DNA of 64,000 nt from an uncultured virus (IMG/VR IMGVR_UViG_3300020358_000003). Taxonomy: Duplodnaviria > Heunggongvirae > Uroviricota > Caudoviricetes. The stretch is taken from IMG/VR virus record IMGVR_UViG_3300020358_000003; one strand, written 5' to 3'. The translations under genes were made by a program, and so were the position numbers. Position 1 is the first letter of the stretch, and every line of letters starts with the position of its first letter. The notes under the pieces were generated by a model. The model searched no databases and was not told where the DNA came from. It saw only the letters and a list, made by a program, of their open reading frames with translations. Shown here piece after piece: positions 1 through 64,000 of the stretch.

Positions 1-96
1 AAGGATAAAGATATTGTTAATGAGATGAAAATATTACTAGAAAAAAATGAAGAAATGATAAAGGAAAGATTAGATGAATTCTGTAGAAATTTATGA
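1..96 (+). CDS. 3' end of an upstream ORF cut by the window edge
   Basis: Frame 1 is open from base 1 (KDKDIVNEMKILLEKNEEMIKERLDEFCRNL) to TGA at 94-96 and overlaps the start of the next gene. Confidence 0.45.
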   Translation, partial: KDKDIVNEMKILLEKNEEMIKERLDEFCRNL

Positions 97-604
97 CGAT
101 TTTTTAAGCCAAGAAGAACTCAACAAGATAAAACATAAGTTTTCTTTTGATAAATCAGCAATGGATGATCTGCCAAGATTTAATATGCAAAAAAATATGG
201 CAATAAATATTAAAAATCATATGGATGATTTTCCAAATTTAAATAAGGCAAAAACTATTGCGTTATGTAAAGATTCAAATATAAGTAAAATTGCTATATC
301 ACATTTAATTAAGATCGTCAAGTATGAAGAAGATAATAATGAAAATATGATTTGGGAACCACATCATGATGGAACAGAGTCTAAAATTATTACTTTATTT
401 TTTATAGATATAGATAATAGTGGTTGGCAAGGTGGTGAGTTAGATATTTATGATTCTCTTGATATTTTTCAATATCCAAAAAATAAAACTAGAATAGAGC
501 CGAAAGTAGGTAGATTAGTAGTTTTTAATAGTTCTATGGTGCATTGTATTAGACCCTATTTCGGAGATAAACCAAGAATGACTGTAAGTGTGGGTTGGGA
601 GTAA
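74..604 (+). CDS. 2OG-Fe(II) oxygenase (prolyl-4-hydroxylase-like)
   Basis: HxD motif (WEPHHDG), WQGGEL, PKVGRLVVF, distal His (MVHCI) and C-terminal Arg (PRMTVS). Confidence 0.85.
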   Translation: MNSVEIYDDFLSQEELNKIKHKFSFDKSAMDDLPRFNMQKNMAINIKNHMDDFPNLNKAKTIALCKDSNISKIAISHLIKIVKYEEDNNENMIWEPHHDGTESKIITLFFIDIDNSGWQGGELDIYDSLDIFQYPKNKTRIEPKVGRLVVFNSSMVHCIRPYFGDKPRMTVSVGWE

Positions 605-605
605 A

Positions 606-1160
606 ATGAATATTGATAAAAATTCTGGATGCTTTATTGAGAATAATCCTAATATGTTTATTTATCTACAAGACACGTTGCCAAAATTAAGATGGTTGCA
701 TATAAAAAGAAGTGATTCAAAAAAGTCTGATAGATGGCAAAGTGTAGCATGGAATTATTATTTTCACTCTATGAAAAGTAAGATGTTAAAAACTGCTGAT
801 TTACTTTGCGAAACCTATTTACCGTTAGAAACGGAAAAGAACTTAGATTATTATACTATGTGGAATGGTACGGATACAGGTTCGTGTGAATGGCATCATG
901 ATACTGAGGGTGGAAATTTACAATTTAATTTATATTTTACAGACTTACCACCTAATAATGGTGGTGAGATAATGTATAGAAATATGCAACAAAATAAAAG
1001 AATAACTGCATTTCATTCACCTAAAAAATATGATATAGTGATGGGAAGTGTTGGTGATGATTTAAAGTTTCAACATAGAGTTGAGCATACAAAAGAATTG
1101 AAACAAGAAAGAATAACAATGCTTTTTAGGTTTAAAGTGAAGAATTCACCATGGACCTAA
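606..1160 (+). CDS. 2OG-Fe(II) oxygenase
   Basis: HxD (EWHHDT), NGGEI, distal His (FQHRV) and ERITM Arg. ATG at 606, just after the previous stop, is preferred over 588. Confidence 0.75.
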   Translation: MNIDKNSGCFIENNPNMFIYLQDTLPKLRWLHIKRSDSKKSDRWQSVAWNYYFHSMKSKMLKTADLLCETYLPLETEKNLDYYTMWNGTDTGSCEWHHDTEGGNLQFNLYFTDLPPNNGGEIMYRNMQQNKRITAFHSPKKYDIVMGSVGDDLKFQHRVEHTKELKQERITMLFRFKVKNSPWT

Positions 1161-2185
1161 TCATTAAACCAACAGAACTATGCAATTTTAAATGCTCTTT
1201 CTGTTCTTCTTCTAAAATTACTCAAGAGGATAACACTGCCGTACTTGATTTGAATAAGATATTTAAATTTCTTAAAAGATTTCCTGAAACGCAAACTATC
1301 ATCGTAAATGGTGGTGATCCTTTAATGATGAGGCCAAATTACTATTGGAAGTTAATAGAGTTTTTAGATAAGCATGACATGCCAGCGACGATATCTCTTA
1401 CAACTAATTTGTATCCTTTTTTAATGAAACCAAAAAAATGGGTAGAACTCTTTAATCATAATAGAATTGGTGTTGGAACTTCATTTCAATATGGTGGTGG
1501 TAGGCTCAAGGGAGATTACAGTGAATTTACAGAAGAAGATTTTTGGAAATGTTCTGATGCGATGCTTGAGCATGTAGGCTATAGACCATCATTTATTGCA
1601 GTGATTGTGGATGAAAATGAAGATACTGTAATACAGACTGTAGAACTTGCTAAGAAGATGGATGTTGTTTGTAAGGTGAATTATGCTATGGCATCTGGTT
1701 CTCAATCTGCGCCATATAGACTTTCAAAAATATACGAAAGATATATTCAAATTTGGAAAGCAGGTTTAAGTGATTGGGAACATAACACTCAACAAATGTT
1801 AAATAGGTTGAGAAAAAAGCCAACCATATGCCCTCAGTCCAGAAACTGCGATAGTGGTATTCGTAATATCCAACCAGAAGGTGATTACTATTCTTGCGGT
1901 TCTTTCGGTGATGATTTTGACAAACCAATAGATTTTGAATATGAAATGAATGGGGGTTTTGAAACACCTCTCAGTAATGATTTGAGTTTAATGAGTCTTA
2001 AAAACTCGTGTTTTACTTGTCCTATGTTTGAAATTTGTAATGGATGCCGTAAAACAATTAAAGATTTGAAACAATATAACATGGTTGAAGATCACTGTCA
2101 ACACATGAAATCTATGGCTAAAGATATAATCTCTTTAAATAGAATGGACACTAAAGTTACTGAATATGTAAGAGAATATGCATGA
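1151..2185 (+). CDS. Radical SAM enzyme with SPASM-like C-terminal Cys cluster
   Basis: CxxxCxxC (CNFKCSFC), GGDP motif, and C-terminal CPQSRNC...SC...CFTCPMFEICNGC...HC. Confidence 0.9.
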   Translation: MDLIIKPTELCNFKCSFCSSSKITQEDNTAVLDLNKIFKFLKRFPETQTIIVNGGDPLMMRPNYYWKLIEFLDKHDMPATISLTTNLYPFLMKPKKWVELFNHNRIGVGTSFQYGGGRLKGDYSEFTEEDFWKCSDAMLEHVGYRPSFIAVIVDENEDTVIQTVELAKKMDVVCKVNYAMASGSQSAPYRLSKIYERYIQIWKAGLSDWEHNTQQMLNRLRKKPTICPQSRNCDSGIRNIQPEGDYYSCGSFGDDFDKPIDFEYEMNGGFETPLSNDLSLMSLKNSCFTCPMFEICNGCRKTIKDLKQYNMVEDHCQHMKSMAKDIISLNRMDTKVTEYVREYA

Positions 2186-3111
2186 TCCTATCTATCAACC
2201 CATCTTATTTCTGTAATTTTCGTTGCGATTTTTGTTATCTTACTCCAGAACAATTGGGCGATCAGAAAAAAATTTCAATTGAAAGGCTTGATGAATTACT
2301 TTCACAAGTTCCAAATATAGAGCATGTTGATCTATATGGTGGTGAAATTGGTGCTATGAAGAAAACTTATTTTTATGATGTTAAAAATACAATTAAAAAG
2401 TATTATGATGGAAAAATAAATATTAACACAAACTATTCTATGATGCACTCTGGTTTCTTTGATGATGACGTTTATCTGTCAGTTTCTTATGACTTTGAGG
2501 CGAGAGAGAAATCTAATTTAGTGTTTCAAAATATGATGATGAGTACAGTACCTCTCGCAGTTCTTATTCTTGCATCACCACAAGTTTTGAGTATGAATGT
2601 AAGTAAGATGATAAAACTATTGAATATGTGTGGTGCTGTAAAATCAGTGGAGATTAAACCATATTCTATTAATCAAGCAAATGCGTTTACTGTGACGCAT
2701 ACCGACTTTGAAAACTTTGTTATTCGTTGGATGGAACTAGAGGATCAAATGAATTTTCAGTTTGTGAATGGAGATAAGATAGAGGAGTCTTTTAATGGAC
2801 TATACAATGCATTTTCGGATGATCATGTTTACATTACTCCTAACGGCAAGTTTGGAGTACTGGAGTTTGATGTACACGATAGAGAATACTTTCACGAATT
2901 GGATTCTTTCCAATCTTATATAGAATGGACAGAAAAAGAAAAAGAAGAAATGATAAGTCCGATTTGCGCTTCATGCAAATATTTCGGTAACTGTTTAACA
3001 GAACATTACCGATATGTCAAGGATTTAGATAATGGATGTAACGGATATAAAGGACTATTGGATTGGTATGAAAAAATGGAGAACGGCATCCCAAGTTTAC
3101 CACTTACTTAA
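2182..3111 (+). CDS. Second radical SAM enzyme with Cys-rich C-terminus
   Basis: CNFRCDFC, YGGEIG, C-terminal CASCKYFGNC...GC. ATGA overlap with the upstream gene. Confidence 0.88.
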   Translation: MILSINPSYFCNFRCDFCYLTPEQLGDQKKISIERLDELLSQVPNIEHVDLYGGEIGAMKKTYFYDVKNTIKKYYDGKININTNYSMMHSGFFDDDVYLSVSYDFEAREKSNLVFQNMMMSTVPLAVLILASPQVLSMNVSKMIKLLNMCGAVKSVEIKPYSINQANAFTVTHTDFENFVIRWMELEDQMNFQFVNGDKIEESFNGLYNAFSDDHVYITPNGKFGVLEFDVHDREYFHELDSFQSYIEWTEKEKEEMISPICASCKYFGNCLTEHYRYVKDLDNGCNGYKGLLDWYEKMENGIPSLPLT

Positions 3112-3478
3112 TAGTGAGTATACAGATGACTTGAATAAAATGGATGTGACATGGAGTGAAGAAAATATAGTTAGAGATGCTGTTTTGCATTTTAATGAAT
3201 ATGTTGATGAAACTATTAGGCCAGCAAAAGCATATTTTGTTGCTATATGTTATGCACATTGGCTATCTCAAGACTTTAATGAAGATTTCTTTGAATTACT
3301 AAATGATAAATATTTACTAGGGGAGAATGATCCACATTTTATTCAATATCATTTAGACATTGATACTTATGATCAAATATTGAAAAATATAGAATTTCCT
3401 TTAAAAATGATAGGAATGGTTCCAGATGTTAGAAAATATTATGAGGATGAGTTTAAACTAGCACTAGAAACCTTATAA
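3068..3478 (+). CDS. Hypothetical protein closing the radical SAM cassette
   Basis: Overlaps the 3' end of the second rSAM gene. In-frame ATG at 3068 (MKKWRTASQ) is preferred over 3032. No recognisable motif. Confidence 0.6.
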   Translation: MKKWRTASQVYHLLNSEYTDDLNKMDVTWSEENIVRDAVLHFNEYVDETIRPAKAYFVAICYAHWLSQDFNEDFFELLNDKYLLGENDPHFIQYHLDIDTYDQILKNIEFPLKMIGMVPDVRKYYEDEFKLALETL

Positions 3479-3481
3479 ATA
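3474..3481 (+). promoter_or_regulatory. T4-type late promoter TATAAATA
   Basis: Exact consensus 31 nt before the first structural gene; gp55 is in the window. Confidence 0.75.
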
Positions 3482-3512
3482 AACATAAGCAACCTATAGC
3501 AAAGATGAGCAT

Positions 3513-4730
3513 ATGACTAGAAAAATTACAGTAAATTTAACTGATAAAATAGAAACGTGGCGTAATGCGACAAACACTATGTCTGGATATGTAGGTGAAC
3601 CTGATAACCTCACTACAACTAATAAAACCGATTTGGTTCAAGCAATTAATGAGATTAAGGCAAGTTCTGGTTCAACTTACGTTACTACAGCATTAAGTCT
3701 TGTAGCAGGTGGTAACGGTAGTCATACTACATTGTCTTACGATTCTAATAGTGGTCTATTTTCTTTTAGTTGTAGTTCAATAAGTCCATCACATCTTGAT
3801 CCTCTGCCAGCAAGTGTAATTACCAGCGGTACGTTTACCACCACTAGAATTCCAAATCTAGCAACAACTAAAATAACAACTGGAGTTTTTAATAAAGCAA
3901 GAATTCCAGTAATCCACAATCTGGATGGTCTTTTAAAAGATTCTCAAGTTGGGTTTACTACTTCACATGTTCCAGAAGGAAGCCCTAATTTATATTTTAC
4001 AGATTCTAGGGCGCGTGGATCATTTAGTACCGATAGTGATATTACTCTTGATTCTAATGGTAAAATTGGCCTTACGTTATCAGCGGCAACTCTGGCATCA
4101 ATAAATAATTTTAATGCTTTGGGTGGAACTGGTGTTACTATTGGAAGTTTTGATTCTATATCTATTGGTCAAGAAGTTGACTCAACATCTAGTGTAATAT
4201 TTAATACTATCAATTCAGCGGCTATAACATCTACTGCTGGAATTACAGCAACAACTGGAACATTTAGTAGCGCACTATCTGGTGCTTCAATTACTGGTAA
4301 TATGGTCGCAGATAGTTTTGAGGCAGATAGTGGTCTTTTAAGTAATTTAATTATGACTCCTTTCCAAGTAAAAAGACAAATTTCTGGAAAACTAGCAACA
4401 AAGTATGTAAGTTCTTATGTTGGAATGTCAAATGCTGGTCAAAATGTTTTTGCTCATGGTTTAGGTGCAGAACCTGATATTATAACTTATAGGCTTAAAT
4501 GTATTACTCCTGAAAATGGATATGTGGCGAATGATATTATTGATATACATCCAAGTACGGACAATGAAGGTCCAGAACAAGGGTTCGGTACGGTAGTAGA
4601 TGCTACAAATGTAACTCTCAGAATTGCAACTGGGGGGCCAGGTATATATCAAGATAAAAATACTGGTGGGACTAGTATATTAACAGCAACACATTGGCAA
4701 GTCCAAGTAAAAGCATTTATAATAGCATAG
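3513..4730 (+). CDS. Virion fibre or baseplate-associated structural protein
   Basis: LTTTNKTDLVQAINEI coiled motif, EGSPNLYFTDSRAR fibre repeat, S/T/G-rich, follows a late promoter. Confidence 0.65.
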   Translation: MTRKITVNLTDKIETWRNATNTMSGYVGEPDNLTTTNKTDLVQAINEIKASSGSTYVTTALSLVAGGNGSHTTLSYDSNSGLFSFSCSSISPSHLDPLPASVITSGTFTTTRIPNLATTKITTGVFNKARIPVIHNLDGLLKDSQVGFTTSHVPEGSPNLYFTDSRARGSFSTDSDITLDSNGKIGLTLSAATLASINNFNALGGTGVTIGSFDSISIGQEVDSTSSVIFNTINSAAITSTAGITATTGTFSSALSGASITGNMVADSFEADSGLLSNLIMTPFQVKRQISGKLATKYVSSYVGMSNAGQNVFAHGLGAEPDIITYRLKCITPENGYVANDIIDIHPSTDNEGPEQGFGTVVDATNVTLRIATGGPGIYQDKNTGGTSILTATHWQVQVKAFIIA

Positions 4731-4741
4731 AAAGATAAACG

Positions 4742-5965
4742 ATGGTCAAAATAGTAGATTTACCAATTGCCACAAGTAGTGATTTAGATAGTAATCTAAA
4801 TTTTTTGGTAGTAACAGGAACCAATTTATCTGGTGGTTTTGCCACAGCAAAAGTTACTTTAGCAAACTTAGAACAACATTACAATAATACTGGGGCTTTG
4901 ACAAGTAGTGGAGTTCAAGCACTTGTAGATTCCAATTATATTTACACCAAAATAAATAGTTCCACTTTAAATAATTTAACAAAACCCACTTCGGTTGCAT
5001 TTTCAAATATCACTTCCAAACCCACTACATTAGCAGGTTATGGAATCAATGATGGTTTAAAATTTAGTGATCTTAAAGATGAGGACGGTATGGCATCAAA
5101 TAGTGCATTACACGTTCCAACCCAACAATCGGTAAAAGCATATGTAGACGCGAGGATTCTGACAAAAGATAATACTGATGAAATTACTGAAGGTTCAACA
5201 AACCTATATTATACAAACGCAAGAGTAACTACTCATGTTGATAGTGATTATATAGCGGCAAGAACAACTGATATTACGAGTGCTGACCTTAATATGGGAA
5301 GCAATAATATTATTACAACTGGTAAATCTTTGTATGCAAATATGTATTCTACAGAAGGAAATCTTCCTTCAGCAGCAACTTATCACGGTATGTTTGCTCA
5401 TGTGCATGGAACTGGGAAAGGATATTTTTCTCATGGTGGGGCTTGGCATAAATTAGTTGATGAAACGAACCTATCAACTCAAGTTGATTCTGCATATATA
5501 TTAGCGCGATCTTCCGCTGGAGTCGATTCTGCTTTGATACTTAATACTATAACTGATCCAAAATATCTTAGGTCAGATGTATTAGATAACGGACATTCAT
5601 TATCCCTATCATCAACATTACATGCTGATGGTGCGATTACATCAAATGCTGATATTACTGCATTTAATTCTGCTTCTGATAGAACATTAAAAGAAAATAT
5701 TGAACGCATTGATAATGCTCTTGATAAAGTCGGTACACTTGCTGGATATACATTTAACTATAAAGGCCGAGAAGAAAAAATGTCTGGTCTTATGGCAGAT
5801 GAGGTTGAAGCAGTACTTCCAGAAGTTGTTTATGAATTTGATGGCGAACATAAAGCAATTCGTTATGGTAACATGATGGGTCTTATTGTAGAGGCAATAA
5901 ATGAGTTAAGAACGGATGTTGAATATCTTAGGGAAAAGATAGAGTCTAATGCCAACACCATTTAA
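4742..5965 (+). CDS. Tail fibre with C-terminal intramolecular chaperone (peptidase S74-like)
   Basis: SDRTLKENI cleavage-site motif, then GYTFNY...GLMADEVEAVLPEVV...IRYGNMMGLIVEAINEL coiled coil. Also VPTQQSVKAYVD and EGSTNLYYTNAR fibre motifs. Confidence 0.85.
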   Translation: MVKIVDLPIATSSDLDSNLNFLVVTGTNLSGGFATAKVTLANLEQHYNNTGALTSSGVQALVDSNYIYTKINSSTLNNLTKPTSVAFSNITSKPTTLAGYGINDGLKFSDLKDEDGMASNSALHVPTQQSVKAYVDARILTKDNTDEITEGSTNLYYTNARVTTHVDSDYIAARTTDITSADLNMGSNNIITTGKSLYANMYSTEGNLPSAATYHGMFAHVHGTGKGYFSHGGAWHKLVDETNLSTQVDSAYILARSSAGVDSALILNTITDPKYLRSDVLDNGHSLSLSSTLHADGAITSNADITAFNSASDRTLKENIERIDNALDKVGTLAGYTFNYKGREEKMSGLMADEVEAVLPEVVYEFDGEHKAIRYGNMMGLIVEAINELRTDVEYLREKIESNANTI

Positions 5966-7235
5966 ACCTACAAATATACATAGTAATTATCCTCACTTAG
6001 AGGGAGACAGTTCTTTTAGCTTTTCTGATATTAAGAATCAATTTAGTGATACTGGATCAGTATCTTTATCAGAATTTTATAAGAGCGGTAGTTTAGTTTC
6101 AGAGTCTGATGGTAATTTAATTATAAATTCTGGAATATCTAGTAGTACTAGTGTTCCATCTTCTGGCAAAATATCTTTAACTGATCTTATGATAAAACCC
6201 TATTTTGATGTTGTATATGCTGTTGCATCATCAACTCAAACTGTAACATCAGATTATACATATACTCTTCCACAAAATTGTGGATTTACTCACATGAAAA
6301 TTTTTATACAAGGGGCTGGGGCTTCTGGTCATATTGGGCCTTGGGCTTGGTCTGGTCGGGGTGGGATTACAGCATCATCCATCACTGCACCCGCTGGTGG
6401 TAATGGTGGGGATTATGCACAGTCACATTCAGTTCCTGTAACCAGCGGTGATGTGATTACAATTAAAGTTGGTAATGGTGGTAAAGCACTAGGTGGTTCA
6501 GCACATGATAGTAAGTGGGGATTTCAAGGAGTCTCTGGAAATGCTGCGGATGGTGGAACTTCTTACGTTTATAAAAATGGAAATAATATACTTACAGTGG
6601 CTGGGGCTTCAAAATCCACTAATCATATAAGAACATCTACATATGATAGTGGAACTAAAAGTGTAGAAACTCATGGTTATACTTTATCTGGATATGCATC
6701 TGGTCCTGGAACTGGAAATAAAGTTACTATATACGACAACTCAAAATTAGAATTACATTATGCTGGCGGTTGGGGAGGAACTTCCTATTTATCGGCATGT
6801 TTAGTTAGTAATGCATCAACATTAACTGCTAGTCCTACTTTTAACTATAATTCGTCTAGGTATGGTGGCGGCGGCGCACCCGGATATCAAACAGCAGATT
6901 CTCCTAGTACTGAAGGTATTTCTCACGATATACGAGGGGTTGGTTTTGGATGGCGTGTAGCGCAAACAGATTGGATATCAGAAGTCACTGCAACACATGG
7001 TGGTGTAATTGGATCAAAAGGAAAGGGCTTTAATAATCTCTTTACTAGACAATCAACTGGTAGTGGCTACGGGTTTGGTGGAACTGGATCAAAAGGAAGT
7101 AACAGCCAAACTGAAGCAACTAGTAGTAATCAAGGTGGCCCGGGATTTGTAAGAATTATGTTTTTTGATGCTAATGCAACTAGATATACTTCTGGAATTA
7201 CATACAATAGAACAAAAGCAAGATTTGCTGGATAG
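5949..7235 (+). CDS. Glycine-rich fibre-tip adhesin candidate (gp38-like organisation)
   Basis: Follows a chaperone-bearing fibre. N-terminal SFSDIKNQF...SLSEFYKSG...VPSSGKISLTD, then GAGASG/GGNGG glycine-rich loops. Confidence 0.6.
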   Translation: MPTPFKPTNIHSNYPHLEGDSSFSFSDIKNQFSDTGSVSLSEFYKSGSLVSESDGNLIINSGISSSTSVPSSGKISLTDLMIKPYFDVVYAVASSTQTVTSDYTYTLPQNCGFTHMKIFIQGAGASGHIGPWAWSGRGGITASSITAPAGGNGGDYAQSHSVPVTSGDVITIKVGNGGKALGGSAHDSKWGFQGVSGNAADGGTSYVYKNGNNILTVAGASKSTNHIRTSTYDSGTKSVETHGYTLSGYASGPGTGNKVTIYDNSKLELHYAGGWGGTSYLSACLVSNASTLTASPTFNYNSSRYGGGGAPGYQTADSPSTEGISHDIRGVGFGWRVAQTDWISEVTATHGGVIGSKGKGFNNLFTRQSTGSGYGFGGTGSKGSNSQTEATSSNQGGPGFVRIMFFDANATRYTSGITYNRTKARFAG

Positions 7236-7253
7236 AAATACTGGAGAGAAAAA

Positions 7254-7640
7254 ATGGCACAATCTGAAGATATTATGGTTGATCAAGGAAGTGATATAAC
7301 ACTTAGACTTGAATGTTTTGAAACTGATGGTAGTAAAAAAATATTTAAAAAACTTGATCCGAGTAGTGGTGGAACAATCGCACCATATGTCGCAACTGGA
7401 AAAATAAAAAAATCATACTCAACAAGCGATTCTTCTGCTATATCATTCGGAACTTCATTTCTTGATCTTGATAATCCAAATATATTACAACTATCACTTT
7501 CAAATACTATAACAGAAACAATGAAATCAGGAAGATACGTTTATGATGTTGAATTAAGTTATCAAGATTCTGCAACTAACACAACAATAGTTGAAAGAAT
7601 ACTTCAAGGGACACTTACAGTATCACCAAGCGTTAATTAG
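7254..7640 (+). CDS. Small virion structural protein
   Basis: DIMVDQGSD...GRYVYDVEL...RILQGTLTVSPSV pattern typical of T4-like marine phage structural genes. GGAGAG SD. Confidence 0.65.
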   Translation: MAQSEDIMVDQGSDITLRLECFETDGSKKIFKKLDPSSGGTIAPYVATGKIKKSYSTSDSSAISFGTSFLDLDNPNILQLSLSNTITETMKSGRYVYDVELSYQDSATNTTIVERILQGTLTVSPSVN

Positions 7641-7643
7641 ATT

Positions 7644-7814
7644 ATGATTACTAAGAATATAAAAGTCATATCTTCAAATACTATTCAAAAAAAAGTTTTC
7701 ATAGACAAGGTAGTTTCAAAGTATAGTAAAATTGAATTTACAGTTCAGTCTTATGGTTCTGTAGATTTACCATCAACTATTAGCAAAAAAGAATTAATTA
7801 GGAGATCATCATGA
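7644..7814 (+). CDS. 56-aa ORF missing from the ORF track, with an N-terminus resembling the next gene
   Basis: MITKNIKVISSNTIQKKVFIDKVV...RRSS*. It fills the gap exactly and has an ATGA overlap with 7811. IKVISSNTIQKKV resembles VKVVSTNTIVKKI. Confidence 0.6.
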   Translation: MITKNIKVISSNTIQKKVFIDKVVSKYSKIEFTVQSYGSVDLPSTISKKELIRRSS

Positions 7815-8047
7815 GTGATACTGTAAAAGTTGTTTCTACGAATACGATTGTTAAAAAGATTACTTTGGGTACTCCTGTGCCACAAATCGCTCAAATTGAA
7901 GTAGTTTCAGATATAGGTCAACTTAGAAATGTTGCAGGAAACGGGGCAGTGAATGGAGATGTATTAGTTTTTAACGCTACCAACGCACAATTTCAACCAC
8001 AACTATTATTTGATAAACAAACTATTGATGCTGGAGAGGGTTTTTGA
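7811..8047 (+). CDS. Small structural protein
   Basis: AGGAG SD. IGQLRNV...GDVLVFN...FQP fibre motif and C-terminal IDAGEGF. Confidence 0.65.
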   Translation: MSDTVKVVSTNTIVKKITLGTPVPQIAQIEVVSDIGQLRNVAGNGAVNGDVLVFNATNAQFQPQLLFDKQTIDAGEGF

Positions 8048-8059
8048 TCCATATAATTA

Positions 8060-8067
8060 TATAAATA
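8060..8067 (+). promoter_or_regulatory. T4-type late promoter TATAAATA
   Basis: Exact consensus in the intergenic gap upstream of the giant gene. Confidence 0.8.
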
Positions 8068-8099
8068 CAAAAAGAAGTGTAAATTAAGGTTCAGATTTT

Positions 8100-11000
8100 A
8101 TGCCAGCAACTATAAGAATAAAACGATCATCAAATGTTGATACCCCATCAAATCTTAAAGTAGGTGAAATAGCGTATTCATATGCTGAAACATCCAAAAA
8201 ACTTTTTATTGGTATAGGGCCAGAAATAAATGTCACTGGTGATGCATCCAGAATTGCTACGATTGGTGGTGAATATTTTACATCACTTTTTCCAGATAAT
8301 CCAGGAATAGCACAAGATGGTAGACTAGTATTACTAGATGACAGTCGCGGATTAGATTATCTAAAACTCCAAAGTCTTGTTGGCGATTCTGGTAGTTTTA
8401 ATAATCTAAGTGTTGACAGTGCATATATTCGTTTTTTCAATGCAGACAGTGCGGTTATAAAAGGGCTTATTTCTGATTCCGCGCACATTACATTTTTGGA
8501 GGCAGACAGTGCCTATATTCATGATCTTCGTGTTGATTCTGCTTATATACAATTTGCCGACATTGACAGTTCCCATATTGACAACTTGCGTGTTGATAGT
8601 GCTTATATACGTCATTTTGATATGGATAGTGGACACATTGATAATGTTTCTATCGATTCTGCTTATGTCAAATTTATGGATGTTGATAGTGGTCATGTTG
8701 ATAATCTAACTGTAGATAGCGCGTATATTAAATATGCTGATATTGATAGTGGGCATATTGATAATGTAACGATTGACTCAGCATACATTAAATATGCTGA
8801 TATTGACAGTGGGCATATTGATAATGTATCTATTGACAGCGCGTACATTAAATATATGGATGTTGATAGTGGACACATTGATAATGTAACGATTGACAGC
8901 GCATACATTAAATATGCTGATATTGACAGTGCATATATCAATGATGTAACGATTGACAGTGCATATATTAAATACGCTCTTATTGATCATACTGATATTG
9001 ATAGTGCAGATATAGGTCAAGTAGATATTGATAGTGCTTATATTTCTAGAGCAGATATTGACAGTGGTTACGTTGGACAACTTATGTCCGACTCTGCAAG
9101 AATTACATACGCTCATATTGAAACATCATATCAACCATTGATCACTGGTCCATCAGAAATCGTTATTGATCCTGCTGGTATTGGTGATAATACTGGTCGC
9201 GTTCTTATCAAGGGCGATTTACAAGTTGATGGTATTCAAACTATTATTAACTCAACAACAGTTTCTGTAAATGATAAGAATATCATTTTAGCAGACGAAG
9301 CACTGGATAGTGCTGCTGCTGATGGTGCTGGTATTACTGTTTTCAGTAATAGAAGTTACAATGACCCAGTTCACGGTAGAGGAAGTTTTACTTATCAAGC
9401 AGATGCATCTGGTTTTCAAGGGCAAGTTAGCCCAGCACCTGGATTGTGGAAATCTAGTCTGCCTATGGAAATCGCTGGTGGGTTGCATATTGGTGGGAAA
9501 TTAAGTGGTGTTGATAGCGCACACATAGCGCGTATTAGCGGTTCTTCAATTTTATATGATTCTGGGCGTATTGGACAGTTTGTTTCTGACAGCGCAATGA
9601 TTTCTGAACTTGAGGGCTTGAGGGCCGTATATTCTCTTGGATATTTTGATAAAATTTTTGTTGATAGCATATATTCACTTCAACTTACACCTCATGGTAT
9701 TCTTACTTCTGAACCGGGACAAGGTAGACTTGTAAATGATGATGGGTTTATAAGAACACAAAATCGTACATGGCAAGATCATTTGGGGTCATTGGACGGT
9801 ATTCATTTTGGCAAAGAAACTGTTAATGGTAAAGGTCCAGACCCATCAGCAGATTCTTCTTACTATCACTTAACATTAACAAAATCTGGAAATATATTTG
9901 CAGAAGGTTTTAGAATTGGTGGCGATTACCATAAACCTACTGGACAATCAGCGTCACTTACACTTAATTATGGTTCGCAAACTGGAAAAGGCACTTCATA
10001 CGCACACGATTTCTATGGTCTTGAATTAAATGACTCTCAACTAACATCCACGCTACAGAAAAATGTTTTCAAATCTGATTATAGTTTTGATAGTGCAACA
10101 ATTGGTGGTGGTGTTCACGCAGTTCTTTACGATAGTGTGGGTAATCCAGGAAGTAGTCTTATTTCTTTAAAAGGTGCTTTAGATAGTAATTTAATATCAT
10201 TTCACAAAGATGGTTCTATTGATTTCTATGGAGATATGTATAGAAAAGGTGAAAAATTCATTGGTGGTGGCATTTTCCAAAAGCAATTTCTTCCTTATGA
10301 TGTTAATGATGTTTTCTATTTACCTACCATAAGAGAACCTGGAGTTACTGACGTATTTCAAATCGGAGCCAGAATTGGTATTGGTACTAATAGACCAGCA
10401 CATGCATTTGATTTCAGAACAGATACCACTCTTATAGGTAATCTTTTTCAAGTATCTGGAAGATTAAATACATCAGCACAATATTATGCTTTAAATACTG
10501 TGGGGGGTGGAAGTCCAAGTATAAATGATCAATATCAAATTGTTGTAGATTTAGATAGTGATAAATCCAGAATGATGTTTGATCCTGCTAAAGCAAGATT
10601 TAGGGCTGGATATTTCGTAACAGGCGCAATTAAAAATACTGAAATGGGTACTTATTCCACAGCATTTGGTAAAAATACCATTGCTAAAGGAACTGCTTCA
10701 TATGCTCAAGGAGATTCTTCTGAAACGTATGCGGATGGTTCATTTGTTTCTGGAACTAAGTCAATTATTAATGCTGGTGCTACAACTAGTATTGCGATTG
10801 GTAAAGAAAATATTGTTAGTGCCAATGCATTAACCAGTATTGCTTTTGGTGAAGGTAATCAAATAACATCATCGCAAGGAATTGCGATTGGTAAGGCTAA
10901 TACAGGAGTTGGTGATAAATCAATTTCTATTGGTGACACTCAAGTTACAAGTGGTGCTGGTGCAGTCGCGATTGGTATAGGAAATCAAATAACAGGCAGT

Positions 11001-14000
11001 GCATCAATTGCTATAGGTGGTACAAGTGCTGCTGGAAATACGGTTTCGGCAACCAATTCAGTAGCACTTGGGTTTTCACATAATATTGCAGGTTCCTATA
11101 ACTTTGCATTCGGTGAAGGTATAACTTTTCCTAGTACGGCGCAAGGTTCTTTTGCTTTTGGTAAAAATGTTAATGTTGGTGGTGACCGCTCTATTGGTAT
11201 TAACTTAGGTGCTGGTGCGGCTGGTACTGTTGGAGAATTTTTACCACTCTCAAATATTCATGATAACTTTATGTCTATTCAAGGTGGTAATGTTACAATT
11301 GGTAGTGATTCTGATTTAACAAAAATGGCAGTACCTGTTTCAAGTGGAGTTGGTAATCTTTATGTAACTGGTGATCTTATCTATAGCGGAGAAAACCTTA
11401 AATTACTAGCAGATGGGACACTACTACAAAATTCACCATGGAGTGATAACGGACTTCAAATCACATACACAAATGGTAATAAGCCTATTGGTATGCATGT
11501 CGCGGTTCCAAACGTACCTGTGGAAGCGGAAGGAAATCGTGGATTTATCTTTAGAGGAACTTATAGTGGATCATATACAAGTAAAATAGGTCAGGGTGAG
11601 CCATTCTTTGATTCTTCCGATACTACTAAAGCACTTTCTAGTTTTAGTAATGTTTCTTCAAATGTTGCTCTTATGGCATACTATCCTTTGGGTGATGTAT
11701 TTAGAGTTGGTCAAATTAATGCAAATGCTGATCATAGAAATGATACTATTGGCGCACATTCTATTGGTATGGGGTACTTTAATAGAGTTGATGGAGACTA
11801 TGGAGTTGTTCTTGGTGGTGATCAGAGTAGAGTTGATGGAAACTATAGTGTTGCTATTGGCGGTAGATATTTAAAAGCGGATGGACAATATGCTACAAAT
11901 ATTGGTGGTTATACCAATTCTACTGGTAATAGGACTAATGTAACTGGAGACTATAGTAGTAACTTTGGTGGATCATATGCATTAATTGTTGGTGGAACAT
12001 ATAACACAAATGTTGGTGGTTACCAAAACAATATGCTTGGTAACTATAATATTATAGCAGGTGGTTATATTAATGAAACGACTGCTGATGCAGAGTGGGG
12101 TGCGATTGTTGGTGGTCAACATAATGATCTTGCTGGTGATATTGGTGTTATAATAGGTGGATATAATAATGATATCACATCAACATCAACAACATCTGGA
12201 ATTTTCTCATCATATTCAAGTGAAATAAGTGGTGATCATGGTGTAATTGTTGGTGGTCAAAATGTCACCATTTCTTCTGGTGCGAGTACGTCAGGTAATG
12301 CCAGTTTAGGTGGATACGACATTAACATTAGTGGAGAAAATAATGTTAGTGTTGGTGGTTACTCAAATACTTTGACGGGTGGACGTTGGAACACAACTGT
12401 TGGTGGTCGCGAACTACAAATTACTGCAAATGCCAACTATTCTATAAATCTGGGTGGATATAATAATGATATTGATGCTTCCAACAGTGCAAATATTGCA
12501 GGTAGGAATACCGATATTGGCACAAATGCCAACTATTCAGTAAATGTTGGTGGATATAATACCCATCTTGACGCAGAATATTCGGTAAATATTGGTGGTT
12601 ATAATACTGATATTGGAGATGTATCTGGAAATCTAAGCACTAGTTATTCTATTAATATTGGTGGTTATGGTAATAAAATAGGAAGTAGTGCCAGAACCGT
12701 TGCGAATTCTGTTGTAATTGGTGGTGCAAGTGGTAATCCAAATGAAATGCGATCAACTAATTCGTATTTTGTGGGTGAAGGAAATAAAGACTCTGCTACT
12801 GCACATACAACATACAATAATCACTTTTCGGGACACTCTTCTTATAATGTTTACGGTGTTGGATCATTAGGAACACAATCAAAAAATTATTGGATTGGTT
12901 TTAATAATACTGTTGCTGGTGGAAGTACTGGTTATGTAAATGTTACTCCTGCAACTAATGTTTCAGAAAATTTCATTTTTGGTCAAAACAATAAGATACA
13001 TACCACAAATGGTAAAGGAAACTTTATTATTGGTAGAGATGTTACTCTTACTGGAAATCAAGAAAATCAAATTATTTTAAATAACCCTGATTCAGCACTT
13101 GATATATTTATGGATAATACAAAAGTTGCTATTGGTAAACATACTGCTGAATATGCCTTAGATATTAGAGGTACGCTTAATATTGGTGGCAGCAAAGTAA
13201 ACGGTGTAAATCAAGTAGGTGGTGATAGTTATATAGCATCAATTCTTATTAATGATCAAGATATTAGAGATTATGTTGCTGGAGTTGATCCTTCAAATAA
13301 ACAAATAGAAATTGAACAAGCTGCTGTACCGTTACCAACAGCAACTGTTGTAAATATTACACAATCTAATCCGGGTATTGTTATCATAAGAAATACAAAT
13401 GGTATTTTGACTGATGGTAAAACTGTTGAATTTAATTTACCAAGTTTAACTAATATAGGACAATTCTTAAATGATTCTATATTTGCGATAAAAAATATTG
13501 TTGGTGGGATAGGCGATAGTTTTGAATTATATGATGGTGCGACATTTGCTGATGTAGCCACTCGCGTAGGTGTCAATACATCAAAAGGGACAACTCGCAA
13601 TAAAGGAGCAGCAGGAAATATTACATTAGGTAGTACTGTTCCATATGTTTATGGTAATACTGGAACACAGTATGATTCAGCACAATTTGATTCTTCTGGT
13701 ACGGCAGAGAATGGCGTACCAACTGCTGAAATAGTCTTTGGGCAATACGTATCGTTAAAAGCACTTCCGATTGTTGCTGGTGGTGCTGGTACTATAGCAC
13801 CAAAAAGATTTAAATCTAGTGTAATTATAGATAGTGATCTTATCGTTCAAGGTACGGTAACACTTAATGATTCTGTAGGTATCGGTAAAGATTTAGTTGT
13901 AGGTGGTAATCTTGATGTTTCTACTGGATATTTAAGAACTGGTGGATATTTAGATGTAAATACTCATGGTAAATTTGGAGATTCTGTTACTGTAGGAACA

Positions 14001-17000
14001 AAGTTAAATGTAAACGGAATATCATCTTTCAATGGTACGTCAACTTTTGGCAAAAATGTGGTAATGGATAGCAATTTAACAGTTGCTGGTGCAGTAACAC
14101 TTTCTGGTGGAATAAAAACTGCGACAACATTTGTATCAACAGATAGTATGCAGATTGGTGGACGTTTAAGTGGTGTCGCGAATTTGGAAATGGCTGGTGC
14201 AATAGGAACCGTTACCACCTATAAAGGCACCGATAGTATGCAAATCGGTGGACGTTTACATGGCGTTACCAGTTTGACTATGGCTGGGCCACTCAAAACA
14301 GTCACCACCTATAAAGGCACTGATAGTATGCAGATTGGTGGACGTTTACATGGCGTTGGCAGTTTGGAAATGGCTGGTTCGTTGGGTACTGTTACCACCT
14401 ATAAAGGCACCGATAGTATGCAAATCGGTGGTCGTTTAAGTGGCGTTGGTAGTTTGGAAATGGCTGGGTCAATAGGAACCGTTACCACCTATAAAGGCAC
14501 CGATAGTATGCAAATCGGTGGACGTTTAAGTGGCGTTGGCAGTTTGGAAATGGCTGGTTCGTTGGGTACTGTTACTACCTATAAGGGTACGGACAGTATG
14601 CAGATTGGTGGACGTTTAAGTGGCGTTGGCAGTTTGGAAATGGCTGGATCAATAGCGACTGTTACTACATTCAAATCAACAGACAGTATGACTATTGGTG
14701 GTGATTTAACTGTTGCTGGCGCAGTTTCTGGGGTAACATCTTTAACTGCTTCTGGTCCAATTACATTTGCTGATAGTATTAGAATTGGTGGATCAGTTCG
14801 TTGGTTAGACAACTCAGTTGATGATAGTTTTTATATTGGTAATTTAAGTTTTGATAGTTATGTTTTACGTCCTAATAGTAAAATTCTTAGTTCTGTCGTA
14901 AGTTATTTTGATACTGACTATGTACAGCAAAGAGTAGATTCATTCAACTCTTGGGTAATTTATCCAGATGCTCTTGTTTATAATCCAAACGATGGACATA
15001 AAACTGTAGCGATAGGTCTTACAAATAACCAAACATGGACGGGTTGGAATCCAGATATTAATGGTGGTGGAAATGCTGCTTACGCTAGTAATCTAAGTAA
15101 AACTGGAACTACCATTGATGATGCTACTGATGATAGTAACCTTACACTTGCTTCCTATAATACCAGACACACTGATTTTAGTAGCGGTGTTGGAGATTCT
15201 ATAGGACTTGATGTTCAAGGTAGAATTAATATCAGGACTACAGATAAAGAAGGTGATGATTATATTAGCAATCCACCGATTGTCTTTAGCGGCGATGGTG
15301 GTGGACAAACTGCTTGGCCCAATAAGGCTTGGTTGCGACAAACTGGTTATATTGATCAACCATATATTAGAAGTAAAATAGATGCTGAGTTCTTGCAAGA
15401 AGCCTTTACAGCGAATTCGACTGCAAGTGAAGAATCAAAAGCGTTCTTTAGAAGTATGCTTGACTCTGCATATATTATTAGTGTTTGGGATTCTGATTAC
15501 TATTGGAAGCACGATAGTTTCAATGCGGTTTACATTGGCGCACCAGGACAACTGTATGATGGAACTCATGCTAGTGGGTTATATTATGACGGTAATATAA
15601 AACTTGCTATTAATAAAAGAGGCGACTCAGCAACTCATAATCTTGATCTTCGCGGTAACGCAAGGTTTGAAAAAAATCTTTTAGTTGAAGATAGTGTGAC
15701 TATTGCTGGAAGTTTAAGTGGTGTAACATCTTTAAATGCTTCTGGTCCAGTTACATTTGCTGATAGTATGACTATTGGTGGTGATTTAACAGTCGCTGGT
15801 GCAGTATCTGGAGTTACCACACTTATCACATCTGATAGTGTATATATTGGTGGTAGTTTACGTGTTGAAAGTGATTTAACCATTGGTGGTGGTTTAACTA
15901 CTATTGGACATTTTAATATTGACTCTTTTGTTAATATTGGTGGTGCTGTTAAAATTGGATCATTTAATGGTAGAGATTCTGGAGATGGTCTTGGTGTTTA
16001 TGATGCTAGTCAAATAAAAGGAAAAAATGGTCTATATGTTGGCGATAGCACTCATTTAAGAGGTGGTCTAAAAGTTCTTGGACATGATAATGTTCTTGAA
16101 GAAGCATATGTATTTACAATTGATAGTAACTATGTACAAGAAAGTCAAACAGTATCTTTGAATAATACTCAAATTCAAAATGCATTTGGACCCAATGATG
16201 CAGATTCTCATATTGTATTATCGTTTACAGATTCTGTAGATTTTAACTTCTTACGAATTACGAGAACTACTTCTGCTGGAGCAACAGTAGTTTTAAACAG
16301 ATTTATTGACTATGATTCATTAGGCAATAGGACTCTCTTTGATTCGTCACAGTATGGTTATGGTTCACCATCTCACAACTTAATGACAAATCAAAATAGA
16401 CTTAAAAATGTTTATATTAAAGAACCATCAGTATTAAATACTGATACACAACTTCATGGGGCAGAACTTGTTGCTCAGAGTGATTCTAATTCTAAACTAT
16501 CAATTATTATTGGTGATAGAATTATCACGGTTGGCGGTACTTCTATTCCAAGAGTCTCCAACATTATTGATGATGCTAATAATTCTCTCGCTATTAATGC
16601 TGGTCTTTCTTTGTTTGGTGTGGTTGATCCAATTGTTAAACTCACAGACTCTATTGGTACAGTAAAAGGTCAATTATTAAAAGACCGCGATTTCACTATT
16701 GTAGATTCATTTGAAATTAGAGTGTTTAGTGATCTTAATGTTGTTCCTGGTTTATTCCCATCTGCTTATGGTGTAACAGATTCAGCGAGTATGATTCTTG
16801 GTGATAAAATCACAATTCAAGATAGAACTCCTACACTTACAAGCAGAACAGAAATTGTCGGTCCAACAAATTTATTTGGTCATGTTACTCTTGGTAATGA
16901 AGCCATGGCACATGCTGCTTATCCAGGATATCCTCATACTGGTTCTAGACTAACAACTCATGATAGTTTTGTCGTTAAGGGTGGGATGCACTTTGAGAGT

Positions 17001-20000
17001 AGTGGTGATCCAGTAGTAAGAAACAGAATTCAATTTGACGGTGATGTTCATGTTGACTCTGGAAAAGTTTGGTTTTTTGGTCCTAAGAAAACAGTCTCGC
17101 ATAAAGTACCAGCCTCATTAATTGATGCAACTCAAGATGGGTATGGTCATTATCAAAATATTAATCCAGCAACCACATTTGATTCTAATCTTATAGTTGG
17201 TATGGATTCTCACATTGTTCAAAATGTTAAGGCAACTACTGATCCAATTGATCTAAATGCAACTCGTTTAACAGTAAATAATTTATCAATCAGAGATGGT
17301 TCAGTATTCTTATATGGACCTTTGAGAACAAGATCACATTTGAAACAAGATAGTGACGGTATAGGTGGGCTATTAGGCAAAGTAGAGTCTGATGGTAGTT
17401 ATAATGGAACAATTACAGGAATTCAACGCTATATTGATTCGCAATATCAAGTTACTTTGGATTCCCATGTTGTTGATATTTTACAAAATCCACCACTACC
17501 AGTATTAAACTTTCTGAAGCCTGTGACATTCTCAAAACCTGTTATAATGCAAGACAGTTTAACTGTCCAATTTGTAAATGCTGATTCAGCATCAATTGAT
17601 CAGTTAGTTTCTGATAGTGCTTATATTAAGTACGTCAGAATTGATAGTTCCTATATCAGTCAATTAATTGTTGACAGTTCCAGAATTGGGCATTTGATAG
17701 TAACTGATAGTGCTACGATTAAACAATTTACTTCAGACAGTGCTAGAATTAGTCAATTAGATGCTGATAGTGCTTATATAAAAATTCTGAAAGCAGACCA
17801 AATTTTAGACACATATATTAGCCAATTAATTGTTGATAGTGCTAACATTGGTCAATTAGATGTTGATAGTGCTTATATTAAACAACTAAAATGGGATGTG
17901 GTTGATAGTGCTTATATCAAATACGCCCAAATTGATGACGCTTACATTAGCCAATTACTTGTTGATAGTGCTAGAATTAGTCAATTAGATGCTGATAGTG
18001 CATATATCAAAACTGCTAAAATTGATAGTTCTTATCAAACTTTGATTAGAGGACCAAGTGAAATCACTATTGATCCACTTGATGTTGGAACTAACACTGG
18101 CAAAATTCATGTCAAAGGAAGTTTTGAACTTACTAATGGCGACTTTACTCTTGATTCAATGTCACGTATGTTTGTTGGGGAGCCAATAGACTTCTACAAA
18201 TATGAATCCGATGGTTCTGGTAATAGAACAACATTTGGAGAAAATGTTCTTAATCCTAATCATGAAAATCACAAATATCAACGCTTTCAACATTTCTTTG
18301 ATCGGTCATCAAATCATTTCCAGACATTTGATAATACAAAAGTTGATGCTGGTAATGTAGTTTTCAAATATGAATCCGATGGTTCTCCTGTCGTTGGTGG
18401 TAAAGGATTTACCACACCAAATGGTAATTTGCACCATATATTAGTGGATAGTTTTGATGTAGTAAATGTTGATAAGTCTTTAAACATTTTCCGAAAAACT
18501 CATAGACTTGATCTTGATTCACATATTGGTAGAATCGTTGATTCAGATTATGTCGGTATAAGACTTCAAACTCCTTGGAAGATTGAAAATGTGTCCCTTG
18601 GGGTTCAAAAGAAAATCTTCTATGATGATGAAGGTGCGGTTATTATAGGACCAAAGACCTTATTAACTGGTGATTTAGCAACAAGATTTGTTGTTGACTC
18701 TGGAAATGTAATGTTCTTATCCAATAATTTCCAAAGTGGTATTTCTACTGGCGCAGGTGGTGCTGGCATTGCAGATAATGACGTTAGTACTGTTATTCGT
18801 GGAAATGTTCCTAATAAGGGCGCAGAAGCAAGATTTATGTGGATACCACAGAGAGGTGCGCTCAGAATAGGCGCATTAGATCAAGCAGGAGCGAGTGATT
18901 ATTGGGAAGATAGTGAAGTAGGATATCAGTCTATTGCAATAGGTAATAACACTAAGGCATCACATTTCTCAACAGCATTAGGTTTTAACGTACAAGTTGG
19001 TGAAGTCAAAAAATCTGCGATAACAGCATCTAAAAATAACAATAACAGTGTTGCTTTTGGTCAAGGTATTGATATGCCCCAGCGCAACAGTGTTGCTATG
19101 GGTATTGGTATTATTACAAGACCTACTAGTAATACTAGCGGCACTCCAGTTCCAAATAATTCATTCATCTATAACAAAGAACAAATTGTATCACTCGGAT
19201 CAAAAATTAACTCAGCGGGTTCTTTCAATACTTCATTAGGAAATAGAATAACAATTGGGTTCAATACTGGAATTGCGAATGATCAAGGCCAATTCCCATT
19301 CATGAACCCAAATACTTCTAACAATGTTACAGCAATAGGTAGAGACTTACTTGCTTATAGAACATCTGATAGATCATTAATGATTGGTGCTAACAGTGTA
19401 GTTAAAAAAGAAGATACAACTTCAATTGGTAATAATAATCAATTAGATAAGCAATATACAATTGCTATTGGTAATGATAATTTATTACAAAAAGAAGATG
19501 CTCTCGCCATAGGCCAAAATATTATAATGAGAAGTCGCGCACAAGGTGCGGTTGGTGTTGGTAAAGAAGTTAGTGTGCATGGGAAAAATGCTGTTGCGAT
19601 GGGTAGAAATGTTCATGTGACAAGTGGTACTGGTGCGGTTGCTATTGGCGCAGACGGTAAAGTAACTGGTACTGGTGGTGTTTTTGTTGGATCACAAGGT
19701 ACTGCATCACAAAAATCAGTCGCGGTTGGTAGTTCTGTTTTTGCTGGTAATCATGGCGTAGCAATTGGTAAAAATGTTAGAAGTCACGGTTCACAAGGAT
19801 CAATAGCATTAGGATATAATGCTTATTCTGGTAGCGGTGGTTTTGCCATTGGTAATAATGTGGTTGGTAAGACAGGCGCAGTTATGGTTGGTCAAGGTAA
19901 TAGTGGAGCCAACTATAGTACTATTTTCGGTCTTAATAGCACATCTAAAACTGGTGGTGTTGCAATTGGTAGTTACGTTCAAAATACAGGTAATTATGCT

Positions 20001-23000
20001 GTTGCTATGGGCCGTTCAGTACAAGCGGCGGCTGCAACTGCTGCTATGGGTATATATGTAAAAACTTTAGGTGCAAGATCGGTTGCAATAGGTGGTGGTA
20101 CTTCAGCATTACCCAATGTTGCAAGGCAAGATGCAGTATCTATTGGTTACTCAAACGATGCTGGAAGCAAATCTGTAGTTATTGGTAAAAATAATACAAT
20201 GGGTGCTGGAACAAGTTCTATTCCAGGCATTACTGTTGGAACTGACAACACAAATAACTCTAAAGCAAATATTTACGGTTCTAATAACTCAGGTAATAGT
20301 TATGTTTCTGTATATGGTAGTGGTCAGTCTGGAGCCTCAACTAGCAGCACAAATACTCCTTCAACTGCGATGGTCTATGGTATAGGAAACACTATTACTG
20401 CAAATGGTGGTTTAGCGTTTGGTAAACAGAACATTGTTGAGTTAAATGGTTTAGCATTTGGTTCTTCAAATGATGTTCAAAAAGAAGGTTTAGCATTTGG
20501 TTATGATAACGAGGTAAATCTTGGTAGTGGTAATGGTAATACAACACATTCTATAGCATTTGGTAGAGGTAATACTTCGGACACTGAAGCAATTGCACTT
20601 GGTAGAAATAATGTTGCCACTCATGGTGCTATTGCAATCGGTAATACAGTTACTGCTACTGGGGCCACAGGAAATCAAGGTGGCATTGGTTTAGGTAGAA
20701 ATATTACTGTATACGGTCAAAATGCTTTGGGACTAGGAACCAATATTACAGTCGGTGGTGCAATAAATAGCGCAGCGAACAGTGTTGGTATTGGACTTGG
20801 AACAACAGCAACAACAGTATCAACTGATAATACGCTATCCATTCAAGGTGGTCAAGTTGTAATTGAACAAGATGAAGTTAATATTGTTCCAGCAACTGCT
20901 ACACAATTCAAAAGTGCGGCTGCATATGGTTCCTACGGCGATGGTGGTGACGATGTTGAATGTGAAAAAGTTAATGAAAATGGAAGGGCTGGAACTAAAT
21001 ATGCTCTTGAAGTAAATGGTCCAATCAATGTTAATGGAACTGATGCTGCTGGTAATGAGCATGACTTCTATATGCAAGGTATGAGACTTTACAATTATAT
21101 CAGATATGTTGCAGCGGATAGTGCTTGGATTTTGACGGCGGCTGATCAAGATTATGTTGAAGGTATAATTAATAAAGAATATATCAGAACAACAAGCACT
21201 AACGATACATTCTTCCAAAAAAGTCCAAGTGGTGGTTCGTCACATCTTGTATATAAGGGTGCGAATGATTTTGAGTTTGTTGGTATTAATTTAGATAATA
21301 GTACTGCAACTTTAACTCCTGGTTATTTGAGATATGGGCCAGATGCTAATGGTGTGTTTAAATCTAATGTAAATTATACACTGGATGTTAATGGTAATGT
21401 TAACCTTGAAGGATTAACATATCAAGGTGATGTTATTCTTCCAACTGGTGGACTTGATAGTAACATCTATCTAAATCATTTTACTAATGTTATTAATTAT
21501 CAAATTACACCAGATTCAGCAACTGAATTTTTTGATAGTGCATATGTAGCAGAAAGATACTCTTTTGGTTCTAATCCATCTGGTGCTGACTCTACTGCAA
21601 TCATTGAAATGATTGATAGTGAATTTATTAATCTACTTGTTCGCCCAGTTTGGCCTGATTCTGCCTATATTGATGATAAACTTGATAGTGTTGTTGGTGG
21701 AGATATCATAGCATTTAGAGTTAAGCATATTCTTTCTGCTAAGTATGGTGATTTGACCACTCTTGAAAAGGCTCTTGGTCGCGGTGAAGCCCAATTTACA
21801 AACCCAACTGGCTTTGAGGCCACACATGGTACTAAAGTTGGTATTGGTAAAATATCTTATAGTCATTGGGATTCTAACCCATCAAGACCTGGTATTAGAA
21901 CACAACTTAGAACTAGTGGAGTAACTGGTGTAACTGCTGGACAAGAAGCAATTGAAACATTAGGTCCAACCGTAGGAAGTTTAACTACTGGTATTGGTCT
22001 TGCTGTTGGTGGTAAAGTTGTTATACATGGTACACAAGAACCCATTACAGGCGCAGCGGAACTACCAGCGTTAGAAATCTTCAATGGTCATATTGAAGTA
22101 AACGGTGAAAAATTAGTTCTGGAAACTCCTTGGGATGAAGGTGCATCATACACCACATACAAATCCCCAAGTAAATTTATTGGTGTGGGTAAACTTTCTC
22201 CAAGTTTTCTCTTTGATGTTAATGGAAAAATAAATGCTGATAGCGGTTTCTTTGTTGATGGTACTAATATATCAGAAATTTATGACTCAGATTGGGTAAA
22301 AACCACAGTAACTGAAGATTATGTAAAAACTGAATTGAATATTGATAGTGCTTATATTATGTCAACTCACAAAGCAGTAGGAGATATAATCCCAGCATTA
22401 GATACAGTATATGATTTAGGATCACCTACTGAAAGATTTAGAGATATATATCTAAGTGGAAATTCAATTTCACTTGGAGAAGTCATAATATCCTCTAACG
22501 CAAGTGGTTTGGAACTTTCTGATAGTGCTGGAAATCTTTTAAAGTTTGGTGGAATAGATTCAGATGCGATATCGCATTTCATTGATAGTTCTTATGTCCA
22601 ACTTCGCGCTGACTCTAATTGGATATTCTCAGCGGTTACTCAAGAATATGTAAGATCAAAGGCAGATTCAAATTATATAAAAAGTTTTATTGACAATTCG
22701 TATATATTTAATATTACAGATACAAAATATGATAGTGCGCTCTTCCTTTCGGCAGCGGATTCAGATTATGTAAAAACTGTGGCATCGTCTGATTATGTCT
22801 TAGGTATTGCAGATTCAAATTATGTAAAAACTGTGGCATCGTCTGATTATATCTTAGGTCTTGCAGATTCAAATTATGTAAAAACTTTCATTAATAGTGC
22901 ATATGTCTTAGGAATTGCAGATGCTAATTATCTTAAAGCTAATATAGATTCTTCATATATTAAAGGCTTCATAACTCCTGCATATGTGAAAAATGCTAAT

Positions 23001-25343
23001 AATGTTGATTCCGCGTTTATTAAAGGAATTGCAGATTCTAGTTACATTCAATCAGCAGCAGATTCTAATTATCTAAAAACTCATATAGATTCATCTTATG
23101 TCAAAGGAATTACAGATTCAAGTTATGTAAAAGGTTTCATTGACAGTGCATATGTATTTAATATTACAGATACAAAATACGACAGTGCGTTCATTTTATC
23201 GGCAGCGGATTCTGCATATGTAACAACTGTTATTGATGCTAAACTAGCAGCAACTGGACATATTCTTCCAGAATTGGATAGTGCCTTTGATATTGGTTCA
23301 CCTACCAAGAAATTTAAAGATTTATATCTAAGTGGTAGTACAATAAACATAGGTAACACTAGAATAACGGCTGCTCCTGCTGGACTAAAGGTTACAGATA
23401 ATGTTGGTAATTCTGCTAAAGTTCTAGGAATAGATTCGGATGCGATATTGGGATTTGTTGATAGTGCTTATGTTGATCTTAGAGTACCGTTTAATAAAGT
23501 AACAATTCCACATATTTTAGGTATTGCAGATTCAAGTCACATAAAAACTTATGCAGATTCAAATTATGTGAAAACCTTTATTGATAGTGAATATGTTAAA
23601 GGTATAGCAGATAGTGGATATATACAAGGATTTATTTCTACTCCTTACATTAGAAGTATAATAGACTCAGCACACATTAATCCAATTACTGGTATTGGAA
23701 CTAGAGATGTTGACTTTGGTGGTAATACGATTTACTATAATAATACTTTTGCGTTCACTAATCAATTACCAAGTGCTACAACATATAAAGGTATGGTTGT
23801 ATATGATAACCAAGCACAACTTCCAAAAATTGCTGTTGGTGCTGATTGGCATGAATTAGCAAGAACTTCAGATATAAGATCAATTGCTGATAGTGCAGCG
23901 GCGGCATTAGTCGCTTCAGCACCTGCTACATTGGATACGCTCAATGAATTGGCGGCGGCGATTGGAGATGACGCTAATTTCTCCACTACTCTAACAAATA
24001 GTATTGCTGCTAAATTACCTCTTTCTGGTGGCACTATGACAGGTGCGATTGACATGGGTAGTAATAATATTACTACCACTGGAAAAATGCTTTACTCAAA
24101 TGTATATTCGGTAGAAGGTGATCTTCCAAGCGCATCAACATATCATGGAATGTTTGCTCACGTTCATGGTACTGGAAAGGGTTATTTCGCTCACGCTGGA
24201 AATTGGATAAAATTAGCAAACTTTGATGATATTTCATCTACTGTAGATAGTGCTTATGTGCAAGCAAGACAAACTTCTGGTGGTGGTGGCGGCGGTGGAT
24301 TAGATAGTTCACTTGCTATTTCACTAATTGACAGTGCGTATGTATCAGCGAGATCAAGTGGAAGTACTGCATTCACATCATCTATTACATCTTATTATTA
24401 TACAGCCACATCAAATCAAACGGTATTTACTGGTTCAGATAACAATAGTGCAACTCTTAGTTATGCTGTTAATTCAGTTACAGTATTCTTAAATGGTATA
24501 AATCTATTAAAGGGTACAGATTACAATACTACTGATACATCTACAATTACTCTTGTCGCTGGTGCAAAAGTTGGTGATGAACTTGTTATTAACGCATTAA
24601 GTCAAATAGGTGCGAGTTCTGGTACTATAAATGCTTCTGTAATTTCTGTAGTTGATAGTGCATATGTGCAAGCAAGACAAACTTCTGGTGGTGGTGGCGG
24701 TGGATTAGATAGTTCACTTGCTATTTCTCTAATTGATAGTGATTATGTTGCAGCAAGGTCAAGTAGTAGTGGTGGTGGATTAACAATTTCTGATAATCCT
24801 CCTGCATCACCAAGCGTAGGTTCTATGTGGTTTGATCCAGAAGCACTTGAAACTTATGTTTACTATACTGATAGTGATAATACTTCTCAGTGGGTAAAAT
24901 CTAACCCAACTGGAGTAGGACTATCTGCTGTTACTAGCATTGTTGACAGTGCTTATATTGCGGCAAGATCAAGTGGTGGTGGAACAGACAGTGCTTCAAT
25001 TATTAACTTGATTGATAGTGATTATGTTGCAGCAAGAACAACTGCTGGTGCGGCAAGTTGGACAGAAATCACTAGTACACCAGTAACGGCAACTGCTAAT
25101 CAAAGATTGATTATTAATACGTCTACTACCAAGACTATTAATCTTCCAGTTTCGGCTAATTTGGGTGATGAAATTAGATTTATTGATGGTACTGGAAATG
25201 CAAACACTAATAATATTACTATAAATAGAAACGGTCACAAAATAGAAGCAAGCGATTCTGACTTGACTGTTGATGTTGATCGGGCGGCGTTTGGGCTAGT
25301 ATACTATAATGTCGCAAATGGTTGGTTATTTACGGAGAAATAA
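8100..25343 (+). CDS. Giant (5747 aa) mosaic tail-fibre or adhesin-like virion protein
   Basis: Uninterrupted 17.2-kb ORF. N-terminal IRIKRSS...LKVGEIAY fibre motif, YadA-head-like xIAIG repeat blocks, several tandem repeat arrays, and a C-terminal INLP...GDEI...NNITINRNG...LVYY...GW module common in T4-like fibre proteins. Confidence 0.85.
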   Translation: MPATIRIKRSSNVDTPSNLKVGEIAYSYAETSKKLFIGIGPEINVTGDASRIATIGGEYFTSLFPDNPGIAQDGRLVLLDDSRGLDYLKLQSLVGDSGSFNNLSVDSAYIRFFNADSAVIKGLISDSAHITFLEADSAYIHDLRVDSAYIQFADIDSSHIDNLRVDSAYIRHFDMDSGHIDNVSIDSAYVKFMDVDSGHVDNLTVDSAYIKYADIDSGHIDNVTIDSAYIKYADIDSGHIDNVSIDSAYIKYMDVDSGHIDNVTIDSAYIKYADIDSAYINDVTIDSAYIKYALIDHTDIDSADIGQVDIDSAYISRADIDSGYVGQLMSDSARITYAHIETSYQPLITGPSEIVIDPAGIGDNTGRVLIKGDLQVDGIQTIINSTTVSVNDKNIILADEALDSAAADGAGITVFSNRSYNDPVHGRGSFTYQADASGFQGQVSPAPGLWKSSLPMEIAGGLHIGGKLSGVDSAHIARISGSSILYDSGRIGQFVSDSAMISELEGLRAVYSLGYFDKIFVDSIYSLQLTPHGILTSEPGQGRLVNDDGFIRTQNRTWQDHLGSLDGIHFGKETVNGKGPDPSADSSYYHLTLTKSGNIFAEGFRIGGDYHKPTGQSASLTLNYGSQTGKGTSYAHDFYGLELNDSQLTSTLQKNVFKSDYSFDSATIGGGVHAVLYDSVGNPGSSLISLKGALDSNLISFHKDGSIDFYGDMYRKGEKFIGGGIFQKQFLPYDVNDVFYLPTIREPGVTDVFQIGARIGIGTNRPAHAFDFRTDTTLIGNLFQVSGRLNTSAQYYALNTVGGGSPSINDQYQIVVDLDSDKSRMMFDPAKARFRAGYFVTGAIKNTEMGTYSTAFGKNTIAKGTASYAQGDSSETYADGSFVSGTKSIINAGATTSIAIGKENIVSANALTSIAFGEGNQITSSQGIAIGKANTGVGDKSISIGDTQVTSGAGAVAIGIGNQITGSASIAIGGTSAAGNTVSATNSVALGFSHNIAGSYNFAFGEGITFPSTAQGSFAFGKNVNVGGDRSIGINLGAGAAGTVGEFLPLSNIHDNFMSIQGGNVTIGSDSDLTKMAVPVSSGVGNLYVTGDLIYSGENLKLLADGTLLQNSPWSDNGLQITYTNGNKPIGMHVAVPNVPVEAEGNRGFIFRGTYSGSYTSKIGQGEPFFDSSDTTKALSSFSNVSSNVALMAYYPLGDVFRVGQINANADHRNDTIGAHSIGMGYFNRVDGDYGVVLGGDQSRVDGNYSVAIGGRYLKADGQYATNIGGYTNSTGNRTNVTGDYSSNFGGSYALIVGGTYNTNVGGYQNNMLGNYNIIAGGYINETTADAEWGAIVGGQHNDLAGDIGVIIGGYNNDITSTSTTSGIFSSYSSEISGDHGVIVGGQNVTISSGASTSGNASLGGYDINISGENNVSVGGYSNTLTGGRWNTTVGGRELQITANANYSINLGGYNNDIDASNSANIAGRNTDIGTNANYSVNVGGYNTHLDAEYSVNIGGYNTDIGDVSGNLSTSYSINIGGYGNKIGSSARTVANSVVIGGASGNPNEMRSTNSYFVGEGNKDSATAHTTYNNHFSGHSSYNVYGVGSLGTQSKNYWIGFNNTVAGGSTGYVNVTPATNVSENFIFGQNNKIHTTNGKGNFIIGRDVTLTGNQENQIILNNPDSALDIFMDNTKVAIGKHTAEYALDIRGTLNIGGSKVNGVNQVGGDSYIASILINDQDIRDYVAGVDPSNKQIEIEQAAVPLPTATVVNITQSNPGIVIIRNTNGILTDGKTVEFNLPSLTNIGQFLNDSIFAIKNIVGGIGDSFELYDGATFADVATRVGVNTSKGTTRNKGAAGNITLGSTVPYVYGNTGTQYDSAQFDSSGTAENGVPTAEIVFGQYVSLKALPIVAGGAGTIAPKRFKSSVIIDSDLIVQGTVTLNDSVGIGKDLVVGGNLDVSTGYLRTGGYLDVNTHGKFGDSVTVGTKLNVNGISSFNGTSTFGKNVVMDSNLTVAGAVTLSGGIKTATTFVSTDSMQIGGRLSGVANLEMAGAIGTVTTYKGTDSMQIGGRLHGVTSLTMAGPLKTVTTYKGTDSMQIGGRLHGVGSLEMAGSLGTVTTYKGTDSMQIGGRLSGVGSLEMAGSIGTVTTYKGTDSMQIGGRLSGVGSLEMAGSLGTVTTYKGTDSMQIGGRLSGVGSLEMAGSIATVTTFKSTDSMTIGGDLTVAGAVSGVTSLTASGPITFADSIRIGGSVRWLDNSVDDSFYIGNLSFDSYVLRPNSKILSSVVSYFDTDYVQQRVDSFNSWVIYPDALVYNPNDGHKTVAIGLTNNQTWTGWNPDINGGGNAAYASNLSKTGTTIDDATDDSNLTLASYNTRHTDFSSGVGDSIGLDVQGRINIRTTDKEGDDYISNPPIVFSGDGGGQTAWPNKAWLRQTGYIDQPYIRSKIDAEFLQEAFTANSTASEESKAFFRSMLDSAYIISVWDSDYYWKHDSFNAVYIGAPGQLYDGTHASGLYYDGNIKLAINKRGDSATHNLDLRGNARFEKNLLVEDSVTIAGSLSGVTSLNASGPVTFADSMTIGGDLTVAGAVSGVTTLITSDSVYIGGSLRVESDLTIGGGLTTIGHFNIDSFVNIGGAVKIGSFNGRDSGDGLGVYDASQIKGKNGLYVGDSTHLRGGLKVLGHDNVLEEAYVFTIDSNYVQESQTVSLNNTQIQNAFGPNDADSHIVLSFTDSVDFNFLRITRTTSAGATVVLNRFIDYDSLGNRTLFDSSQYGYGSPSHNLMTNQNRLKNVYIKEPSVLNTDTQLHGAELVAQSDSNSKLSIIIGDRIITVGGTSIPRVSNIIDDANNSLAINAGLSLFGVVDPIVKLTDSIGTVKGQLLKDRDFTIVDSFEIRVFSDLNVVPGLFPSAYGVTDSASMILGDKITIQDRTPTLTSRTEIVGPTNLFGHVTLGNEAMAHAAYPGYPHTGSRLTTHDSFVVKGGMHFESSGDPVVRNRIQFDGDVHVDSGKVWFFGPKKTVSHKVPASLIDATQDGYGHYQNINPATTFDSNLIVGMDSHIVQNVKATTDPIDLNATRLTVNNLSIRDGSVFLYGPLRTRSHLKQDSDGIGGLLGKVESDGSYNGTITGIQRYIDSQYQVTLDSHVVDILQNPPLPVLNFLKPVTFSKPVIMQDSLTVQFVNADSASIDQLVSDSAYIKYVRIDSSYISQLIVDSSRIGHLIVTDSATIKQFTSDSARISQLDADSAYIKILKADQILDTYISQLIVDSANIGQLDVDSAYIKQLKWDVVDSAYIKYAQIDDAYISQLLVDSARISQLDADSAYIKTAKIDSSYQTLIRGPSEITIDPLDVGTNTGKIHVKGSFELTNGDFTLDSMSRMFVGEPIDFYKYESDGSGNRTTFGENVLNPNHENHKYQRFQHFFDRSSNHFQTFDNTKVDAGNVVFKYESDGSPVVGGKGFTTPNGNLHHILVDSFDVVNVDKSLNIFRKTHRLDLDSHIGRIVDSDYVGIRLQTPWKIENVSLGVQKKIFYDDEGAVIIGPKTLLTGDLATRFVVDSGNVMFLSNNFQSGISTGAGGAGIADNDVSTVIRGNVPNKGAEARFMWIPQRGALRIGALDQAGASDYWEDSEVGYQSIAIGNNTKASHFSTALGFNVQVGEVKKSAITASKNNNNSVAFGQGIDMPQRNSVAMGIGIITRPTSNTSGTPVPNNSFIYNKEQIVSLGSKINSAGSFNTSLGNRITIGFNTGIANDQGQFPFMNPNTSNNVTAIGRDLLAYRTSDRSLMIGANSVVKKEDTTSIGNNNQLDKQYTIAIGNDNLLQKEDALAIGQNIIMRSRAQGAVGVGKEVSVHGKNAVAMGRNVHVTSGTGAVAIGADGKVTGTGGVFVGSQGTASQKSVAVGSSVFAGNHGVAIGKNVRSHGSQGSIALGYNAYSGSGGFAIGNNVVGKTGAVMVGQGNSGANYSTIFGLNSTSKTGGVAIGSYVQNTGNYAVAMGRSVQAAAATAAMGIYVKTLGARSVAIGGGTSALPNVARQDAVSIGYSNDAGSKSVVIGKNNTMGAGTSSIPGITVGTDNTNNSKANIYGSNNSGNSYVSVYGSGQSGASTSSTNTPSTAMVYGIGNTITANGGLAFGKQNIVELNGLAFGSSNDVQKEGLAFGYDNEVNLGSGNGNTTHSIAFGRGNTSDTEAIALGRNNVATHGAIAIGNTVTATGATGNQGGIGLGRNITVYGQNALGLGTNITVGGAINSAANSVGIGLGTTATTVSTDNTLSIQGGQVVIEQDEVNIVPATATQFKSAAAYGSYGDGGDDVECEKVNENGRAGTKYALEVNGPINVNGTDAAGNEHDFYMQGMRLYNYIRYVAADSAWILTAADQDYVEGIINKEYIRTTSTNDTFFQKSPSGGSSHLVYKGANDFEFVGINLDNSTATLTPGYLRYGPDANGVFKSNVNYTLDVNGNVNLEGLTYQGDVILPTGGLDSNIYLNHFTNVINYQITPDSATEFFDSAYVAERYSFGSNPSGADSTAIIEMIDSEFINLLVRPVWPDSAYIDDKLDSVVGGDIIAFRVKHILSAKYGDLTTLEKALGRGEAQFTNPTGFEATHGTKVGIGKISYSHWDSNPSRPGIRTQLRTSGVTGVTAGQEAIETLGPTVGSLTTGIGLAVGGKVVIHGTQEPITGAAELPALEIFNGHIEVNGEKLVLETPWDEGASYTTYKSPSKFIGVGKLSPSFLFDVNGKINADSGFFVDGTNISEIYDSDWVKTTVTEDYVKTELNIDSAYIMSTHKAVGDIIPALDTVYDLGSPTERFRDIYLSGNSISLGEVIISSNASGLELSDSAGNLLKFGGIDSDAISHFIDSSYVQLRADSNWIFSAVTQEYVRSKADSNYIKSFIDNSYIFNITDTKYDSALFLSAADSDYVKTVASSDYVLGIADSNYVKTVASSDYILGLADSNYVKTFINSAYVLGIADANYLKANIDSSYIKGFITPAYVKNANNVDSAFIKGIADSSYIQSAADSNYLKTHIDSSYVKGITDSSYVKGFIDSAYVFNITDTKYDSAFILSAADSAYVTTVIDAKLAATGHILPELDSAFDIGSPTKKFKDLYLSGSTINIGNTRITAAPAGLKVTDNVGNSAKVLGIDSDAILGFVDSAYVDLRVPFNKVTIPHILGIADSSHIKTYADSNYVKTFIDSEYVKGIADSGYIQGFISTPYIRSIIDSAHINPITGIGTRDVDFGGNTIYYNNTFAFTNQLPSATTYKGMVVYDNQAQLPKIAVGADWHELARTSDIRSIADSAAAALVASAPATLDTLNELAAAIGDDANFSTTLTNSIAAKLPLSGGTMTGAIDMGSNNITTTGKMLYSNVYSVEGDLPSASTYHGMFAHVHGTGKGYFAHAGNWIKLANFDDISSTVDSAYVQARQTSGGGGGGGLDSSLAISLIDSAYVSARSSGSTAFTSSITSYYYTATSNQTVFTGSDNNSATLSYAVNSVTVFLNGINLLKGTDYNTTDTSTITLVAGAKVGDELVINALSQIGASSGTINASVISVVDSAYVQARQTSGGGGGGLDSSLAISLIDSDYVAARSSSSGGGLTISDNPPASPSVGSMWFDPEALETYVYYTDSDNTSQWVKSNPTGVGLSAVTSIVDSAYIAARSSGGGTDSASIINLIDSDYVAARTTAGAASWTEITSTPVTATANQRLIINTSTTKTINLPVSANLGDEIRFIDGTGNANTNNITINRNGHKIEASDSDLTVDVDRAAFGLVYYNVANGWLFTEK
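8385..9100 (+). repeat. Decapeptide repeat array (xDSAYIxxxx / xDSGHIDNxx), about 24 units with 30/60-bp periodicity
   Basis: VDSAYIKYADIDSGHIDNVTIDSAYIKYADIDSGHIDNVS; near-identical 60-bp DNA units around 8710-8960. Confidence 0.95.
10650..11200 (+). repeat. YadA-head-like ~14-aa repeats (S/A-I-A-I/F-G)
   Basis: STAFG, SIAIG, SIAFG, GIAIG, SISIG, AVAIG, SVALG, NFAFG, SFAFG. Confidence 0.7.
11790..12725 (+). repeat. About 14-17-aa xIGGYxN beta-roll-type repeats
   Basis: TNIGGYTN, TNVGGYQN, VIIGGYNN, INLGGYNN, VNVGGYNT, INIGGYGN and others. Confidence 0.8.
14124..14700 (+). repeat. 90-bp (30-aa) tandem repeat, about 6.5 copies
   Basis: TVTTYKGTDSMQIGGRLSGVGSLEMAGSLG units, nearly identical at DNA level. 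Confidence 0.95.
17580..18030 (+). repeat. Second decapeptide DS array in the giant protein
   Basis: ADSASIDQLVSDSAYIKYVRIDSSYISQLIVDSSR...VDSARISQLDADSAYIKTAKIDSSY. It is followed by GPSEITIDP, just as the first array is followed by GPSEIVIDP. Confidence 0.9.
18930..20800 (+). repeat. Long YadA-head-like repeat block (xVAIG / xLAFG)
   Basis: Dozens of SIAIG/AVAMG/GVAIG/GLAFG units spaced 11-15 aa apart; no DS dipeptide in this block. Confidence 0.75.
22560..23670 (+). repeat. 9-11-aa (A/I)DSxYVKxx repeat arrays
   Basis: ADSDYVKTVASSDYVLGIADSNYVKTVASSDYILGLADSNYVKTFI, with 60-bp near-duplicates at about 22755-22890. Confidence 0.9.
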
Positions 25344-28300
25344 ATGAGTAATATTCAAATATGTGATACAGAGGCCGACATATCTTCGGTTGATGTAGTT
25401 GAGGGCGATGAGGCAGTAGTAAAAGAAAATAATGCTATTTACAGATTTTTTGATTTAAGTACCACATCATCATTTTCTTATGATTTTGATGATGGCACAC
25501 ATTTAAAGTTAGATAGTACATTTTTTGATTTTTTATCTCCTGGGGTAAGAGATTCTTTTAGTATAGAATTCTGGATGAATAAAAGTACTGCTGATCATTT
25601 TTCAATATTTGATATAGCAAACCCAAGAGTTTCTTCTATTTTAGATTTTTCTTCAGATTCCCATACAATCACTCAATATGGTCGTACTCAATCAGTTAAA
25701 CATGGACCATATAAGAATGGAAATAGTTCATTGTTTTTTGATAGTAGTCTTGACTTTATTACTGTTGATAGTAGCCTTGATAGTATGGTATTATTTTCAC
25801 CATTTACTATTGAATTTTGGTATCGTAAAGAAAACTCTGCGATAAATGACACTCTTTTTTCTGTAGTGGATAAATTTAAAGATATTTTAGTACTAAATGA
25901 AGAAGGAATTATTGTAAACGGAGTTCAATATACATCTAATGCCAGTAGTCTTGATGCAAAAACTTGGACGCATAATGCACTTACATTTGATGGGTTTAAT
26001 TATGAATTATGGAAAAACGGAGATTCTGTTGAATTAACTAGAACTCCTGATGATGGAGCATCTGTTAAATATATTATTGATGAAGGTTTTATGAATATTT
26101 TTACTATGGACAGAAAAGTCCCTTCTTCATGGACTGTTCAAACAACAATGTCACCAACAGATAAAACTTTATTTTTCATGGGTGGGCCAGTAAATAGAGT
26201 ACAATTACAAACTATAAACTCTGGGGCTGATTTAAAATTATCAGCGGGTGGTAATGATGGACCATCATTAATAGTTCCAGCACCAGCGGATAATGATATT
26301 CATACAATTTCTTGGGACGTAAACACTGATCCAGGAAGAGTTAGATTATGGATTGATAGTAATTATCAAGGCTCTAATTCTATTACTAAATCTCTACCTG
26401 CTAGGCAATGGGCTTTGACTTCTTTTGAAGATTTGAGTAATGCAACATTTACAAATTCACCTTCAATGCTAGATTCATCTACTAGAAATAGATCAGATGG
26501 TGCTGAGAATTATAATACCGATATATTTCCTTACAGTACATTGAATAATGAGCAAGATGGGTCTTGGAACTATTATTATGATTATCCTACTGTTCAAAAG
26601 TTAAGCAAACTAGCATATACAAATGAAAATTGCACTGTTGACGGTGAACAAGAGGTAAGTAAAGTAACAAGACGCCCTATTAATCTTATACACCACATAT
26701 ATAAATATTCCAACAGCAAGTTTAACAATGGATATACTGGATTCCCTCTTTGGTGTTTTGGTTCAGGTGGTGGGATGGGTGGAGATAATGCAAATGCGCG
26801 ATTGGTTGCAAAATATACTATGGCGAATGCCGTTGGTGGTTATAGACCACAACATTTTTACGATGGTTTAAACGAAAATATTCCCAGTGCAAGTAAGCAA
26901 AATATTACTGGATATACTCATGCAGATGGTTACACTCCTGCTTATGATGTTGAACACTATTCGCAATGGTACGGATACAGTCTTAGATGGATGTGGATGC
27001 CACAATTCAAGGACGGAAATATTAATGTGGGGAACAATCGTTATTTTAGCGGTGGAAGACGGAACCGAGATGACGCTGGTGGCCCAATTAGCGAAGTTTA
27101 TCCAAATCCGATTAAGCAATGGTGGTTTGCGGCTTATTATCAGCATGTTAATAAATATCCAGAAGCGTATGATCTTGCATTTAGAAGACCAGATCGTTGG
27201 TATACTGATGATCATTTACCAATCGCAGGATATGGTGAGCATGGATATTCCATAAAAAATTCAGAAGATTTTCTTTCGGCTGCACCACTCCGAAATGAAT
27301 GCAAGCCAGCACCATTAGGATCATTTTTTCTGGAAGATGACCCCAATAATCGTTCTCATGCATATAACACCGCACCTGCTAATTGGGTGCGCAATGGTGT
27401 TGCGAAAGGTAACGCTAGTCTTTTTAGTAGTCTTGGAACTGGTCTTAAATTTGGTGGATTGGCGTCATATAAGGTTAAACAAACTGATGGAATATCAGAA
27501 AATATTGGGCTAAAACAAGAAAAGTGGACAGTCGATTTTGTAAAAGCGTGGCATGAGAATAATAAAGGGCAGTATTTACAATCTGGATCAACTCCGGGAC
27601 AACCAGTAGGTGGATTAACAACATATTGGGGGGATAGATGGAATTCTAGTTTAGGAAGTGACTATGATCCTTGGACACACCAAGAAATAGTTGACTGTCT
27701 TACACCTGCTTCAGTTGACCCTGTAGCCGAGACAAATAGCGCATACATCGCGCTTAGTAAAAGCGACACAATAAATAGAAATCATGGTTCTAGAGGAGAT
27801 TTATTAGGCGGGGCGAGAGTTTTTTCTGCTGGAAATTATAGTTATATTGATAATGTATCAATACAAAAAGGTGGCACTAAAACTTATTACATTGAAATAG
27901 ACCCTGCTGATAATAGAAGTGGTCATCCTGCTAATTACACTGGTATGTGGTTCGCTCAAAAATCAGTATTCTATGGGCCAGAACTTGCCAAAACTAATAC
28001 TCATAAATATCATAGAACAAACTGTCCAGTATATTTAACTCTTTTTGAAACATCTAAAATCGGTGTTCACCCTTATATGTATACTGATGGGCAATTTGTT
28101 AGTGAAACATATGGACAAGCGAGTAACTTTAGAATTGATGGTCTTTATTCTTATTCCATAAATGATAACTCACATGATTATTATGGCACCACGCCTTTCA
28201 ACAGACCGATAGATAGATACTCTGGTGATGGTAGAAGTGGTTCTACAGGTGCATGGTCTTCACTTAGAAGGCACAGATCAGCCCACTATTATTCAGATTA

Positions 28301-31300
28301 TAAGTATGATCCACCCTATCTTGACAACCATATCAATAGGGTTAGTTATGATCTCAAACGTCCTTCTGGAACTGGGGATATGGGGGATGGTTTTCCAACA
28401 GCCCCACATCCACAGGATTTTGCTTCAATTGCTCCTGATAAATTTGTCCCTAGAGGGGGATTAGGTGACGATGGATTTGGTGCTTCGGCATATCAAACAG
28501 ATGTATACCCTATAGTTAAGGATTTTGGAAGTGAGCGTGTATCTTATATCATATCAGAACCAGATAGTAGAATTTATATATTCGCGAGTGCTGCATATGT
28601 CGGTTATGTAGATTTTCCTGAGAATGATGCTCCTTATAGTATTATGTTAAAAAAGGGAGAAAAGGTTGCTGCTTCGGATGGAAGCAAGGTACTTCCTGCC
28701 GTTAGCGATACGAGGGGTCAGAATCATGGGTCAGACTATCGGCACGACGATGGTGAAGGTACTTTTAATCAATTTAAAGTAATTAATAATATTCAACCAT
28801 ATATTAATACTCTTAAAAAAGACGCCCTAATAATTGATGGTGTATTCGGAGGTTTAGGTGGTCGTTTAGGTACACATAAGAATGTGGGGGGTGTTATAAG
28901 TAATATGGATTGGATCAATGATAATTTAGAAATGCCTGATAGTCAAATACCTGAAAATCAATATAACCGACAAGCCAGCAAGTTTGGTACTATTAGACCA
29001 TCTCAATGGCCTGGACCACCAGAAAGTTATTACCCGCAAAATCATAACTCAAACGGCGTAGACGTAGGTGGAATGATCATAGAACCTGATCATAGAGGTA
29101 ACGCCTATTCGCCATATTTGAACCAAAACATTGCCGTTTCATTCAGGGCATATTACACATCGTGGTATCCAGGAACAACGGCTGATCCTCAAGATAGGTC
29201 TTTTAATTTTAGAATATTAAACCAAATAATGTTATCTATTGATGGTTCTCAAGGTTTAGCACCAGCAGAGTATATTTCAAAATATGGTACAAGTTGGCCT
29301 TTCAGTGATAAACCATATTTTATTGAAACAAGAAGCGCACAGAGAGTATCTGGGGTTAGGTCTGATGTAAACAAAGCGGCTATGCATACGTCTCTAGCAC
29401 TGATGCACAAATTTAAAAGGGGAAGACTTTTTGACAATTTTGAACATAGAAAATATTGTGTACATTCTCATTCAAAGGTCAGGCTAGGTGCTAATTCATG
29501 GCAACTTGATCCAGTTGATTTAATAGAAACTATCCCTTCTGCTGATAGAAATTCTTCAAGTTCTTCTGGAGATGGTGCATTTGGTATGGACTCTCTTGGT
29601 GTTACTTGGGAAGGGACTTTAAAATCTAGTTTATTATATAATCCTCAAATGTATAGTGATTTTAAAGACTGCTCTGTTACAATCGCTGAAGCAGTAAGAA
29701 ATAATAGAGGTGAACAAACTGGATTGCAATATGCAACAGACTATGTTGCTAAAACTGGAGGGTCTATAGTACATTATTCTGGTGGTCAAAATACTGATAT
29801 AAAAACGGCTCTGGCGGGATTATCTGAAGGTGATGCTTTAGTCCTACCTACTGGAAAATATGAAGTTTCGGCTTCACAGAATGGTACTCAAGTTAATTTT
29901 AGAGACAAGACTAGTATCTTTTTTGACGTAGGATTTTTAATTTGTGGTACAACAGATAATCCTAATGATGTAGAATTGAAAATTAAAGTACATAGAATTT
30001 TTGATGAAGCAACTACATCAAATACTCAACTTGCATTTATGAATATCAAGAAAGCAGCACATCATAAAATTAACCCTGATATTATTTTTAAAAGCGCACA
30101 TGGTATTGCATTTAAATGCATTTTTGACTTTGATAATAAAGACATTGGGTGGAGAACATATGAATCATCTACCAATGCAGGAACATCAGCGAATATCATA
30201 AAATTTGAAGGATGTATATTTACAAACTATAAATCATGGTTAGTTCCAAATAGAAATAATAATTCGTCTTTTAAAAACAGTAAAGTTAATGTTAATGAAA
30301 TTATAATTAAAGATTGTGTTTTTCAAAAAGATTTTGGTCCAACATATGATTTACTTAACCCTACTAATTCTCCAACATTTGAAGGAAAACTTTTAATAAA
30401 TCAAGGTACGGTAGATACAACTTTTACTACAGGAAATTCTATGTCAGAGTGGTACATAGATGATTATGCAGCAGGAAATAAATTTCGTTACATTAGAGAT
30501 TTTATTATCCATGATAGTAATAAGTATCCTCTCAAATATACTATTGATTCAGCACCCACGATAAAAGATGATAGTAGTACACATTTAATCATAAATCCTC
30601 AAATTGTAGATACTGTACTTAGTTATAGCACTGATGGTACTATAACACACGGCACTTCGCAAGATAAATTACATAATGTACCTTATACTTTAGGGAATTG
30701 GTTCTCCACATCTTTAAACTACAGTGGAGACTCTAACGTAATGAGAACTTATATAGGTGGTATAAAGGTAGATAGTAGTTCAATAAATTTAGACATAAAT
30801 TCTCTGATTATTACAGATAACATCATGTTTAATAAAAAAGACTCTTGGAATCCTACTCTTGGAATTTATGAAGATATATATGGAGATTTTTTGCTAAAAG
30901 AATTTCGTTTAACTAGAAATCAAAAAAGAAGTGGTGATTACGCTGCACAATTTTTAACAGAATTTGGGTTTGGTGACAAACTTACAAAAGAACCAGATGA
31001 TGTTTTTCTAACGGCACATGATGGGTCATCCATTTTAGCAAATGAAAATAGCCCATACACTGCTGATGTTAAATCATGGCGCAAAGTAGGTATTTTACCA
31101 AATGCTCTAGAAAGTGCTTATACTATATTAGTTGATGATAATTCAAGTGAACAATATGGTACTGAGGTATTTGGTGAGGGTGCTAATATTGATTTCAAGA
31201 TGCCTTTCAAAATCAATGGTGCGCCACCTGCTGCTTGGCAATACACTAATGCAGATGTTGCACCAAGACCACAAAACATGACATTGGGATTAGTTGAAGA

Positions 31301-31904
31301 TTCAAACTACAGACCTATCAGGAAAACTATGCCTATATATGAATCTGATGGCTTCGGTGGATTTAATTCTCCATTAGTTCAAGAATCAAGTGGTTCATAT
31401 ATTGGAACTATAACAGGAGATGATCACACATACATATATCAACCAGATTCTAATCTGGCTTTCGCGAGACCAAGTTTTTTGATACACCTTAAAGATTCTG
31501 ATGATATAGGAGATAGTATTAATTGGTCATATTCTATTGAAAATTATAAAACTTCTATTCTACAAATAGGTCATGATGGTGACAACAAAACCTTCTATAT
31601 TAAAGCATATGATATATCAGAGTCCAACATGCATAGAAGTTCTCATTTACATTTTATTGGAAAATCTGTAGATTCTGAAAATAAGAGGCCAATTGTAAAT
31701 AGTTTATCAAGACCAACAGATTCATCTGCTACACCGATGGAAATTTCATTTCAATATAACGGCACAAGCGGTTTAGATATATCTTGGGTTGGCGATATAC
31801 AATTCATGAGGTATATAACCTTAGATAGTATTCCACCTGATTTTGATTCAACTAGTATGATATTTGATCCTATCGTATCTTCTCAAACGGGGGGTATAAT
31901 ATAA
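25344..31904 (+). CDS. Large virion protein (2186 aa) with LamG/concanavalin-A-like elements
   Basis: FSIEFWM, FTIEFWY, WTHNALTFDG..ELWKNG, YIRDFII and LKEFRLT strands. Starts directly after the giant gene's stop. Confidence 0.7.
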   Translation: MSNIQICDTEADISSVDVVEGDEAVVKENNAIYRFFDLSTTSSFSYDFDDGTHLKLDSTFFDFLSPGVRDSFSIEFWMNKSTADHFSIFDIANPRVSSILDFSSDSHTITQYGRTQSVKHGPYKNGNSSLFFDSSLDFITVDSSLDSMVLFSPFTIEFWYRKENSAINDTLFSVVDKFKDILVLNEEGIIVNGVQYTSNASSLDAKTWTHNALTFDGFNYELWKNGDSVELTRTPDDGASVKYIIDEGFMNIFTMDRKVPSSWTVQTTMSPTDKTLFFMGGPVNRVQLQTINSGADLKLSAGGNDGPSLIVPAPADNDIHTISWDVNTDPGRVRLWIDSNYQGSNSITKSLPARQWALTSFEDLSNATFTNSPSMLDSSTRNRSDGAENYNTDIFPYSTLNNEQDGSWNYYYDYPTVQKLSKLAYTNENCTVDGEQEVSKVTRRPINLIHHIYKYSNSKFNNGYTGFPLWCFGSGGGMGGDNANARLVAKYTMANAVGGYRPQHFYDGLNENIPSASKQNITGYTHADGYTPAYDVEHYSQWYGYSLRWMWMPQFKDGNINVGNNRYFSGGRRNRDDAGGPISEVYPNPIKQWWFAAYYQHVNKYPEAYDLAFRRPDRWYTDDHLPIAGYGEHGYSIKNSEDFLSAAPLRNECKPAPLGSFFLEDDPNNRSHAYNTAPANWVRNGVAKGNASLFSSLGTGLKFGGLASYKVKQTDGISENIGLKQEKWTVDFVKAWHENNKGQYLQSGSTPGQPVGGLTTYWGDRWNSSLGSDYDPWTHQEIVDCLTPASVDPVAETNSAYIALSKSDTINRNHGSRGDLLGGARVFSAGNYSYIDNVSIQKGGTKTYYIEIDPADNRSGHPANYTGMWFAQKSVFYGPELAKTNTHKYHRTNCPVYLTLFETSKIGVHPYMYTDGQFVSETYGQASNFRIDGLYSYSINDNSHDYYGTTPFNRPIDRYSGDGRSGSTGAWSSLRRHRSAHYYSDYKYDPPYLDNHINRVSYDLKRPSGTGDMGDGFPTAPHPQDFASIAPDKFVPRGGLGDDGFGASAYQTDVYPIVKDFGSERVSYIISEPDSRIYIFASAAYVGYVDFPENDAPYSIMLKKGEKVAASDGSKVLPAVSDTRGQNHGSDYRHDDGEGTFNQFKVINNIQPYINTLKKDALIIDGVFGGLGGRLGTHKNVGGVISNMDWINDNLEMPDSQIPENQYNRQASKFGTIRPSQWPGPPESYYPQNHNSNGVDVGGMIIEPDHRGNAYSPYLNQNIAVSFRAYYTSWYPGTTADPQDRSFNFRILNQIMLSIDGSQGLAPAEYISKYGTSWPFSDKPYFIETRSAQRVSGVRSDVNKAAMHTSLALMHKFKRGRLFDNFEHRKYCVHSHSKVRLGANSWQLDPVDLIETIPSADRNSSSSSGDGAFGMDSLGVTWEGTLKSSLLYNPQMYSDFKDCSVTIAEAVRNNRGEQTGLQYATDYVAKTGGSIVHYSGGQNTDIKTALAGLSEGDALVLPTGKYEVSASQNGTQVNFRDKTSIFFDVGFLICGTTDNPNDVELKIKVHRIFDEATTSNTQLAFMNIKKAAHHKINPDIIFKSAHGIAFKCIFDFDNKDIGWRTYESSTNAGTSANIIKFEGCIFTNYKSWLVPNRNNNSSFKNSKVNVNEIIIKDCVFQKDFGPTYDLLNPTNSPTFEGKLLINQGTVDTTFTTGNSMSEWYIDDYAAGNKFRYIRDFIIHDSNKYPLKYTIDSAPTIKDDSSTHLIINPQIVDTVLSYSTDGTITHGTSQDKLHNVPYTLGNWFSTSLNYSGDSNVMRTYIGGIKVDSSSINLDINSLIITDNIMFNKKDSWNPTLGIYEDIYGDFLLKEFRLTRNQKRSGDYAAQFLTEFGFGDKLTKEPDDVFLTAHDGSSILANENSPYTADVKSWRKVGILPNALESAYTILVDDNSSEQYGTEVFGEGANIDFKMPFKINGAPPAAWQYTNADVAPRPQNMTLGLVEDSNYRPIRKTMPIYESDGFGGFNSPLVQESSGSYIGTITGDDHTYIYQPDSNLAFARPSFLIHLKDSDDIGDSINWSYSIENYKTSILQIGHDGDNKTFYIKAYDISESNMHRSSHLHFIGKSVDSENKRPIVNSLSRPTDSSATPMEISFQYNGTSGLDISWVGDIQFMRYITLDSIPPDFDSTSMIFDPIVSSQTGGII

Positions 31905-34675
31905 TGCCAGAAGAATATCAAGTATATTACGATTCTGACGCAAGAAAATTTAAAATGTACCTTAATCAAAATTATGTAACAGTTGGGGCTATACATGAAG
32001 AAATTAAAAAAGTAGAGTATAAAGATGATATATATCTCTCAACATTTGATTCTACTTTTTCGCCAAATGCAGACCCATACACACCTATTGTAAGTCTCAA
32101 TAAATACGATTCTGATGCTAATCTTATAACTTGGACAGCACAACACTTGACTAGTACAAGTCTTGGAATTCTTGATAATGTTGATCTTTTTAACATGGAT
32201 ACTGAATGGGTTGCACATGTATCTAAAGGGTCAATAGCAAATCGTCCATCAAACCAAAGACTTAATCCAACAATTTCAAAATTAGTTGGTTCTGGAAACG
32301 AATATACAGTAACACCAGTTCTTTCTAGAACATCAGGAGATTATGATTATTCTGAATATACAGAAGAAATTACAAATGATGTTTATAAATTTACTGGAAA
32401 AATCGCTACAGGCAATGGAAAAAGTGGATTGCCAAAAAAAAGCAATTTAGATTCAAACTATCTTGAAAATAGTTTTTATTTTACACTTGAATATACCCCA
32501 ACTCAAGCACATGTTACATTTGGGAATATTCCAGACTTTTATGATTACATTGGATTAGGCGCACCAGACGTAAAATATAAGGTATCATCACCGTTAAGAC
32601 TTTTAACAAATTGTCAAGGGATTGTTTTTAATGATGTTGATTCTTCACCATCAACTGGTAATATATCTGGTAAAAAATTATTTGCTGTGAATAACTCAAG
32701 TAGTGGAAGAACGGTAAATCAATATAATCTTAACAATCCTTATGGGGTTGATTCATTGTTCTCAAATTCTACTCCAAATAAATCATTAGGCATATATAAT
32801 AATTTAGGAATTTCAAACAGCATTACAGAAGCAATAAATTCAAGTAATTTGTATGGTTTAGATTTTAACGATTCTGGTACTAGATTATTTTTGGCAGATA
32901 AAGGCCATAATAATATATATCAATATGATCTTACAAATCCATATGAATTAGATGATTCTGCATATTATAAAACTGATTATTATGAGAACGCAAATATTCA
33001 AAATCCTGTGACTGTTTCTCAATCAGCGAACAGACAAATTAGAGATTACACATATATTGCTTATTCATGGAGTTTTATACCAAGATGGTATCCCCAAACA
33101 GATATATATGATAATACTTTTACCACACATTTATCAAAAGATGGTAAACATTATTATATTATGGATGCTAATGGAATTAAACAACATGATTTGAGTCATA
33201 AAGATCAAATATGCACTGCAAATTATGTGGGGTCGTTCTCTATTTTTGAATCCACAAAAAGATTTTATTGGCCTCGCGGCGTAACTGGTTACTATAATAA
33301 TAGTAGATATGGTGGAGGATATGTCCAAACTAATTCAACACATTCTACAATTACTGAACACTTCAGAGAAATATTACCAGAAGGGTATAGTCCTTTTCCA
33401 ACATATAGAAGGGCTGCACATTTTAACAAAAACCCAATACGGTTACTGATAAACCAAATACTTAGAATTGTTGGGTATAGAATTCAATATGATTTTATAC
33501 ATTCCGCATATCCTCAATGTTTTACAATTTCTGGTGATGGTACTAAATTATATATTTTATGGGGATGTGCTTATAATAAAGGACAGTTAAAACAATACAC
33601 ATTAACAACTCCTTGGCTAATATCATCAGCAACTCCTACTGCTACAGTTAGCCATGGTATAGGTCAAAAAAGTCCAAATACAGATAATGTCACAGAATCA
33701 AAATTATATAGTTGTTGGGGAATAGAACTTAAACCAGATGGAAGTTCCATATTTATTTGGGATAATGATACAAATTACGTTTATGAATTCACAATGTCCA
33801 CAGCATATGATATAACAACTGTGGAAAATGATGCTGGAATAATCCAACCTTGGGATGGATCATATACAAGACGTTCACCTCAAATTGTTACTTCACCAAG
33901 ACTAAAACATTTTAAAATGAATAGAATCGGAACAAAATTTTATTTATCAAATTCTTCAATAATAAGACAATATAGTATGTCAACCCCATACGATGTTTCA
34001 ACTGCAACTTTTGATGTAGAAAGATCAACACTTGGTGTAACAAATGTTTCTGCTAATGCTGGATTTGAACTTAATGAGAATGAAACTACTATCTATCTTC
34101 CAAAAACTACTGAAACTCAAATACAATCATTTCAACTTACTAATAGTAGTGCAGCAAATAATGATAGTGCCGATTTAAATTCAGCAGTTACGGTACAAAC
34201 ACAAAAGTACTTAAATTTGGATACTCATATTTCACCAAATCGACTGAATGACGTAACATTAACATCTGATGGAAAACAGATGTATGTTATTGAAAATAGA
34301 ACCACTACCGCTCAGAAAGTTCATAGATATAATCTAGCAGATTCAAATGAAATTTACAGTGCAGTATATGATTCTGCTTTTTCAACACTGCCTGATTATA
34401 GTCTGATTACTGGTATGGCATTAAACGATTCTGAGAATAAAATGATAATTATTGGTGGTCCAAGTAACAAGGGTTTCTTGCGAGAGTATACGATTACAAA
34501 TCCATTCTCTGGTAGCACATTCAATACCCATGAATATTTATTAACTGGACCAAATAATAAAAATATGGCAGATATTCATTTTACTCCTGAAGGGGATAAA
34601 TTTATAACATTGGGTAATAATGGAATGATGGATGTATATACCACAAGAAATAAATTTGTTATTAAACCAATATAA
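31904..34675 (+). CDS. Virion protein with beta-propeller-like repeats
   Basis: Recurrent (F)xxDGTKLY...QYxLxxPYD(I/V)STA units: QYNLNNPYG, QYDLTNPYE, QYTLTTPWL, EFTMSTAYD, QYSMSTPYD. Confidence 0.7.
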   Translation: MPEEYQVYYDSDARKFKMYLNQNYVTVGAIHEEIKKVEYKDDIYLSTFDSTFSPNADPYTPIVSLNKYDSDANLITWTAQHLTSTSLGILDNVDLFNMDTEWVAHVSKGSIANRPSNQRLNPTISKLVGSGNEYTVTPVLSRTSGDYDYSEYTEEITNDVYKFTGKIATGNGKSGLPKKSNLDSNYLENSFYFTLEYTPTQAHVTFGNIPDFYDYIGLGAPDVKYKVSSPLRLLTNCQGIVFNDVDSSPSTGNISGKKLFAVNNSSSGRTVNQYNLNNPYGVDSLFSNSTPNKSLGIYNNLGISNSITEAINSSNLYGLDFNDSGTRLFLADKGHNNIYQYDLTNPYELDDSAYYKTDYYENANIQNPVTVSQSANRQIRDYTYIAYSWSFIPRWYPQTDIYDNTFTTHLSKDGKHYYIMDANGIKQHDLSHKDQICTANYVGSFSIFESTKRFYWPRGVTGYYNNSRYGGGYVQTNSTHSTITEHFREILPEGYSPFPTYRRAAHFNKNPIRLLINQILRIVGYRIQYDFIHSAYPQCFTISGDGTKLYILWGCAYNKGQLKQYTLTTPWLISSATPTATVSHGIGQKSPNTDNVTESKLYSCWGIELKPDGSSIFIWDNDTNYVYEFTMSTAYDITTVENDAGIIQPWDGSYTRRSPQIVTSPRLKHFKMNRIGTKFYLSNSSIIRQYSMSTPYDVSTATFDVERSTLGVTNVSANAGFELNENETTIYLPKTTETQIQSFQLTNSSAANNDSADLNSAVTVQTQKYLNLDTHISPNRLNDVTLTSDGKQMYVIENRTTTAQKVHRYNLADSNEIYSAVYDSAFSTLPDYSLITGMALNDSENKMIIIGGPSNKGFLREYTITNPFSGSTFNTHEYLLTGPNNKNMADIHFTPEGDKFITLGNNGMMDVYTTRNKFVIKPI

Positions 34676-34686
34676 ATTGATAATCA

Positions 34687-34694
34687 TATAAATA
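34687..34694 (+). promoter_or_regulatory. T4-type late promoter TATAAATA
   Basis: Exact consensus, intergenic. Confidence 0.8.
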
Positions 34695-34721
34695 GTAGAG
34701 AATAATTAAGGATAACTGAAT

Positions 34722-36491
34722 ATGCCCACCAAAGGAAGATCATTAGCGAATGGAGAAATATTCGGAGATTTTATTCCAGATACTGACTCAGCATATGATT
34801 TAGGATCATCCACTAGAAAGTGGAAAGATTTACATTTAAGCGGTAATACGTTATTTTTAGGAGATTCTGGTTCTATTTCTTCTGGTATTGGGGGTTCTAT
34901 AGAGTTACCTTCAATAAAAATTGGTACTGGTGCAAACACTGTCAAACTAGAAGCAAGTGCTTCTGGTAAACTTGAAACAAAATCTACAGTCGGAGGTGTT
35001 GAACAAACGTCAGTTCCTTCTGTTGAATCTATTGAACAACTTAGTAATGTTGATTTGACTATTGCTCCTGAAGTATTAGAAATACAAGTTGCTGATCCAA
35101 CGGCAGGACATGGAACAAATTGGATATGGACATGGTTAACAAGTTCTCTTCCTTATGCAAGAACTGCTATTACAAATCAAATACAAACAAATGTTCCTCT
35201 TTATATGCAAGGCACATATCAAATTAATAACTTTGCAAATACTCAATATGGAAGTATGACGCAAAGGCATGATTTTAAATTAAAATGGATTGATGGGGCG
35301 GGAGATCAAAACCTTGTGAGTTGGCCTACAACCACAATAGTGAATCACACACATGCAAGTATTAATAGTGGAACATCTACCTCAGTACAAAGATTATCTT
35401 TTACAGTACCTTCTAGTATTACTCCACCAACTTTAACCGCGCCAACTGTAACATATACTGTAGCGTCTGGTTCTGGTGTATATACATTTAGTGGAACGCG
35501 ATCTGGCGATAATCCAGAGATAGGACCGTTACGCAAAGGTGGAACATATACTTTCAATCTAACCGCTACCGGACACCCATTTTATTTAACAACAGATAAT
35601 GGAACAAATTATGTTTCGGGGTCTTATGTTGGAGAATATACGAATGGAGTAACTGGTTCAAGAAATCAAACTGGATCACTAACATTTACTGTACCCGCAA
35701 ATGCACCAGATACCTTATATTATCAATGTGGACTTCATTCTGCAATGCGTGGAACTATTGTTATAAAAGATTTAGCAGTAGAAACTAATGCAAATGGAAA
35801 CTATGTAATTTATGGACAACATGACCAAGAAGATCACAAAAATGGTATTGAATTAAGACCTATTCCTTCTTTAGTTAATCAAATGTGTATTGTATACGAT
35901 GCGACAAATAGCAAATTTGTTCCCCAAGATATGGCAACTTATGTAGAAAATACGCCTTCATTTAAAAATAAAATCAAAGAAGTTGCTGGTACTGCAACAT
36001 TAGTTGCTCCTGATGGAACATCATTAGTTGCATCAGTGAAAATTTATGCAGACGCTACATATCTTCCAGCAATCGGTAATGTTAATGGAGATTTGGCTTT
36101 TGCTGAAGATACTAGCAATTTACATATTTTTAAAACTGGAACTGGATGGCAAATAGCGACTGCTTCACCATCTTCTTTTACGAATCTAGTTCAAACAGGT
36201 GCATTGACAGTTACAACTGGAACTAAAAGATGGTATGCTCCAAAAGCAGTCACTATAGATAGAATTGTTGCAAGAGTTAATACTGCACCAGTAGGAGCAG
36301 CAATAAATATAACTGTAAATAAGAATGGTTCATCTGGAGCAACTTTAGTAATTGCTGACGGTGGAACAAAGATTATAAATAGTTCGCCAAGTATAACATT
36401 AGCAGAAGATGATTATTTAACAGTAGATATAACACAAATTGGTAGCACTACAGCGGGATCTGATCTTACTGTTACGTTTACATATTCATAA
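34722..36491 (+). CDS. Virion structural protein with a cupredoxin-like domain
   Basis: GHPFYL...PDTLYYQCGLHSAMRG (His...Cys-x2-His-x2-Met). The N-terminal IPDTDSAYDLGS module is shared with the giant protein. Confidence 0.7.
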   Translation: MPTKGRSLANGEIFGDFIPDTDSAYDLGSSTRKWKDLHLSGNTLFLGDSGSISSGIGGSIELPSIKIGTGANTVKLEASASGKLETKSTVGGVEQTSVPSVESIEQLSNVDLTIAPEVLEIQVADPTAGHGTNWIWTWLTSSLPYARTAITNQIQTNVPLYMQGTYQINNFANTQYGSMTQRHDFKLKWIDGAGDQNLVSWPTTTIVNHTHASINSGTSTSVQRLSFTVPSSITPPTLTAPTVTYTVASGSGVYTFSGTRSGDNPEIGPLRKGGTYTFNLTATGHPFYLTTDNGTNYVSGSYVGEYTNGVTGSRNQTGSLTFTVPANAPDTLYYQCGLHSAMRGTIVIKDLAVETNANGNYVIYGQHDQEDHKNGIELRPIPSLVNQMCIVYDATNSKFVPQDMATYVENTPSFKNKIKEVAGTATLVAPDGTSLVASVKIYADATYLPAIGNVNGDLAFAEDTSNLHIFKTGTGWQIATASPSSFTNLVQTGALTVTTGTKRWYAPKAVTIDRIVARVNTAPVGAAINITVNKNGSSGATLVIADGGTKIINSSPSITLAEDDYLTVDITQIGSTTAGSDLTVTFTYS

Positions 36492-36503
36492 GAGGAATAA
36501 AAT

Positions 36504-36788
36504 ATGGCACTAACTGATGAAGAAATTTTAGATGTTAGAGAGAGACATGGACTCAATCAAGATTCTGAAGCAGATACTTATATTCCTACATTTAAGGTAT
36601 ATAGGTATAAAGAAGGCACTGAATATAGTAAAGCAAATATGAATGTAGACTATTTAGTAGAAAATTTTGATGGAAGTACAATGCGCGTGTTTTCTCAAAG
36701 GTCACCATTAGAAATTGTAACTTTTGGTATATCATCTTTAAAAGATGAAAATAATGTTTGGGTAGAATGGACAGGGGGAACAGAATAA
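36504..36788 (+). CDS. Hypothetical protein
   Basis: GAGGA SD, coupled to the next gene. Confidence 0.6.
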   Translation: MALTDEEILDVRERHGLNQDSEADTYIPTFKVYRYKEGTEYSKANMNVDYLVENFDGSTMRVFSQRSPLEIVTFGISSLKDENNVWVEWTGGTE

Positions 36789-37957
36789 TGGCATATTTTT
36801 ACGGGACTCCTAGAAATCCAGGAACGCAAACAAATTATGACGTAAGAGACATGTGTTATAGTATCGCAGATTTTTTAGAAGGTAGTGATTGGCGCACTGA
36901 CGCTAAAGCAACTGGGTCCACTGGATTTAACGGTTCAGCAGGTAACTATGCTGGCACGAATCCAACAAGTGGTATTTACCACACGATATCAGCCACTGGA
37001 TCAATAACCAATGGTTCAGTGACTTTTTACAAAAAACATTATGCGACAGGTCAAACCTCTGGTTATACTCCGAGTTATAAAATTGTAATAAATTGTGACC
37101 CCTCCGATGGTTGGAGAGTGAATGTTTATGATGATAATGGAGCCAATTCAACTCCTGTATCCCACACTAGTGTTGGTATGGGAGGCAACACAAATGCAAG
37201 TTATAATAGAATTGCTGGAGCATATGGCTCATATTTGCACCAAATGCATATAATTGCAAATGATACTACCTTTATGATGAAAGTAAGTGGCGATGGTGTT
37301 TCTGGGGGAGGCACAGATACTACTCGCGATCACGGATGGTTTGTTCTTAATGATCTGGAATACGCTCCAACAATAGATAATTGGGCATATAATATAGATG
37401 ATACATATTGTCCGTCTGTTCTTATACATTCTGCATGGATGAATGTTATGGACAATCCTATTCCTAGTGAAACTAATACAAATTATTGTCACTTTGGTGT
37501 TGGTCAACCTAGATATATTGATTATAACGGTGTTGTAAGAACCGCACTTTTTTCACCGCTTCATGCAATACAACATTTTGGGTTGGATCAAGTAGCAAGC
37601 ACTGGATGGTCTACAATAAATCCACCTCCTTCTCTTAATCAAGAACACTTTAATGTATCTGGTGGAGATGCTCCTATTCATCAGTTAACTCCTATTCAAT
37701 TTGTTGGACAACATTCTCTGAGGCTTGCGGTGGCCTCGTCTACTGCTAATGCGATTAATAAAAATCCAAGGCGTGGCAGAATGATGAATATGTATAGAAT
37801 ATCAGACAATGCAGGTAATGATGGAGATGTTATATTAGAAGGTAGTACTAGATATCGAATTTTTAAACCTCATAAATGTGGGTCTGGAGTCGGTGGATAT
37901 GAAGGGGATATAAATGCATGTTACGCATTTCCTGAAGCTAATGTACCTTATGCATAG
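36788..37957 (+). CDS. Hypothetical, probably structural protein
   Basis: TAATG coupling gives the start at 36788 (MAYFYG). G/T/N-rich, in a late operon. Confidence 0.65.
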   Translation: MAYFYGTPRNPGTQTNYDVRDMCYSIADFLEGSDWRTDAKATGSTGFNGSAGNYAGTNPTSGIYHTISATGSITNGSVTFYKKHYATGQTSGYTPSYKIVINCDPSDGWRVNVYDDNGANSTPVSHTSVGMGGNTNASYNRIAGAYGSYLHQMHIIANDTTFMMKVSGDGVSGGGTDTTRDHGWFVLNDLEYAPTIDNWAYNIDDTYCPSVLIHSAWMNVMDNPIPSETNTNYCHFGVGQPRYIDYNGVVRTALFSPLHAIQHFGLDQVASTGWSTINPPPSLNQEHFNVSGGDAPIHQLTPIQFVGQHSLRLAVASSTANAINKNPRRGRMMNMYRISDNAGNDGDVILEGSTRYRIFKPHKCGSGVGGYEGDINACYAFPEANVPYA

Positions 37958-37968
37958 GATAATATAAA

Positions 37969-38181
37969 ATGGCACTCATGGTATCAGTATCGTCATCACC
38001 GCCGCATAATCTTAATGGAATAGGGTTGGCAAGGATGGTATCTAATGGTGGAACTACAGTATCTACTACTACAGTAAGTAAAACTACAAATATATTATTA
38101 TTTGGTTCTGCTGGTGATGGAAGTGGTGGTGGTGGTGGTGCAGCAACTGGCTCAGAAGCACAATCTTGGTCTGATGGATAA
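37969..38181 (+). CDS. Small Gly/Ser/Thr-rich protein
   Basis: AGGA SD; 70 aa ending GSGGGGGAATGSEAQSWSDG. Confidence 0.55.
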   Translation: MALMVSVSSSPPHNLNGIGLARMVSNGGTTVSTTTVSKTTNILLFGSAGDGSGGGGGAATGSEAQSWSDG

Positions 38182-38210
38182 TTTTAATAATATGTTGAGA
38201 TTAAAATCTA

Positions 38211-38218
38211 TATAAATA
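38211..38218 (+). promoter_or_regulatory. T4-type late promoter TATAAATA
   Basis: Exact consensus upstream of gp13. Confidence 0.8.
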
Positions 38219-38250
38219 GAAGTGAATAAACTATTTAATTAGGAAATACT

Positions 38251-39009
38251 ATGTCATCAAATAGACCCGACACCAGAGATGAATTGATAGATTACTGTTT
38301 GAGAAGATTAGGCTCACCAGTGATTGAGATCAATGTTGCGACAGACCAAGTAGAAGATCGTATTGATGACGCAATTGATTTTTATCAAGAATTTCACTCA
38401 GACGCCACACATAGGACATATTTAAAACATCTCGTTACTTCTGACGATGTTACAAACAAATATATTCCAATACCTTCAAGCGTAATTTATGTAACAAAAT
38501 TATTTCCTATTATTACTGCTGGCAATACTTCAAATTTCTTTGATATTAAATATCAAATGATGTTGAATGATGTTGCTGACATGGGTAGTTTTATTGGGGA
38601 TTTAATGTATTATGAACAAATGCAGCAACACTTGGCATTGATTGATACTAAATTGAATGGTATTCCACAAGTAGGGTATTCACGCAGAGAGAATAGACTT
38701 CATATTCACGGTGAGTGGCAAAACGGTGATATAAAAGCAGGTGATTATTTGGTTGTAGAAGTATTGCAAATTATTGATCCAGACACGAATGTTTCTGTTT
38801 ATAATGATAGGTTTCTAAAAGATTATGCAACTTGTTTAATAAAAATTCAATGGGGATCAAATCTTATAAAATTTGAAAATATGCAAATGCCAGGTGGGGT
38901 CACATTAAATGGTAGACAAATATATGATGATGCCATACAAGATAGAGATAGACTTGAAGAACGAATGAGGCTGGAACAAGAAATGCCACCTGATTTTATG
39001 GTGGGTTAA
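38251..39009 (+). CDS. gp13: Neck protein gp13
   Basis: LIDYCLRRLGSPVIEINV, QWGSNLIKF, MPGGVTLNGRQIY; synteny. Confidence 0.92.
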   Translation: MSSNRPDTRDELIDYCLRRLGSPVIEINVATDQVEDRIDDAIDFYQEFHSDATHRTYLKHLVTSDDVTNKYIPIPSSVIYVTKLFPIITAGNTSNFFDIKYQMMLNDVADMGSFIGDLMYYEQMQQHLALIDTKLNGIPQVGYSRRENRLHIHGEWQNGDIKAGDYLVVEVLQIIDPDTNVSVYNDRFLKDYATCLIKIQWGSNLIKFENMQMPGGVTLNGRQIYDDAIQDRDRLEERMRLEQEMPPDFMVG

Positions 39010-39012
39010 AAT

Positions 39013-39618
39013 ATGACAACTAATCATTATATTTCTCAAACAGTAAGAAGCGAACAAAGTCTTTATGAAGATATCGTTATAGAGTCTCTTAAAACTTATG
39101 GGCAAGACGTTTATTATCTTCCTAGAACTATAGTAAATGAAAACAAAGTATTTGGTGATGATGTACCATCAGCATTTAATTCTTCATACAAAATAGAAAT
39201 GTATATTGAAAATACTGAGGGTTTTGATGGTGAAGGTGATCTGTTTACAAAGTTTGGCGTAGAAATACGTGATGCTGCTACATTTATAGTTGCTAGAAGA
39301 AGGTGGAGAAACCTTGTTGGTCAAACAACCAACGATATAGATCAAATAGACAGGCCAGCAGAAGGTGATTTAATATATTTACCTTTATCAAAATCTATGT
39401 TTGAAATAATGCATGTTGAGCATGAACAGCCATTTTATGCTTTAAGTAATTTACCGACATATAAAATGCGATGTGAGTTATTTGTTTATAATGATGAATC
39501 ATTTGATACTAGTTTGGCTGTTCTTAATGAACTTGAGGCAACAGATGCTTATACCTATGAACTTACCTTAAAAATTCCTAAACAAGCAACTGCGACTGCT
39601 AATATAGGAGTTATATAA
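39013..39618 (+). CDS. gp14: Neck protein gp14, core part
   Basis: YGQDVYYLPR, EGFDGEGDLFTKFGVEIRD, RPAEGDLIYLP, FEIMHVEHEQPFY. Confidence 0.9.
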   Translation: MTTNHYISQTVRSEQSLYEDIVIESLKTYGQDVYYLPRTIVNENKVFGDDVPSAFNSSYKIEMYIENTEGFDGEGDLFTKFGVEIRDAATFIVARRRWRNLVGQTTNDIDQIDRPAEGDLIYLPLSKSMFEIMHVEHEQPFYALSNLPTYKMRCELFVYNDESFDTSLAVLNELEATDAYTYELTLKIPKQATATANIGVI

Positions 39619-41504
39619 TGCCCACTAACTACATTCAGAGCGGAGAAATCACTGATGGTGGTTTCGGATATGATTCTGCACCATTAATAATAGTTGCAGC
39701 ACCAACTATTCCAATACTAAAAGCAGTTATGCAACCAGCCTTAGATAGTGCTGCTACAACAATATCAATTGGAGTTGTTACCGCTGGATCACATTATCTA
39801 AATGCGCCAAATATTACAATATCATCGCCTACAGATTCAAGTAATAAACAAGCGTTAGTATCAGCAACATTGGTAAGTAATAAAGTAAGTTCTTTTTCAG
39901 TTACTAATGCTGGTAAATTTTATGATAGTTCTAGTATAGTTACTTTAACAATATCACCACCCATAGATTCAAGTAATAAACAAGCGTTAGTTACATCGTC
40001 AATATTGTCCAATAAAGTTTCTGGTTTAACAATAACTAATGCTGGCAAATTTTATGATAGTGATGGTGCTGGCACAGCAAATATAACAATATCGGCTCCA
40101 TTGGATAATGATAAACAAGCGTTAGTTACATCGTCAATATTGTCCAATAAAGTTTCTGGTTTAACAATAACTAATGCTGGCAAATTTTATGATAGTTCTA
40201 CACCACCAACCATCAGTGTTTTGAGTCCAACTGGTGATAGTAACAAACAAGCGACATTATCATTACAATATGATGCTATAAATGATAAGGTATCAGGATT
40301 AACTATAACCAATGCTGGTAAACTTTATGATAATTCTACACCACCCACAATAACAATTTCAGCCTTTGATTCTGTTGGTGGTTCAACTGCTACCGCCACA
40401 GCAACAATAGTTAATAATAGACTTTCAAGTGTTTTAATTACAGATTCTGGTAGTGGATATACAACATCACCAACTGTTACAATTTCAGCACCGACATTAC
40501 CGTTAAGTGATTTTACTGCGACAGCGACAAGCACTGTAACCAATAACAGATTAAATTCTGTGTTGATTACTGACTCTGGAGATTTTTATTCTAGCGAACC
40601 GACTGTTACTATTTCTGCACCAACACTACCATCAAGCAATTTTACCGCGACTGCGAGTTTAGTGATAGTTGACAATGTGGTGTCTACTGTGACTATTACA
40701 GATTCTGGGGATTTTTACACCTCTCCACCTAGTGTGACTATTTCCGCACCAGAAAAAATAGCAAGTGACTTCACTGCTAGTGCATTACCAGTGATAACCA
40801 ATGCGGTTTTATCATCTTTAACTATAACAGATTCTGGAAATTTTTATACAGATGCCCCAACAGTAACTATTTCAGCCCCAACCAAACTCGCGACTGATTT
40901 TACAGCCACTGCCGTTGCAAATATGAATCCAGTTGATAGTGATAATAGTATTTTATCTGTTACAATGACTAATGCTGGAAGATTTTATACAGAATTACCA
41001 ACAGTAATTTTTGATAGTGCAACTGGAGATAGTAACCATTTTAGAGCGAATGGATTTTCTATTGTACACCCAACAAATAGAACAATAACAGGAATAACCA
41101 TAACGGCTAGGGGAAAATATTATGATCCAAGTCTTGGCTCACCTGCAATTCATATCGCGGCACCAATTTTAGCAAAATATTCTGTTGGTGAAAAAATATC
41201 TCATCAATTAGCAACCACTAAACTTAGAGGTGAAATAACTAATTTTAATTCAGAAACTGGTGTAATGTCTTTAGTTCATGTGGGTGCTGATGATGGGAAA
41301 TATCATACTTTTTCAATTGGATCAGACTCAGACATTGTTGGTGCTGATAATGGATTTAAAACAAAAATTTTGTCAGTAAAAGAAGTTAATAAAATTTCTT
41401 CAAATGAACAGAATGAAGAGTTTGCTGCTAATGTTAGTGGTACTACATTAGATTTCTTGGATTTTTCTGAAACTAATCCATTTGGTGATCCAGGAGACGA
41501 ATAA
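39618..41504 (+). CDS. Repeat-rich protein corresponding to the C-terminal extension of gp14
   Basis: ATATA...ITDSGxxYxxxPTVTISAP repeats, ending LDFSETNPFG as gp14 of marine T4-like phages does. Own AGGAG SD and TAATG coupling. Confidence 0.75.
   Translation: MPTNYIQSGEITDGGFGYDSAPLIIVAAPTIPILKAVMQPALDSAATTISIGVVTAGSHYLNAPNITISSPTDSSNKQALVSATLVSNKVSSFSVTNAGKFYDSSSIVTLTISPPIDSSNKQALVTSSILSNKVSGLTITNAGKFYDSDGAGTANITISAPLDNDKQALVTSSILSNKVSGLTITNAGKFYDSSTPPTISVLSPTGDSNKQATLSLQYDAINDKVSGLTITNAGKLYDNSTPPTITISAFDSVGGSTATATATIVNNRLSSVLITDSGSGYTTSPTVTISAPTLPLSDFTATATSTVTNNRLNSVLITDSGDFYSSEPTVTISAPTLPSSNFTATASLVIVDNVVSTVTITDSGDFYTSPPSVTISAPEKIASDFTASALPVITNAVLSSLTITDSGNFYTDAPTVTISAPTKLATDFTATAVANMNPVDSDNSILSVTMTNAGRFYTELPTVIFDSATGDSNHFRANGFSIVHPTNRTITGITITARGKYYDPSLGSPAIHIAAPILAKYSVGEKISHQLATTKLRGEITNFNSETGVMSLVHVGADDGKYHTFSIGSDSDIVGADNGFKTKILSVKEVNKISSNEQNEEFAANVSGTTLDFLDFSETNPFGDPGDE
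39840..40920 (+). repeat. About 45-aa repeats, including an exact 86-bp direct repeat (39976-40061 and 40111-40196)
   Basis: KQALVTSSILSNKVSGLTITNAGKFYDS-type units, then DFTATA...ITDSGDFY...PTVTISAP-type units. Confidence 0.9.
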
Positions 41505-42298
41505 TGTTACAATATTTTTATCACGAACGAATTAGAAAATCAGTTGCAATATTTGGAACTATGTTTAATAACATCTATGTTCTAAGAAAAGATTCTTCTG
41601 GCAAAGTCATAAGTCAAGTGAAAGTTCCACTTTCATACGCACCTAAAGTAAAATATCTGGATAGGATTAGAGAGAATCCAACTCTTGAAAATGATACAAG
41701 AGTTGCTATTAAACTTCCTAGAATGTCCTTTGAGATAACATCATTCACGTACAATGCTGAACGTAAACTTCCTAAAATGAATGCGTATGATAAGAATTTA
41801 TCTGTAACATCTAATACTAAAAGAAATAAATTTTTCAGCCCAGCCCCATATGATATTGCATTTCAATTGAATATCTATGCAAAGACACAAGATGATGCTC
41901 TGCAAATGGTAGAACAGATAATCCCATATTTTAATCCTCATTATACCATAACAATGAAACCTTTTGCAACATTAGCCTCTGATATAAAAGAAGATGTTCC
42001 TATTACTTTAACAAGCGTAAATTTTGCGGATGATTTTGAAGGATCATTAGAACAAAGAAGAACCATAATTTATACTTTAGATTTTACAATGCTGGCGAAC
42101 TTTTATGGGCCTATTAATGATCATAGTATTATTAGAAAAACAACTACTGATGTTTATAACCAAATTTTAGGAGATTCTGCTGATCCTCAACTATCTCAAT
42201 ATACTATTGAACCAAATCCTTTAAATTTAGCACCACCACAAGGAGATAGTGATTTTGGATTTACTGAGACAATAAAAGAAAATTTTGATAGCGCATAG
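41504..42298 (+). CDS. gp15: Tail sheath stabiliser/terminator gp15
   Basis: YFYHERIRK, KVPLSYAPK, LPRMSFEI, QIIPYFNP, RRTIIYTLDF. Confidence 0.92.
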   Translation: MLQYFYHERIRKSVAIFGTMFNNIYVLRKDSSGKVISQVKVPLSYAPKVKYLDRIRENPTLENDTRVAIKLPRMSFEITSFTYNAERKLPKMNAYDKNLSVTSNTKRNKFFSPAPYDIAFQLNIYAKTQDDALQMVEQIIPYFNPHYTITMKPFATLASDIKEDVPITLTSVNFADDFEGSLEQRRTIIYTLDFTMLANFYGPINDHSIIRKTTTDVYNQILGDSADPQLSQYTIEPNPLNLAPPQGDSDFGFTETIKENFDSA

Positions 42299-42306
42299 GG
42301 AAAAAA

Positions 42307-42687
42307 ATGAGTGATTCAGATAATGAAAAAAATGATATTGAGTTTACAAGACAAACATATTACGATCTAATCAATAAAGGTCAAAATGCTTTAGATGAAA
42401 TGACTTCAATAGCAAGTGCGTTAGAGCATCCTAGAGCCTTTGAAGTTGTTGCGGGTTTAATTAAAAATGTATCAGAAGTAAGTGATAAACTTATTGATCT
42501 TCATAAAAAGAAATATGAATTAAGTAGGATTGATCCTACATTGGAAGGTGGGACTACAAATAATTTGTTTGTGGGTTCAACTGTAGAACTACAGAGAATG
42601 CTTCAAGATATGAAAGAACCGAAAACTGTTGATATTAAAGATAATGCAAATATCATAGAATTTAATCCAAAGAACGACGATGACTGA
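42307..42687 (+). CDS. gp16: Terminase small subunit gp16
   Basis: HPRAFEV and NNLFVGSTVELQRML; lies directly before gp17. Confidence 0.9.
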   Translation: MSDSDNEKNDIEFTRQTYYDLINKGQNALDEMTSIASALEHPRAFEVVAGLIKNVSEVSDKLIDLHKKKYELSRIDPTLEGGTTNNLFVGSTVELQRMLQDMKEPKTVDIKDNANIIEFNPKNDDD

Positions 42688-44281
42688 TCGTCAAGTAAAC
42701 AATTCATATCTTGGAAATATGAACGTAAAACGTGATGGAGTAATCCAAGATTGGGATCAAGCAAGTGTCTTGGAATATCAAAAATGTATGAATGACCCAG
42801 CATATTTTGCTAAAACGTATTGTAAAATAATATCACTTGATAAAGGTCTTGTCAATTTTGATTTATATCCCTATCAAGAAAAAATGTTTAAGCAATTTAC
42901 CGATAATAGATTTTCTATTGTTCTGGCGTGTCGGCAATCAGGTAAATCAATATCATCAGTAGCATATTTACTTTGGTTTGCTTTGTTTAACCCAGAACAA
43001 GTTATTGCAGTGATGGCAAATAAAGGCGCGACAGCAAGAGAAATGTTAGGAAGAGTAACTCTTATGTTAGAGAACCTACCTTTCTTTTTACAGCCCGGTT
43101 GTAAAGCACTGAATAAAGGTTCAATTGAATTTAGTAATAATTCTAGAATTGTGGCGGCGGCTACATCTGGTTCTTCTATTCGTGGTATGTCTGTAAATCT
43201 CCTATATCTTGACGAATTTGCGTTTGTTGAGAGGGCGAATGAGTTTTATACTTCAACATATCCTGTTGTTTCTGCTGGGGAAAATACTAAGGTTATCATC
43301 ACTTCTACTGCAAACGGCATAGGTAATGTATTCCATAAAATTTGGGAAGGTGCTGTTCAAGAAGTAAATGAATATAAGCCTTTTCGCGTTGATTGGTTTG
43401 ATGTTCCGGGCAGAGATGAGGAATGGAAAAATCAAACTATAGCAAACACTTCACAAGTACAATTTGACCAAGAATTTGGAAACACATTTATTGGTACTGG
43501 CAATACACTCATTGAAGTGGAGACATTACTCTCATTATCAGCAAGAATCCCTAAAAAAAGAATTGACAAGGACAGTGTTTTAATATATAATGAACCGATA
43601 GAAGGCCATACCTATACATGTATGGTAGATATTGCACAAGGTAGAGGTAGAGATTATTCAACCTTTAATATAATAGATGTTTCAAGTGACGTATTTGAAC
43701 AAGTCGCAGTATATAGAAATAATCTAATATCACCATTACTATTTCCAAACATAATTTACAAATATGCCAAAGCATATAATATGGCAACTGTTGTGGTTGA
43801 ATCTAATGATGCTGGCATGGTTGTAGCAAACGGATTATATCACGATCTAGAATATGAAAATATGTATGTAGAATCATTAGTGAAAGCAGATTCTATTGGT
43901 ATTAAAATGAATAAAAAAGTAAAAAGAATGGGTTGTTCATCATTCAAAGACTTACTTGAAAATCAAAAAATACTTATACACGATGAAAATACTATTTTAG
44001 AAATATCTACATTTTCAGCAAAGGGAAATTCATGGGAAGCGAGTGATGGTAATCATGATGATCTAGTAATGAATTTTGTTCTTTTTGGTTATTTTGTAGG
44101 TACACTTCATTTTAATGAAATTACAGATATAGAAATTAAAGATTTATTATTTTCCCAAAGAATGGAAGAAATTGAGAATGATGTGCTTCCATTTGGATTT
44201 ATAGATGATGGGAGAGAAGAAATTATTGTTGATCATGATGCAAGTAGATGGCATGTGCAAACAGAGTATGAAAGGTTCTAA
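42680..44281 (+). CDS. gp17: Terminase large subunit gp17
   Basis: Walker A RQSGKS, Walker B LLYLDEFAF, nuclease acidic residues VDIAQG and HDDLVM. Confidence 0.97.
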   Translation: MTDRQVNNSYLGNMNVKRDGVIQDWDQASVLEYQKCMNDPAYFAKTYCKIISLDKGLVNFDLYPYQEKMFKQFTDNRFSIVLACRQSGKSISSVAYLLWFALFNPEQVIAVMANKGATAREMLGRVTLMLENLPFFLQPGCKALNKGSIEFSNNSRIVAAATSGSSIRGMSVNLLYLDEFAFVERANEFYTSTYPVVSAGENTKVIITSTANGIGNVFHKIWEGAVQEVNEYKPFRVDWFDVPGRDEEWKNQTIANTSQVQFDQEFGNTFIGTGNTLIEVETLLSLSARIPKKRIDKDSVLIYNEPIEGHTYTCMVDIAQGRGRDYSTFNIIDVSSDVFEQVAVYRNNLISPLLFPNIIYKYAKAYNMATVVVESNDAGMVVANGLYHDLEYENMYVESLVKADSIGIKMNKKVKRMGCSSFKDLLENQKILIHDENTILEISTFSAKGNSWEASDGNHDDLVMNFVLFGYFVGTLHFNEITDIEIKDLLFSQRMEEIENDVLPFGFIDDGREEIIVDHDASRWHVQTEYERF

Positions 44282-44292
44282 AATACCGTTTA

Positions 44293-44300
44293 TATAAATA
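44293..44300 (+). promoter_or_regulatory. T4-type late promoter TATAAATA
   Basis: Exact consensus upstream of gp18. Confidence 0.8.
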
Positions 44301-44364
44301 CAAGTAATTGAACATAACCGTATTATGAAGAACTTATTAATTTACTTGGAAAAGGAAAAGAGAA

Positions 44365-46104
44365 ATGGCATTAACAGCACCCTCTGAATCTCCTGCAATC
44401 GTTGTAAAAGAAGTTGATTTAACTAGTGGAGTCCCAAACATACCTACATCTACAGGTGCTATGGTCGGGAACTTTTCTTGGGGTCCATGTGACATACCCA
44501 CACTGGTTAGCAACGAAGCAACATTAGTCGGAACTTTTGGAAGTCCTGATACAGTTAATACTGTAGACTTCCACACAGCAGCATATTATCTTAGATATTC
44601 TAATGATCTATACGTTGTTAGAGATTACACATCAGTAGCAAAAAATGCTTCTGATACAAACGCAAGTAGTATACCACTTGTTACTAATAGAGATAACTTT
44701 GACAGTCAAATTGCGGCATTAGCAACAGCAACACATAACTTTATAGCAAAATATCCGGGAACATTAGGAAACAGTATATCAGTTTCTTTTTCTGGACAAG
44801 GTGATACAGGTTATGCTACTTGGCCGTATAAGTCATATTATGATGCAGCACCAGGAACATCAGATTTTGCAGCGGCAGCAGGTGCAACAAATGATGAAGC
44901 ACATATTGCCGTTATAGATGAAGATGGAGCAATTAGTGGAACTGCTGGTACAGTTTTAGAAACATTCCCATTTGTGTCTATTGCACTAGGTGCAAAAACT
45001 TCAGACGGAACTTCAAACTATATTTTGAATGTTATAAACACTAGATCACAATATATTTGGATGGCAGGAATTGCAACAGCAACCTTCGGAACAAATGCTG
45101 GTAGTGCGCCAACAACTGGTTTAGATTTTGCGGCTGGTTTAGCCGTTGATGTTAATGTATCATTAGTTGGTGGGGTAAATTCAGCAGCACTTGGCACGGC
45201 AGATTTTGCAACAGGATTTGATAAATTTGAAGACCCAAATGCTTTGGCTATTGACTTTATGATTGCACCAGGTATGGCAACAGCAGCAGACCATGCAACT
45301 GTTGTGAATGATATGATTACAACTGCACAATCAATTCGTAAGGATTGTATGGTACTTGCATCACCAAATCGTGCAGCAGTAGTTGGGCAAACAACTTCAG
45401 CGGCGGCGGTCACGGCAATTTCAAGCGCAATGACTTCTAATGGATTTACAAGAAGTTCTTATCTTGCTGTTGATAACAACTATCTAAAAGTTTACGACAA
45501 ATATAATGATCAATACATTTTTATTCCAGCAGCATCTTCTACAGCAGGTATTATGGCGGCAACAGACAATAATTTTGCTCCATGGTTCTCACCAGCAGGT
45601 ACACGTAGAGGTCAATATTTTGGTGTAACTAGTTTGGCGTATTCGCCAAATAAATCAGAGAGAGATACGCTGTATAAAGCAGGTATCAACCCAATCGCTA
45701 ATATTCCGGGCCAAGGCGTATTGCTTTATGGTGATAAAACTCACTTAGCAAGACCATCCGCATTTGATCGGATTAATGTTCGCAGGTTGTTCCTTGTTCT
45801 TGAGAGAGCAATTTCAGCAGCGGCACAAAACATTCTGTTTGAATTTAACGATGAGTTTACAAGGGCAGAATTTGTAAATATCGTTGAACCTCTACTCAGA
45901 GATGTGAAAGGTAGAAGGGGAATTACCGATTTCAAATTGGTTTGTGATGAAACTAATAACACACCGTTAATTATAGATTCAAATCAATTTATCGCTTCCC
46001 TATTCATCAAACCTGCAAGGTCTATTAACTTCATCACTCTTAACTTTGTTGCTGTACGCACTGGAGTTTCGTTTGAAGAAGTTGTTGGCACTTCTGGCGT
46101 ATAA
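44365..46104 (+). CDS. gp18: Contractile tail sheath gp18
   Basis: SPAIVVKEVDLT, PWFSPAG, AFDRINVRRLF, FIKPARSINFITLNFVAVRTGVSFEE. Confidence 0.97.
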   Translation: MALTAPSESPAIVVKEVDLTSGVPNIPTSTGAMVGNFSWGPCDIPTLVSNEATLVGTFGSPDTVNTVDFHTAAYYLRYSNDLYVVRDYTSVAKNASDTNASSIPLVTNRDNFDSQIAALATATHNFIAKYPGTLGNSISVSFSGQGDTGYATWPYKSYYDAAPGTSDFAAAAGATNDEAHIAVIDEDGAISGTAGTVLETFPFVSIALGAKTSDGTSNYILNVINTRSQYIWMAGIATATFGTNAGSAPTTGLDFAAGLAVDVNVSLVGGVNSAALGTADFATGFDKFEDPNALAIDFMIAPGMATAADHATVVNDMITTAQSIRKDCMVLASPNRAAVVGQTTSAAAVTAISSAMTSNGFTRSSYLAVDNNYLKVYDKYNDQYIFIPAASSTAGIMAATDNNFAPWFSPAGTRRGQYFGVTSLAYSPNKSERDTLYKAGINPIANIPGQGVLLYGDKTHLARPSAFDRINVRRLFLVLERAISAAAQNILFEFNDEFTRAEFVNIVEPLLRDVKGRRGITDFKLVCDETNNTPLIIDSNQFIASLFIKPARSINFITLNFVAVRTGVSFEEVVGTSGV

Positions 46105-46124
46105 GATAGCATAGGAGATAAAAA

Positions 46125-46652
46125 ATGGCGATTTTAGGCGTAGACGATTTTAAAGCAAAATTAAAAGGGGGTGGCGCAAGAGCAAACCTTTTTAAAGCAA
46201 CCATTAACTTTCCAGGATATGCAGCAGGTAATGTTGAACTTACATCTTTTATGTGTAGGGCAGCACAACTTCCAGCATCAACACTGAATGCAATTGAAGT
46301 TCCCTTCAGAGGTAGACAGTTAAAAATTGCTGGAGATAGGACATTTGAAACTTGGACCACAACAATCATTAACGATACAGATTTTGGTACAAGAGATGCC
46401 CTAGAGCGTTGGATGAATGGTATTAATTCTCATACCACCAACATTGGATTTACCAATCCTCAAACTTATCAAGCAGACCTTTTGGTTGATCAACTTGATA
46501 AGGATGAAAGTGTTCTGAAAAGATATATTTTCAGAGGTTGTTTTCCAACTAATATTTCTTCAATTGAATTATCTTATGATACTCAAGATGCTATTGAAGA
46601 ATTTACTTGCGAGTTCCAAGTACAATATTGGGAAAGTAATACCACAAGTTAA
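46125..46652 (+). CDS. gp19: Tail tube gp19
   Basis: GGARANLF, VPFRGRQLKIAGDRTFETW, IEEFTCEFQVQYW. Confidence 0.96.
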   Translation: MAILGVDDFKAKLKGGGARANLFKATINFPGYAAGNVELTSFMCRAAQLPASTLNAIEVPFRGRQLKIAGDRTFETWTTTIINDTDFGTRDALERWMNGINSHTTNIGFTNPQTYQADLLVDQLDKDESVLKRYIFRGCFPTNISSIELSYDTQDAIEEFTCEFQVQYWESNTTS

Positions 46653-46654
46653 CG

Positions 46655-46662
46655 TATAAATA
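46655..46662 (+). promoter_or_regulatory. T4-type late promoter TATAAATA
   Basis: Exact consensus between gp19 and gp20. Confidence 0.75.
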
Positions 46663-46671
46663 CTTGTGAAA

Positions 46672-46695
46672 AGTGGGGGGATTCGTTCCCCCACT
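46672..46695 (+). other. GC-rich UUCG-loop hairpin in the gp19-gp20 gap
   Basis: AGTGGGGGGA-TTCG-TTCCCCCACT, a 10-bp stem with one G-U pair and no U tract. Confidence 0.7.
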
Positions 46696-46719
46696 CAATA
46701 TAAATTATAGGAATGTTTC

Positions 46720-48252
46720 ATGGCAGAAAATACGGTTTCTCTCTTTGGTTTTGAAATAAAACGAAAGAAGCAAGGTGATAAAGATTCGGAACGAATTAAA
46801 AGTGTAGTTGCGCCACAAAATGATGATGGTGCTGGATATATTACTGCATCTGGAAGTCATTTTGGTCAGTATGTGGACATTGATGGTGACAACACCAAAG
46901 ATAATATCGCAATGATTAACAAATATCGTGGAATTTCTATTCATCCAGAAGTTGATATGGCGATAGAAGATATTGTAAATGAAGCGATTGTAAATAATTC
47001 AGATGAAAGTACTTTATCCTTAAATACCGATGATATAGAAGCACCAGATAATATTAAAAAAATTGTTCAAGAGGAATTTGGAAATGTTCTTTCAATGTTT
47101 GATGCATCTGAACATGCTCATGATTTATTTAAAAGATGGTACATTGATGGTAGAATTTATCATCACATTTTAGTTGATGAAAAAAATGAAAAAGCGGGTA
47201 TTCAAGAATTAAGATTTATTGATGCTACCAAAATAAGAAAAATTAAAGAAGTCAAAACTAAAAAAGACGCTAATACAAATGCAGATATTATTGAATCAAT
47301 TAATGAGTATTTCATATATACCGAAAAACCAGGAAAAACATCAGCGGGTCAAATACAGAATAAAGGTGTAAAATTTACACTAGATTCAATTAATTATGTA
47401 ACAAGTGGTCTTTTAGACGAATCTAGAAAAAAGGTTGTTTCTCATTTACATAAGTGCATTAAGCCTGTAAATCAATTAAGAATGATGGAAGACTCTCTAG
47501 TAATTTACAGATTGAGTCGCGCACCAGAACGTAGAATTTTCTATGTTGATGTTGGTAACTTACCAAAAGGTAAAGCAGAAGAATACATGAAAAATATTAT
47601 GACCAAATATCGTAACAAATTGGTTTACGATGCTGGTACTGGAGAATTGCGTGATGATCGTAAGCATATGTCAATGCTAGAAGATTTTTGGTTGCCGCGC
47701 AGAGAAGGTGGTAGAGGAACTGAAGTAACAACACTTCCAGGTGGTGATAACTTAGGTCAGATTGATGATATCATATATTTTCAAAAACGGTTATACCGTT
47801 CATTAAATGTTCCACTGAATAGACTAGAACAAGAATCACAATTTTCCCTTGGTAGAAACAACGAAATTACAAGAGAAGAAGTAAAGTTTAGTAAATTTAT
47901 AGACCGTCTTCGCAAAAAATTTAGTATGATTTTTTTACAAGTTTTGAAAAAACAATTAGTTCTTAAAAAAATTATAACTGAAGCCGATTGGGATGTTTGG
48001 AAAACTAGTATTAGAGTTGATTATGCAAGAGATAATTATTTTTCTGAGTTGAAAGATGCAGAAATATTAAGAGAAAGATTGCAGACGCTTGATATAATGA
48101 CTCAGTATGTTGGCGACTATTTCTCTAAAGAATGGGTATTTAAAAATGTGTTAAAATATTCAGAAGAGGATATTAAAGACTTGAAATCTCAAGTAGAGGA
48201 TGAAATAAAAAGCGGAGAAATAGCAGACCCCGCTGATGCTGAAGAAGAGTAA
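46720..48252 (+). CDS. gp20: Portal protein gp20
   Basis: NQLRMMEDSLVIYRLSRAPERRIFYVDVGNLPK, EDFWLPRREGGRGTEVTTLPGG. Confidence 0.98.
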   Translation: MAENTVSLFGFEIKRKKQGDKDSERIKSVVAPQNDDGAGYITASGSHFGQYVDIDGDNTKDNIAMINKYRGISIHPEVDMAIEDIVNEAIVNNSDESTLSLNTDDIEAPDNIKKIVQEEFGNVLSMFDASEHAHDLFKRWYIDGRIYHHILVDEKNEKAGIQELRFIDATKIRKIKEVKTKKDANTNADIIESINEYFIYTEKPGKTSAGQIQNKGVKFTLDSINYVTSGLLDESRKKVVSHLHKCIKPVNQLRMMEDSLVIYRLSRAPERRIFYVDVGNLPKGKAEEYMKNIMTKYRNKLVYDAGTGELRDDRKHMSMLEDFWLPRREGGRGTEVTTLPGGDNLGQIDDIIYFQKRLYRSLNVPLNRLEQESQFSLGRNNEITREEVKFSKFIDRLRKKFSMIFLQVLKKQLVLKKIITEADWDVWKTSIRVDYARDNYFSELKDAEILRERLQTLDIMTQYVGDYFSKEWVFKNVLKYSEEDIKDLKSQVEDEIKSGEIADPADAEEE

Positions 48253-48254
48253 GT

Positions 48255-51200
48255 ATGAAAAATGATATTCTAAAGTATATAATACATCCACAAGGAATTA
48301 CTGGAACATTAGATTTAAGAGATAATGCTGAGATAGAGTTTCCTTTTAACACAATAAGTGTTACTATAGGAATAGATTTAGATCAAACTTTTGAGCAGAA
48401 TAGGGCTTGGAAACCTGTCACTATTGATGGAGTTGATGTTAGTTCTGATTACCCATATTTTAGACCCAATAATTACGTTTGGGAATATACTTCAACAATA
48501 CCCACAGACCCAATATTCTCTGATGTTGTAATACAAACGTATTCTTCCTCAAATGAAAATACTGCTAAAAATGATATGTGGTCTGATATCAATCAACCAA
48601 CATATCAAGGAATAAAATTAAAATTAAAAATAGCACCGTCTGATATTATTTTAGGATCAAATTCTGGTGTGGTCATATCATCTGGATCAGAAGATTCATC
48701 TACTGGATTAACAGATTCATCTAAATCAAATAGTGTGTTTAGTGGTCTTGTCGCGGATAGTGGTAGATTTAATGATCTTTATGCTGACAGTGCATATTTT
48801 AAATATCTCAGGGCAGACAGTGCCGATATAAAATGGTTAAGGGCTGATAGTGTTGATATTATCTCTCTTAGGGCTGATAGTGGATATATAAAACAATTAA
48901 CCTCAGATAGTGGATATTTTAAATATCTTAGGGCAGATAGTGGATATATTTCTCAATTTAGATCAGATAGCGCAAAAATATCATTCTTGAATGTTCCAAA
49001 ACTAAGTGGTGATAGTGCAAGTATTCAATCAGAACTTAGAGTGGGCAGGTATGTTTTTGACGCTGGTGAATGGGATAGTAATGATTTATTAACAGATATT
49101 AATGCACTTGCTAAAGATGACTTTGGTGGCATTTATTATACTCAACCAGATTCTATAAGTGGTATTAGAGAAAAATTTGCACATGTAAAGTATGACCAGA
49201 TAGATAAAAAATGGCAATTTTTTCCGAATTTAAATATCTCTGATCTGGATAGTTCTGGTGTCGTTGATAGCGAAAATGCAGTTTCAAAATCATCCAATAT
49301 GCCTTTTGGAGAAGGTGAGAACGGACAATTTCTTTTCTATGATAAATTTCAAAAAAAGTACGATTGGGATTATATTGTAACAAGTGGTAAATTTGTATTT
49401 GATAGTGATCAATTATCAAATGCTCTAAAAAATATTCCTGCTGATCTTGGATCAGATTCGGATAAAGCAGAAAGTTTAAAACAATATTTTGATTATAAGT
49501 TTTATAGTCATGGTGATGAGAAATTTATTGAAAGTGGTGGAAATTTAATATTAGTACAGTCTAATATTGATAACCTTAATTCATTTAACAACCACGACAA
49601 AATAAAATCTGCGAGGGTGAATAACCAAAATACATACGTGTATTTAGATTCCAATAATCATACATTTAATACTACTAATTTGGATTCTGATAGACTCAAT
49701 ATAACATCTAAAATACAAAAAATTAATAAATCTATTAATGGAGTTTATTCAAATAGTCCTTCACAATCCTATACATTGCAAGCAACATTTAGTGCTGTTG
49801 ATAGTGAAAAACAAACTGGTGCTATGGGTATATTAGTTGGATTAATAAAATCTGGTTTAGATGAAAAAACATTAACTGTATTAAGAAGCACTAGACAAGA
49901 CGGTATGTTTGATTCTGATATAGATATGGTAAAAACTCGCGATGACTACCCATTTAATTTTGAATTAGTATATAATGCTGGTCAAGCAGATGAAACTGTA
50001 ATTAATATGGGTAGAATAGTTGAAGCACCACCAATTAATACTGATGCATCATGGGATTCTAGTGGTCATGTTGTAATTAAGGTTCAAAAAAGAGACTATA
50101 GTTTAGTAATAGAAACGAGTCAGTTTGGAGACTCTTCAATTGATCCTCTGACAACGAAAAGAATTGATCTTTATGATAACTTAGGAATTCCCTCAGAAGT
50201 AGATTATCTTGATTTAAGAGAATTTGGAAATCCTGTTCATTATGGATTTGCGTTTGATAAAATTTCAAATGCAACAGTGAAAGATATATTATTCTCTGAA
50301 GGCGTAGAAGGTTTGAATCAGACTGATGCAAACACTGTTGTAGACTTACAAAATAAAACAGCATACATATATTTTGATAGTGATAAAGCATTAGATTTTG
50401 GGGTTTCCAAAGGATATCATCAGACTGATAGTGATGGTTTTGGTGGGCCTATTGTTGGCGGCGATATAATTACTGGTAGACTTTATCATAATCCAGAATT
50501 AGGTGCTACTTGGTATCAAGACCCATATTCAACATTTCAAATAGGGCAAGTACAAAGTAAGGCCCAGCAGAAACTCTTAGATGGCGTTAAATTATTCATA
50601 GCAGGTGGTTATGATGGAGATAAACGCAGAACAATAGAAAAAGATGATCTTGGGTTAGAAGGCATTGATAATAGTTTTATAAAAAATGAAAAAGGTATAA
50701 CACTCACAGTTTTTACAGATATTGGTGATTTAGTCTCAACTACAAATTATGATATAGATGCAACGGTTGATACTAGTGGGGTTGTTGCTCAACAAATGGC
50801 AACAGATTTAACTGCTTTGAGAAATGGTGGAACTAATAATATTTGTGTAATTACATCTTTTGGTAATTGGAAATATACCGATTCATTTTTAATAGCAGAA
50901 TTAAAAGAACATGGTTTAGTAAAATTATCAGCGGCTGGTACGGCAGCAATAGGAAATTATCAATATGCTGCTATTTTTCAACTCGGATCAAAAAGTAAAG
51001 TTTATGAAGTTGCTGAGTTTGCGGATTCAATAAATCAGGCAATGATAAGAGTTTTCATATTAAACAAAACCTTTTTCTTAATTGGTGGAGAAACTAATAG
51101 TAATAGCGCACTGACTAATTTTAGAGGAACTATTATTGCAGAAACTACTGGAGCCAACGATTTAAAATTAAGTGGTGGTGTTATTGCTACCACACCATCA

Positions 51201-53735
51201 ACATTTAACAGTACTGTAAATGTTGCTGCTGGTGCTACAAACGGTATTCATTTTCCAGATGAAGCATTTGCTTCTGATGCTGATGACCAAGCAAGAATAT
51301 ATTTGATTGATAGTCCAAACGCATCTGGGAATCAAATTTTAACAATAGAAGTAAAAAATGACAATACCGATTTAATCAACCTTAGTACTCCAGAGTCTGA
51401 TGGTAATGGAAAGGGTATGAAAGGGTTACGTCATAATATGAAATCAATATTCTCTGAGGGATATTTAGATATTTCATACGATGACAGTCCTAGTTTGGGT
51501 GGAAATTTAAATATCAAAGAGTATAAAATATTTAGTAAGCCTTCAGATGATGAGTGGGAAGGAGATAAACCAACATTTGAGTTTGATTACGATGAAGCAG
51601 CAGATGATACAAATAGTACCTTATTATCTAGTTATAATTCAATATATAACTTTTTAGATATTACTAATAACTCAACTGGAAAATATTTTGGAATTTGGAA
51701 TAATAAAAATCCATATAGTGATACCGTAAATTCTGGAAATTCAATCTTTAGAGTAGATGAGAATGGGGATGTTAATGTAACTGGAGTATTTAATACAGTT
51801 ACTACAGATGGACTTACGGAAGGATCAACAAACCTTTACCACAGAGATAGTAGAGCAATTATTGCTGTACAAAATAAAATATCTGTAACTACTGTATCAG
51901 CGGCTGGTGGGGGTGCATTATCGTGGACACCTTCACCAGATGCTGTTCAAGATGGTATTCTTAATTTTACGCCAGCACTTTCTCATAGCGTCACTACTAG
52001 TGATCCTGATGGAAGCACATCTACTTTAGCATATGATGCTTCAACTGGAGCATTTACATTTAAATCTGCAAAAATATCAGATATTGTAGATTCAACACTT
52101 GAAAATATTAGTGTGGCAAATGCAACTCCTAGTGGAAATGCAAGTTCTCTTGCATATAATAGTGGTACTGGAATTATTACTCTAACACCAGCGGATATTC
52201 CAACAACAGCAAAAACATCTATTTCTGTAACTAATGACGCAAGTAATAGAGAAGCAGGTGGCGAAATAAGTTATGCTGAAGGTACTGGTGTAATAACATT
52301 TAAAAAGGATTATCTCTTATCAGTCACTAATGCAACACCATCTGGTACAGGAAGTCTTGCTTATAATGGAACTGGTAGTTTTACTTTCACACCACCTTCT
52401 GCTGGTAATGGGTTAACTGTAACGACAAGTGCGGCACAATCTAGAGTACCAGCGGCATTATCACATTCAAATGGAACATTTACATTTAGACCAGCGGAAC
52501 TATTTCCACCAATATCAATCATAGATACACCATCTATACCATCTCATGGTGAAGGAAGTTTAGCATATGATTCCGCAACTGGTGTTTTAACGCATCTTAG
52601 AGCGGCGACAGTAAATCTTTTAAATTTTAGAGGAACTACAGATTCTGATAATGCTGAGTTTGGAAAAGTAGGTACAATTAGTTTTAGTTCTGATTCTAAT
52701 TATGGAATTGGTACTTTTAAATTAACTCCTGGATATTTTGCTACCAATATAGATTCGTGTCTGGACACTACTTTAACTATACCACATGCTGGGGAAACCA
52801 TGGGCCAAGTTTCGGCAGCAGTTGTTGCTACGAAACCTTCTGTGATGATGTTGGATAGTAGTGCTGCTATAAAGTTTTCAAATAGAAGAATAAGTTTAGG
52901 TGATTTAGTTAATGTGGCAGATAGTGCTAATGCCGCTCTTGGTTTTGTATTAACAAAAACACATCAAGGGTATGCAGATGCTACACCACACGGTTCTAAT
53001 TTTGAATTTAAAGCACTACCTTCTTCAATAGGATTAACAGATTTAAGTGTTACTGGCCTTACTAGTGCAGATGATGTTAATGGAAATATTGTTTATGACA
53101 ATACTAATGGAGAATTTTCTTTTAAACCACCATTTTTTATTGGTAGAGTTACAGGCGGTAATGGTGGGACTACTACACCAGATGCACATAATGGAATTGT
53201 GACTTTTGCTGCTGATGGCTCAAGTGGTTTAACTGTATCAGCAAGTGGACAAACAGTAACAATTGATGCTTCAAGTGTAGGTGGGTTCTCTGTTGACAAT
53301 AACGCAAATAATAGAATCGTCACTGCAACTGGTAGTGGCGGTAACGCTGAAGCAAATGCTACTTTTGATGGTTCAACATTAGCGATTGCTGGTGCAATCA
53401 CTGCAACTGGAAATATTAGTGCAGAAGGGAATGTTATTGCTGCTGCATCATCAGATTTAAGACTTAAAGACAATTTGGAAAAAATTGATAATGCTCTTGA
53501 AAAAGTTAGCAGATTAAATGGATATACATTTACTTGGAATGAAAAAGCAGATAAAATTTTCTCATCTAAAAATGATGTAGGTGTTGTAGCACAAGAAGTT
53601 GAAGAAGTTCTACCAGAGATTGTTATAGATAGGGCAGATGGTTATAAGGCCGTTTATTATGAAAAATTAGTTCCTTTATTGATTGAATCAATCAAAGAGT
53701 TAAAGGAGAGAATTGAAGAACTGGAGAAAAGATAA
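48255..53735 (+). CDS. Large fibre protein (1826 aa) with C-terminal S74-like intramolecular chaperone
   Basis: SDLRLKDNL...GYTFTW...GVVAQEVEEVLPEIV...VYYEKLVPLLIESIKEL; LAYDxxTGxFT fibre repeats; DS decapeptide array. Confidence 0.85.
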   Translation: MKNDILKYIIHPQGITGTLDLRDNAEIEFPFNTISVTIGIDLDQTFEQNRAWKPVTIDGVDVSSDYPYFRPNNYVWEYTSTIPTDPIFSDVVIQTYSSSNENTAKNDMWSDINQPTYQGIKLKLKIAPSDIILGSNSGVVISSGSEDSSTGLTDSSKSNSVFSGLVADSGRFNDLYADSAYFKYLRADSADIKWLRADSVDIISLRADSGYIKQLTSDSGYFKYLRADSGYISQFRSDSAKISFLNVPKLSGDSASIQSELRVGRYVFDAGEWDSNDLLTDINALAKDDFGGIYYTQPDSISGIREKFAHVKYDQIDKKWQFFPNLNISDLDSSGVVDSENAVSKSSNMPFGEGENGQFLFYDKFQKKYDWDYIVTSGKFVFDSDQLSNALKNIPADLGSDSDKAESLKQYFDYKFYSHGDEKFIESGGNLILVQSNIDNLNSFNNHDKIKSARVNNQNTYVYLDSNNHTFNTTNLDSDRLNITSKIQKINKSINGVYSNSPSQSYTLQATFSAVDSEKQTGAMGILVGLIKSGLDEKTLTVLRSTRQDGMFDSDIDMVKTRDDYPFNFELVYNAGQADETVINMGRIVEAPPINTDASWDSSGHVVIKVQKRDYSLVIETSQFGDSSIDPLTTKRIDLYDNLGIPSEVDYLDLREFGNPVHYGFAFDKISNATVKDILFSEGVEGLNQTDANTVVDLQNKTAYIYFDSDKALDFGVSKGYHQTDSDGFGGPIVGGDIITGRLYHNPELGATWYQDPYSTFQIGQVQSKAQQKLLDGVKLFIAGGYDGDKRRTIEKDDLGLEGIDNSFIKNEKGITLTVFTDIGDLVSTTNYDIDATVDTSGVVAQQMATDLTALRNGGTNNICVITSFGNWKYTDSFLIAELKEHGLVKLSAAGTAAIGNYQYAAIFQLGSKSKVYEVAEFADSINQAMIRVFILNKTFFLIGGETNSNSALTNFRGTIIAETTGANDLKLSGGVIATTPSTFNSTVNVAAGATNGIHFPDEAFASDADDQARIYLIDSPNASGNQILTIEVKNDNTDLINLSTPESDGNGKGMKGLRHNMKSIFSEGYLDISYDDSPSLGGNLNIKEYKIFSKPSDDEWEGDKPTFEFDYDEAADDTNSTLLSSYNSIYNFLDITNNSTGKYFGIWNNKNPYSDTVNSGNSIFRVDENGDVNVTGVFNTVTTDGLTEGSTNLYHRDSRAIIAVQNKISVTTVSAAGGGALSWTPSPDAVQDGILNFTPALSHSVTTSDPDGSTSTLAYDASTGAFTFKSAKISDIVDSTLENISVANATPSGNASSLAYNSGTGIITLTPADIPTTAKTSISVTNDASNREAGGEISYAEGTGVITFKKDYLLSVTNATPSGTGSLAYNGTGSFTFTPPSAGNGLTVTTSAAQSRVPAALSHSNGTFTFRPAELFPPISIIDTPSIPSHGEGSLAYDSATGVLTHLRAATVNLLNFRGTTDSDNAEFGKVGTISFSSDSNYGIGTFKLTPGYFATNIDSCLDTTLTIPHAGETMGQVSAAVVATKPSVMMLDSSAAIKFSNRRISLGDLVNVADSANAALGFVLTKTHQGYADATPHGSNFEFKALPSSIGLTDLSVTGLTSADDVNGNIVYDNTNGEFSFKPPFFIGRVTGGNGGTTTPDAHNGIVTFAADGSSGLTVSASGQTVTIDASSVGGFSVDNNANNRIVTATGSGGNAEANATFDGSTLAIAGAITATGNISAEGNVIAAASSDLRLKDNLEKIDNALEKVSRLNGYTFTWNEKADKIFSSKNDVGVVAQEVEEVLPEIVIDRADGYKAVYYEKLVPLLIESIKELKERIEELEKR
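48750..49020 (+). repeat. Decapeptide DS array (ADSxYxKxLR)
   Basis: ADSGRFNDLYADSAYFKYLRADSADIKWLRADSVDIISLRADSGYIKQLTSDSGYFKYLRADSGYISQFRSDSAK. Confidence 0.9.
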
Positions 53736-55303
53736 TGGTAAAGTTGAGGATGGTTAATTTATTTGATGCAAATGATCCAGGTCTCAGTTTAGATTCTATA
53801 GACGAAGTTTTTCCTTCTGGTAGTTCGGTAAACCACACCTTAACTGATTATTATAGAGGTGGAAGTTATGTCTCAGCAAATGAATCAATTTTAATTCCAA
53901 CAAGCGGTGAGATATCAATACTAGATTTTCAAGGTGCTGGTGATGGAATAGCAGAACCATTTAGAACACATTGGGGTGCAATAGTCACTGGACAATCTGG
54001 GGAAAACATTAGTGCAACTGTTTCATATGATATAACTCCACCAGCGCATTTCGCTGGAAAACATTTTGGATGTATTATTGTTGCTGGCGGTGGGGGTGCT
54101 GGAATTGCGCCGGGTGGCGGCGGTGGCGGTGGATCAGTAGTTTATATACCAAAAGGAATTCCATTTAATGCTGGAGATCAATGGAAATTTGAGGTTGGTG
54201 CAGGAGGTGCAGGAGGATCAACAGGTGATGGTGCAATTGGTGGTTCAACAAAATTAAAGGTAAAACCAAGTGGTGGAAGTTCTTATGAGGTTTTTGTGCA
54301 AGCCAATGGCGGTAAAAGTGGTGATGGTCTAACAAATAATTCTGGCATCGCTGGGGATGGCGGCATTGTTGAATTGTTTAACACGACACACAAGAGAAGT
54401 CAAAATAGTATATTCAATGATTATCCAGATAATGATGATATTCAAACTTCAACAGGCGGTGATGGTGGTATTATAGTCGCGTTTGCTGGCGGTGATCACG
54501 GCGGCGGGGGTGGTGGAGTAGGTGCATTTAATTATATATTTGGTCCATGGTCAAGTGGAACAGTTTTAGACCCTGTTGGTGGAAAAGGTTTTGGGGCAAG
54601 TGGTCAAACTCCTTCTAATGGAAATGGTGGTACTGGAGTTCTTGCTGCTGGTGGTGGGGCAAGAGGTCCAGTAGTATCACCATCAAGTGCAAGTAGTACT
54701 AATTTTCAAAGAAATTCTGGTGGAGGTATTTTTGATTCTTCCTACGATATGGCAACAAAGTATACAATGGATAGAGGTATGATTACAGGTGTTGCAGAAA
54801 CTGGGTTTCAAGACGCCCAAGGTATTCCTTTTGGAACATCTAGCACTGTAACAACTGGAAACATATCAATGAAAAAGAATGTTTTTGTCGGTAATTCAAA
54901 TACAAAAAATACACGAAATTCTTACTTTAAACTTACAAACACTAATAAAACTGATGGTGCTAAAGATGGTGGTGAAGGTTCTCACTCAAAGGCAGGTGGT
55001 CATGGGATTTATGGTGGAAAAGATGGAAATGCAAGAGAAACAGGAACTACTAGTGATGGTGGTTCTGGATCACATGGTAGAATATATAACCCTAAAAACT
55101 GGGGTGGTGGTGGCGGTGGTGCTGCTGCATTTGATGGAAGTACAGGAGCATGGGGAGTTTGCGGTGGTCCTGGAATTGCTATGATATTCGGCTCAACACC
55201 TTCAGTAGATAGTGCGTTTTTAACGGCAGAAGGAACAGAATTGATTATACCACATATATTTCCCACAGCAGATGGGTATTTTGATAGTGATGGATGGCAT
55301 TAA
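53735..55303 (+). CDS. Glycine-rich fibre-tip adhesin candidate, paralogue of 5949..7235
   Basis: LTDYYRGGSYVS...IPTSGEISILDF N-terminus and many poly-Gly loops; TAATG-coupled to the fibre. Confidence 0.65.
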   Translation: MVKLRMVNLFDANDPGLSLDSIDEVFPSGSSVNHTLTDYYRGGSYVSANESILIPTSGEISILDFQGAGDGIAEPFRTHWGAIVTGQSGENISATVSYDITPPAHFAGKHFGCIIVAGGGGAGIAPGGGGGGGSVVYIPKGIPFNAGDQWKFEVGAGGAGGSTGDGAIGGSTKLKVKPSGGSSYEVFVQANGGKSGDGLTNNSGIAGDGGIVELFNTTHKRSQNSIFNDYPDNDDIQTSTGGDGGIIVAFAGGDHGGGGGGVGAFNYIFGPWSSGTVLDPVGGKGFGASGQTPSNGNGGTGVLAAGGGARGPVVSPSSASSTNFQRNSGGGIFDSSYDMATKYTMDRGMITGVAETGFQDAQGIPFGTSSTVTTGNISMKKNVFVGNSNTKNTRNSYFKLTNTNKTDGAKDGGEGSHSKAGGHGIYGGKDGNARETGTTSDGGSGSHGRIYNPKNWGGGGGGAAAFDGSTGAWGVCGGPGIAMIFGSTPSVDSAFLTAEGTELIIPHIFPTADGYFDSDGWH

Positions 55304-55321
55304 TTTGAAAAAACTATTTTG

Positions 55322-55329
55322 TATAAATA
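55322..55329 (+). promoter_or_regulatory. T4-type late promoter TATAAATA
   Basis: Exact consensus followed by an AAGGAG SD. Confidence 0.8.
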
Positions 55330-55353
55330 ACAGTATAATAAGGAGATATTGAA

Positions 55354-55665
55354 ATGGAAGATGACAATTTTGAAGTAGAGAATGAGACTAATGATACTAT
55401 GGAAGATGACCATATTAATAGTGATTTTGAAGCAGAGATAGAAGATGAGGATATTAATAGTGATTTTGAAGCAGAGATGGAAGATGAGGATTTTGAAGTA
55501 AGAGATGAAACTTCTGATATGATTGACGCTATCTATGATGGTAACCTTAGAGTTGCTGGTGAAGTTTTTAGCGATATGCTTGGGGATAAAATCAAATCTG
55601 CTTTGGATGTAGAAAGAATTTCCATGGGCCAAAAAATGTTCGCAAATGCATCATCTGAAGAATAA
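55354..55665 (+). CDS. Acidic prohead core protein (gp67-like)
   Basis: Very acidic, with MIDAI...A..VF...L.DKI..ALD pattern. Sits between gp20 and gp21. Confidence 0.7.
   Translation: MEDDNFEVENETNDTMEDDHINSDFEAEIEDEDINSDFEAEMEDEDFEVRDETSDMIDAIYDGNLRVAGEVFSDMLGDKIKSALDVERISMGQKMFANASSEE
55412..55489 (+). repeat. 39-bp tandem duplication (INSDFEAE(I/M)EDED)
   Basis: atattaatagtgattttgaagcagagat(a/g)gaagatgagg, two copies with one mismatch. Confidence 0.9.
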
Positions 55666-55670
55666 ATTTA

Positions 55671-55678
55671 TATAAATA
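55671..55678 (+). promoter_or_regulatory. T4-type late promoter TATAAATA
   Basis: Exact consensus, intergenic. Confidence 0.8.
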
Positions 55679-55711
55679 CACTATAGATTAATAAAAAAGA
55701 GTTATAATTTA

Positions 55712-55906
55712 ATGAAAACTTTTAAAGAATTAAAAGAAAACCTACTAATTGAAAAATCTATGAAAATAGATGGTGCTAAAGTTGATATTAAAAAAGTAGG
55801 AAAAGAATTTAAAGTTGAGATTGATGGTGAGCATCTGGATAATTATAGTTCAGAAAAAGAAGCGATCACCATGGCAAAAGAATTCATTAAGCAATATAAA
55901 GGATAA
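55712..55906 (+). CDS. Small protein in the gp68 position
   Basis: MKTFKELKE N-terminus typical of T4-like head-associated proteins; directly before gp21. Confidence 0.6.
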   Translation: MKTFKELKENLLIEKSMKIDGAKVDIKKVGKEFKVEIDGEHLDNYSSEKEAITMAKEFIKQYKG

Positions 55907-55909
55907 GAC

Positions 55910-56560
55910 ATGAAACTAATTGCTGAGTACTGTGACGGTGCATTAGATTTAATCACTGAAGCAAAAGAAAATGGTGAAAAGTCTTATCAAATAGAAGGCG
56001 TTTTTGCACAAGCAGAGGCGAAGAATAGAAATGGTCGTATGTATCCAAAGCCTATTATGGAAAATGCGATCAACAAATATGTAAAAGAACAAGTTAAAAC
56101 TGGACGCGCTGTAGGTGAGTTAAATCATCCAGACGGTCCAACTGTTAACTTGGACAAGGTATCCCATCGTATTACTGACCTCAAGTTTGAGGGAAATGAT
56201 GTGATGGGTAAAGCACTTATATTAGATACTCCAATGGGTAAAGTTGTAAAAGGTTTACTTGATGGTGGGTGTCAACTGGGTGTTTCGACTCGTGGTATGG
56301 GAAGTCTTGAGAAACGTAATGGAATAATGGAGGTTAAGGATGATTTTATTCTTAACACCGTTGACATTGTTCAAGACCCAAGCGCACCTAACGCTTTTGT
56401 TAATGGTATAATGGAAGGTGTAGACTGGGTATGGGATAATGGAATGATTAAACCTCAAGAAATTGAAAAAATAGAGACTGAAATAAAAAGAACTCCATCA
56501 AAAGGTTTGCAAGAAGCGCAAATTCGTGGGTTTGAAAATTTCCTCTCGTTGCTGAAATAA
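55910..56560 (+). CDS. gp21: Prohead protease gp21
   Basis: NRNGRMYP, GELNHP, LGVSTRGMGSL, DIVQDPSAPNAFV. Confidence 0.96.
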   Translation: MKLIAEYCDGALDLITEAKENGEKSYQIEGVFAQAEAKNRNGRMYPKPIMENAINKYVKEQVKTGRAVGELNHPDGPTVNLDKVSHRITDLKFEGNDVMGKALILDTPMGKVVKGLLDGGCQLGVSTRGMGSLEKRNGIMEVKDDFILNTVDIVQDPSAPNAFVNGIMEGVDWVWDNGMIKPQEIEKIETEIKRTPSKGLQEAQIRGFENFLSLLK

Positions 56561-56573
56561 AAAGGAGTCAAGT

Positions 56574-57656
56574 ATGACTGATCAAACACAAGACCAGGAA
56601 CTTGAGGTCCATGATGACAACGAAATTGTGGAATCTCACGAAGAAGTAACTGAAGCATCACTTTCAGATGATCCAGAAGGTGCGGAAGATAATTCTGTAC
56701 AATCTGTTCAGAAAGCGGCTCAAGTTACTAAAAAAGCATCTCCACCTAAAACTAAGGCGGGTATGGTTAATGCTATGACTGATAAAATGAATGGTATGAA
56801 AACCAAGACTGAAATCAAAGCAGCATATGAAAAAATGATGGGTGAAGAAATTGAAGTAGATATGGAAGAAGAAACAATGGTAGAAGATACTTCTACTGCT
56901 GATTTGGAAGTCCTTATTTCTACTGATGAATCTCTATCAGAAGACTTTAAAGCAAAAGCAAGTACAATTTTTGAGGCAGCACTTACTACAAGAGTTGCAA
57001 CTAGAGTTCAAGAATTGGATGAGGCATTTGGTGAAAAAGTCACATCTCTGGAAGAGCAATACGCTACAGAGACTGAAGAAGCAATCAATGAAGCAAAGGG
57101 TGACCTTGTAGACAAGATTGATTCTTATTTAAACTACGTTGTTGAACAATGGATGGAAGAAAACCGCATTGCTGTAGAGCAAGGTATTCGCACGGAAATC
57201 GCTGAAGGCTTCATGGGTAAGTTGAAAGACTTGTTCACGGAATCTTACATTGAAGTTCCAGAAACCAAAGTTGACTTAGTAGACCAACTCGCTGAAGAAG
57301 TTCTAGAATTAGAAGAACTTTTGAATAAGCAAACCCAAACCAATGTTGATATGAACGAAACAATTTCTAATTTGAAGCGTTCTGCTATTATTGTAGAAGC
57401 ATCATATGATCTTGCTAGTACTGAAGCATCAAAATTGGAAAAACTGGTTGAAGGCGTAGAATTTGAAAATGAAGATAATTTCAAATTTAAAGTTGACACC
57501 ATCAAAGAGTCTTACTTCAATGGAAAACCAGCAGTTTCACCTGCTGCAATCGTAGAAGAAACACTTACAGAAGAAACCCAAGAAGATACGGATGTAGATG
57601 TAAACGTATCAGATAGCATGGCTAAGTATGTCGCTGCTATTAAAGCAAGTAACTAA
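56574..57656 (+). CDS. gp22: Prohead scaffold gp22
   Basis: LSEDFKAKASTIFEAA, DSYLNYVVEQWMEEN, LKDLFTESYIEVPE; acidic coiled coil. Confidence 0.93.
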   Translation: MTDQTQDQELEVHDDNEIVESHEEVTEASLSDDPEGAEDNSVQSVQKAAQVTKKASPPKTKAGMVNAMTDKMNGMKTKTEIKAAYEKMMGEEIEVDMEEETMVEDTSTADLEVLISTDESLSEDFKAKASTIFEAALTTRVATRVQELDEAFGEKVTSLEEQYATETEEAINEAKGDLVDKIDSYLNYVVEQWMEENRIAVEQGIRTEIAEGFMGKLKDLFTESYIEVPETKVDLVDQLAEEVLELEELLNKQTQTNVDMNETISNLKRSAIIVEASYDLASTEASKLEKLVEGVEFENEDNFKFKVDTIKESYFNGKPAVSPAAIVEETLTEETQEDTDVDVNVSDSMAKYVAAIKASN

Positions 57657-57668
57657 GGAGTATCCATT

Positions 57669-59021
57669 ATGGAAATGAACTACAATCAATTGATTGAAAA
57701 GTGGGCCCCGGTTCTCAATGAAGAATCTGCTGGTTCCATCCAAGACAAGCACCGCAAAGCAGTTACTGCTGTTGTGCTTGAAAACCAAGAAATTGCTTTG
57801 CGTGAGCAAGCAACACAACAAGGTGGTTTCGGTCAACTGACAGAAGCAGCACCAGCAAACAACACTGGTAATGTTGCTAACTGGAACCCTGTACTTATTT
57901 CGTTGGTTCGCCGCGCAATGCCAAACATGATGGCATATGACGTATGTGGTGTTCAGCCAATGACAGGTCCAACTGGTCTGATTTTCGCAATGAAATCAAC
58001 CTATGAAACAACTCGCGGTGGCGCGACTGCTGACAATGAAGCACTCTTTAGCGAAGCGGTAACTGCTTTCTCTGGAGATTCTGCTGCAAGCATGGTAAAC
58101 GATGGTTCTGGTCTTTCTGGTGTAGGAGATTCAGCATCAGGTGACTCGTCTATTGACAATAACCGTAATGATCCTGCTGTTGGTACAACTGGAATGACTC
58201 TCGCCAATGGCGAACTTCTGGGTACAACTGGCGCAAGCGCATTTGCTGAAATGGGTTTCACCATTGAAAAAGCAACTGTATCTGCCAAAACACGCGCACT
58301 GAAAGCGGAATATTCGCTTGAACTCGCACAGGATTTGAAAGCAATTCATGGTCTGGACGCTGAAAGCGAACTCGCCAACATTCTTTCAACTGAAATCCTT
58401 GCGGAAATCAACCGCGAAGTAATTCGTACCATTAACTCACAAGCAAAAACTGGTGCATCCACTGGTAACACCTTGTTGAATGGTATTTTTGATCTTCAAA
58501 CAGATGCTGATGGTCGTTGGAGCGTTGAGAAGTTTAAAGGTCTCATGGTTCAAATTGAGCGTGAAGCCAATAACATTGCCAAAGAAACTCGTAGAGGTCG
58601 CGGTAACTTCATCATCACATCTAGTGATGTTGCATCGTGCTTGGCAGCAACTGGTATGTTGGATTATGCTCCAGCAATGTCAACCAACTTGAATGTTGAT
58701 GACACTGGTAACACATTTGCTGGTGTTCTTAACGGACGCACAAAAGTATATGTTGACCCATATGCCACTATTGACTACATCACTGTAGGTTACAAAGGTA
58801 CAAATGCATATGATGCTGGTATCTTCTATTGCCCATATGTACCTCTCACAATGGTTCGCGCCGTTGGTGAGAATGATTTCCAGCCAAAAATCGGTTTCAA
58901 AACCCGTTATGGTATGGTATCAAATCCATTTGTTGGTGGCACACCAGCAAACGGTCTTGCAACAAAGCAAACAAACCAGTACTACAGAATCTTCAGAGTG
59001 GACAACATTCTGGGTGCATAG
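57669..59021 (+). CDS. gp23: Major capsid protein gp23
   Basis: GVQPMTGPTGLIFAMK, RALKAEYSLELAQDLKAIHGLDAE, FYCPYVPL, FQPKIGFKTRYG. Confidence 0.99.
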   Translation: MEMNYNQLIEKWAPVLNEESAGSIQDKHRKAVTAVVLENQEIALREQATQQGGFGQLTEAAPANNTGNVANWNPVLISLVRRAMPNMMAYDVCGVQPMTGPTGLIFAMKSTYETTRGGATADNEALFSEAVTAFSGDSAASMVNDGSGLSGVGDSASGDSSIDNNRNDPAVGTTGMTLANGELLGTTGASAFAEMGFTIEKATVSAKTRALKAEYSLELAQDLKAIHGLDAESELANILSTEILAEINREVIRTINSQAKTGASTGNTLLNGIFDLQTDADGRWSVEKFKGLMVQIEREANNIAKETRRGRGNFIITSSDVASCLAATGMLDYAPAMSTNLNVDDTGNTFAGVLNGRTKVYVDPYATIDYITVGYKGTNAYDAGIFYCPYVPLTMVRAVGENDFQPKIGFKTRYGMVSNPFVGGTPANGLATKQTNQYYRIFRVDNILGA

Positions 59022-59033
59022 TATTGCACAAGA

Positions 59034-59061
59034 AGGGCGAAACAACTAATGATTTCGCCCT
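59034..59061 (+). other. Hairpin in the gp23 3' UTR
   Basis: AGGGCGAAA-10 nt-TTTCGCCCT, a perfect 9-bp stem. Confidence 0.6.
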
Positions 59062-59074
59062 CTATAAAACTTTT

Positions 59075-59102
59075 AAAACAGTGCTTCGGCACTGTTTTTT
59101 TT
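59075..59102. terminator. Rho-independent, probably bidirectional terminator with a cUUCGg loop
   Basis: AAAACAGTGC-TTCG-GCACTG-T8, between the convergent gp23 and minus-strand genes. Confidence 0.92.
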
Positions 59103-59109
59103 ATGATAA

Positions 59110-59448
59110 TTAGGAAGAAAAACCTACCTTGACAGTTTTTCCATTATGGGGAGAAACATTCAAAGCCATTTCCTTTTGAAAATCACGATAGTCTTTATCA
59201 TCATCTTCCATACTCTCTAACCATTCATCAACATTTGTATTTGAAGAAGGATACTCTTTCCAACCCAAAGTGTTTTCACAAAATGCAGCCATTACAAAAG
59301 CAACAGCATCTTGCTCACGTTCAACGTCAGAAACAATATAGGTATTTCCACCTTTGAACTTCCAATAGGCATTTCCACTTGAGAATTTTCCATCCTCTTC
59401 ATGTGAGCCATAATTTTCCAGAACTTGTGTGTGAACTACAAAAGTCAT
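59110..59448 (-). CDS. Hypothetical protein, the only credible minus-strand gene
   Basis: Fills the gap between the terminator and gp3. AGAGAG purine-rich SD, TTGACA upstream, ENYG...YWKFKGG motif. Confidence 0.8.
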   Translation of the reverse strand: MTFVVHTQVLENYGSHEEDGKFSSGNAYWKFKGGNTYIVSDVEREQDAVAFVMAAFCENTLGWKEYPSSNTNVDEWLESMEDDDKDYRDFQKEMALNVSPHNGKTVKVGFSS

Positions 59449-59508
59449 ATGATTCTCTCTTTCTATTGATTACAATTATAATTACTATAAGTTTATGGGT
59501 ATGTCAAG

Positions 59509-59516
59509 TATAAATA
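59509..59516 (+). promoter_or_regulatory. T4-type late promoter TATAAATA for the gp3-uvsY-uvsW operon
   Basis: Exact consensus; abuts a minus-strand TTGACA (59502-59507). Confidence 0.75.
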
Positions 59517-59549
59517 CAGATATAAACGGATATAATTGGATATAATCGG

Positions 59550-60053
59550 ATGGCAACAGTTACCACAAATATGAACTATCTTCAGCCTACTAATTTTAAG
59601 GTAGTTATAAATCACAAAACTTTTGGGAACCTTGAGTTTTTTGCTCAAAGGATTATCCATCCAGGAGTAAGTGTTCAAGCAGCAAATGTTCCATACAAAA
59701 GAATTTCAAGTATTTCAATTCCCGGTGATACGCTTACTTTTGAAGATTTGGCAATGGATATTTTAGTTGATGAAAATATGCAAACTTATATTGAAGTTTT
59801 TAACTTATTGAGTTCTTTGGTTGAAACCAAATATAAATCGCCTATTACTAAAGCAGTAACTGCCAGTATAACACAAGAATTAGACATAACTTTAACCATA
59901 ACTAGTAGTCACAATAATGTTGTAAGAACAATTAGATATATTGATTGTGTTCCCACTAGCATTGGTACAGTTTTGATGGAAGCGACTTCTGAAACATCGC
60001 CTGTAATTACCTTTCCAGTAAACTTTAAGATCGGATATTACGAGATAAAATAG
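59550..60053 (+). CDS. gp3: Tail completion protein gp3
   Basis: NYLQPTNFK, PGDTLTFEDL, LVDENM; gp23-gp3-uvsY-uvsW synteny. Confidence 0.85.
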   Translation: MATVTTNMNYLQPTNFKVVINHKTFGNLEFFAQRIIHPGVSVQAANVPYKRISSISIPGDTLTFEDLAMDILVDENMQTYIEVFNLLSSLVETKYKSPITKAVTASITQELDITLTITSSHNNVVRTIRYIDCVPTSIGTVLMEATSETSPVITFPVNFKIGYYEIK

Positions 60054-60088
60054 ACCTATATATTGTTAATACATTATGGAGAATATGA

Positions 60089-60535
60089 TTGCTTAACCTT
60101 GAAGAAATACTTGAACATTGGTCAAACGACTGTAATATTGATGAACATAATCTAGATAAATCTAGTGTGGACATTGCAAAACTACATGCAAAATATTTAC
60201 AATTACTTTCTGTATATAAACTTCAAAAGAAAAAGTCTGAGATGAATCAAAAAATTCTTCTCAAGGATAAGTGGTTATATTATAATGGTAAGATGACTGA
60301 ACAGCAAATCATTGAAAAGAATTGGGAGTTTGACCCATTTGATGGTATGAAAATTATGAAGGGTGATATGAACCATTATTACGATTCTGATCCAGATATT
60401 CAGAAAAGTGAAGAAAAAATAATCTATTATAAAACATTGATTGAAACCCTACAAGAAATTGTAGAGACTTTGCGCTGGCGGCATCAAACAATTAGTAATA
60501 TAATCAAATGGAAGGTATATCAAAGCGGTGGATAA
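60089..60535 (+). CDS. uvsY: Recombination mediator UvsY
   Basis: LHAKYL, KWLYYNGK, ISNIIKW; TTG start after GGAG; synteny. Confidence 0.88.
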   Translation: MLNLEEILEHWSNDCNIDEHNLDKSSVDIAKLHAKYLQLLSVYKLQKKKSEMNQKILLKDKWLYYNGKMTEQQIIEKNWEFDPFDGMKIMKGDMNHYYDSDPDIQKSEEKIIYYKTLIETLQEIVETLRWRHQTISNIIKWKVYQSGG

Positions 60536-62033
60536 GATAGTAGTGCAGAAGAAGAATGAATGCTCTCTTCTGTTAGGTTGTGACAATGGTATCATTCAAG
60601 AACTAAATGAATATTTTTCATTTTTTGTTCCAGGATATAAGTACATGCCAAAATATAAATCAAAGATGTGGGATGGTAAGATAAAGATATTTAATGCTTT
60701 ATCTCATGAATTGCCAGCAGGTTTGTTACATCAACTTAAAATATTCTCTAAGGAAAGAGGGTATGAATTAGACTATGAAGATGGTGAGTATGGACCACCA
60801 GAAGTTTTTAATAAAATAAACCCTAAAGAAATTATGAATTTTATTGAAGGTTTGAATTTAAGGAGTCGTGGTGAACCGATATCTATAAGAAGTTATCAAT
60901 TTGATGCTGTGTGTTCTGCTATAAGAGAAAGAAGGTCTCTTTTACTATCACCAACTGGATCAGGTAAATCTTTAATTATCTATGTACTCATGCGTTGGTA
61001 CATGGAAAATCATCACGATAATGTTTTGGTTATTGTTCCAACCACTTCACTTGTTCAGCAGATGTTTGCAGATTTTAGTGATTATTCATCACACGATGAT
61101 AGTGTTAATATAGAAAATGATTGTCATTTTATTTATTCTGGTCAAGCAAAAAATGGAATAAAAGAAAGAATAATTATATCAACATGGCAGTCAATTTATA
61201 AGTTACCTGCAACATGGTTTTCTAATTTTGGTGTAATTTTTGGGGATGAGTGTCATGGTTTTAAATCAAAATCTTTAACATCTATTATGAATAAGAGTAG
61301 AAATACTGGATACAGATTTGGAACTACTGGAACTTTAGATGGGACTGAAACACATAAATTAGTATTAGAGGGATTGTTTGGTAAGGTAATAAAGGTAACC
61401 ACTACAAAAAAATTGCAAGACGATTCAACATTAGCACCCCTTGAAATATATTTATTGAAATTAGAATATGATGAGGCTGATTGTTTTCAAAACGTAGGTA
61501 ACACCTATGCCCAAGAAATTAATTGGATTGTTCTAAATGAAAAAAGAAATAAATTTATTCGCAATTTAGCATTAGATATGAATGGTAATACTTTAGTATT
61601 ATTTCAATTTGTGGAAAAACATGGTAAGGTACTTTATGATCTGATTTGTGATAAAAAGGAAGATAAAAGAAAAGTATTTTTTGTTTCTGGTGCTACAGAA
61701 GCAACAGACAGAGAAGCGATTAGAAAAATTGTAGAAAGTCAAAAAGACTCAATCATCGTCGCATCTCTAGGAACCTTTAGTACTGGTATAAATATTAGGA
61801 ACTTACATAACATAGTATTTGCTTCTCCAAGTAAATCCCAAATTAGAGTATTACAAAGTGTTGGGAGAGGACTGAGAAAAAGTGATGATGGAAGAATTAC
61901 TAAATTATATGATATCGTAGATGATTTGAGACACAAAAAGAAATTAAATTATGCTTTACTTCATGGGGAAGAACGATTGAAAATATATAAAAAAGAACAA
62001 TTCAATTTTAAAAGGTATGAGGTCCGATTATGA
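60528..62033 (+). CDS. uvsW: SF2 helicase UvsW
   Basis: WDGKI, SPTGSGKS, DECH, GTTGT, FSTGINI, QSVGRGLR. Confidence 0.96.
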   Translation: MDKIVVQKKNECSLLLGCDNGIIQELNEYFSFFVPGYKYMPKYKSKMWDGKIKIFNALSHELPAGLLHQLKIFSKERGYELDYEDGEYGPPEVFNKINPKEIMNFIEGLNLRSRGEPISIRSYQFDAVCSAIRERRSLLLSPTGSGKSLIIYVLMRWYMENHHDNVLVIVPTTSLVQQMFADFSDYSSHDDSVNIENDCHFIYSGQAKNGIKERIIISTWQSIYKLPATWFSNFGVIFGDECHGFKSKSLTSIMNKSRNTGYRFGTTGTLDGTETHKLVLEGLFGKVIKVTTTKKLQDDSTLAPLEIYLLKLEYDEADCFQNVGNTYAQEINWIVLNEKRNKFIRNLALDMNGNTLVLFQFVEKHGKVLYDLICDKKEDKRKVFFVSGATEATDREAIRKIVESQKDSIIVASLGTFSTGINIRNLHNIVFASPSKSQIRVLQSVGRGLRKSDDGRITKLYDIVDDLRHKKKLNYALLHGEERLKIYKKEQFNFKRYEVRL

Positions 62034-62464
62034 GTTATAAAGAACTTAAAGATTTTGATAAAGTAAAACAGATAAAGATTTCTTCTGGTGATGAAATTTT
62101 ATGTGAAATAATGGATATTACGGATGAAGAACTTATAGTTCGTCACGCCCTTCAAATCTGTAAAATTGAAGTTGATGCCAGTAGAAGTTATGGTATGTTA
62201 AAACCTTGGATTTCGTTTCAAGAGCAAACACAAGAATTAGTATCATTAAACGACATGCATATTGTTGCTATTGCTACACCTAGTGAAGATTTAATAGTTC
62301 AATTTGGTAACGCCATTAAAGGTAATAATAGCGATGAAGATTTTGATGTTGATACTTGGATGGATAGATTGTATAATAAAAAAGAAAGTTTAGAAGTTAA
62401 TTTTAGTGAGATGCTTGATAGTGATGAAAATATCATCAGTTTTCCATCTGGATACAAACATTGA
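62030..62464 (+). CDS. Conserved T4-like protein between uvsW and gp55, Sm-like fold suspected
   Basis: KQIKISSGDEILCE...LKPWI pattern and C-terminal NIISFP; position. The fold assignment is from recall of this family. Confidence 0.65.
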   Translation: MSYKELKDFDKVKQIKISSGDEILCEIMDITDEELIVRHALQICKIEVDASRSYGMLKPWISFQEQTQELVSLNDMHIVAIATPSEDLIVQFGNAIKGNNSDEDFDVDTWMDRLYNKKESLEVNFSEMLDSDENIISFPSGYKH

Positions 62465-62489
62465 TTCCCCCCCATAAAGGATACTCCTT

Positions 62490-62518
62490 ATTATACACAT
62501 AACTTATGATTCTGTCAA
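62490..62518 (-). promoter_or_regulatory. Perfect-consensus sigma70 promoter pointing antisense into the Sm-like/uvsW genes
   Basis: Minus strand reads TTGACA-gaatcataagttatgtg (17 nt)-TATAAT. Confidence 0.75.
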
Positions 62519-62541
62519 CCCCTAAAATAAAATAATTATGC

Positions 62542-62570
62542 TTTACATTACCGTCTATTTGTGGTAGAAT
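62542..62570 (+). promoter_or_regulatory. sigma70-type promoter for gp55-gp47
   Basis: TTTACA-17 nt-TAGAAT with an extended -10 TG and an AT-rich upstream tract. Confidence 0.75.
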
Positions 62571-62596
62571 GGTAGAAATATTAAGGAGTGAATTTG

Positions 62597-63193
62597 ATGC
62601 CAAAAGCAAAGTCTAAAAGTACGCATTATGTAGATAACAAAGAATTTTCCGCTAAAATAGTAGAATATGTTAAAACTATAAATGAAGCAAGAGATAATAA
62701 TGAAGAATTGCCTGTAGTTCCAAATTATTTAGCATTATGTTTTTTAAGAATTGCTGAAAATCTTTCTCACAAATCTAATTTTATTAGGTATACCTATCGT
62801 GAAGAAATGGTTATGGACGCAGTAGAGAATTGTTTAAAGGCAGTAGAAAATTATAATATTAATGCTGCTACTAGAAGTGGTAAACCAAACGCCTTTGCTT
62901 ATTTCACTCAAATTATTTGGTATGCATTTCTAAGAAGAATTGCCAAAGAGAAAAAACAACAAGATATTAAAGAAAAATATATGTCCCAATCTGGCATAGA
63001 AGCATTCCTTGTGACTGAAACTGGTGAAGCATCAACTGGCGTTGCGACACACTTCATTGACGTTCTCAAAGACCGAATTGACAAAGTAAAAGAATACGAC
63101 ACAGAAATAAAAGAATTTGGTAAGGTTGAAAGGCAACAAAGAAAAAAAAGAACAGTTAATGTTGATTCCGATTTGAAAGACTTTTTAGAATGA
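62597..63193 (+). CDS. gp55: Late sigma factor gp55
   Basis: HYVDNKEF, NFIRYTYREEMVMDAVENCL, NAFAYFTQIIWYAFLRRIAKEKKQ. ATG at 62597 is 8 nt after AAGGAG. Confidence 0.96.
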   Translation: MPKAKSKSTHYVDNKEFSAKIVEYVKTINEARDNNEELPVVPNYLALCFLRIAENLSHKSNFIRYTYREEMVMDAVENCLKAVENYNINAATRSGKPNAFAYFTQIIWYAFLRRIAKEKKQQDIKEKYMSQSGIEAFLVTETGEASTGVATHFIDVLKDRIDKVKEYDTEIKEFGKVERQQRKKRTVNVDSDLKDFLE

Positions 63194-64000
63194 AATTATT
63201 AATACTGAACGATACACATACAGGTATAAGAAATGCCTCTGATATTTTTTTAGATAATGCTGCAAAATTTTATAAAGAAATTTTATTTCCGCATTGTGAC
63301 GATCATAATATCAAGCAGATATTACACTTGGGTGATTATTATGATCATCGTAAGTTTATAAATTTTAAGGCACTGACACACAATCGCAAGAGTTTTCTAA
63401 ATCCTATGCGAGAGCGTGGCATGACTATGGATATTATTCCGGGTAATCACGACACATATTTCAAGAACACCAATGATTTAAATTCACTCAAAGAACTATT
63501 GGGTCATTATATGAATGAAATTCATATTGTTATGAAACCCACAGTAATGAACTATGGTGGTCTTGACGTTGCGTTACTACCATGGATCACCAGTGAAAAC
63601 TGTTCAGAATCTATGAATTTTGTTAAAAATTGCAAAGCATCATTCCTTGCTGGTCATTTAGAATTATCTGGTTTTGATATGATGAGAGGAATTCAAAATA
63701 AACATGGAATGGATAAAGAAGCGTTCTCTAGGTTTGAGTTAGTTTTATCTGGTCATTATCATACCAAATCTCAAAAAAATAACATTATGTATCTGGGTAC
63801 GCAGATGGAATTTTTCTGGTCAGATGCACATGATCCAAAACATTTTCATGTTTTAGATACTGAAACTCGCGAGATTGAAGCAATCGTTAATCCATTCACA
63901 TTATTTGAAAAGATAATCTATGATGATACAAAAACAGACTATAGTAATTATAATGTAGACCATTTAGATAATAAATTTGTAAAATTAGTTGTGATCAATA
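63190..64000 (+). CDS. gp47: Recombination nuclease subunit gp47 (Mre11/SbcD-like), cut by the window end
   Basis: Translated by hand: MKLLILNDTHTG...LGDYYDHR...PGNHD...GHLE...SGHYH metallophosphoesterase motifs. ATGA overlap with gp55. Confidence 0.93.
   Translation, partial: MKLLILNDTHTGIRNASDIFLDNAAKFYKEILFPHCDDHNIKQILHLGDYYDHRKFINFKALTHNRKSFLNPMRERGMTMDIIPGNHDTYFKNTNDLNSLKELLGHYMNEIHIVMKPTVMNYGGLDVALLPWITSENCSESMNFVKNCKASFLAGHLELSGFDMMRGIQNKHGMDKEAFSRFELVLSGHYHTKSQKNNIMYLGTQMEFFWSDAHDPKHFHVLDTETREIEAIVNPFTLFEKIIYDDTKTDYSNYNVDHLDNKFVKLVVIN

Follow-up and report, generated by a model that had tools for sequence, protein, structure and literature searches.

Maf enzymes are described as transferring CMP-activated sugars, including Kdo, directly to Ser and Thr residues (bioRxiv 2020.06.03.131540, PMC11339370). 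The Maf of M. magneticum (PDB 5MU5, PF01973) acts in the cytoplasm, placing a CMP-activated acidic sugar on exposed Ser/Thr residues of a polymeric surface appendage; it is 632 aa long, and Maf proteins are multi-domain enzymes of ~430-630 aa, encoded beside flagellin genes, which read local conformation, no sequon being mentioned in the accounts cited above. The GT42 enzymes CstI and CstII of Campylobacter jejuni cap glycans, not proteins. Among phages, virion glycosylation is reported for a few mycobacteriophages such as Che8 and Rita, whose own glycosyltransferases shield subunits of capsid and tail with glycans, at single terminal sites in the C-termini of the capsid and tail tube proteins (PMC11256854, PMC12619734, citing Freeman 2023). 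Asp/Ser pairs have been described as O-glycosylation signals in staphylococci, where the cytoplasmic enzymes SdgA and SdgB act on long tandem Ser-Asp runs of adhesin stalks (PMC3794999, PMC8561734), and in Bacteroidota, whose sequon D-(S/T)-(A/I/L/V/M/T) has D ahead of the acceptor, prefers A at +2, accepts Thr and is modified en bloc in the periplasm (PMC8729774). A search of openly accessible papers found no report of a DS tag or of virion glycosylation in marine T4-like phages.

In this study, we show that the dipeptide Asp-Ser (DS) is in excess in the peripheral proteins of an uncultured T4-like phage represented by a window of 64,000 nucleotides (the whole stretch of DNA analysed, of which contig G001 is a 40-kb piece), and sequence comparison indicates that this is a trait of its whole lineage, a clade of mostly uncultured marine T4-like phages. 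We think it probable that DS followed by Ala, Asp or another small residue marks its Ser for O-glycosylation by a system which the phage encodes. The proposal of the earlier note, that DS marks the virion surface for decoration, is supported as regards a protein-level tag by the clade-limited gain of DS at exposed orthologous sites, the strict retention of both residues and, in relatives, a glycan cluster that includes a Maf/Cst-like gene; the decoration itself we infer. Such a system would share with the mycobacteriophages the use of phage-coded glycosyltransferases, which are found here in relatives (contig G023 among them) and not among the window ORFs scanned. It would differ in having a short sequon at hundreds of internal sites in many unrelated proteins of a T4-like marine phage, with the tube spared. 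From the staphylococcal repeats it differs in that DS is dispersed and directional, with 4 DSDS/SDSD among 272 DS, and no SdgA/B-type gene was seen.

Asp-Ser excess in peripheral virion proteins

Expected DS numbers were computed for each protein from its own composition. The giant fibre of 5747 aa (8100..25343; this and all features below lie on the + strand) contains 159 DS, of which 70 are DS-A/D, where 45.0 are expected (p 9e-40). The hand counts of the earlier note, and the excess in structurally unrelated late proteins that it read from them, thus hold, as they do for the 405-aa fibre-like protein (3513..4730; 9 observed/2.5 expected) and the 923-aa protein (31904..34675; 12/5.7). Two of three further proteins which it listed as DS-frequent are clearly so, namely the 628-aa repeat protein bearing the gp14 C-terminal part, a collar appendage (39618..41504; 17/5.7), and the 1826-aa S74-chaperone fibre inserted behind the portal gene (48255..53735; 37/17.0); the third, the 2186-aa protein (25344..31904), is marginal (26/18.3, p 0.05), with 23 of its DS in the first 400 and last 486 residues and 3 in the central 1300. 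As had been noted, three DS each cluster in the C-terminal tail of gp15 (42173..42292; 4/1.3 for the whole protein) and in a single loop of gp23 (58077..58148), which holds all the DS of that protein (3/1.4). Five occur in the 407-aa fibre with an S74 chaperone domain (4742..5965), which alone is not significant, and two in the 128-aa fibre-assembly/adaptor protein (7254..7640), whose family has 30/13.6 within the clade and 3/3.4 outside.

Terminase (2/2.4), UvsW (3/2.1) and portal (3/2.7) lie at background, as stated before. There is also no excess in the sheath (2/3.1), the 589-aa protein (2/2.7) or the 399-aa protein (0/2.1), and the tube, gp13, the gp14 core and gp3 contain no DS at all. 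"Virion-wide", the term first applied to the signal, is therefore too broad for a particle whose sheath, tube, portal and neck lack an excess; the signal is peripheral and limited to the fibres, the collar, the outer part of the baseplate and a single surface loop of the capsid. Contigs from RNA libraries span gp21 to gp23 and the sheath genes in 3/3 RNA runs, and carry no expression information.

When nine proteins picked for their DS excess are pooled, DS ranks at the top of the 400 dipeptides (272/99.5, z 17) and DT at the bottom (32/80.7). In an unselected set, the 13 long Ser/Thr/Gly/Asn-rich proteins of the window, DS stands at 280/112 and SD at 105/112 (observed/expected 0.94), which bears out the impression that SD is the rarer order. 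SD, DT, ES and NS show no enrichment, and neither does DD. The excess survives the collapsing of repeats: 204 of the 272 contexts remain once similar flanks are merged, and the giant fibre without its five repeat blocks still has 75 DS where 26.4 are expected, many DS thus lying outside tandem repeats as claimed. A composition or repeat artefact is ruled out by these two results and by sister loops of like composition (see below). Selection at the protein level, also claimed before, is borne out by the use of both AGY (141) and TCN (131) Ser codons and by an in-frame-only excess, DS-coding hexamers numbering 272 in frame and 4, 11, 11, 19 and 16 in the remaining five frames; this rules out a DNA-level cause such as a motif or methylation site.

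An analogy with the Bacteroidota sequon had been drawn as well, and it fails. A residue of the A/I/L/V/M/T class follows DS in 116/272 cases (background 37.5%), but the surplus is entirely A, as I/L/V/M/T reach 41/272 against a background of 30%; D or N is common (60/272 vs 15%), S and G are frequent, and DT is avoided. The DS of the window do not follow the Bacteroidota O-glycosylation sequon. T4-like phages put their virion proteins together in the cytoplasm. The Bacteroidota system is described as acting only beyond that compartment (PMC8729774), and DT-A/D occurs 2 times where 13.8 are expected. It is thus quite improbable that a host enzyme, for example of this type, reads DS while the phage cluster serves LPS, DNA or elongation only, even though the Bacteroidota motif starts with D-(S/T) and prefers A at +2, DSA is enriched 9-fold here, and phage glycosyltransferase clusters are usually interpreted as host-surface modifiers (PMC12801897).

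In the giant fibre, DS is found both in repeats, beta-helix-like ones of 10 aa and helical ones of 9 aa, and in the unique linkers, and is scarce at aa 881-1560 (2 DS) and aa 3611-4335 (0 DS). The five fibre motifs quoted in the earlier note are present at 3987, 51831, 5201, 34773 and 22389, but DS in NLY..R is not fixed (3/25 clade matches). Most DS of this protein sit at the corner of the 10-aa repeats (DSAYIxxAxI) or where short helical repeats begin (VDSAYV), and D-S-x-Y-V/I accounts for 211/276 clade matches. This placement would suit a structural Asx-turn, helix cap or beta-helix corner which was spread by fibre repeat expansion and is left unmodified. However, the excess outside the repeats and the evidence from orthologous sites make such a role unlikely.

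Clade limit and selection at orthologous sites

The gp23 loop lies on the capsid outer surface in place of the T4 insertion (I) domain, aligning with T4 gp23 ~158-227 between the I-linkers; it was placed by this alignment, the single-sequence fold reaching a pLDDT of only 34.6. In T4 the I domain is described as forming surface protrusions (PMC9546572). In a FastTree tree of gp23 computed with the DS loop removed, the clade has a support of 97, to which long-branch caveats apply. The loops of 129 clade sequences contain 359 DS where 135 are expected, with at least 2 DS in 121 of them, whereas those of 22 sister sequences, which match them in D and S content, have 7/19. The gp15 tail carries DS in 29/30 clade sequences, and its clade-fixed site DSD-F/Y-GF (42245-42250 in the window) is DDD, GDD or DGD in four outgroups. 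DS is thus not equally common in homologues. At the level of ortholog families, observed/expected DS is 2.42 in the clade and 0.97 in the outgroup for gp8, and 2.27 and 1.06 for gp15; families of inner parts are low (gp6 0.45, gp13 0.18, gp19 0.28, gp3 0).

Both residues are retained. Between the window and its close relative G008, Ser is kept at 224/234 DS sites vs 789/958 other Ser; S to T replacements number 0 at DS serines vs 34 elsewhere, and D to N/E replacements 0/234 vs 23/569 at other Asp. Turn and cap motifs usually tolerate such conservative swaps, and their absence at DS sites therefore speaks against a plain turn or cap role. So does the occurrence of DS in flexible segments outside fibres (gp23 loop, gp15 tail), where outgroups have DD or GD at the same site. 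Moreover, similar repeats of unrelated phages use many other pairs: as a rough pattern, DS occupies the corner in 35/48 repeats here vs 3/95 in unrelated phage fibres, whose residues vary and which include one chance hit to a pentapeptide repeat (L635). An atlas search with the 10-aa repeat gave sub-threshold matches only.

A glycan cluster and a Maf-like gene in relatives

The earlier note saw no glycosyltransferase or kinase in the window, and we found none among the 35 window ORFs scanned, nor a copy of the cluster described below. What the window does have beside its fibre genes is a gene for a 2OG-Fe(II) oxygenase and a pair for radical SAM proteins (74..3478); we examined them as candidate modifiers and rejected them, since of 15 clade contigs 1 has the former and 3 have the latter. 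The beta-hydroxy-Asp suggested by the earlier note is thereby left without support. The neighbourhood of these genes and the frequency of DSD would be in keeping with a DS that works unmodified or through its Asp, be it as a surface motif that is acidic or binds cations, or as a substrate of Asp hydroxylation; we give this only a very slight chance, for SD and DD, equally able to bind cations, are not enriched, and the order of the pair and its Ser are the fixed features. TAGT glycosyltransferases (3/15 clade contigs) and a clade-common 312-aa gene beside an epimerase, which is an AEP primase and a clade marker, were likewise set aside.

Clade relatives encode a glycan cluster with GT25, GT8-like enzymes, sulfo- and methyltransferases, ending in a Maf-like gene. 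GT25 is present in 78/80 Maf-like loci, and a GT-A-like gene lies directly upstream in 76/80. G023 carries the whole cluster, with the Maf-like gene ~48 kb upstream, and is linked to the window by way of G008 through two nucleotide overlaps of 91% (G023 to G008, 91% identity over 27.7 kb; G008 to the window, 88-92% over ~35 kb).

The Maf-like proteins are single-domain, of 198-224 aa, and correspond to only the ~200-aa central domain of Maf. The predicted model (pLDDT 89.8) has Maf 5MU5 as its best fold match (Z 11.0, rmsd 3.5, 165 aligned, 10% identity), in line with Maf_flag10/PF01973, and sialyltransferases as top Foldseek matches (CstI/CstII, Z 9.6, Foldseek E 2e-3). A wider profile (A5) matches CstII at E 2e-4 over profile positions 1-122 only, with the N-terminal motifs GNG, CN, SG and G-x-D aligned; the core family has CG where Cst has SG. 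The invariant D46, E123, D142 and E171 are candidate equivalents of the catalytic D324 and E415 of 5MU5. NCBIfam gave no match for the candidate.

The same fold also matches SteA (Z 9.8), the HPPK MptE (Z 9.1) and thiamine diphosphokinases (Z 6-7.1), PF01973 (MptE-like) is hit weakly by 52/100 members (best E 0.0023), and a TagD-like cytidylyltransferase occurs in 10/15 clade contigs. One might think of DS as a tag at which Ser receives phosphate, diphosphate or glycerol-phosphate and not a glycan initiated by the Maf-like enzyme. We regard this as improbable: the gene ends a glycosyltransferase cluster, in a context of glycan genes, the sequence profile matches CstII and not kinases, and the cytidylyltransferase is found in 3/7 outgroups too. 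The Maf-like gene may nevertheless cap chains rather than start them, as CstII acts on glycans and the fold is shared with MptE, thiamine diphosphokinases and SteA. It may also be that the GT8-like family is the initiator; it tracks DS nearly as well, is multi-copy and is missing from fragments G036.

In the O-glycosylation that we favour, a cytoplasmic transferase encoded by the phage would recognise D-S as a tag when the next residue is small or acidic (A > D, S, N, G), and would modify the hydroxyl group of the Ser where late proteins are exposed. For the first step our best candidate is the single-copy, ~200-aa Maf/Cst-like enzyme (GT42/GT29-type fold), which would differ from Maf in reading DS; the chain would then be lengthened by GT25, GT8-like and further GT-A enzymes, with sulfo- and methyltransferases capping it. 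A scan of 48 proteins of G018 and 98 of G007 found no CMP-sugar synthetase, and host CMP-Kdo is a possible donor. The product would be a sugar coat, variable and probably acidic, that covers the capsid loop, the collar, the outer baseplate and the stalks of the fibres but not the putative receptor-binding zones, and it might serve shielding, solubility or host-surface mimicry. A bolder version, which we put forward tentatively and hold to be possible but not the likelier outcome, is that this abundant and nearly all-uncultured clade has its own sequon-directed general O-glycosylation, in which a minimal Maf/Cst-fold enzyme would start, at thousands of sites on each particle, a chain that is sulfated and methylated and contains uronate or Kdo, giving a glycosaminoglycan-like coat from a cluster as strain-variable as an O-antigen locus.

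Co-occurrence and spread of gene and dipeptide

The search for an enzyme family that varies with DS, proposed in the earlier note, led to the Maf-like family, single-copy in 9/10 clade genomes and found in 0/7 outgroups. DS-A/D observed/expected is 2.8-6.1 in 13/16 Maf-bearing contigs, 12 of the 16 having been retrieved through the cluster itself (7 by the GT8-like and 5 by the Maf-like gene), and 0.6-1.2 in all 7 outgroups. The signal is weak in C48C1, a complete Maf-positive genome (DS 0.92 overall, DS-A/D 1.7); observed/expected is 1.14 in G021, 25/33.6 in the fragment G026 and 43/44 in the fragment G023. All positives fall in one gp23 clade, and the co-occurrence therefore counts as one event; DS is tracked just as closely by the AEP primase and by small hypothetical proteins, which are clade markers too. 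P-SSM2, described as rich in glycosyltransferases (PMC12801897), has no DS excess, so that clusters of this kind do not necessarily act on the virion.

If our reading is true, the glycosyltransferase clusters of marine T4-like phages, long without an explanation, would gain a testable substrate, and a 200-aa cytoplasmic sequon-reading O-glycosyltransferase would become available to glyco-engineering. Many ocean phage particles would be glycan-coated, for the clade is large, the candidate gene being present in at least 551 viral contigs and 1247 protein clusters. Among 50,697 phage records it occurs in one, C48C1, which is also the top gp23 match; its record names no host, and we found no paper on it. 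More distant members of the fold family are encoded by the DS-negative G003, G004 and HTVC008M (three), with E values of 1e-6 to 1e-11.

Asp-Ser excess in the window

PHROG and Pfam assignments identify the window as the late region of a T4-like phage genome, with genes for neck, gp15, terminase, sheath, tube, portal, protease, scaffold, gp23, UvsW and gp55. Its gp23 is closest among named phages to that of C48C1 (65%), followed by methylo-, pelagi-, and cyanophages (56-60%), and its DNA is present in marine metagenome runs. The Asp-Ser (DS) counts of an earlier note proved right: against expectations from each protein's own composition, there are 159 versus 45.0 in the 5747-aa giant fibre (8100..25343, plus strand), 9 versus 2.5 in the 405-aa protein and 12 versus 5.7 in the 923-aa protein. 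DS is also frequent, as that note had stated, in the 628-aa (17/5.7) and 1826-aa (37/17.0) proteins, and in the 2186-aa protein the claimed excess holds in weaker form (26/18.3). Of the 400 dipeptides, none is as enriched in the nine DS-rich proteins as DS, and none as depleted as DT. Since the excess is confined to the reading frame (DS-coding hexamers number 272 in frame and 4-19 in each of the other frames) and AGY and TCN serine codons are used about equally, selection acts at the protein level, as had been proposed. The excess remains when repeats are collapsed, which leaves 204 of 272 contexts, and is seen outside the giant's repeat blocks (75/26.4). Most DS are followed by A (75), S (36), N (30), D (30) or G (23).

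The description of the signal as virion-wide was not borne out. Only background levels are seen in sheath, tube, portal, gp13, the gp14 core, gp3 and two fibre-like proteins, and the giant has two long stretches with almost no DS (aa 881-1560 and 3611-4335). These stretches and aa 400-1700 of the 2186-aa protein, likewise poor in DS, consist of Gly/Asn/Ala-rich repeats, which resemble adhesin heads, and they are candidates for receptor-binding parts left bare.

The late region has further peculiarities. The gp14 gene is split (39013-41504) into a 201-aa core and the 628-aa repeat protein, which ends in the gp14 C-terminal part. The 1826-aa fibre with its S74 chaperone and a Gly-rich partner of 522 aa (48255-55303) are inserted between portal and head-core genes and may form a head-linked fibre; in the related contig G007 this position is taken by a 2006-aa/407-aa pair. 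A cluster of 2OG-Fe(II) oxygenase and radical SAM genes (74-3478; 32-42 kb in the relative G008) lies between baseplate and fibre genes; once G008 is counted, its radical SAM genes number at least five, and it is found in 3/15 clade contigs. Across positions 1-64000, AGCT is strongly avoided (4 seen, 143 expected), as are TCGA (7 versus 65) and, more mildly, CCGG (14 versus 35), which points to host restriction sites.

Clade distribution and conservation of the dipeptide

The gp23 set comprised 164 distinct sequences, drawn from references, fetched contigs and two scans that each contributed the best 80 of about 600 candidates, and the tree was built with the loop removed. In the loop of the window's clade (129 sequences, support 97), DS occurs 359 times against 135 expected and SD 100 against 135, with at least two DS in 121 sequences; 22 sister sequences of the same D and S content have 7 DS against 19. 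Outside the clade, 3/35 sequences carry two or more, Melnitz among them. In RNA run X17, a gp23 variant has its differences and indels clustered in the loop (58098-58217), which is thus hypervariable.

The last 45 residues of gp15 contain DS in 29/30 clade sequences (L239 being without), at a site that reads DSD-F/Y-GF in the clade, DGD in Melnitz, DDD in HTVC008M, and GDD in P-SSM2 and S-SM2; 2/7 outside sequences have one DS elsewhere. Among related, not independent, genomes, DS is enriched 2.2-2.4-fold in gp8, gp7, gp15 and the 128-aa adaptor of the clade versus 0.9-1.1 outside (for gp7 the clade figure only, as no outgroup gp7 matched), and O/E is 0-0.45 in the likewise non-independent gp6, gp13, gp17, gp19, gp3, gp25 and gp48 families. 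The presence of DS at these orthologous, exposed sites is a trait of the clade.

Both residues are under selection. Between the window and G008, the serine of DS is kept at 224/234 aligned sites versus 789/958 for other serines (p 2e-8), and the aspartate at 229/234 versus 501/569; S to T changes number 0 at DS sites and 34 elsewhere, and D to N/E changes 0 and 23. For serine this difference also holds against the more distant G018 (p 2e-10) and G007 (p 0.006), and for aspartate it is weaker (p 0.003 and 0.06). A role centred on the aspartate is the least probable reading that we considered, well behind a glycan tag. A purely structural dipeptide, left unmodified, is unlikely: it is partly right about place, the tag sitting where the fibre repeat turns outward, but leaves unexplained the exclusive use of D and S and the gain of DS in gp15 and gp23. 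At the corner pair of the 10-aa repeat, DS is found in 35/48 cases here versus 3/95 rough matches in unrelated phage fibres (four loci), in which the pair varies.

The glycan cluster and its candidate enzyme

No transferase was found within the window. When the gene families of 10 clade and 7 outgroup genomes were compared all against all, a candidate gene of about 200 aa, a multi-copy GT8-like gene, an AEP primase and two small proteins occurred in 9/10 clade and 0/7 outgroup genomes, UDP-glucose dehydrogenase in 9/10 and 1/7, and GT25 in 8/10 clade genomes. The candidate is single-copy and, save in C48C1 with its looser cluster, last in a co-oriented glycan cluster; of 80 loci around it, 78 have GT25 and 76 a GT-A-like gene directly upstream. 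Variable members are methyltransferases, sulfotransferases, epimerases, a nucleotidyltransferase and, beside the latter, a RuBisCO-like protein (L532:5057-6145; 19/80 loci). The cluster of contig G023 (30-42 kb) can be placed relative to the window because G023 overlaps G008 (91% over 27.7 kb) and G008 overlaps the window (88-92% over about 35 kb); provided that gene order is conserved, it would lie some 48 kb upstream of position 1.

The candidate family has 1247 homologue clusters and at least 551 viral contig matches, with one match, C48C1, among 50,697 phage records. Its model (pLDDT 89.8) matches Maf 5MU5 (Z 11.0, rmsd 3.5, 165 aligned), SteA (9.8), CstI (9.6) and MptE HPPK (9.1), all within about 2 Z units, and ST3Gal (8.4); Foldseek places sialyltransferases on top, and a wider profile matches CstII (E 2e-4). 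Maf enzymes put nonulosonates or Kdo on flagellin Ser/Thr (bioRxiv 10.1101/2020.06.03.131540; PMC11339370); the candidate falls short of a complete Maf protein.

Of the 16 contigs with the candidate gene, only G002, G007, G012 and C48C1 were found independently of the cluster; in 13 of the 16, DS-A/D in long Ser/Thr/Gly/Asn-rich proteins is 2.8-6.1 times expectation. The exceptions are G023 (1.9) and G026 (0.9), both fragments that lack the main fibre genes, and C48C1 (1.7; DS overall 0.92), whose gp15 has DSD-YGF and one of whose fibres has DS 31/17.7 and SD 28. All seven genomes without the gene, three of them incomplete (83, 77, and 39%), give 0.6-1.2. As this co-occurrence falls within one clade, it amounts to one evolutionary event. 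More distant GT42/Maf-fold genes occur in the DS-negative marine T4-like phages HTVC008M (752-1309, 4180-4983, 77489-78319), G003 (70054-70764) and G004 (138116-138868), so that the subfamily, not the fold, tracks the tag; beyond SG, no other Ser/Thr dipeptide stands out in these three.

We favor, as the probable reading, a cytoplasmic phage enzyme that would modify the serine of D-S-(small/acidic), recognising the tag in exposed turns, at loop tips and where helices start, with other cluster enzymes extending and capping the chain. Less likely than such a glycan tag are a phospho-type group on the serine, which we consider improbable, and a host enzyme reading DS, slightly more improbable still. 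A T4-like head has several hundred copies of gp23; at 2-4 sites each, and with the trimeric fibres, the coat could comprise thousands of sites.

The proposed DS system would resemble Maf or SdgB glycosylation in targeting a surface appendage and also mycobacteriophage virion glycosylation (as described in PMC11256854 and PMC12619734). Tested against the Bacteroidota sequon (PMC8729774) and against SD repeats, the tag fits neither. A literature search, to which closed journals and supplements were out of reach, found no paper on this DS tag. The DS signal of the window (O/E 2.5) is the strongest in this analysis, and the window further supplies tests of orthologous sites in the capsid loop and gp15 and a link to a contig that carries the cluster.

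In the clade, the AEP-type primase adjoins epimerase and UDP-glucose dehydrogenase genes (L126:6787-7725 in G007; C48C1 34380-35324), and among named phages it matches C48C1 and five Vibrio phage records only. Six genes for small proteins whose starts resemble signal peptides form a cassette (G018 47865-51091) that is present in 5-6/10 clade and 0/7 outgroup genomes.
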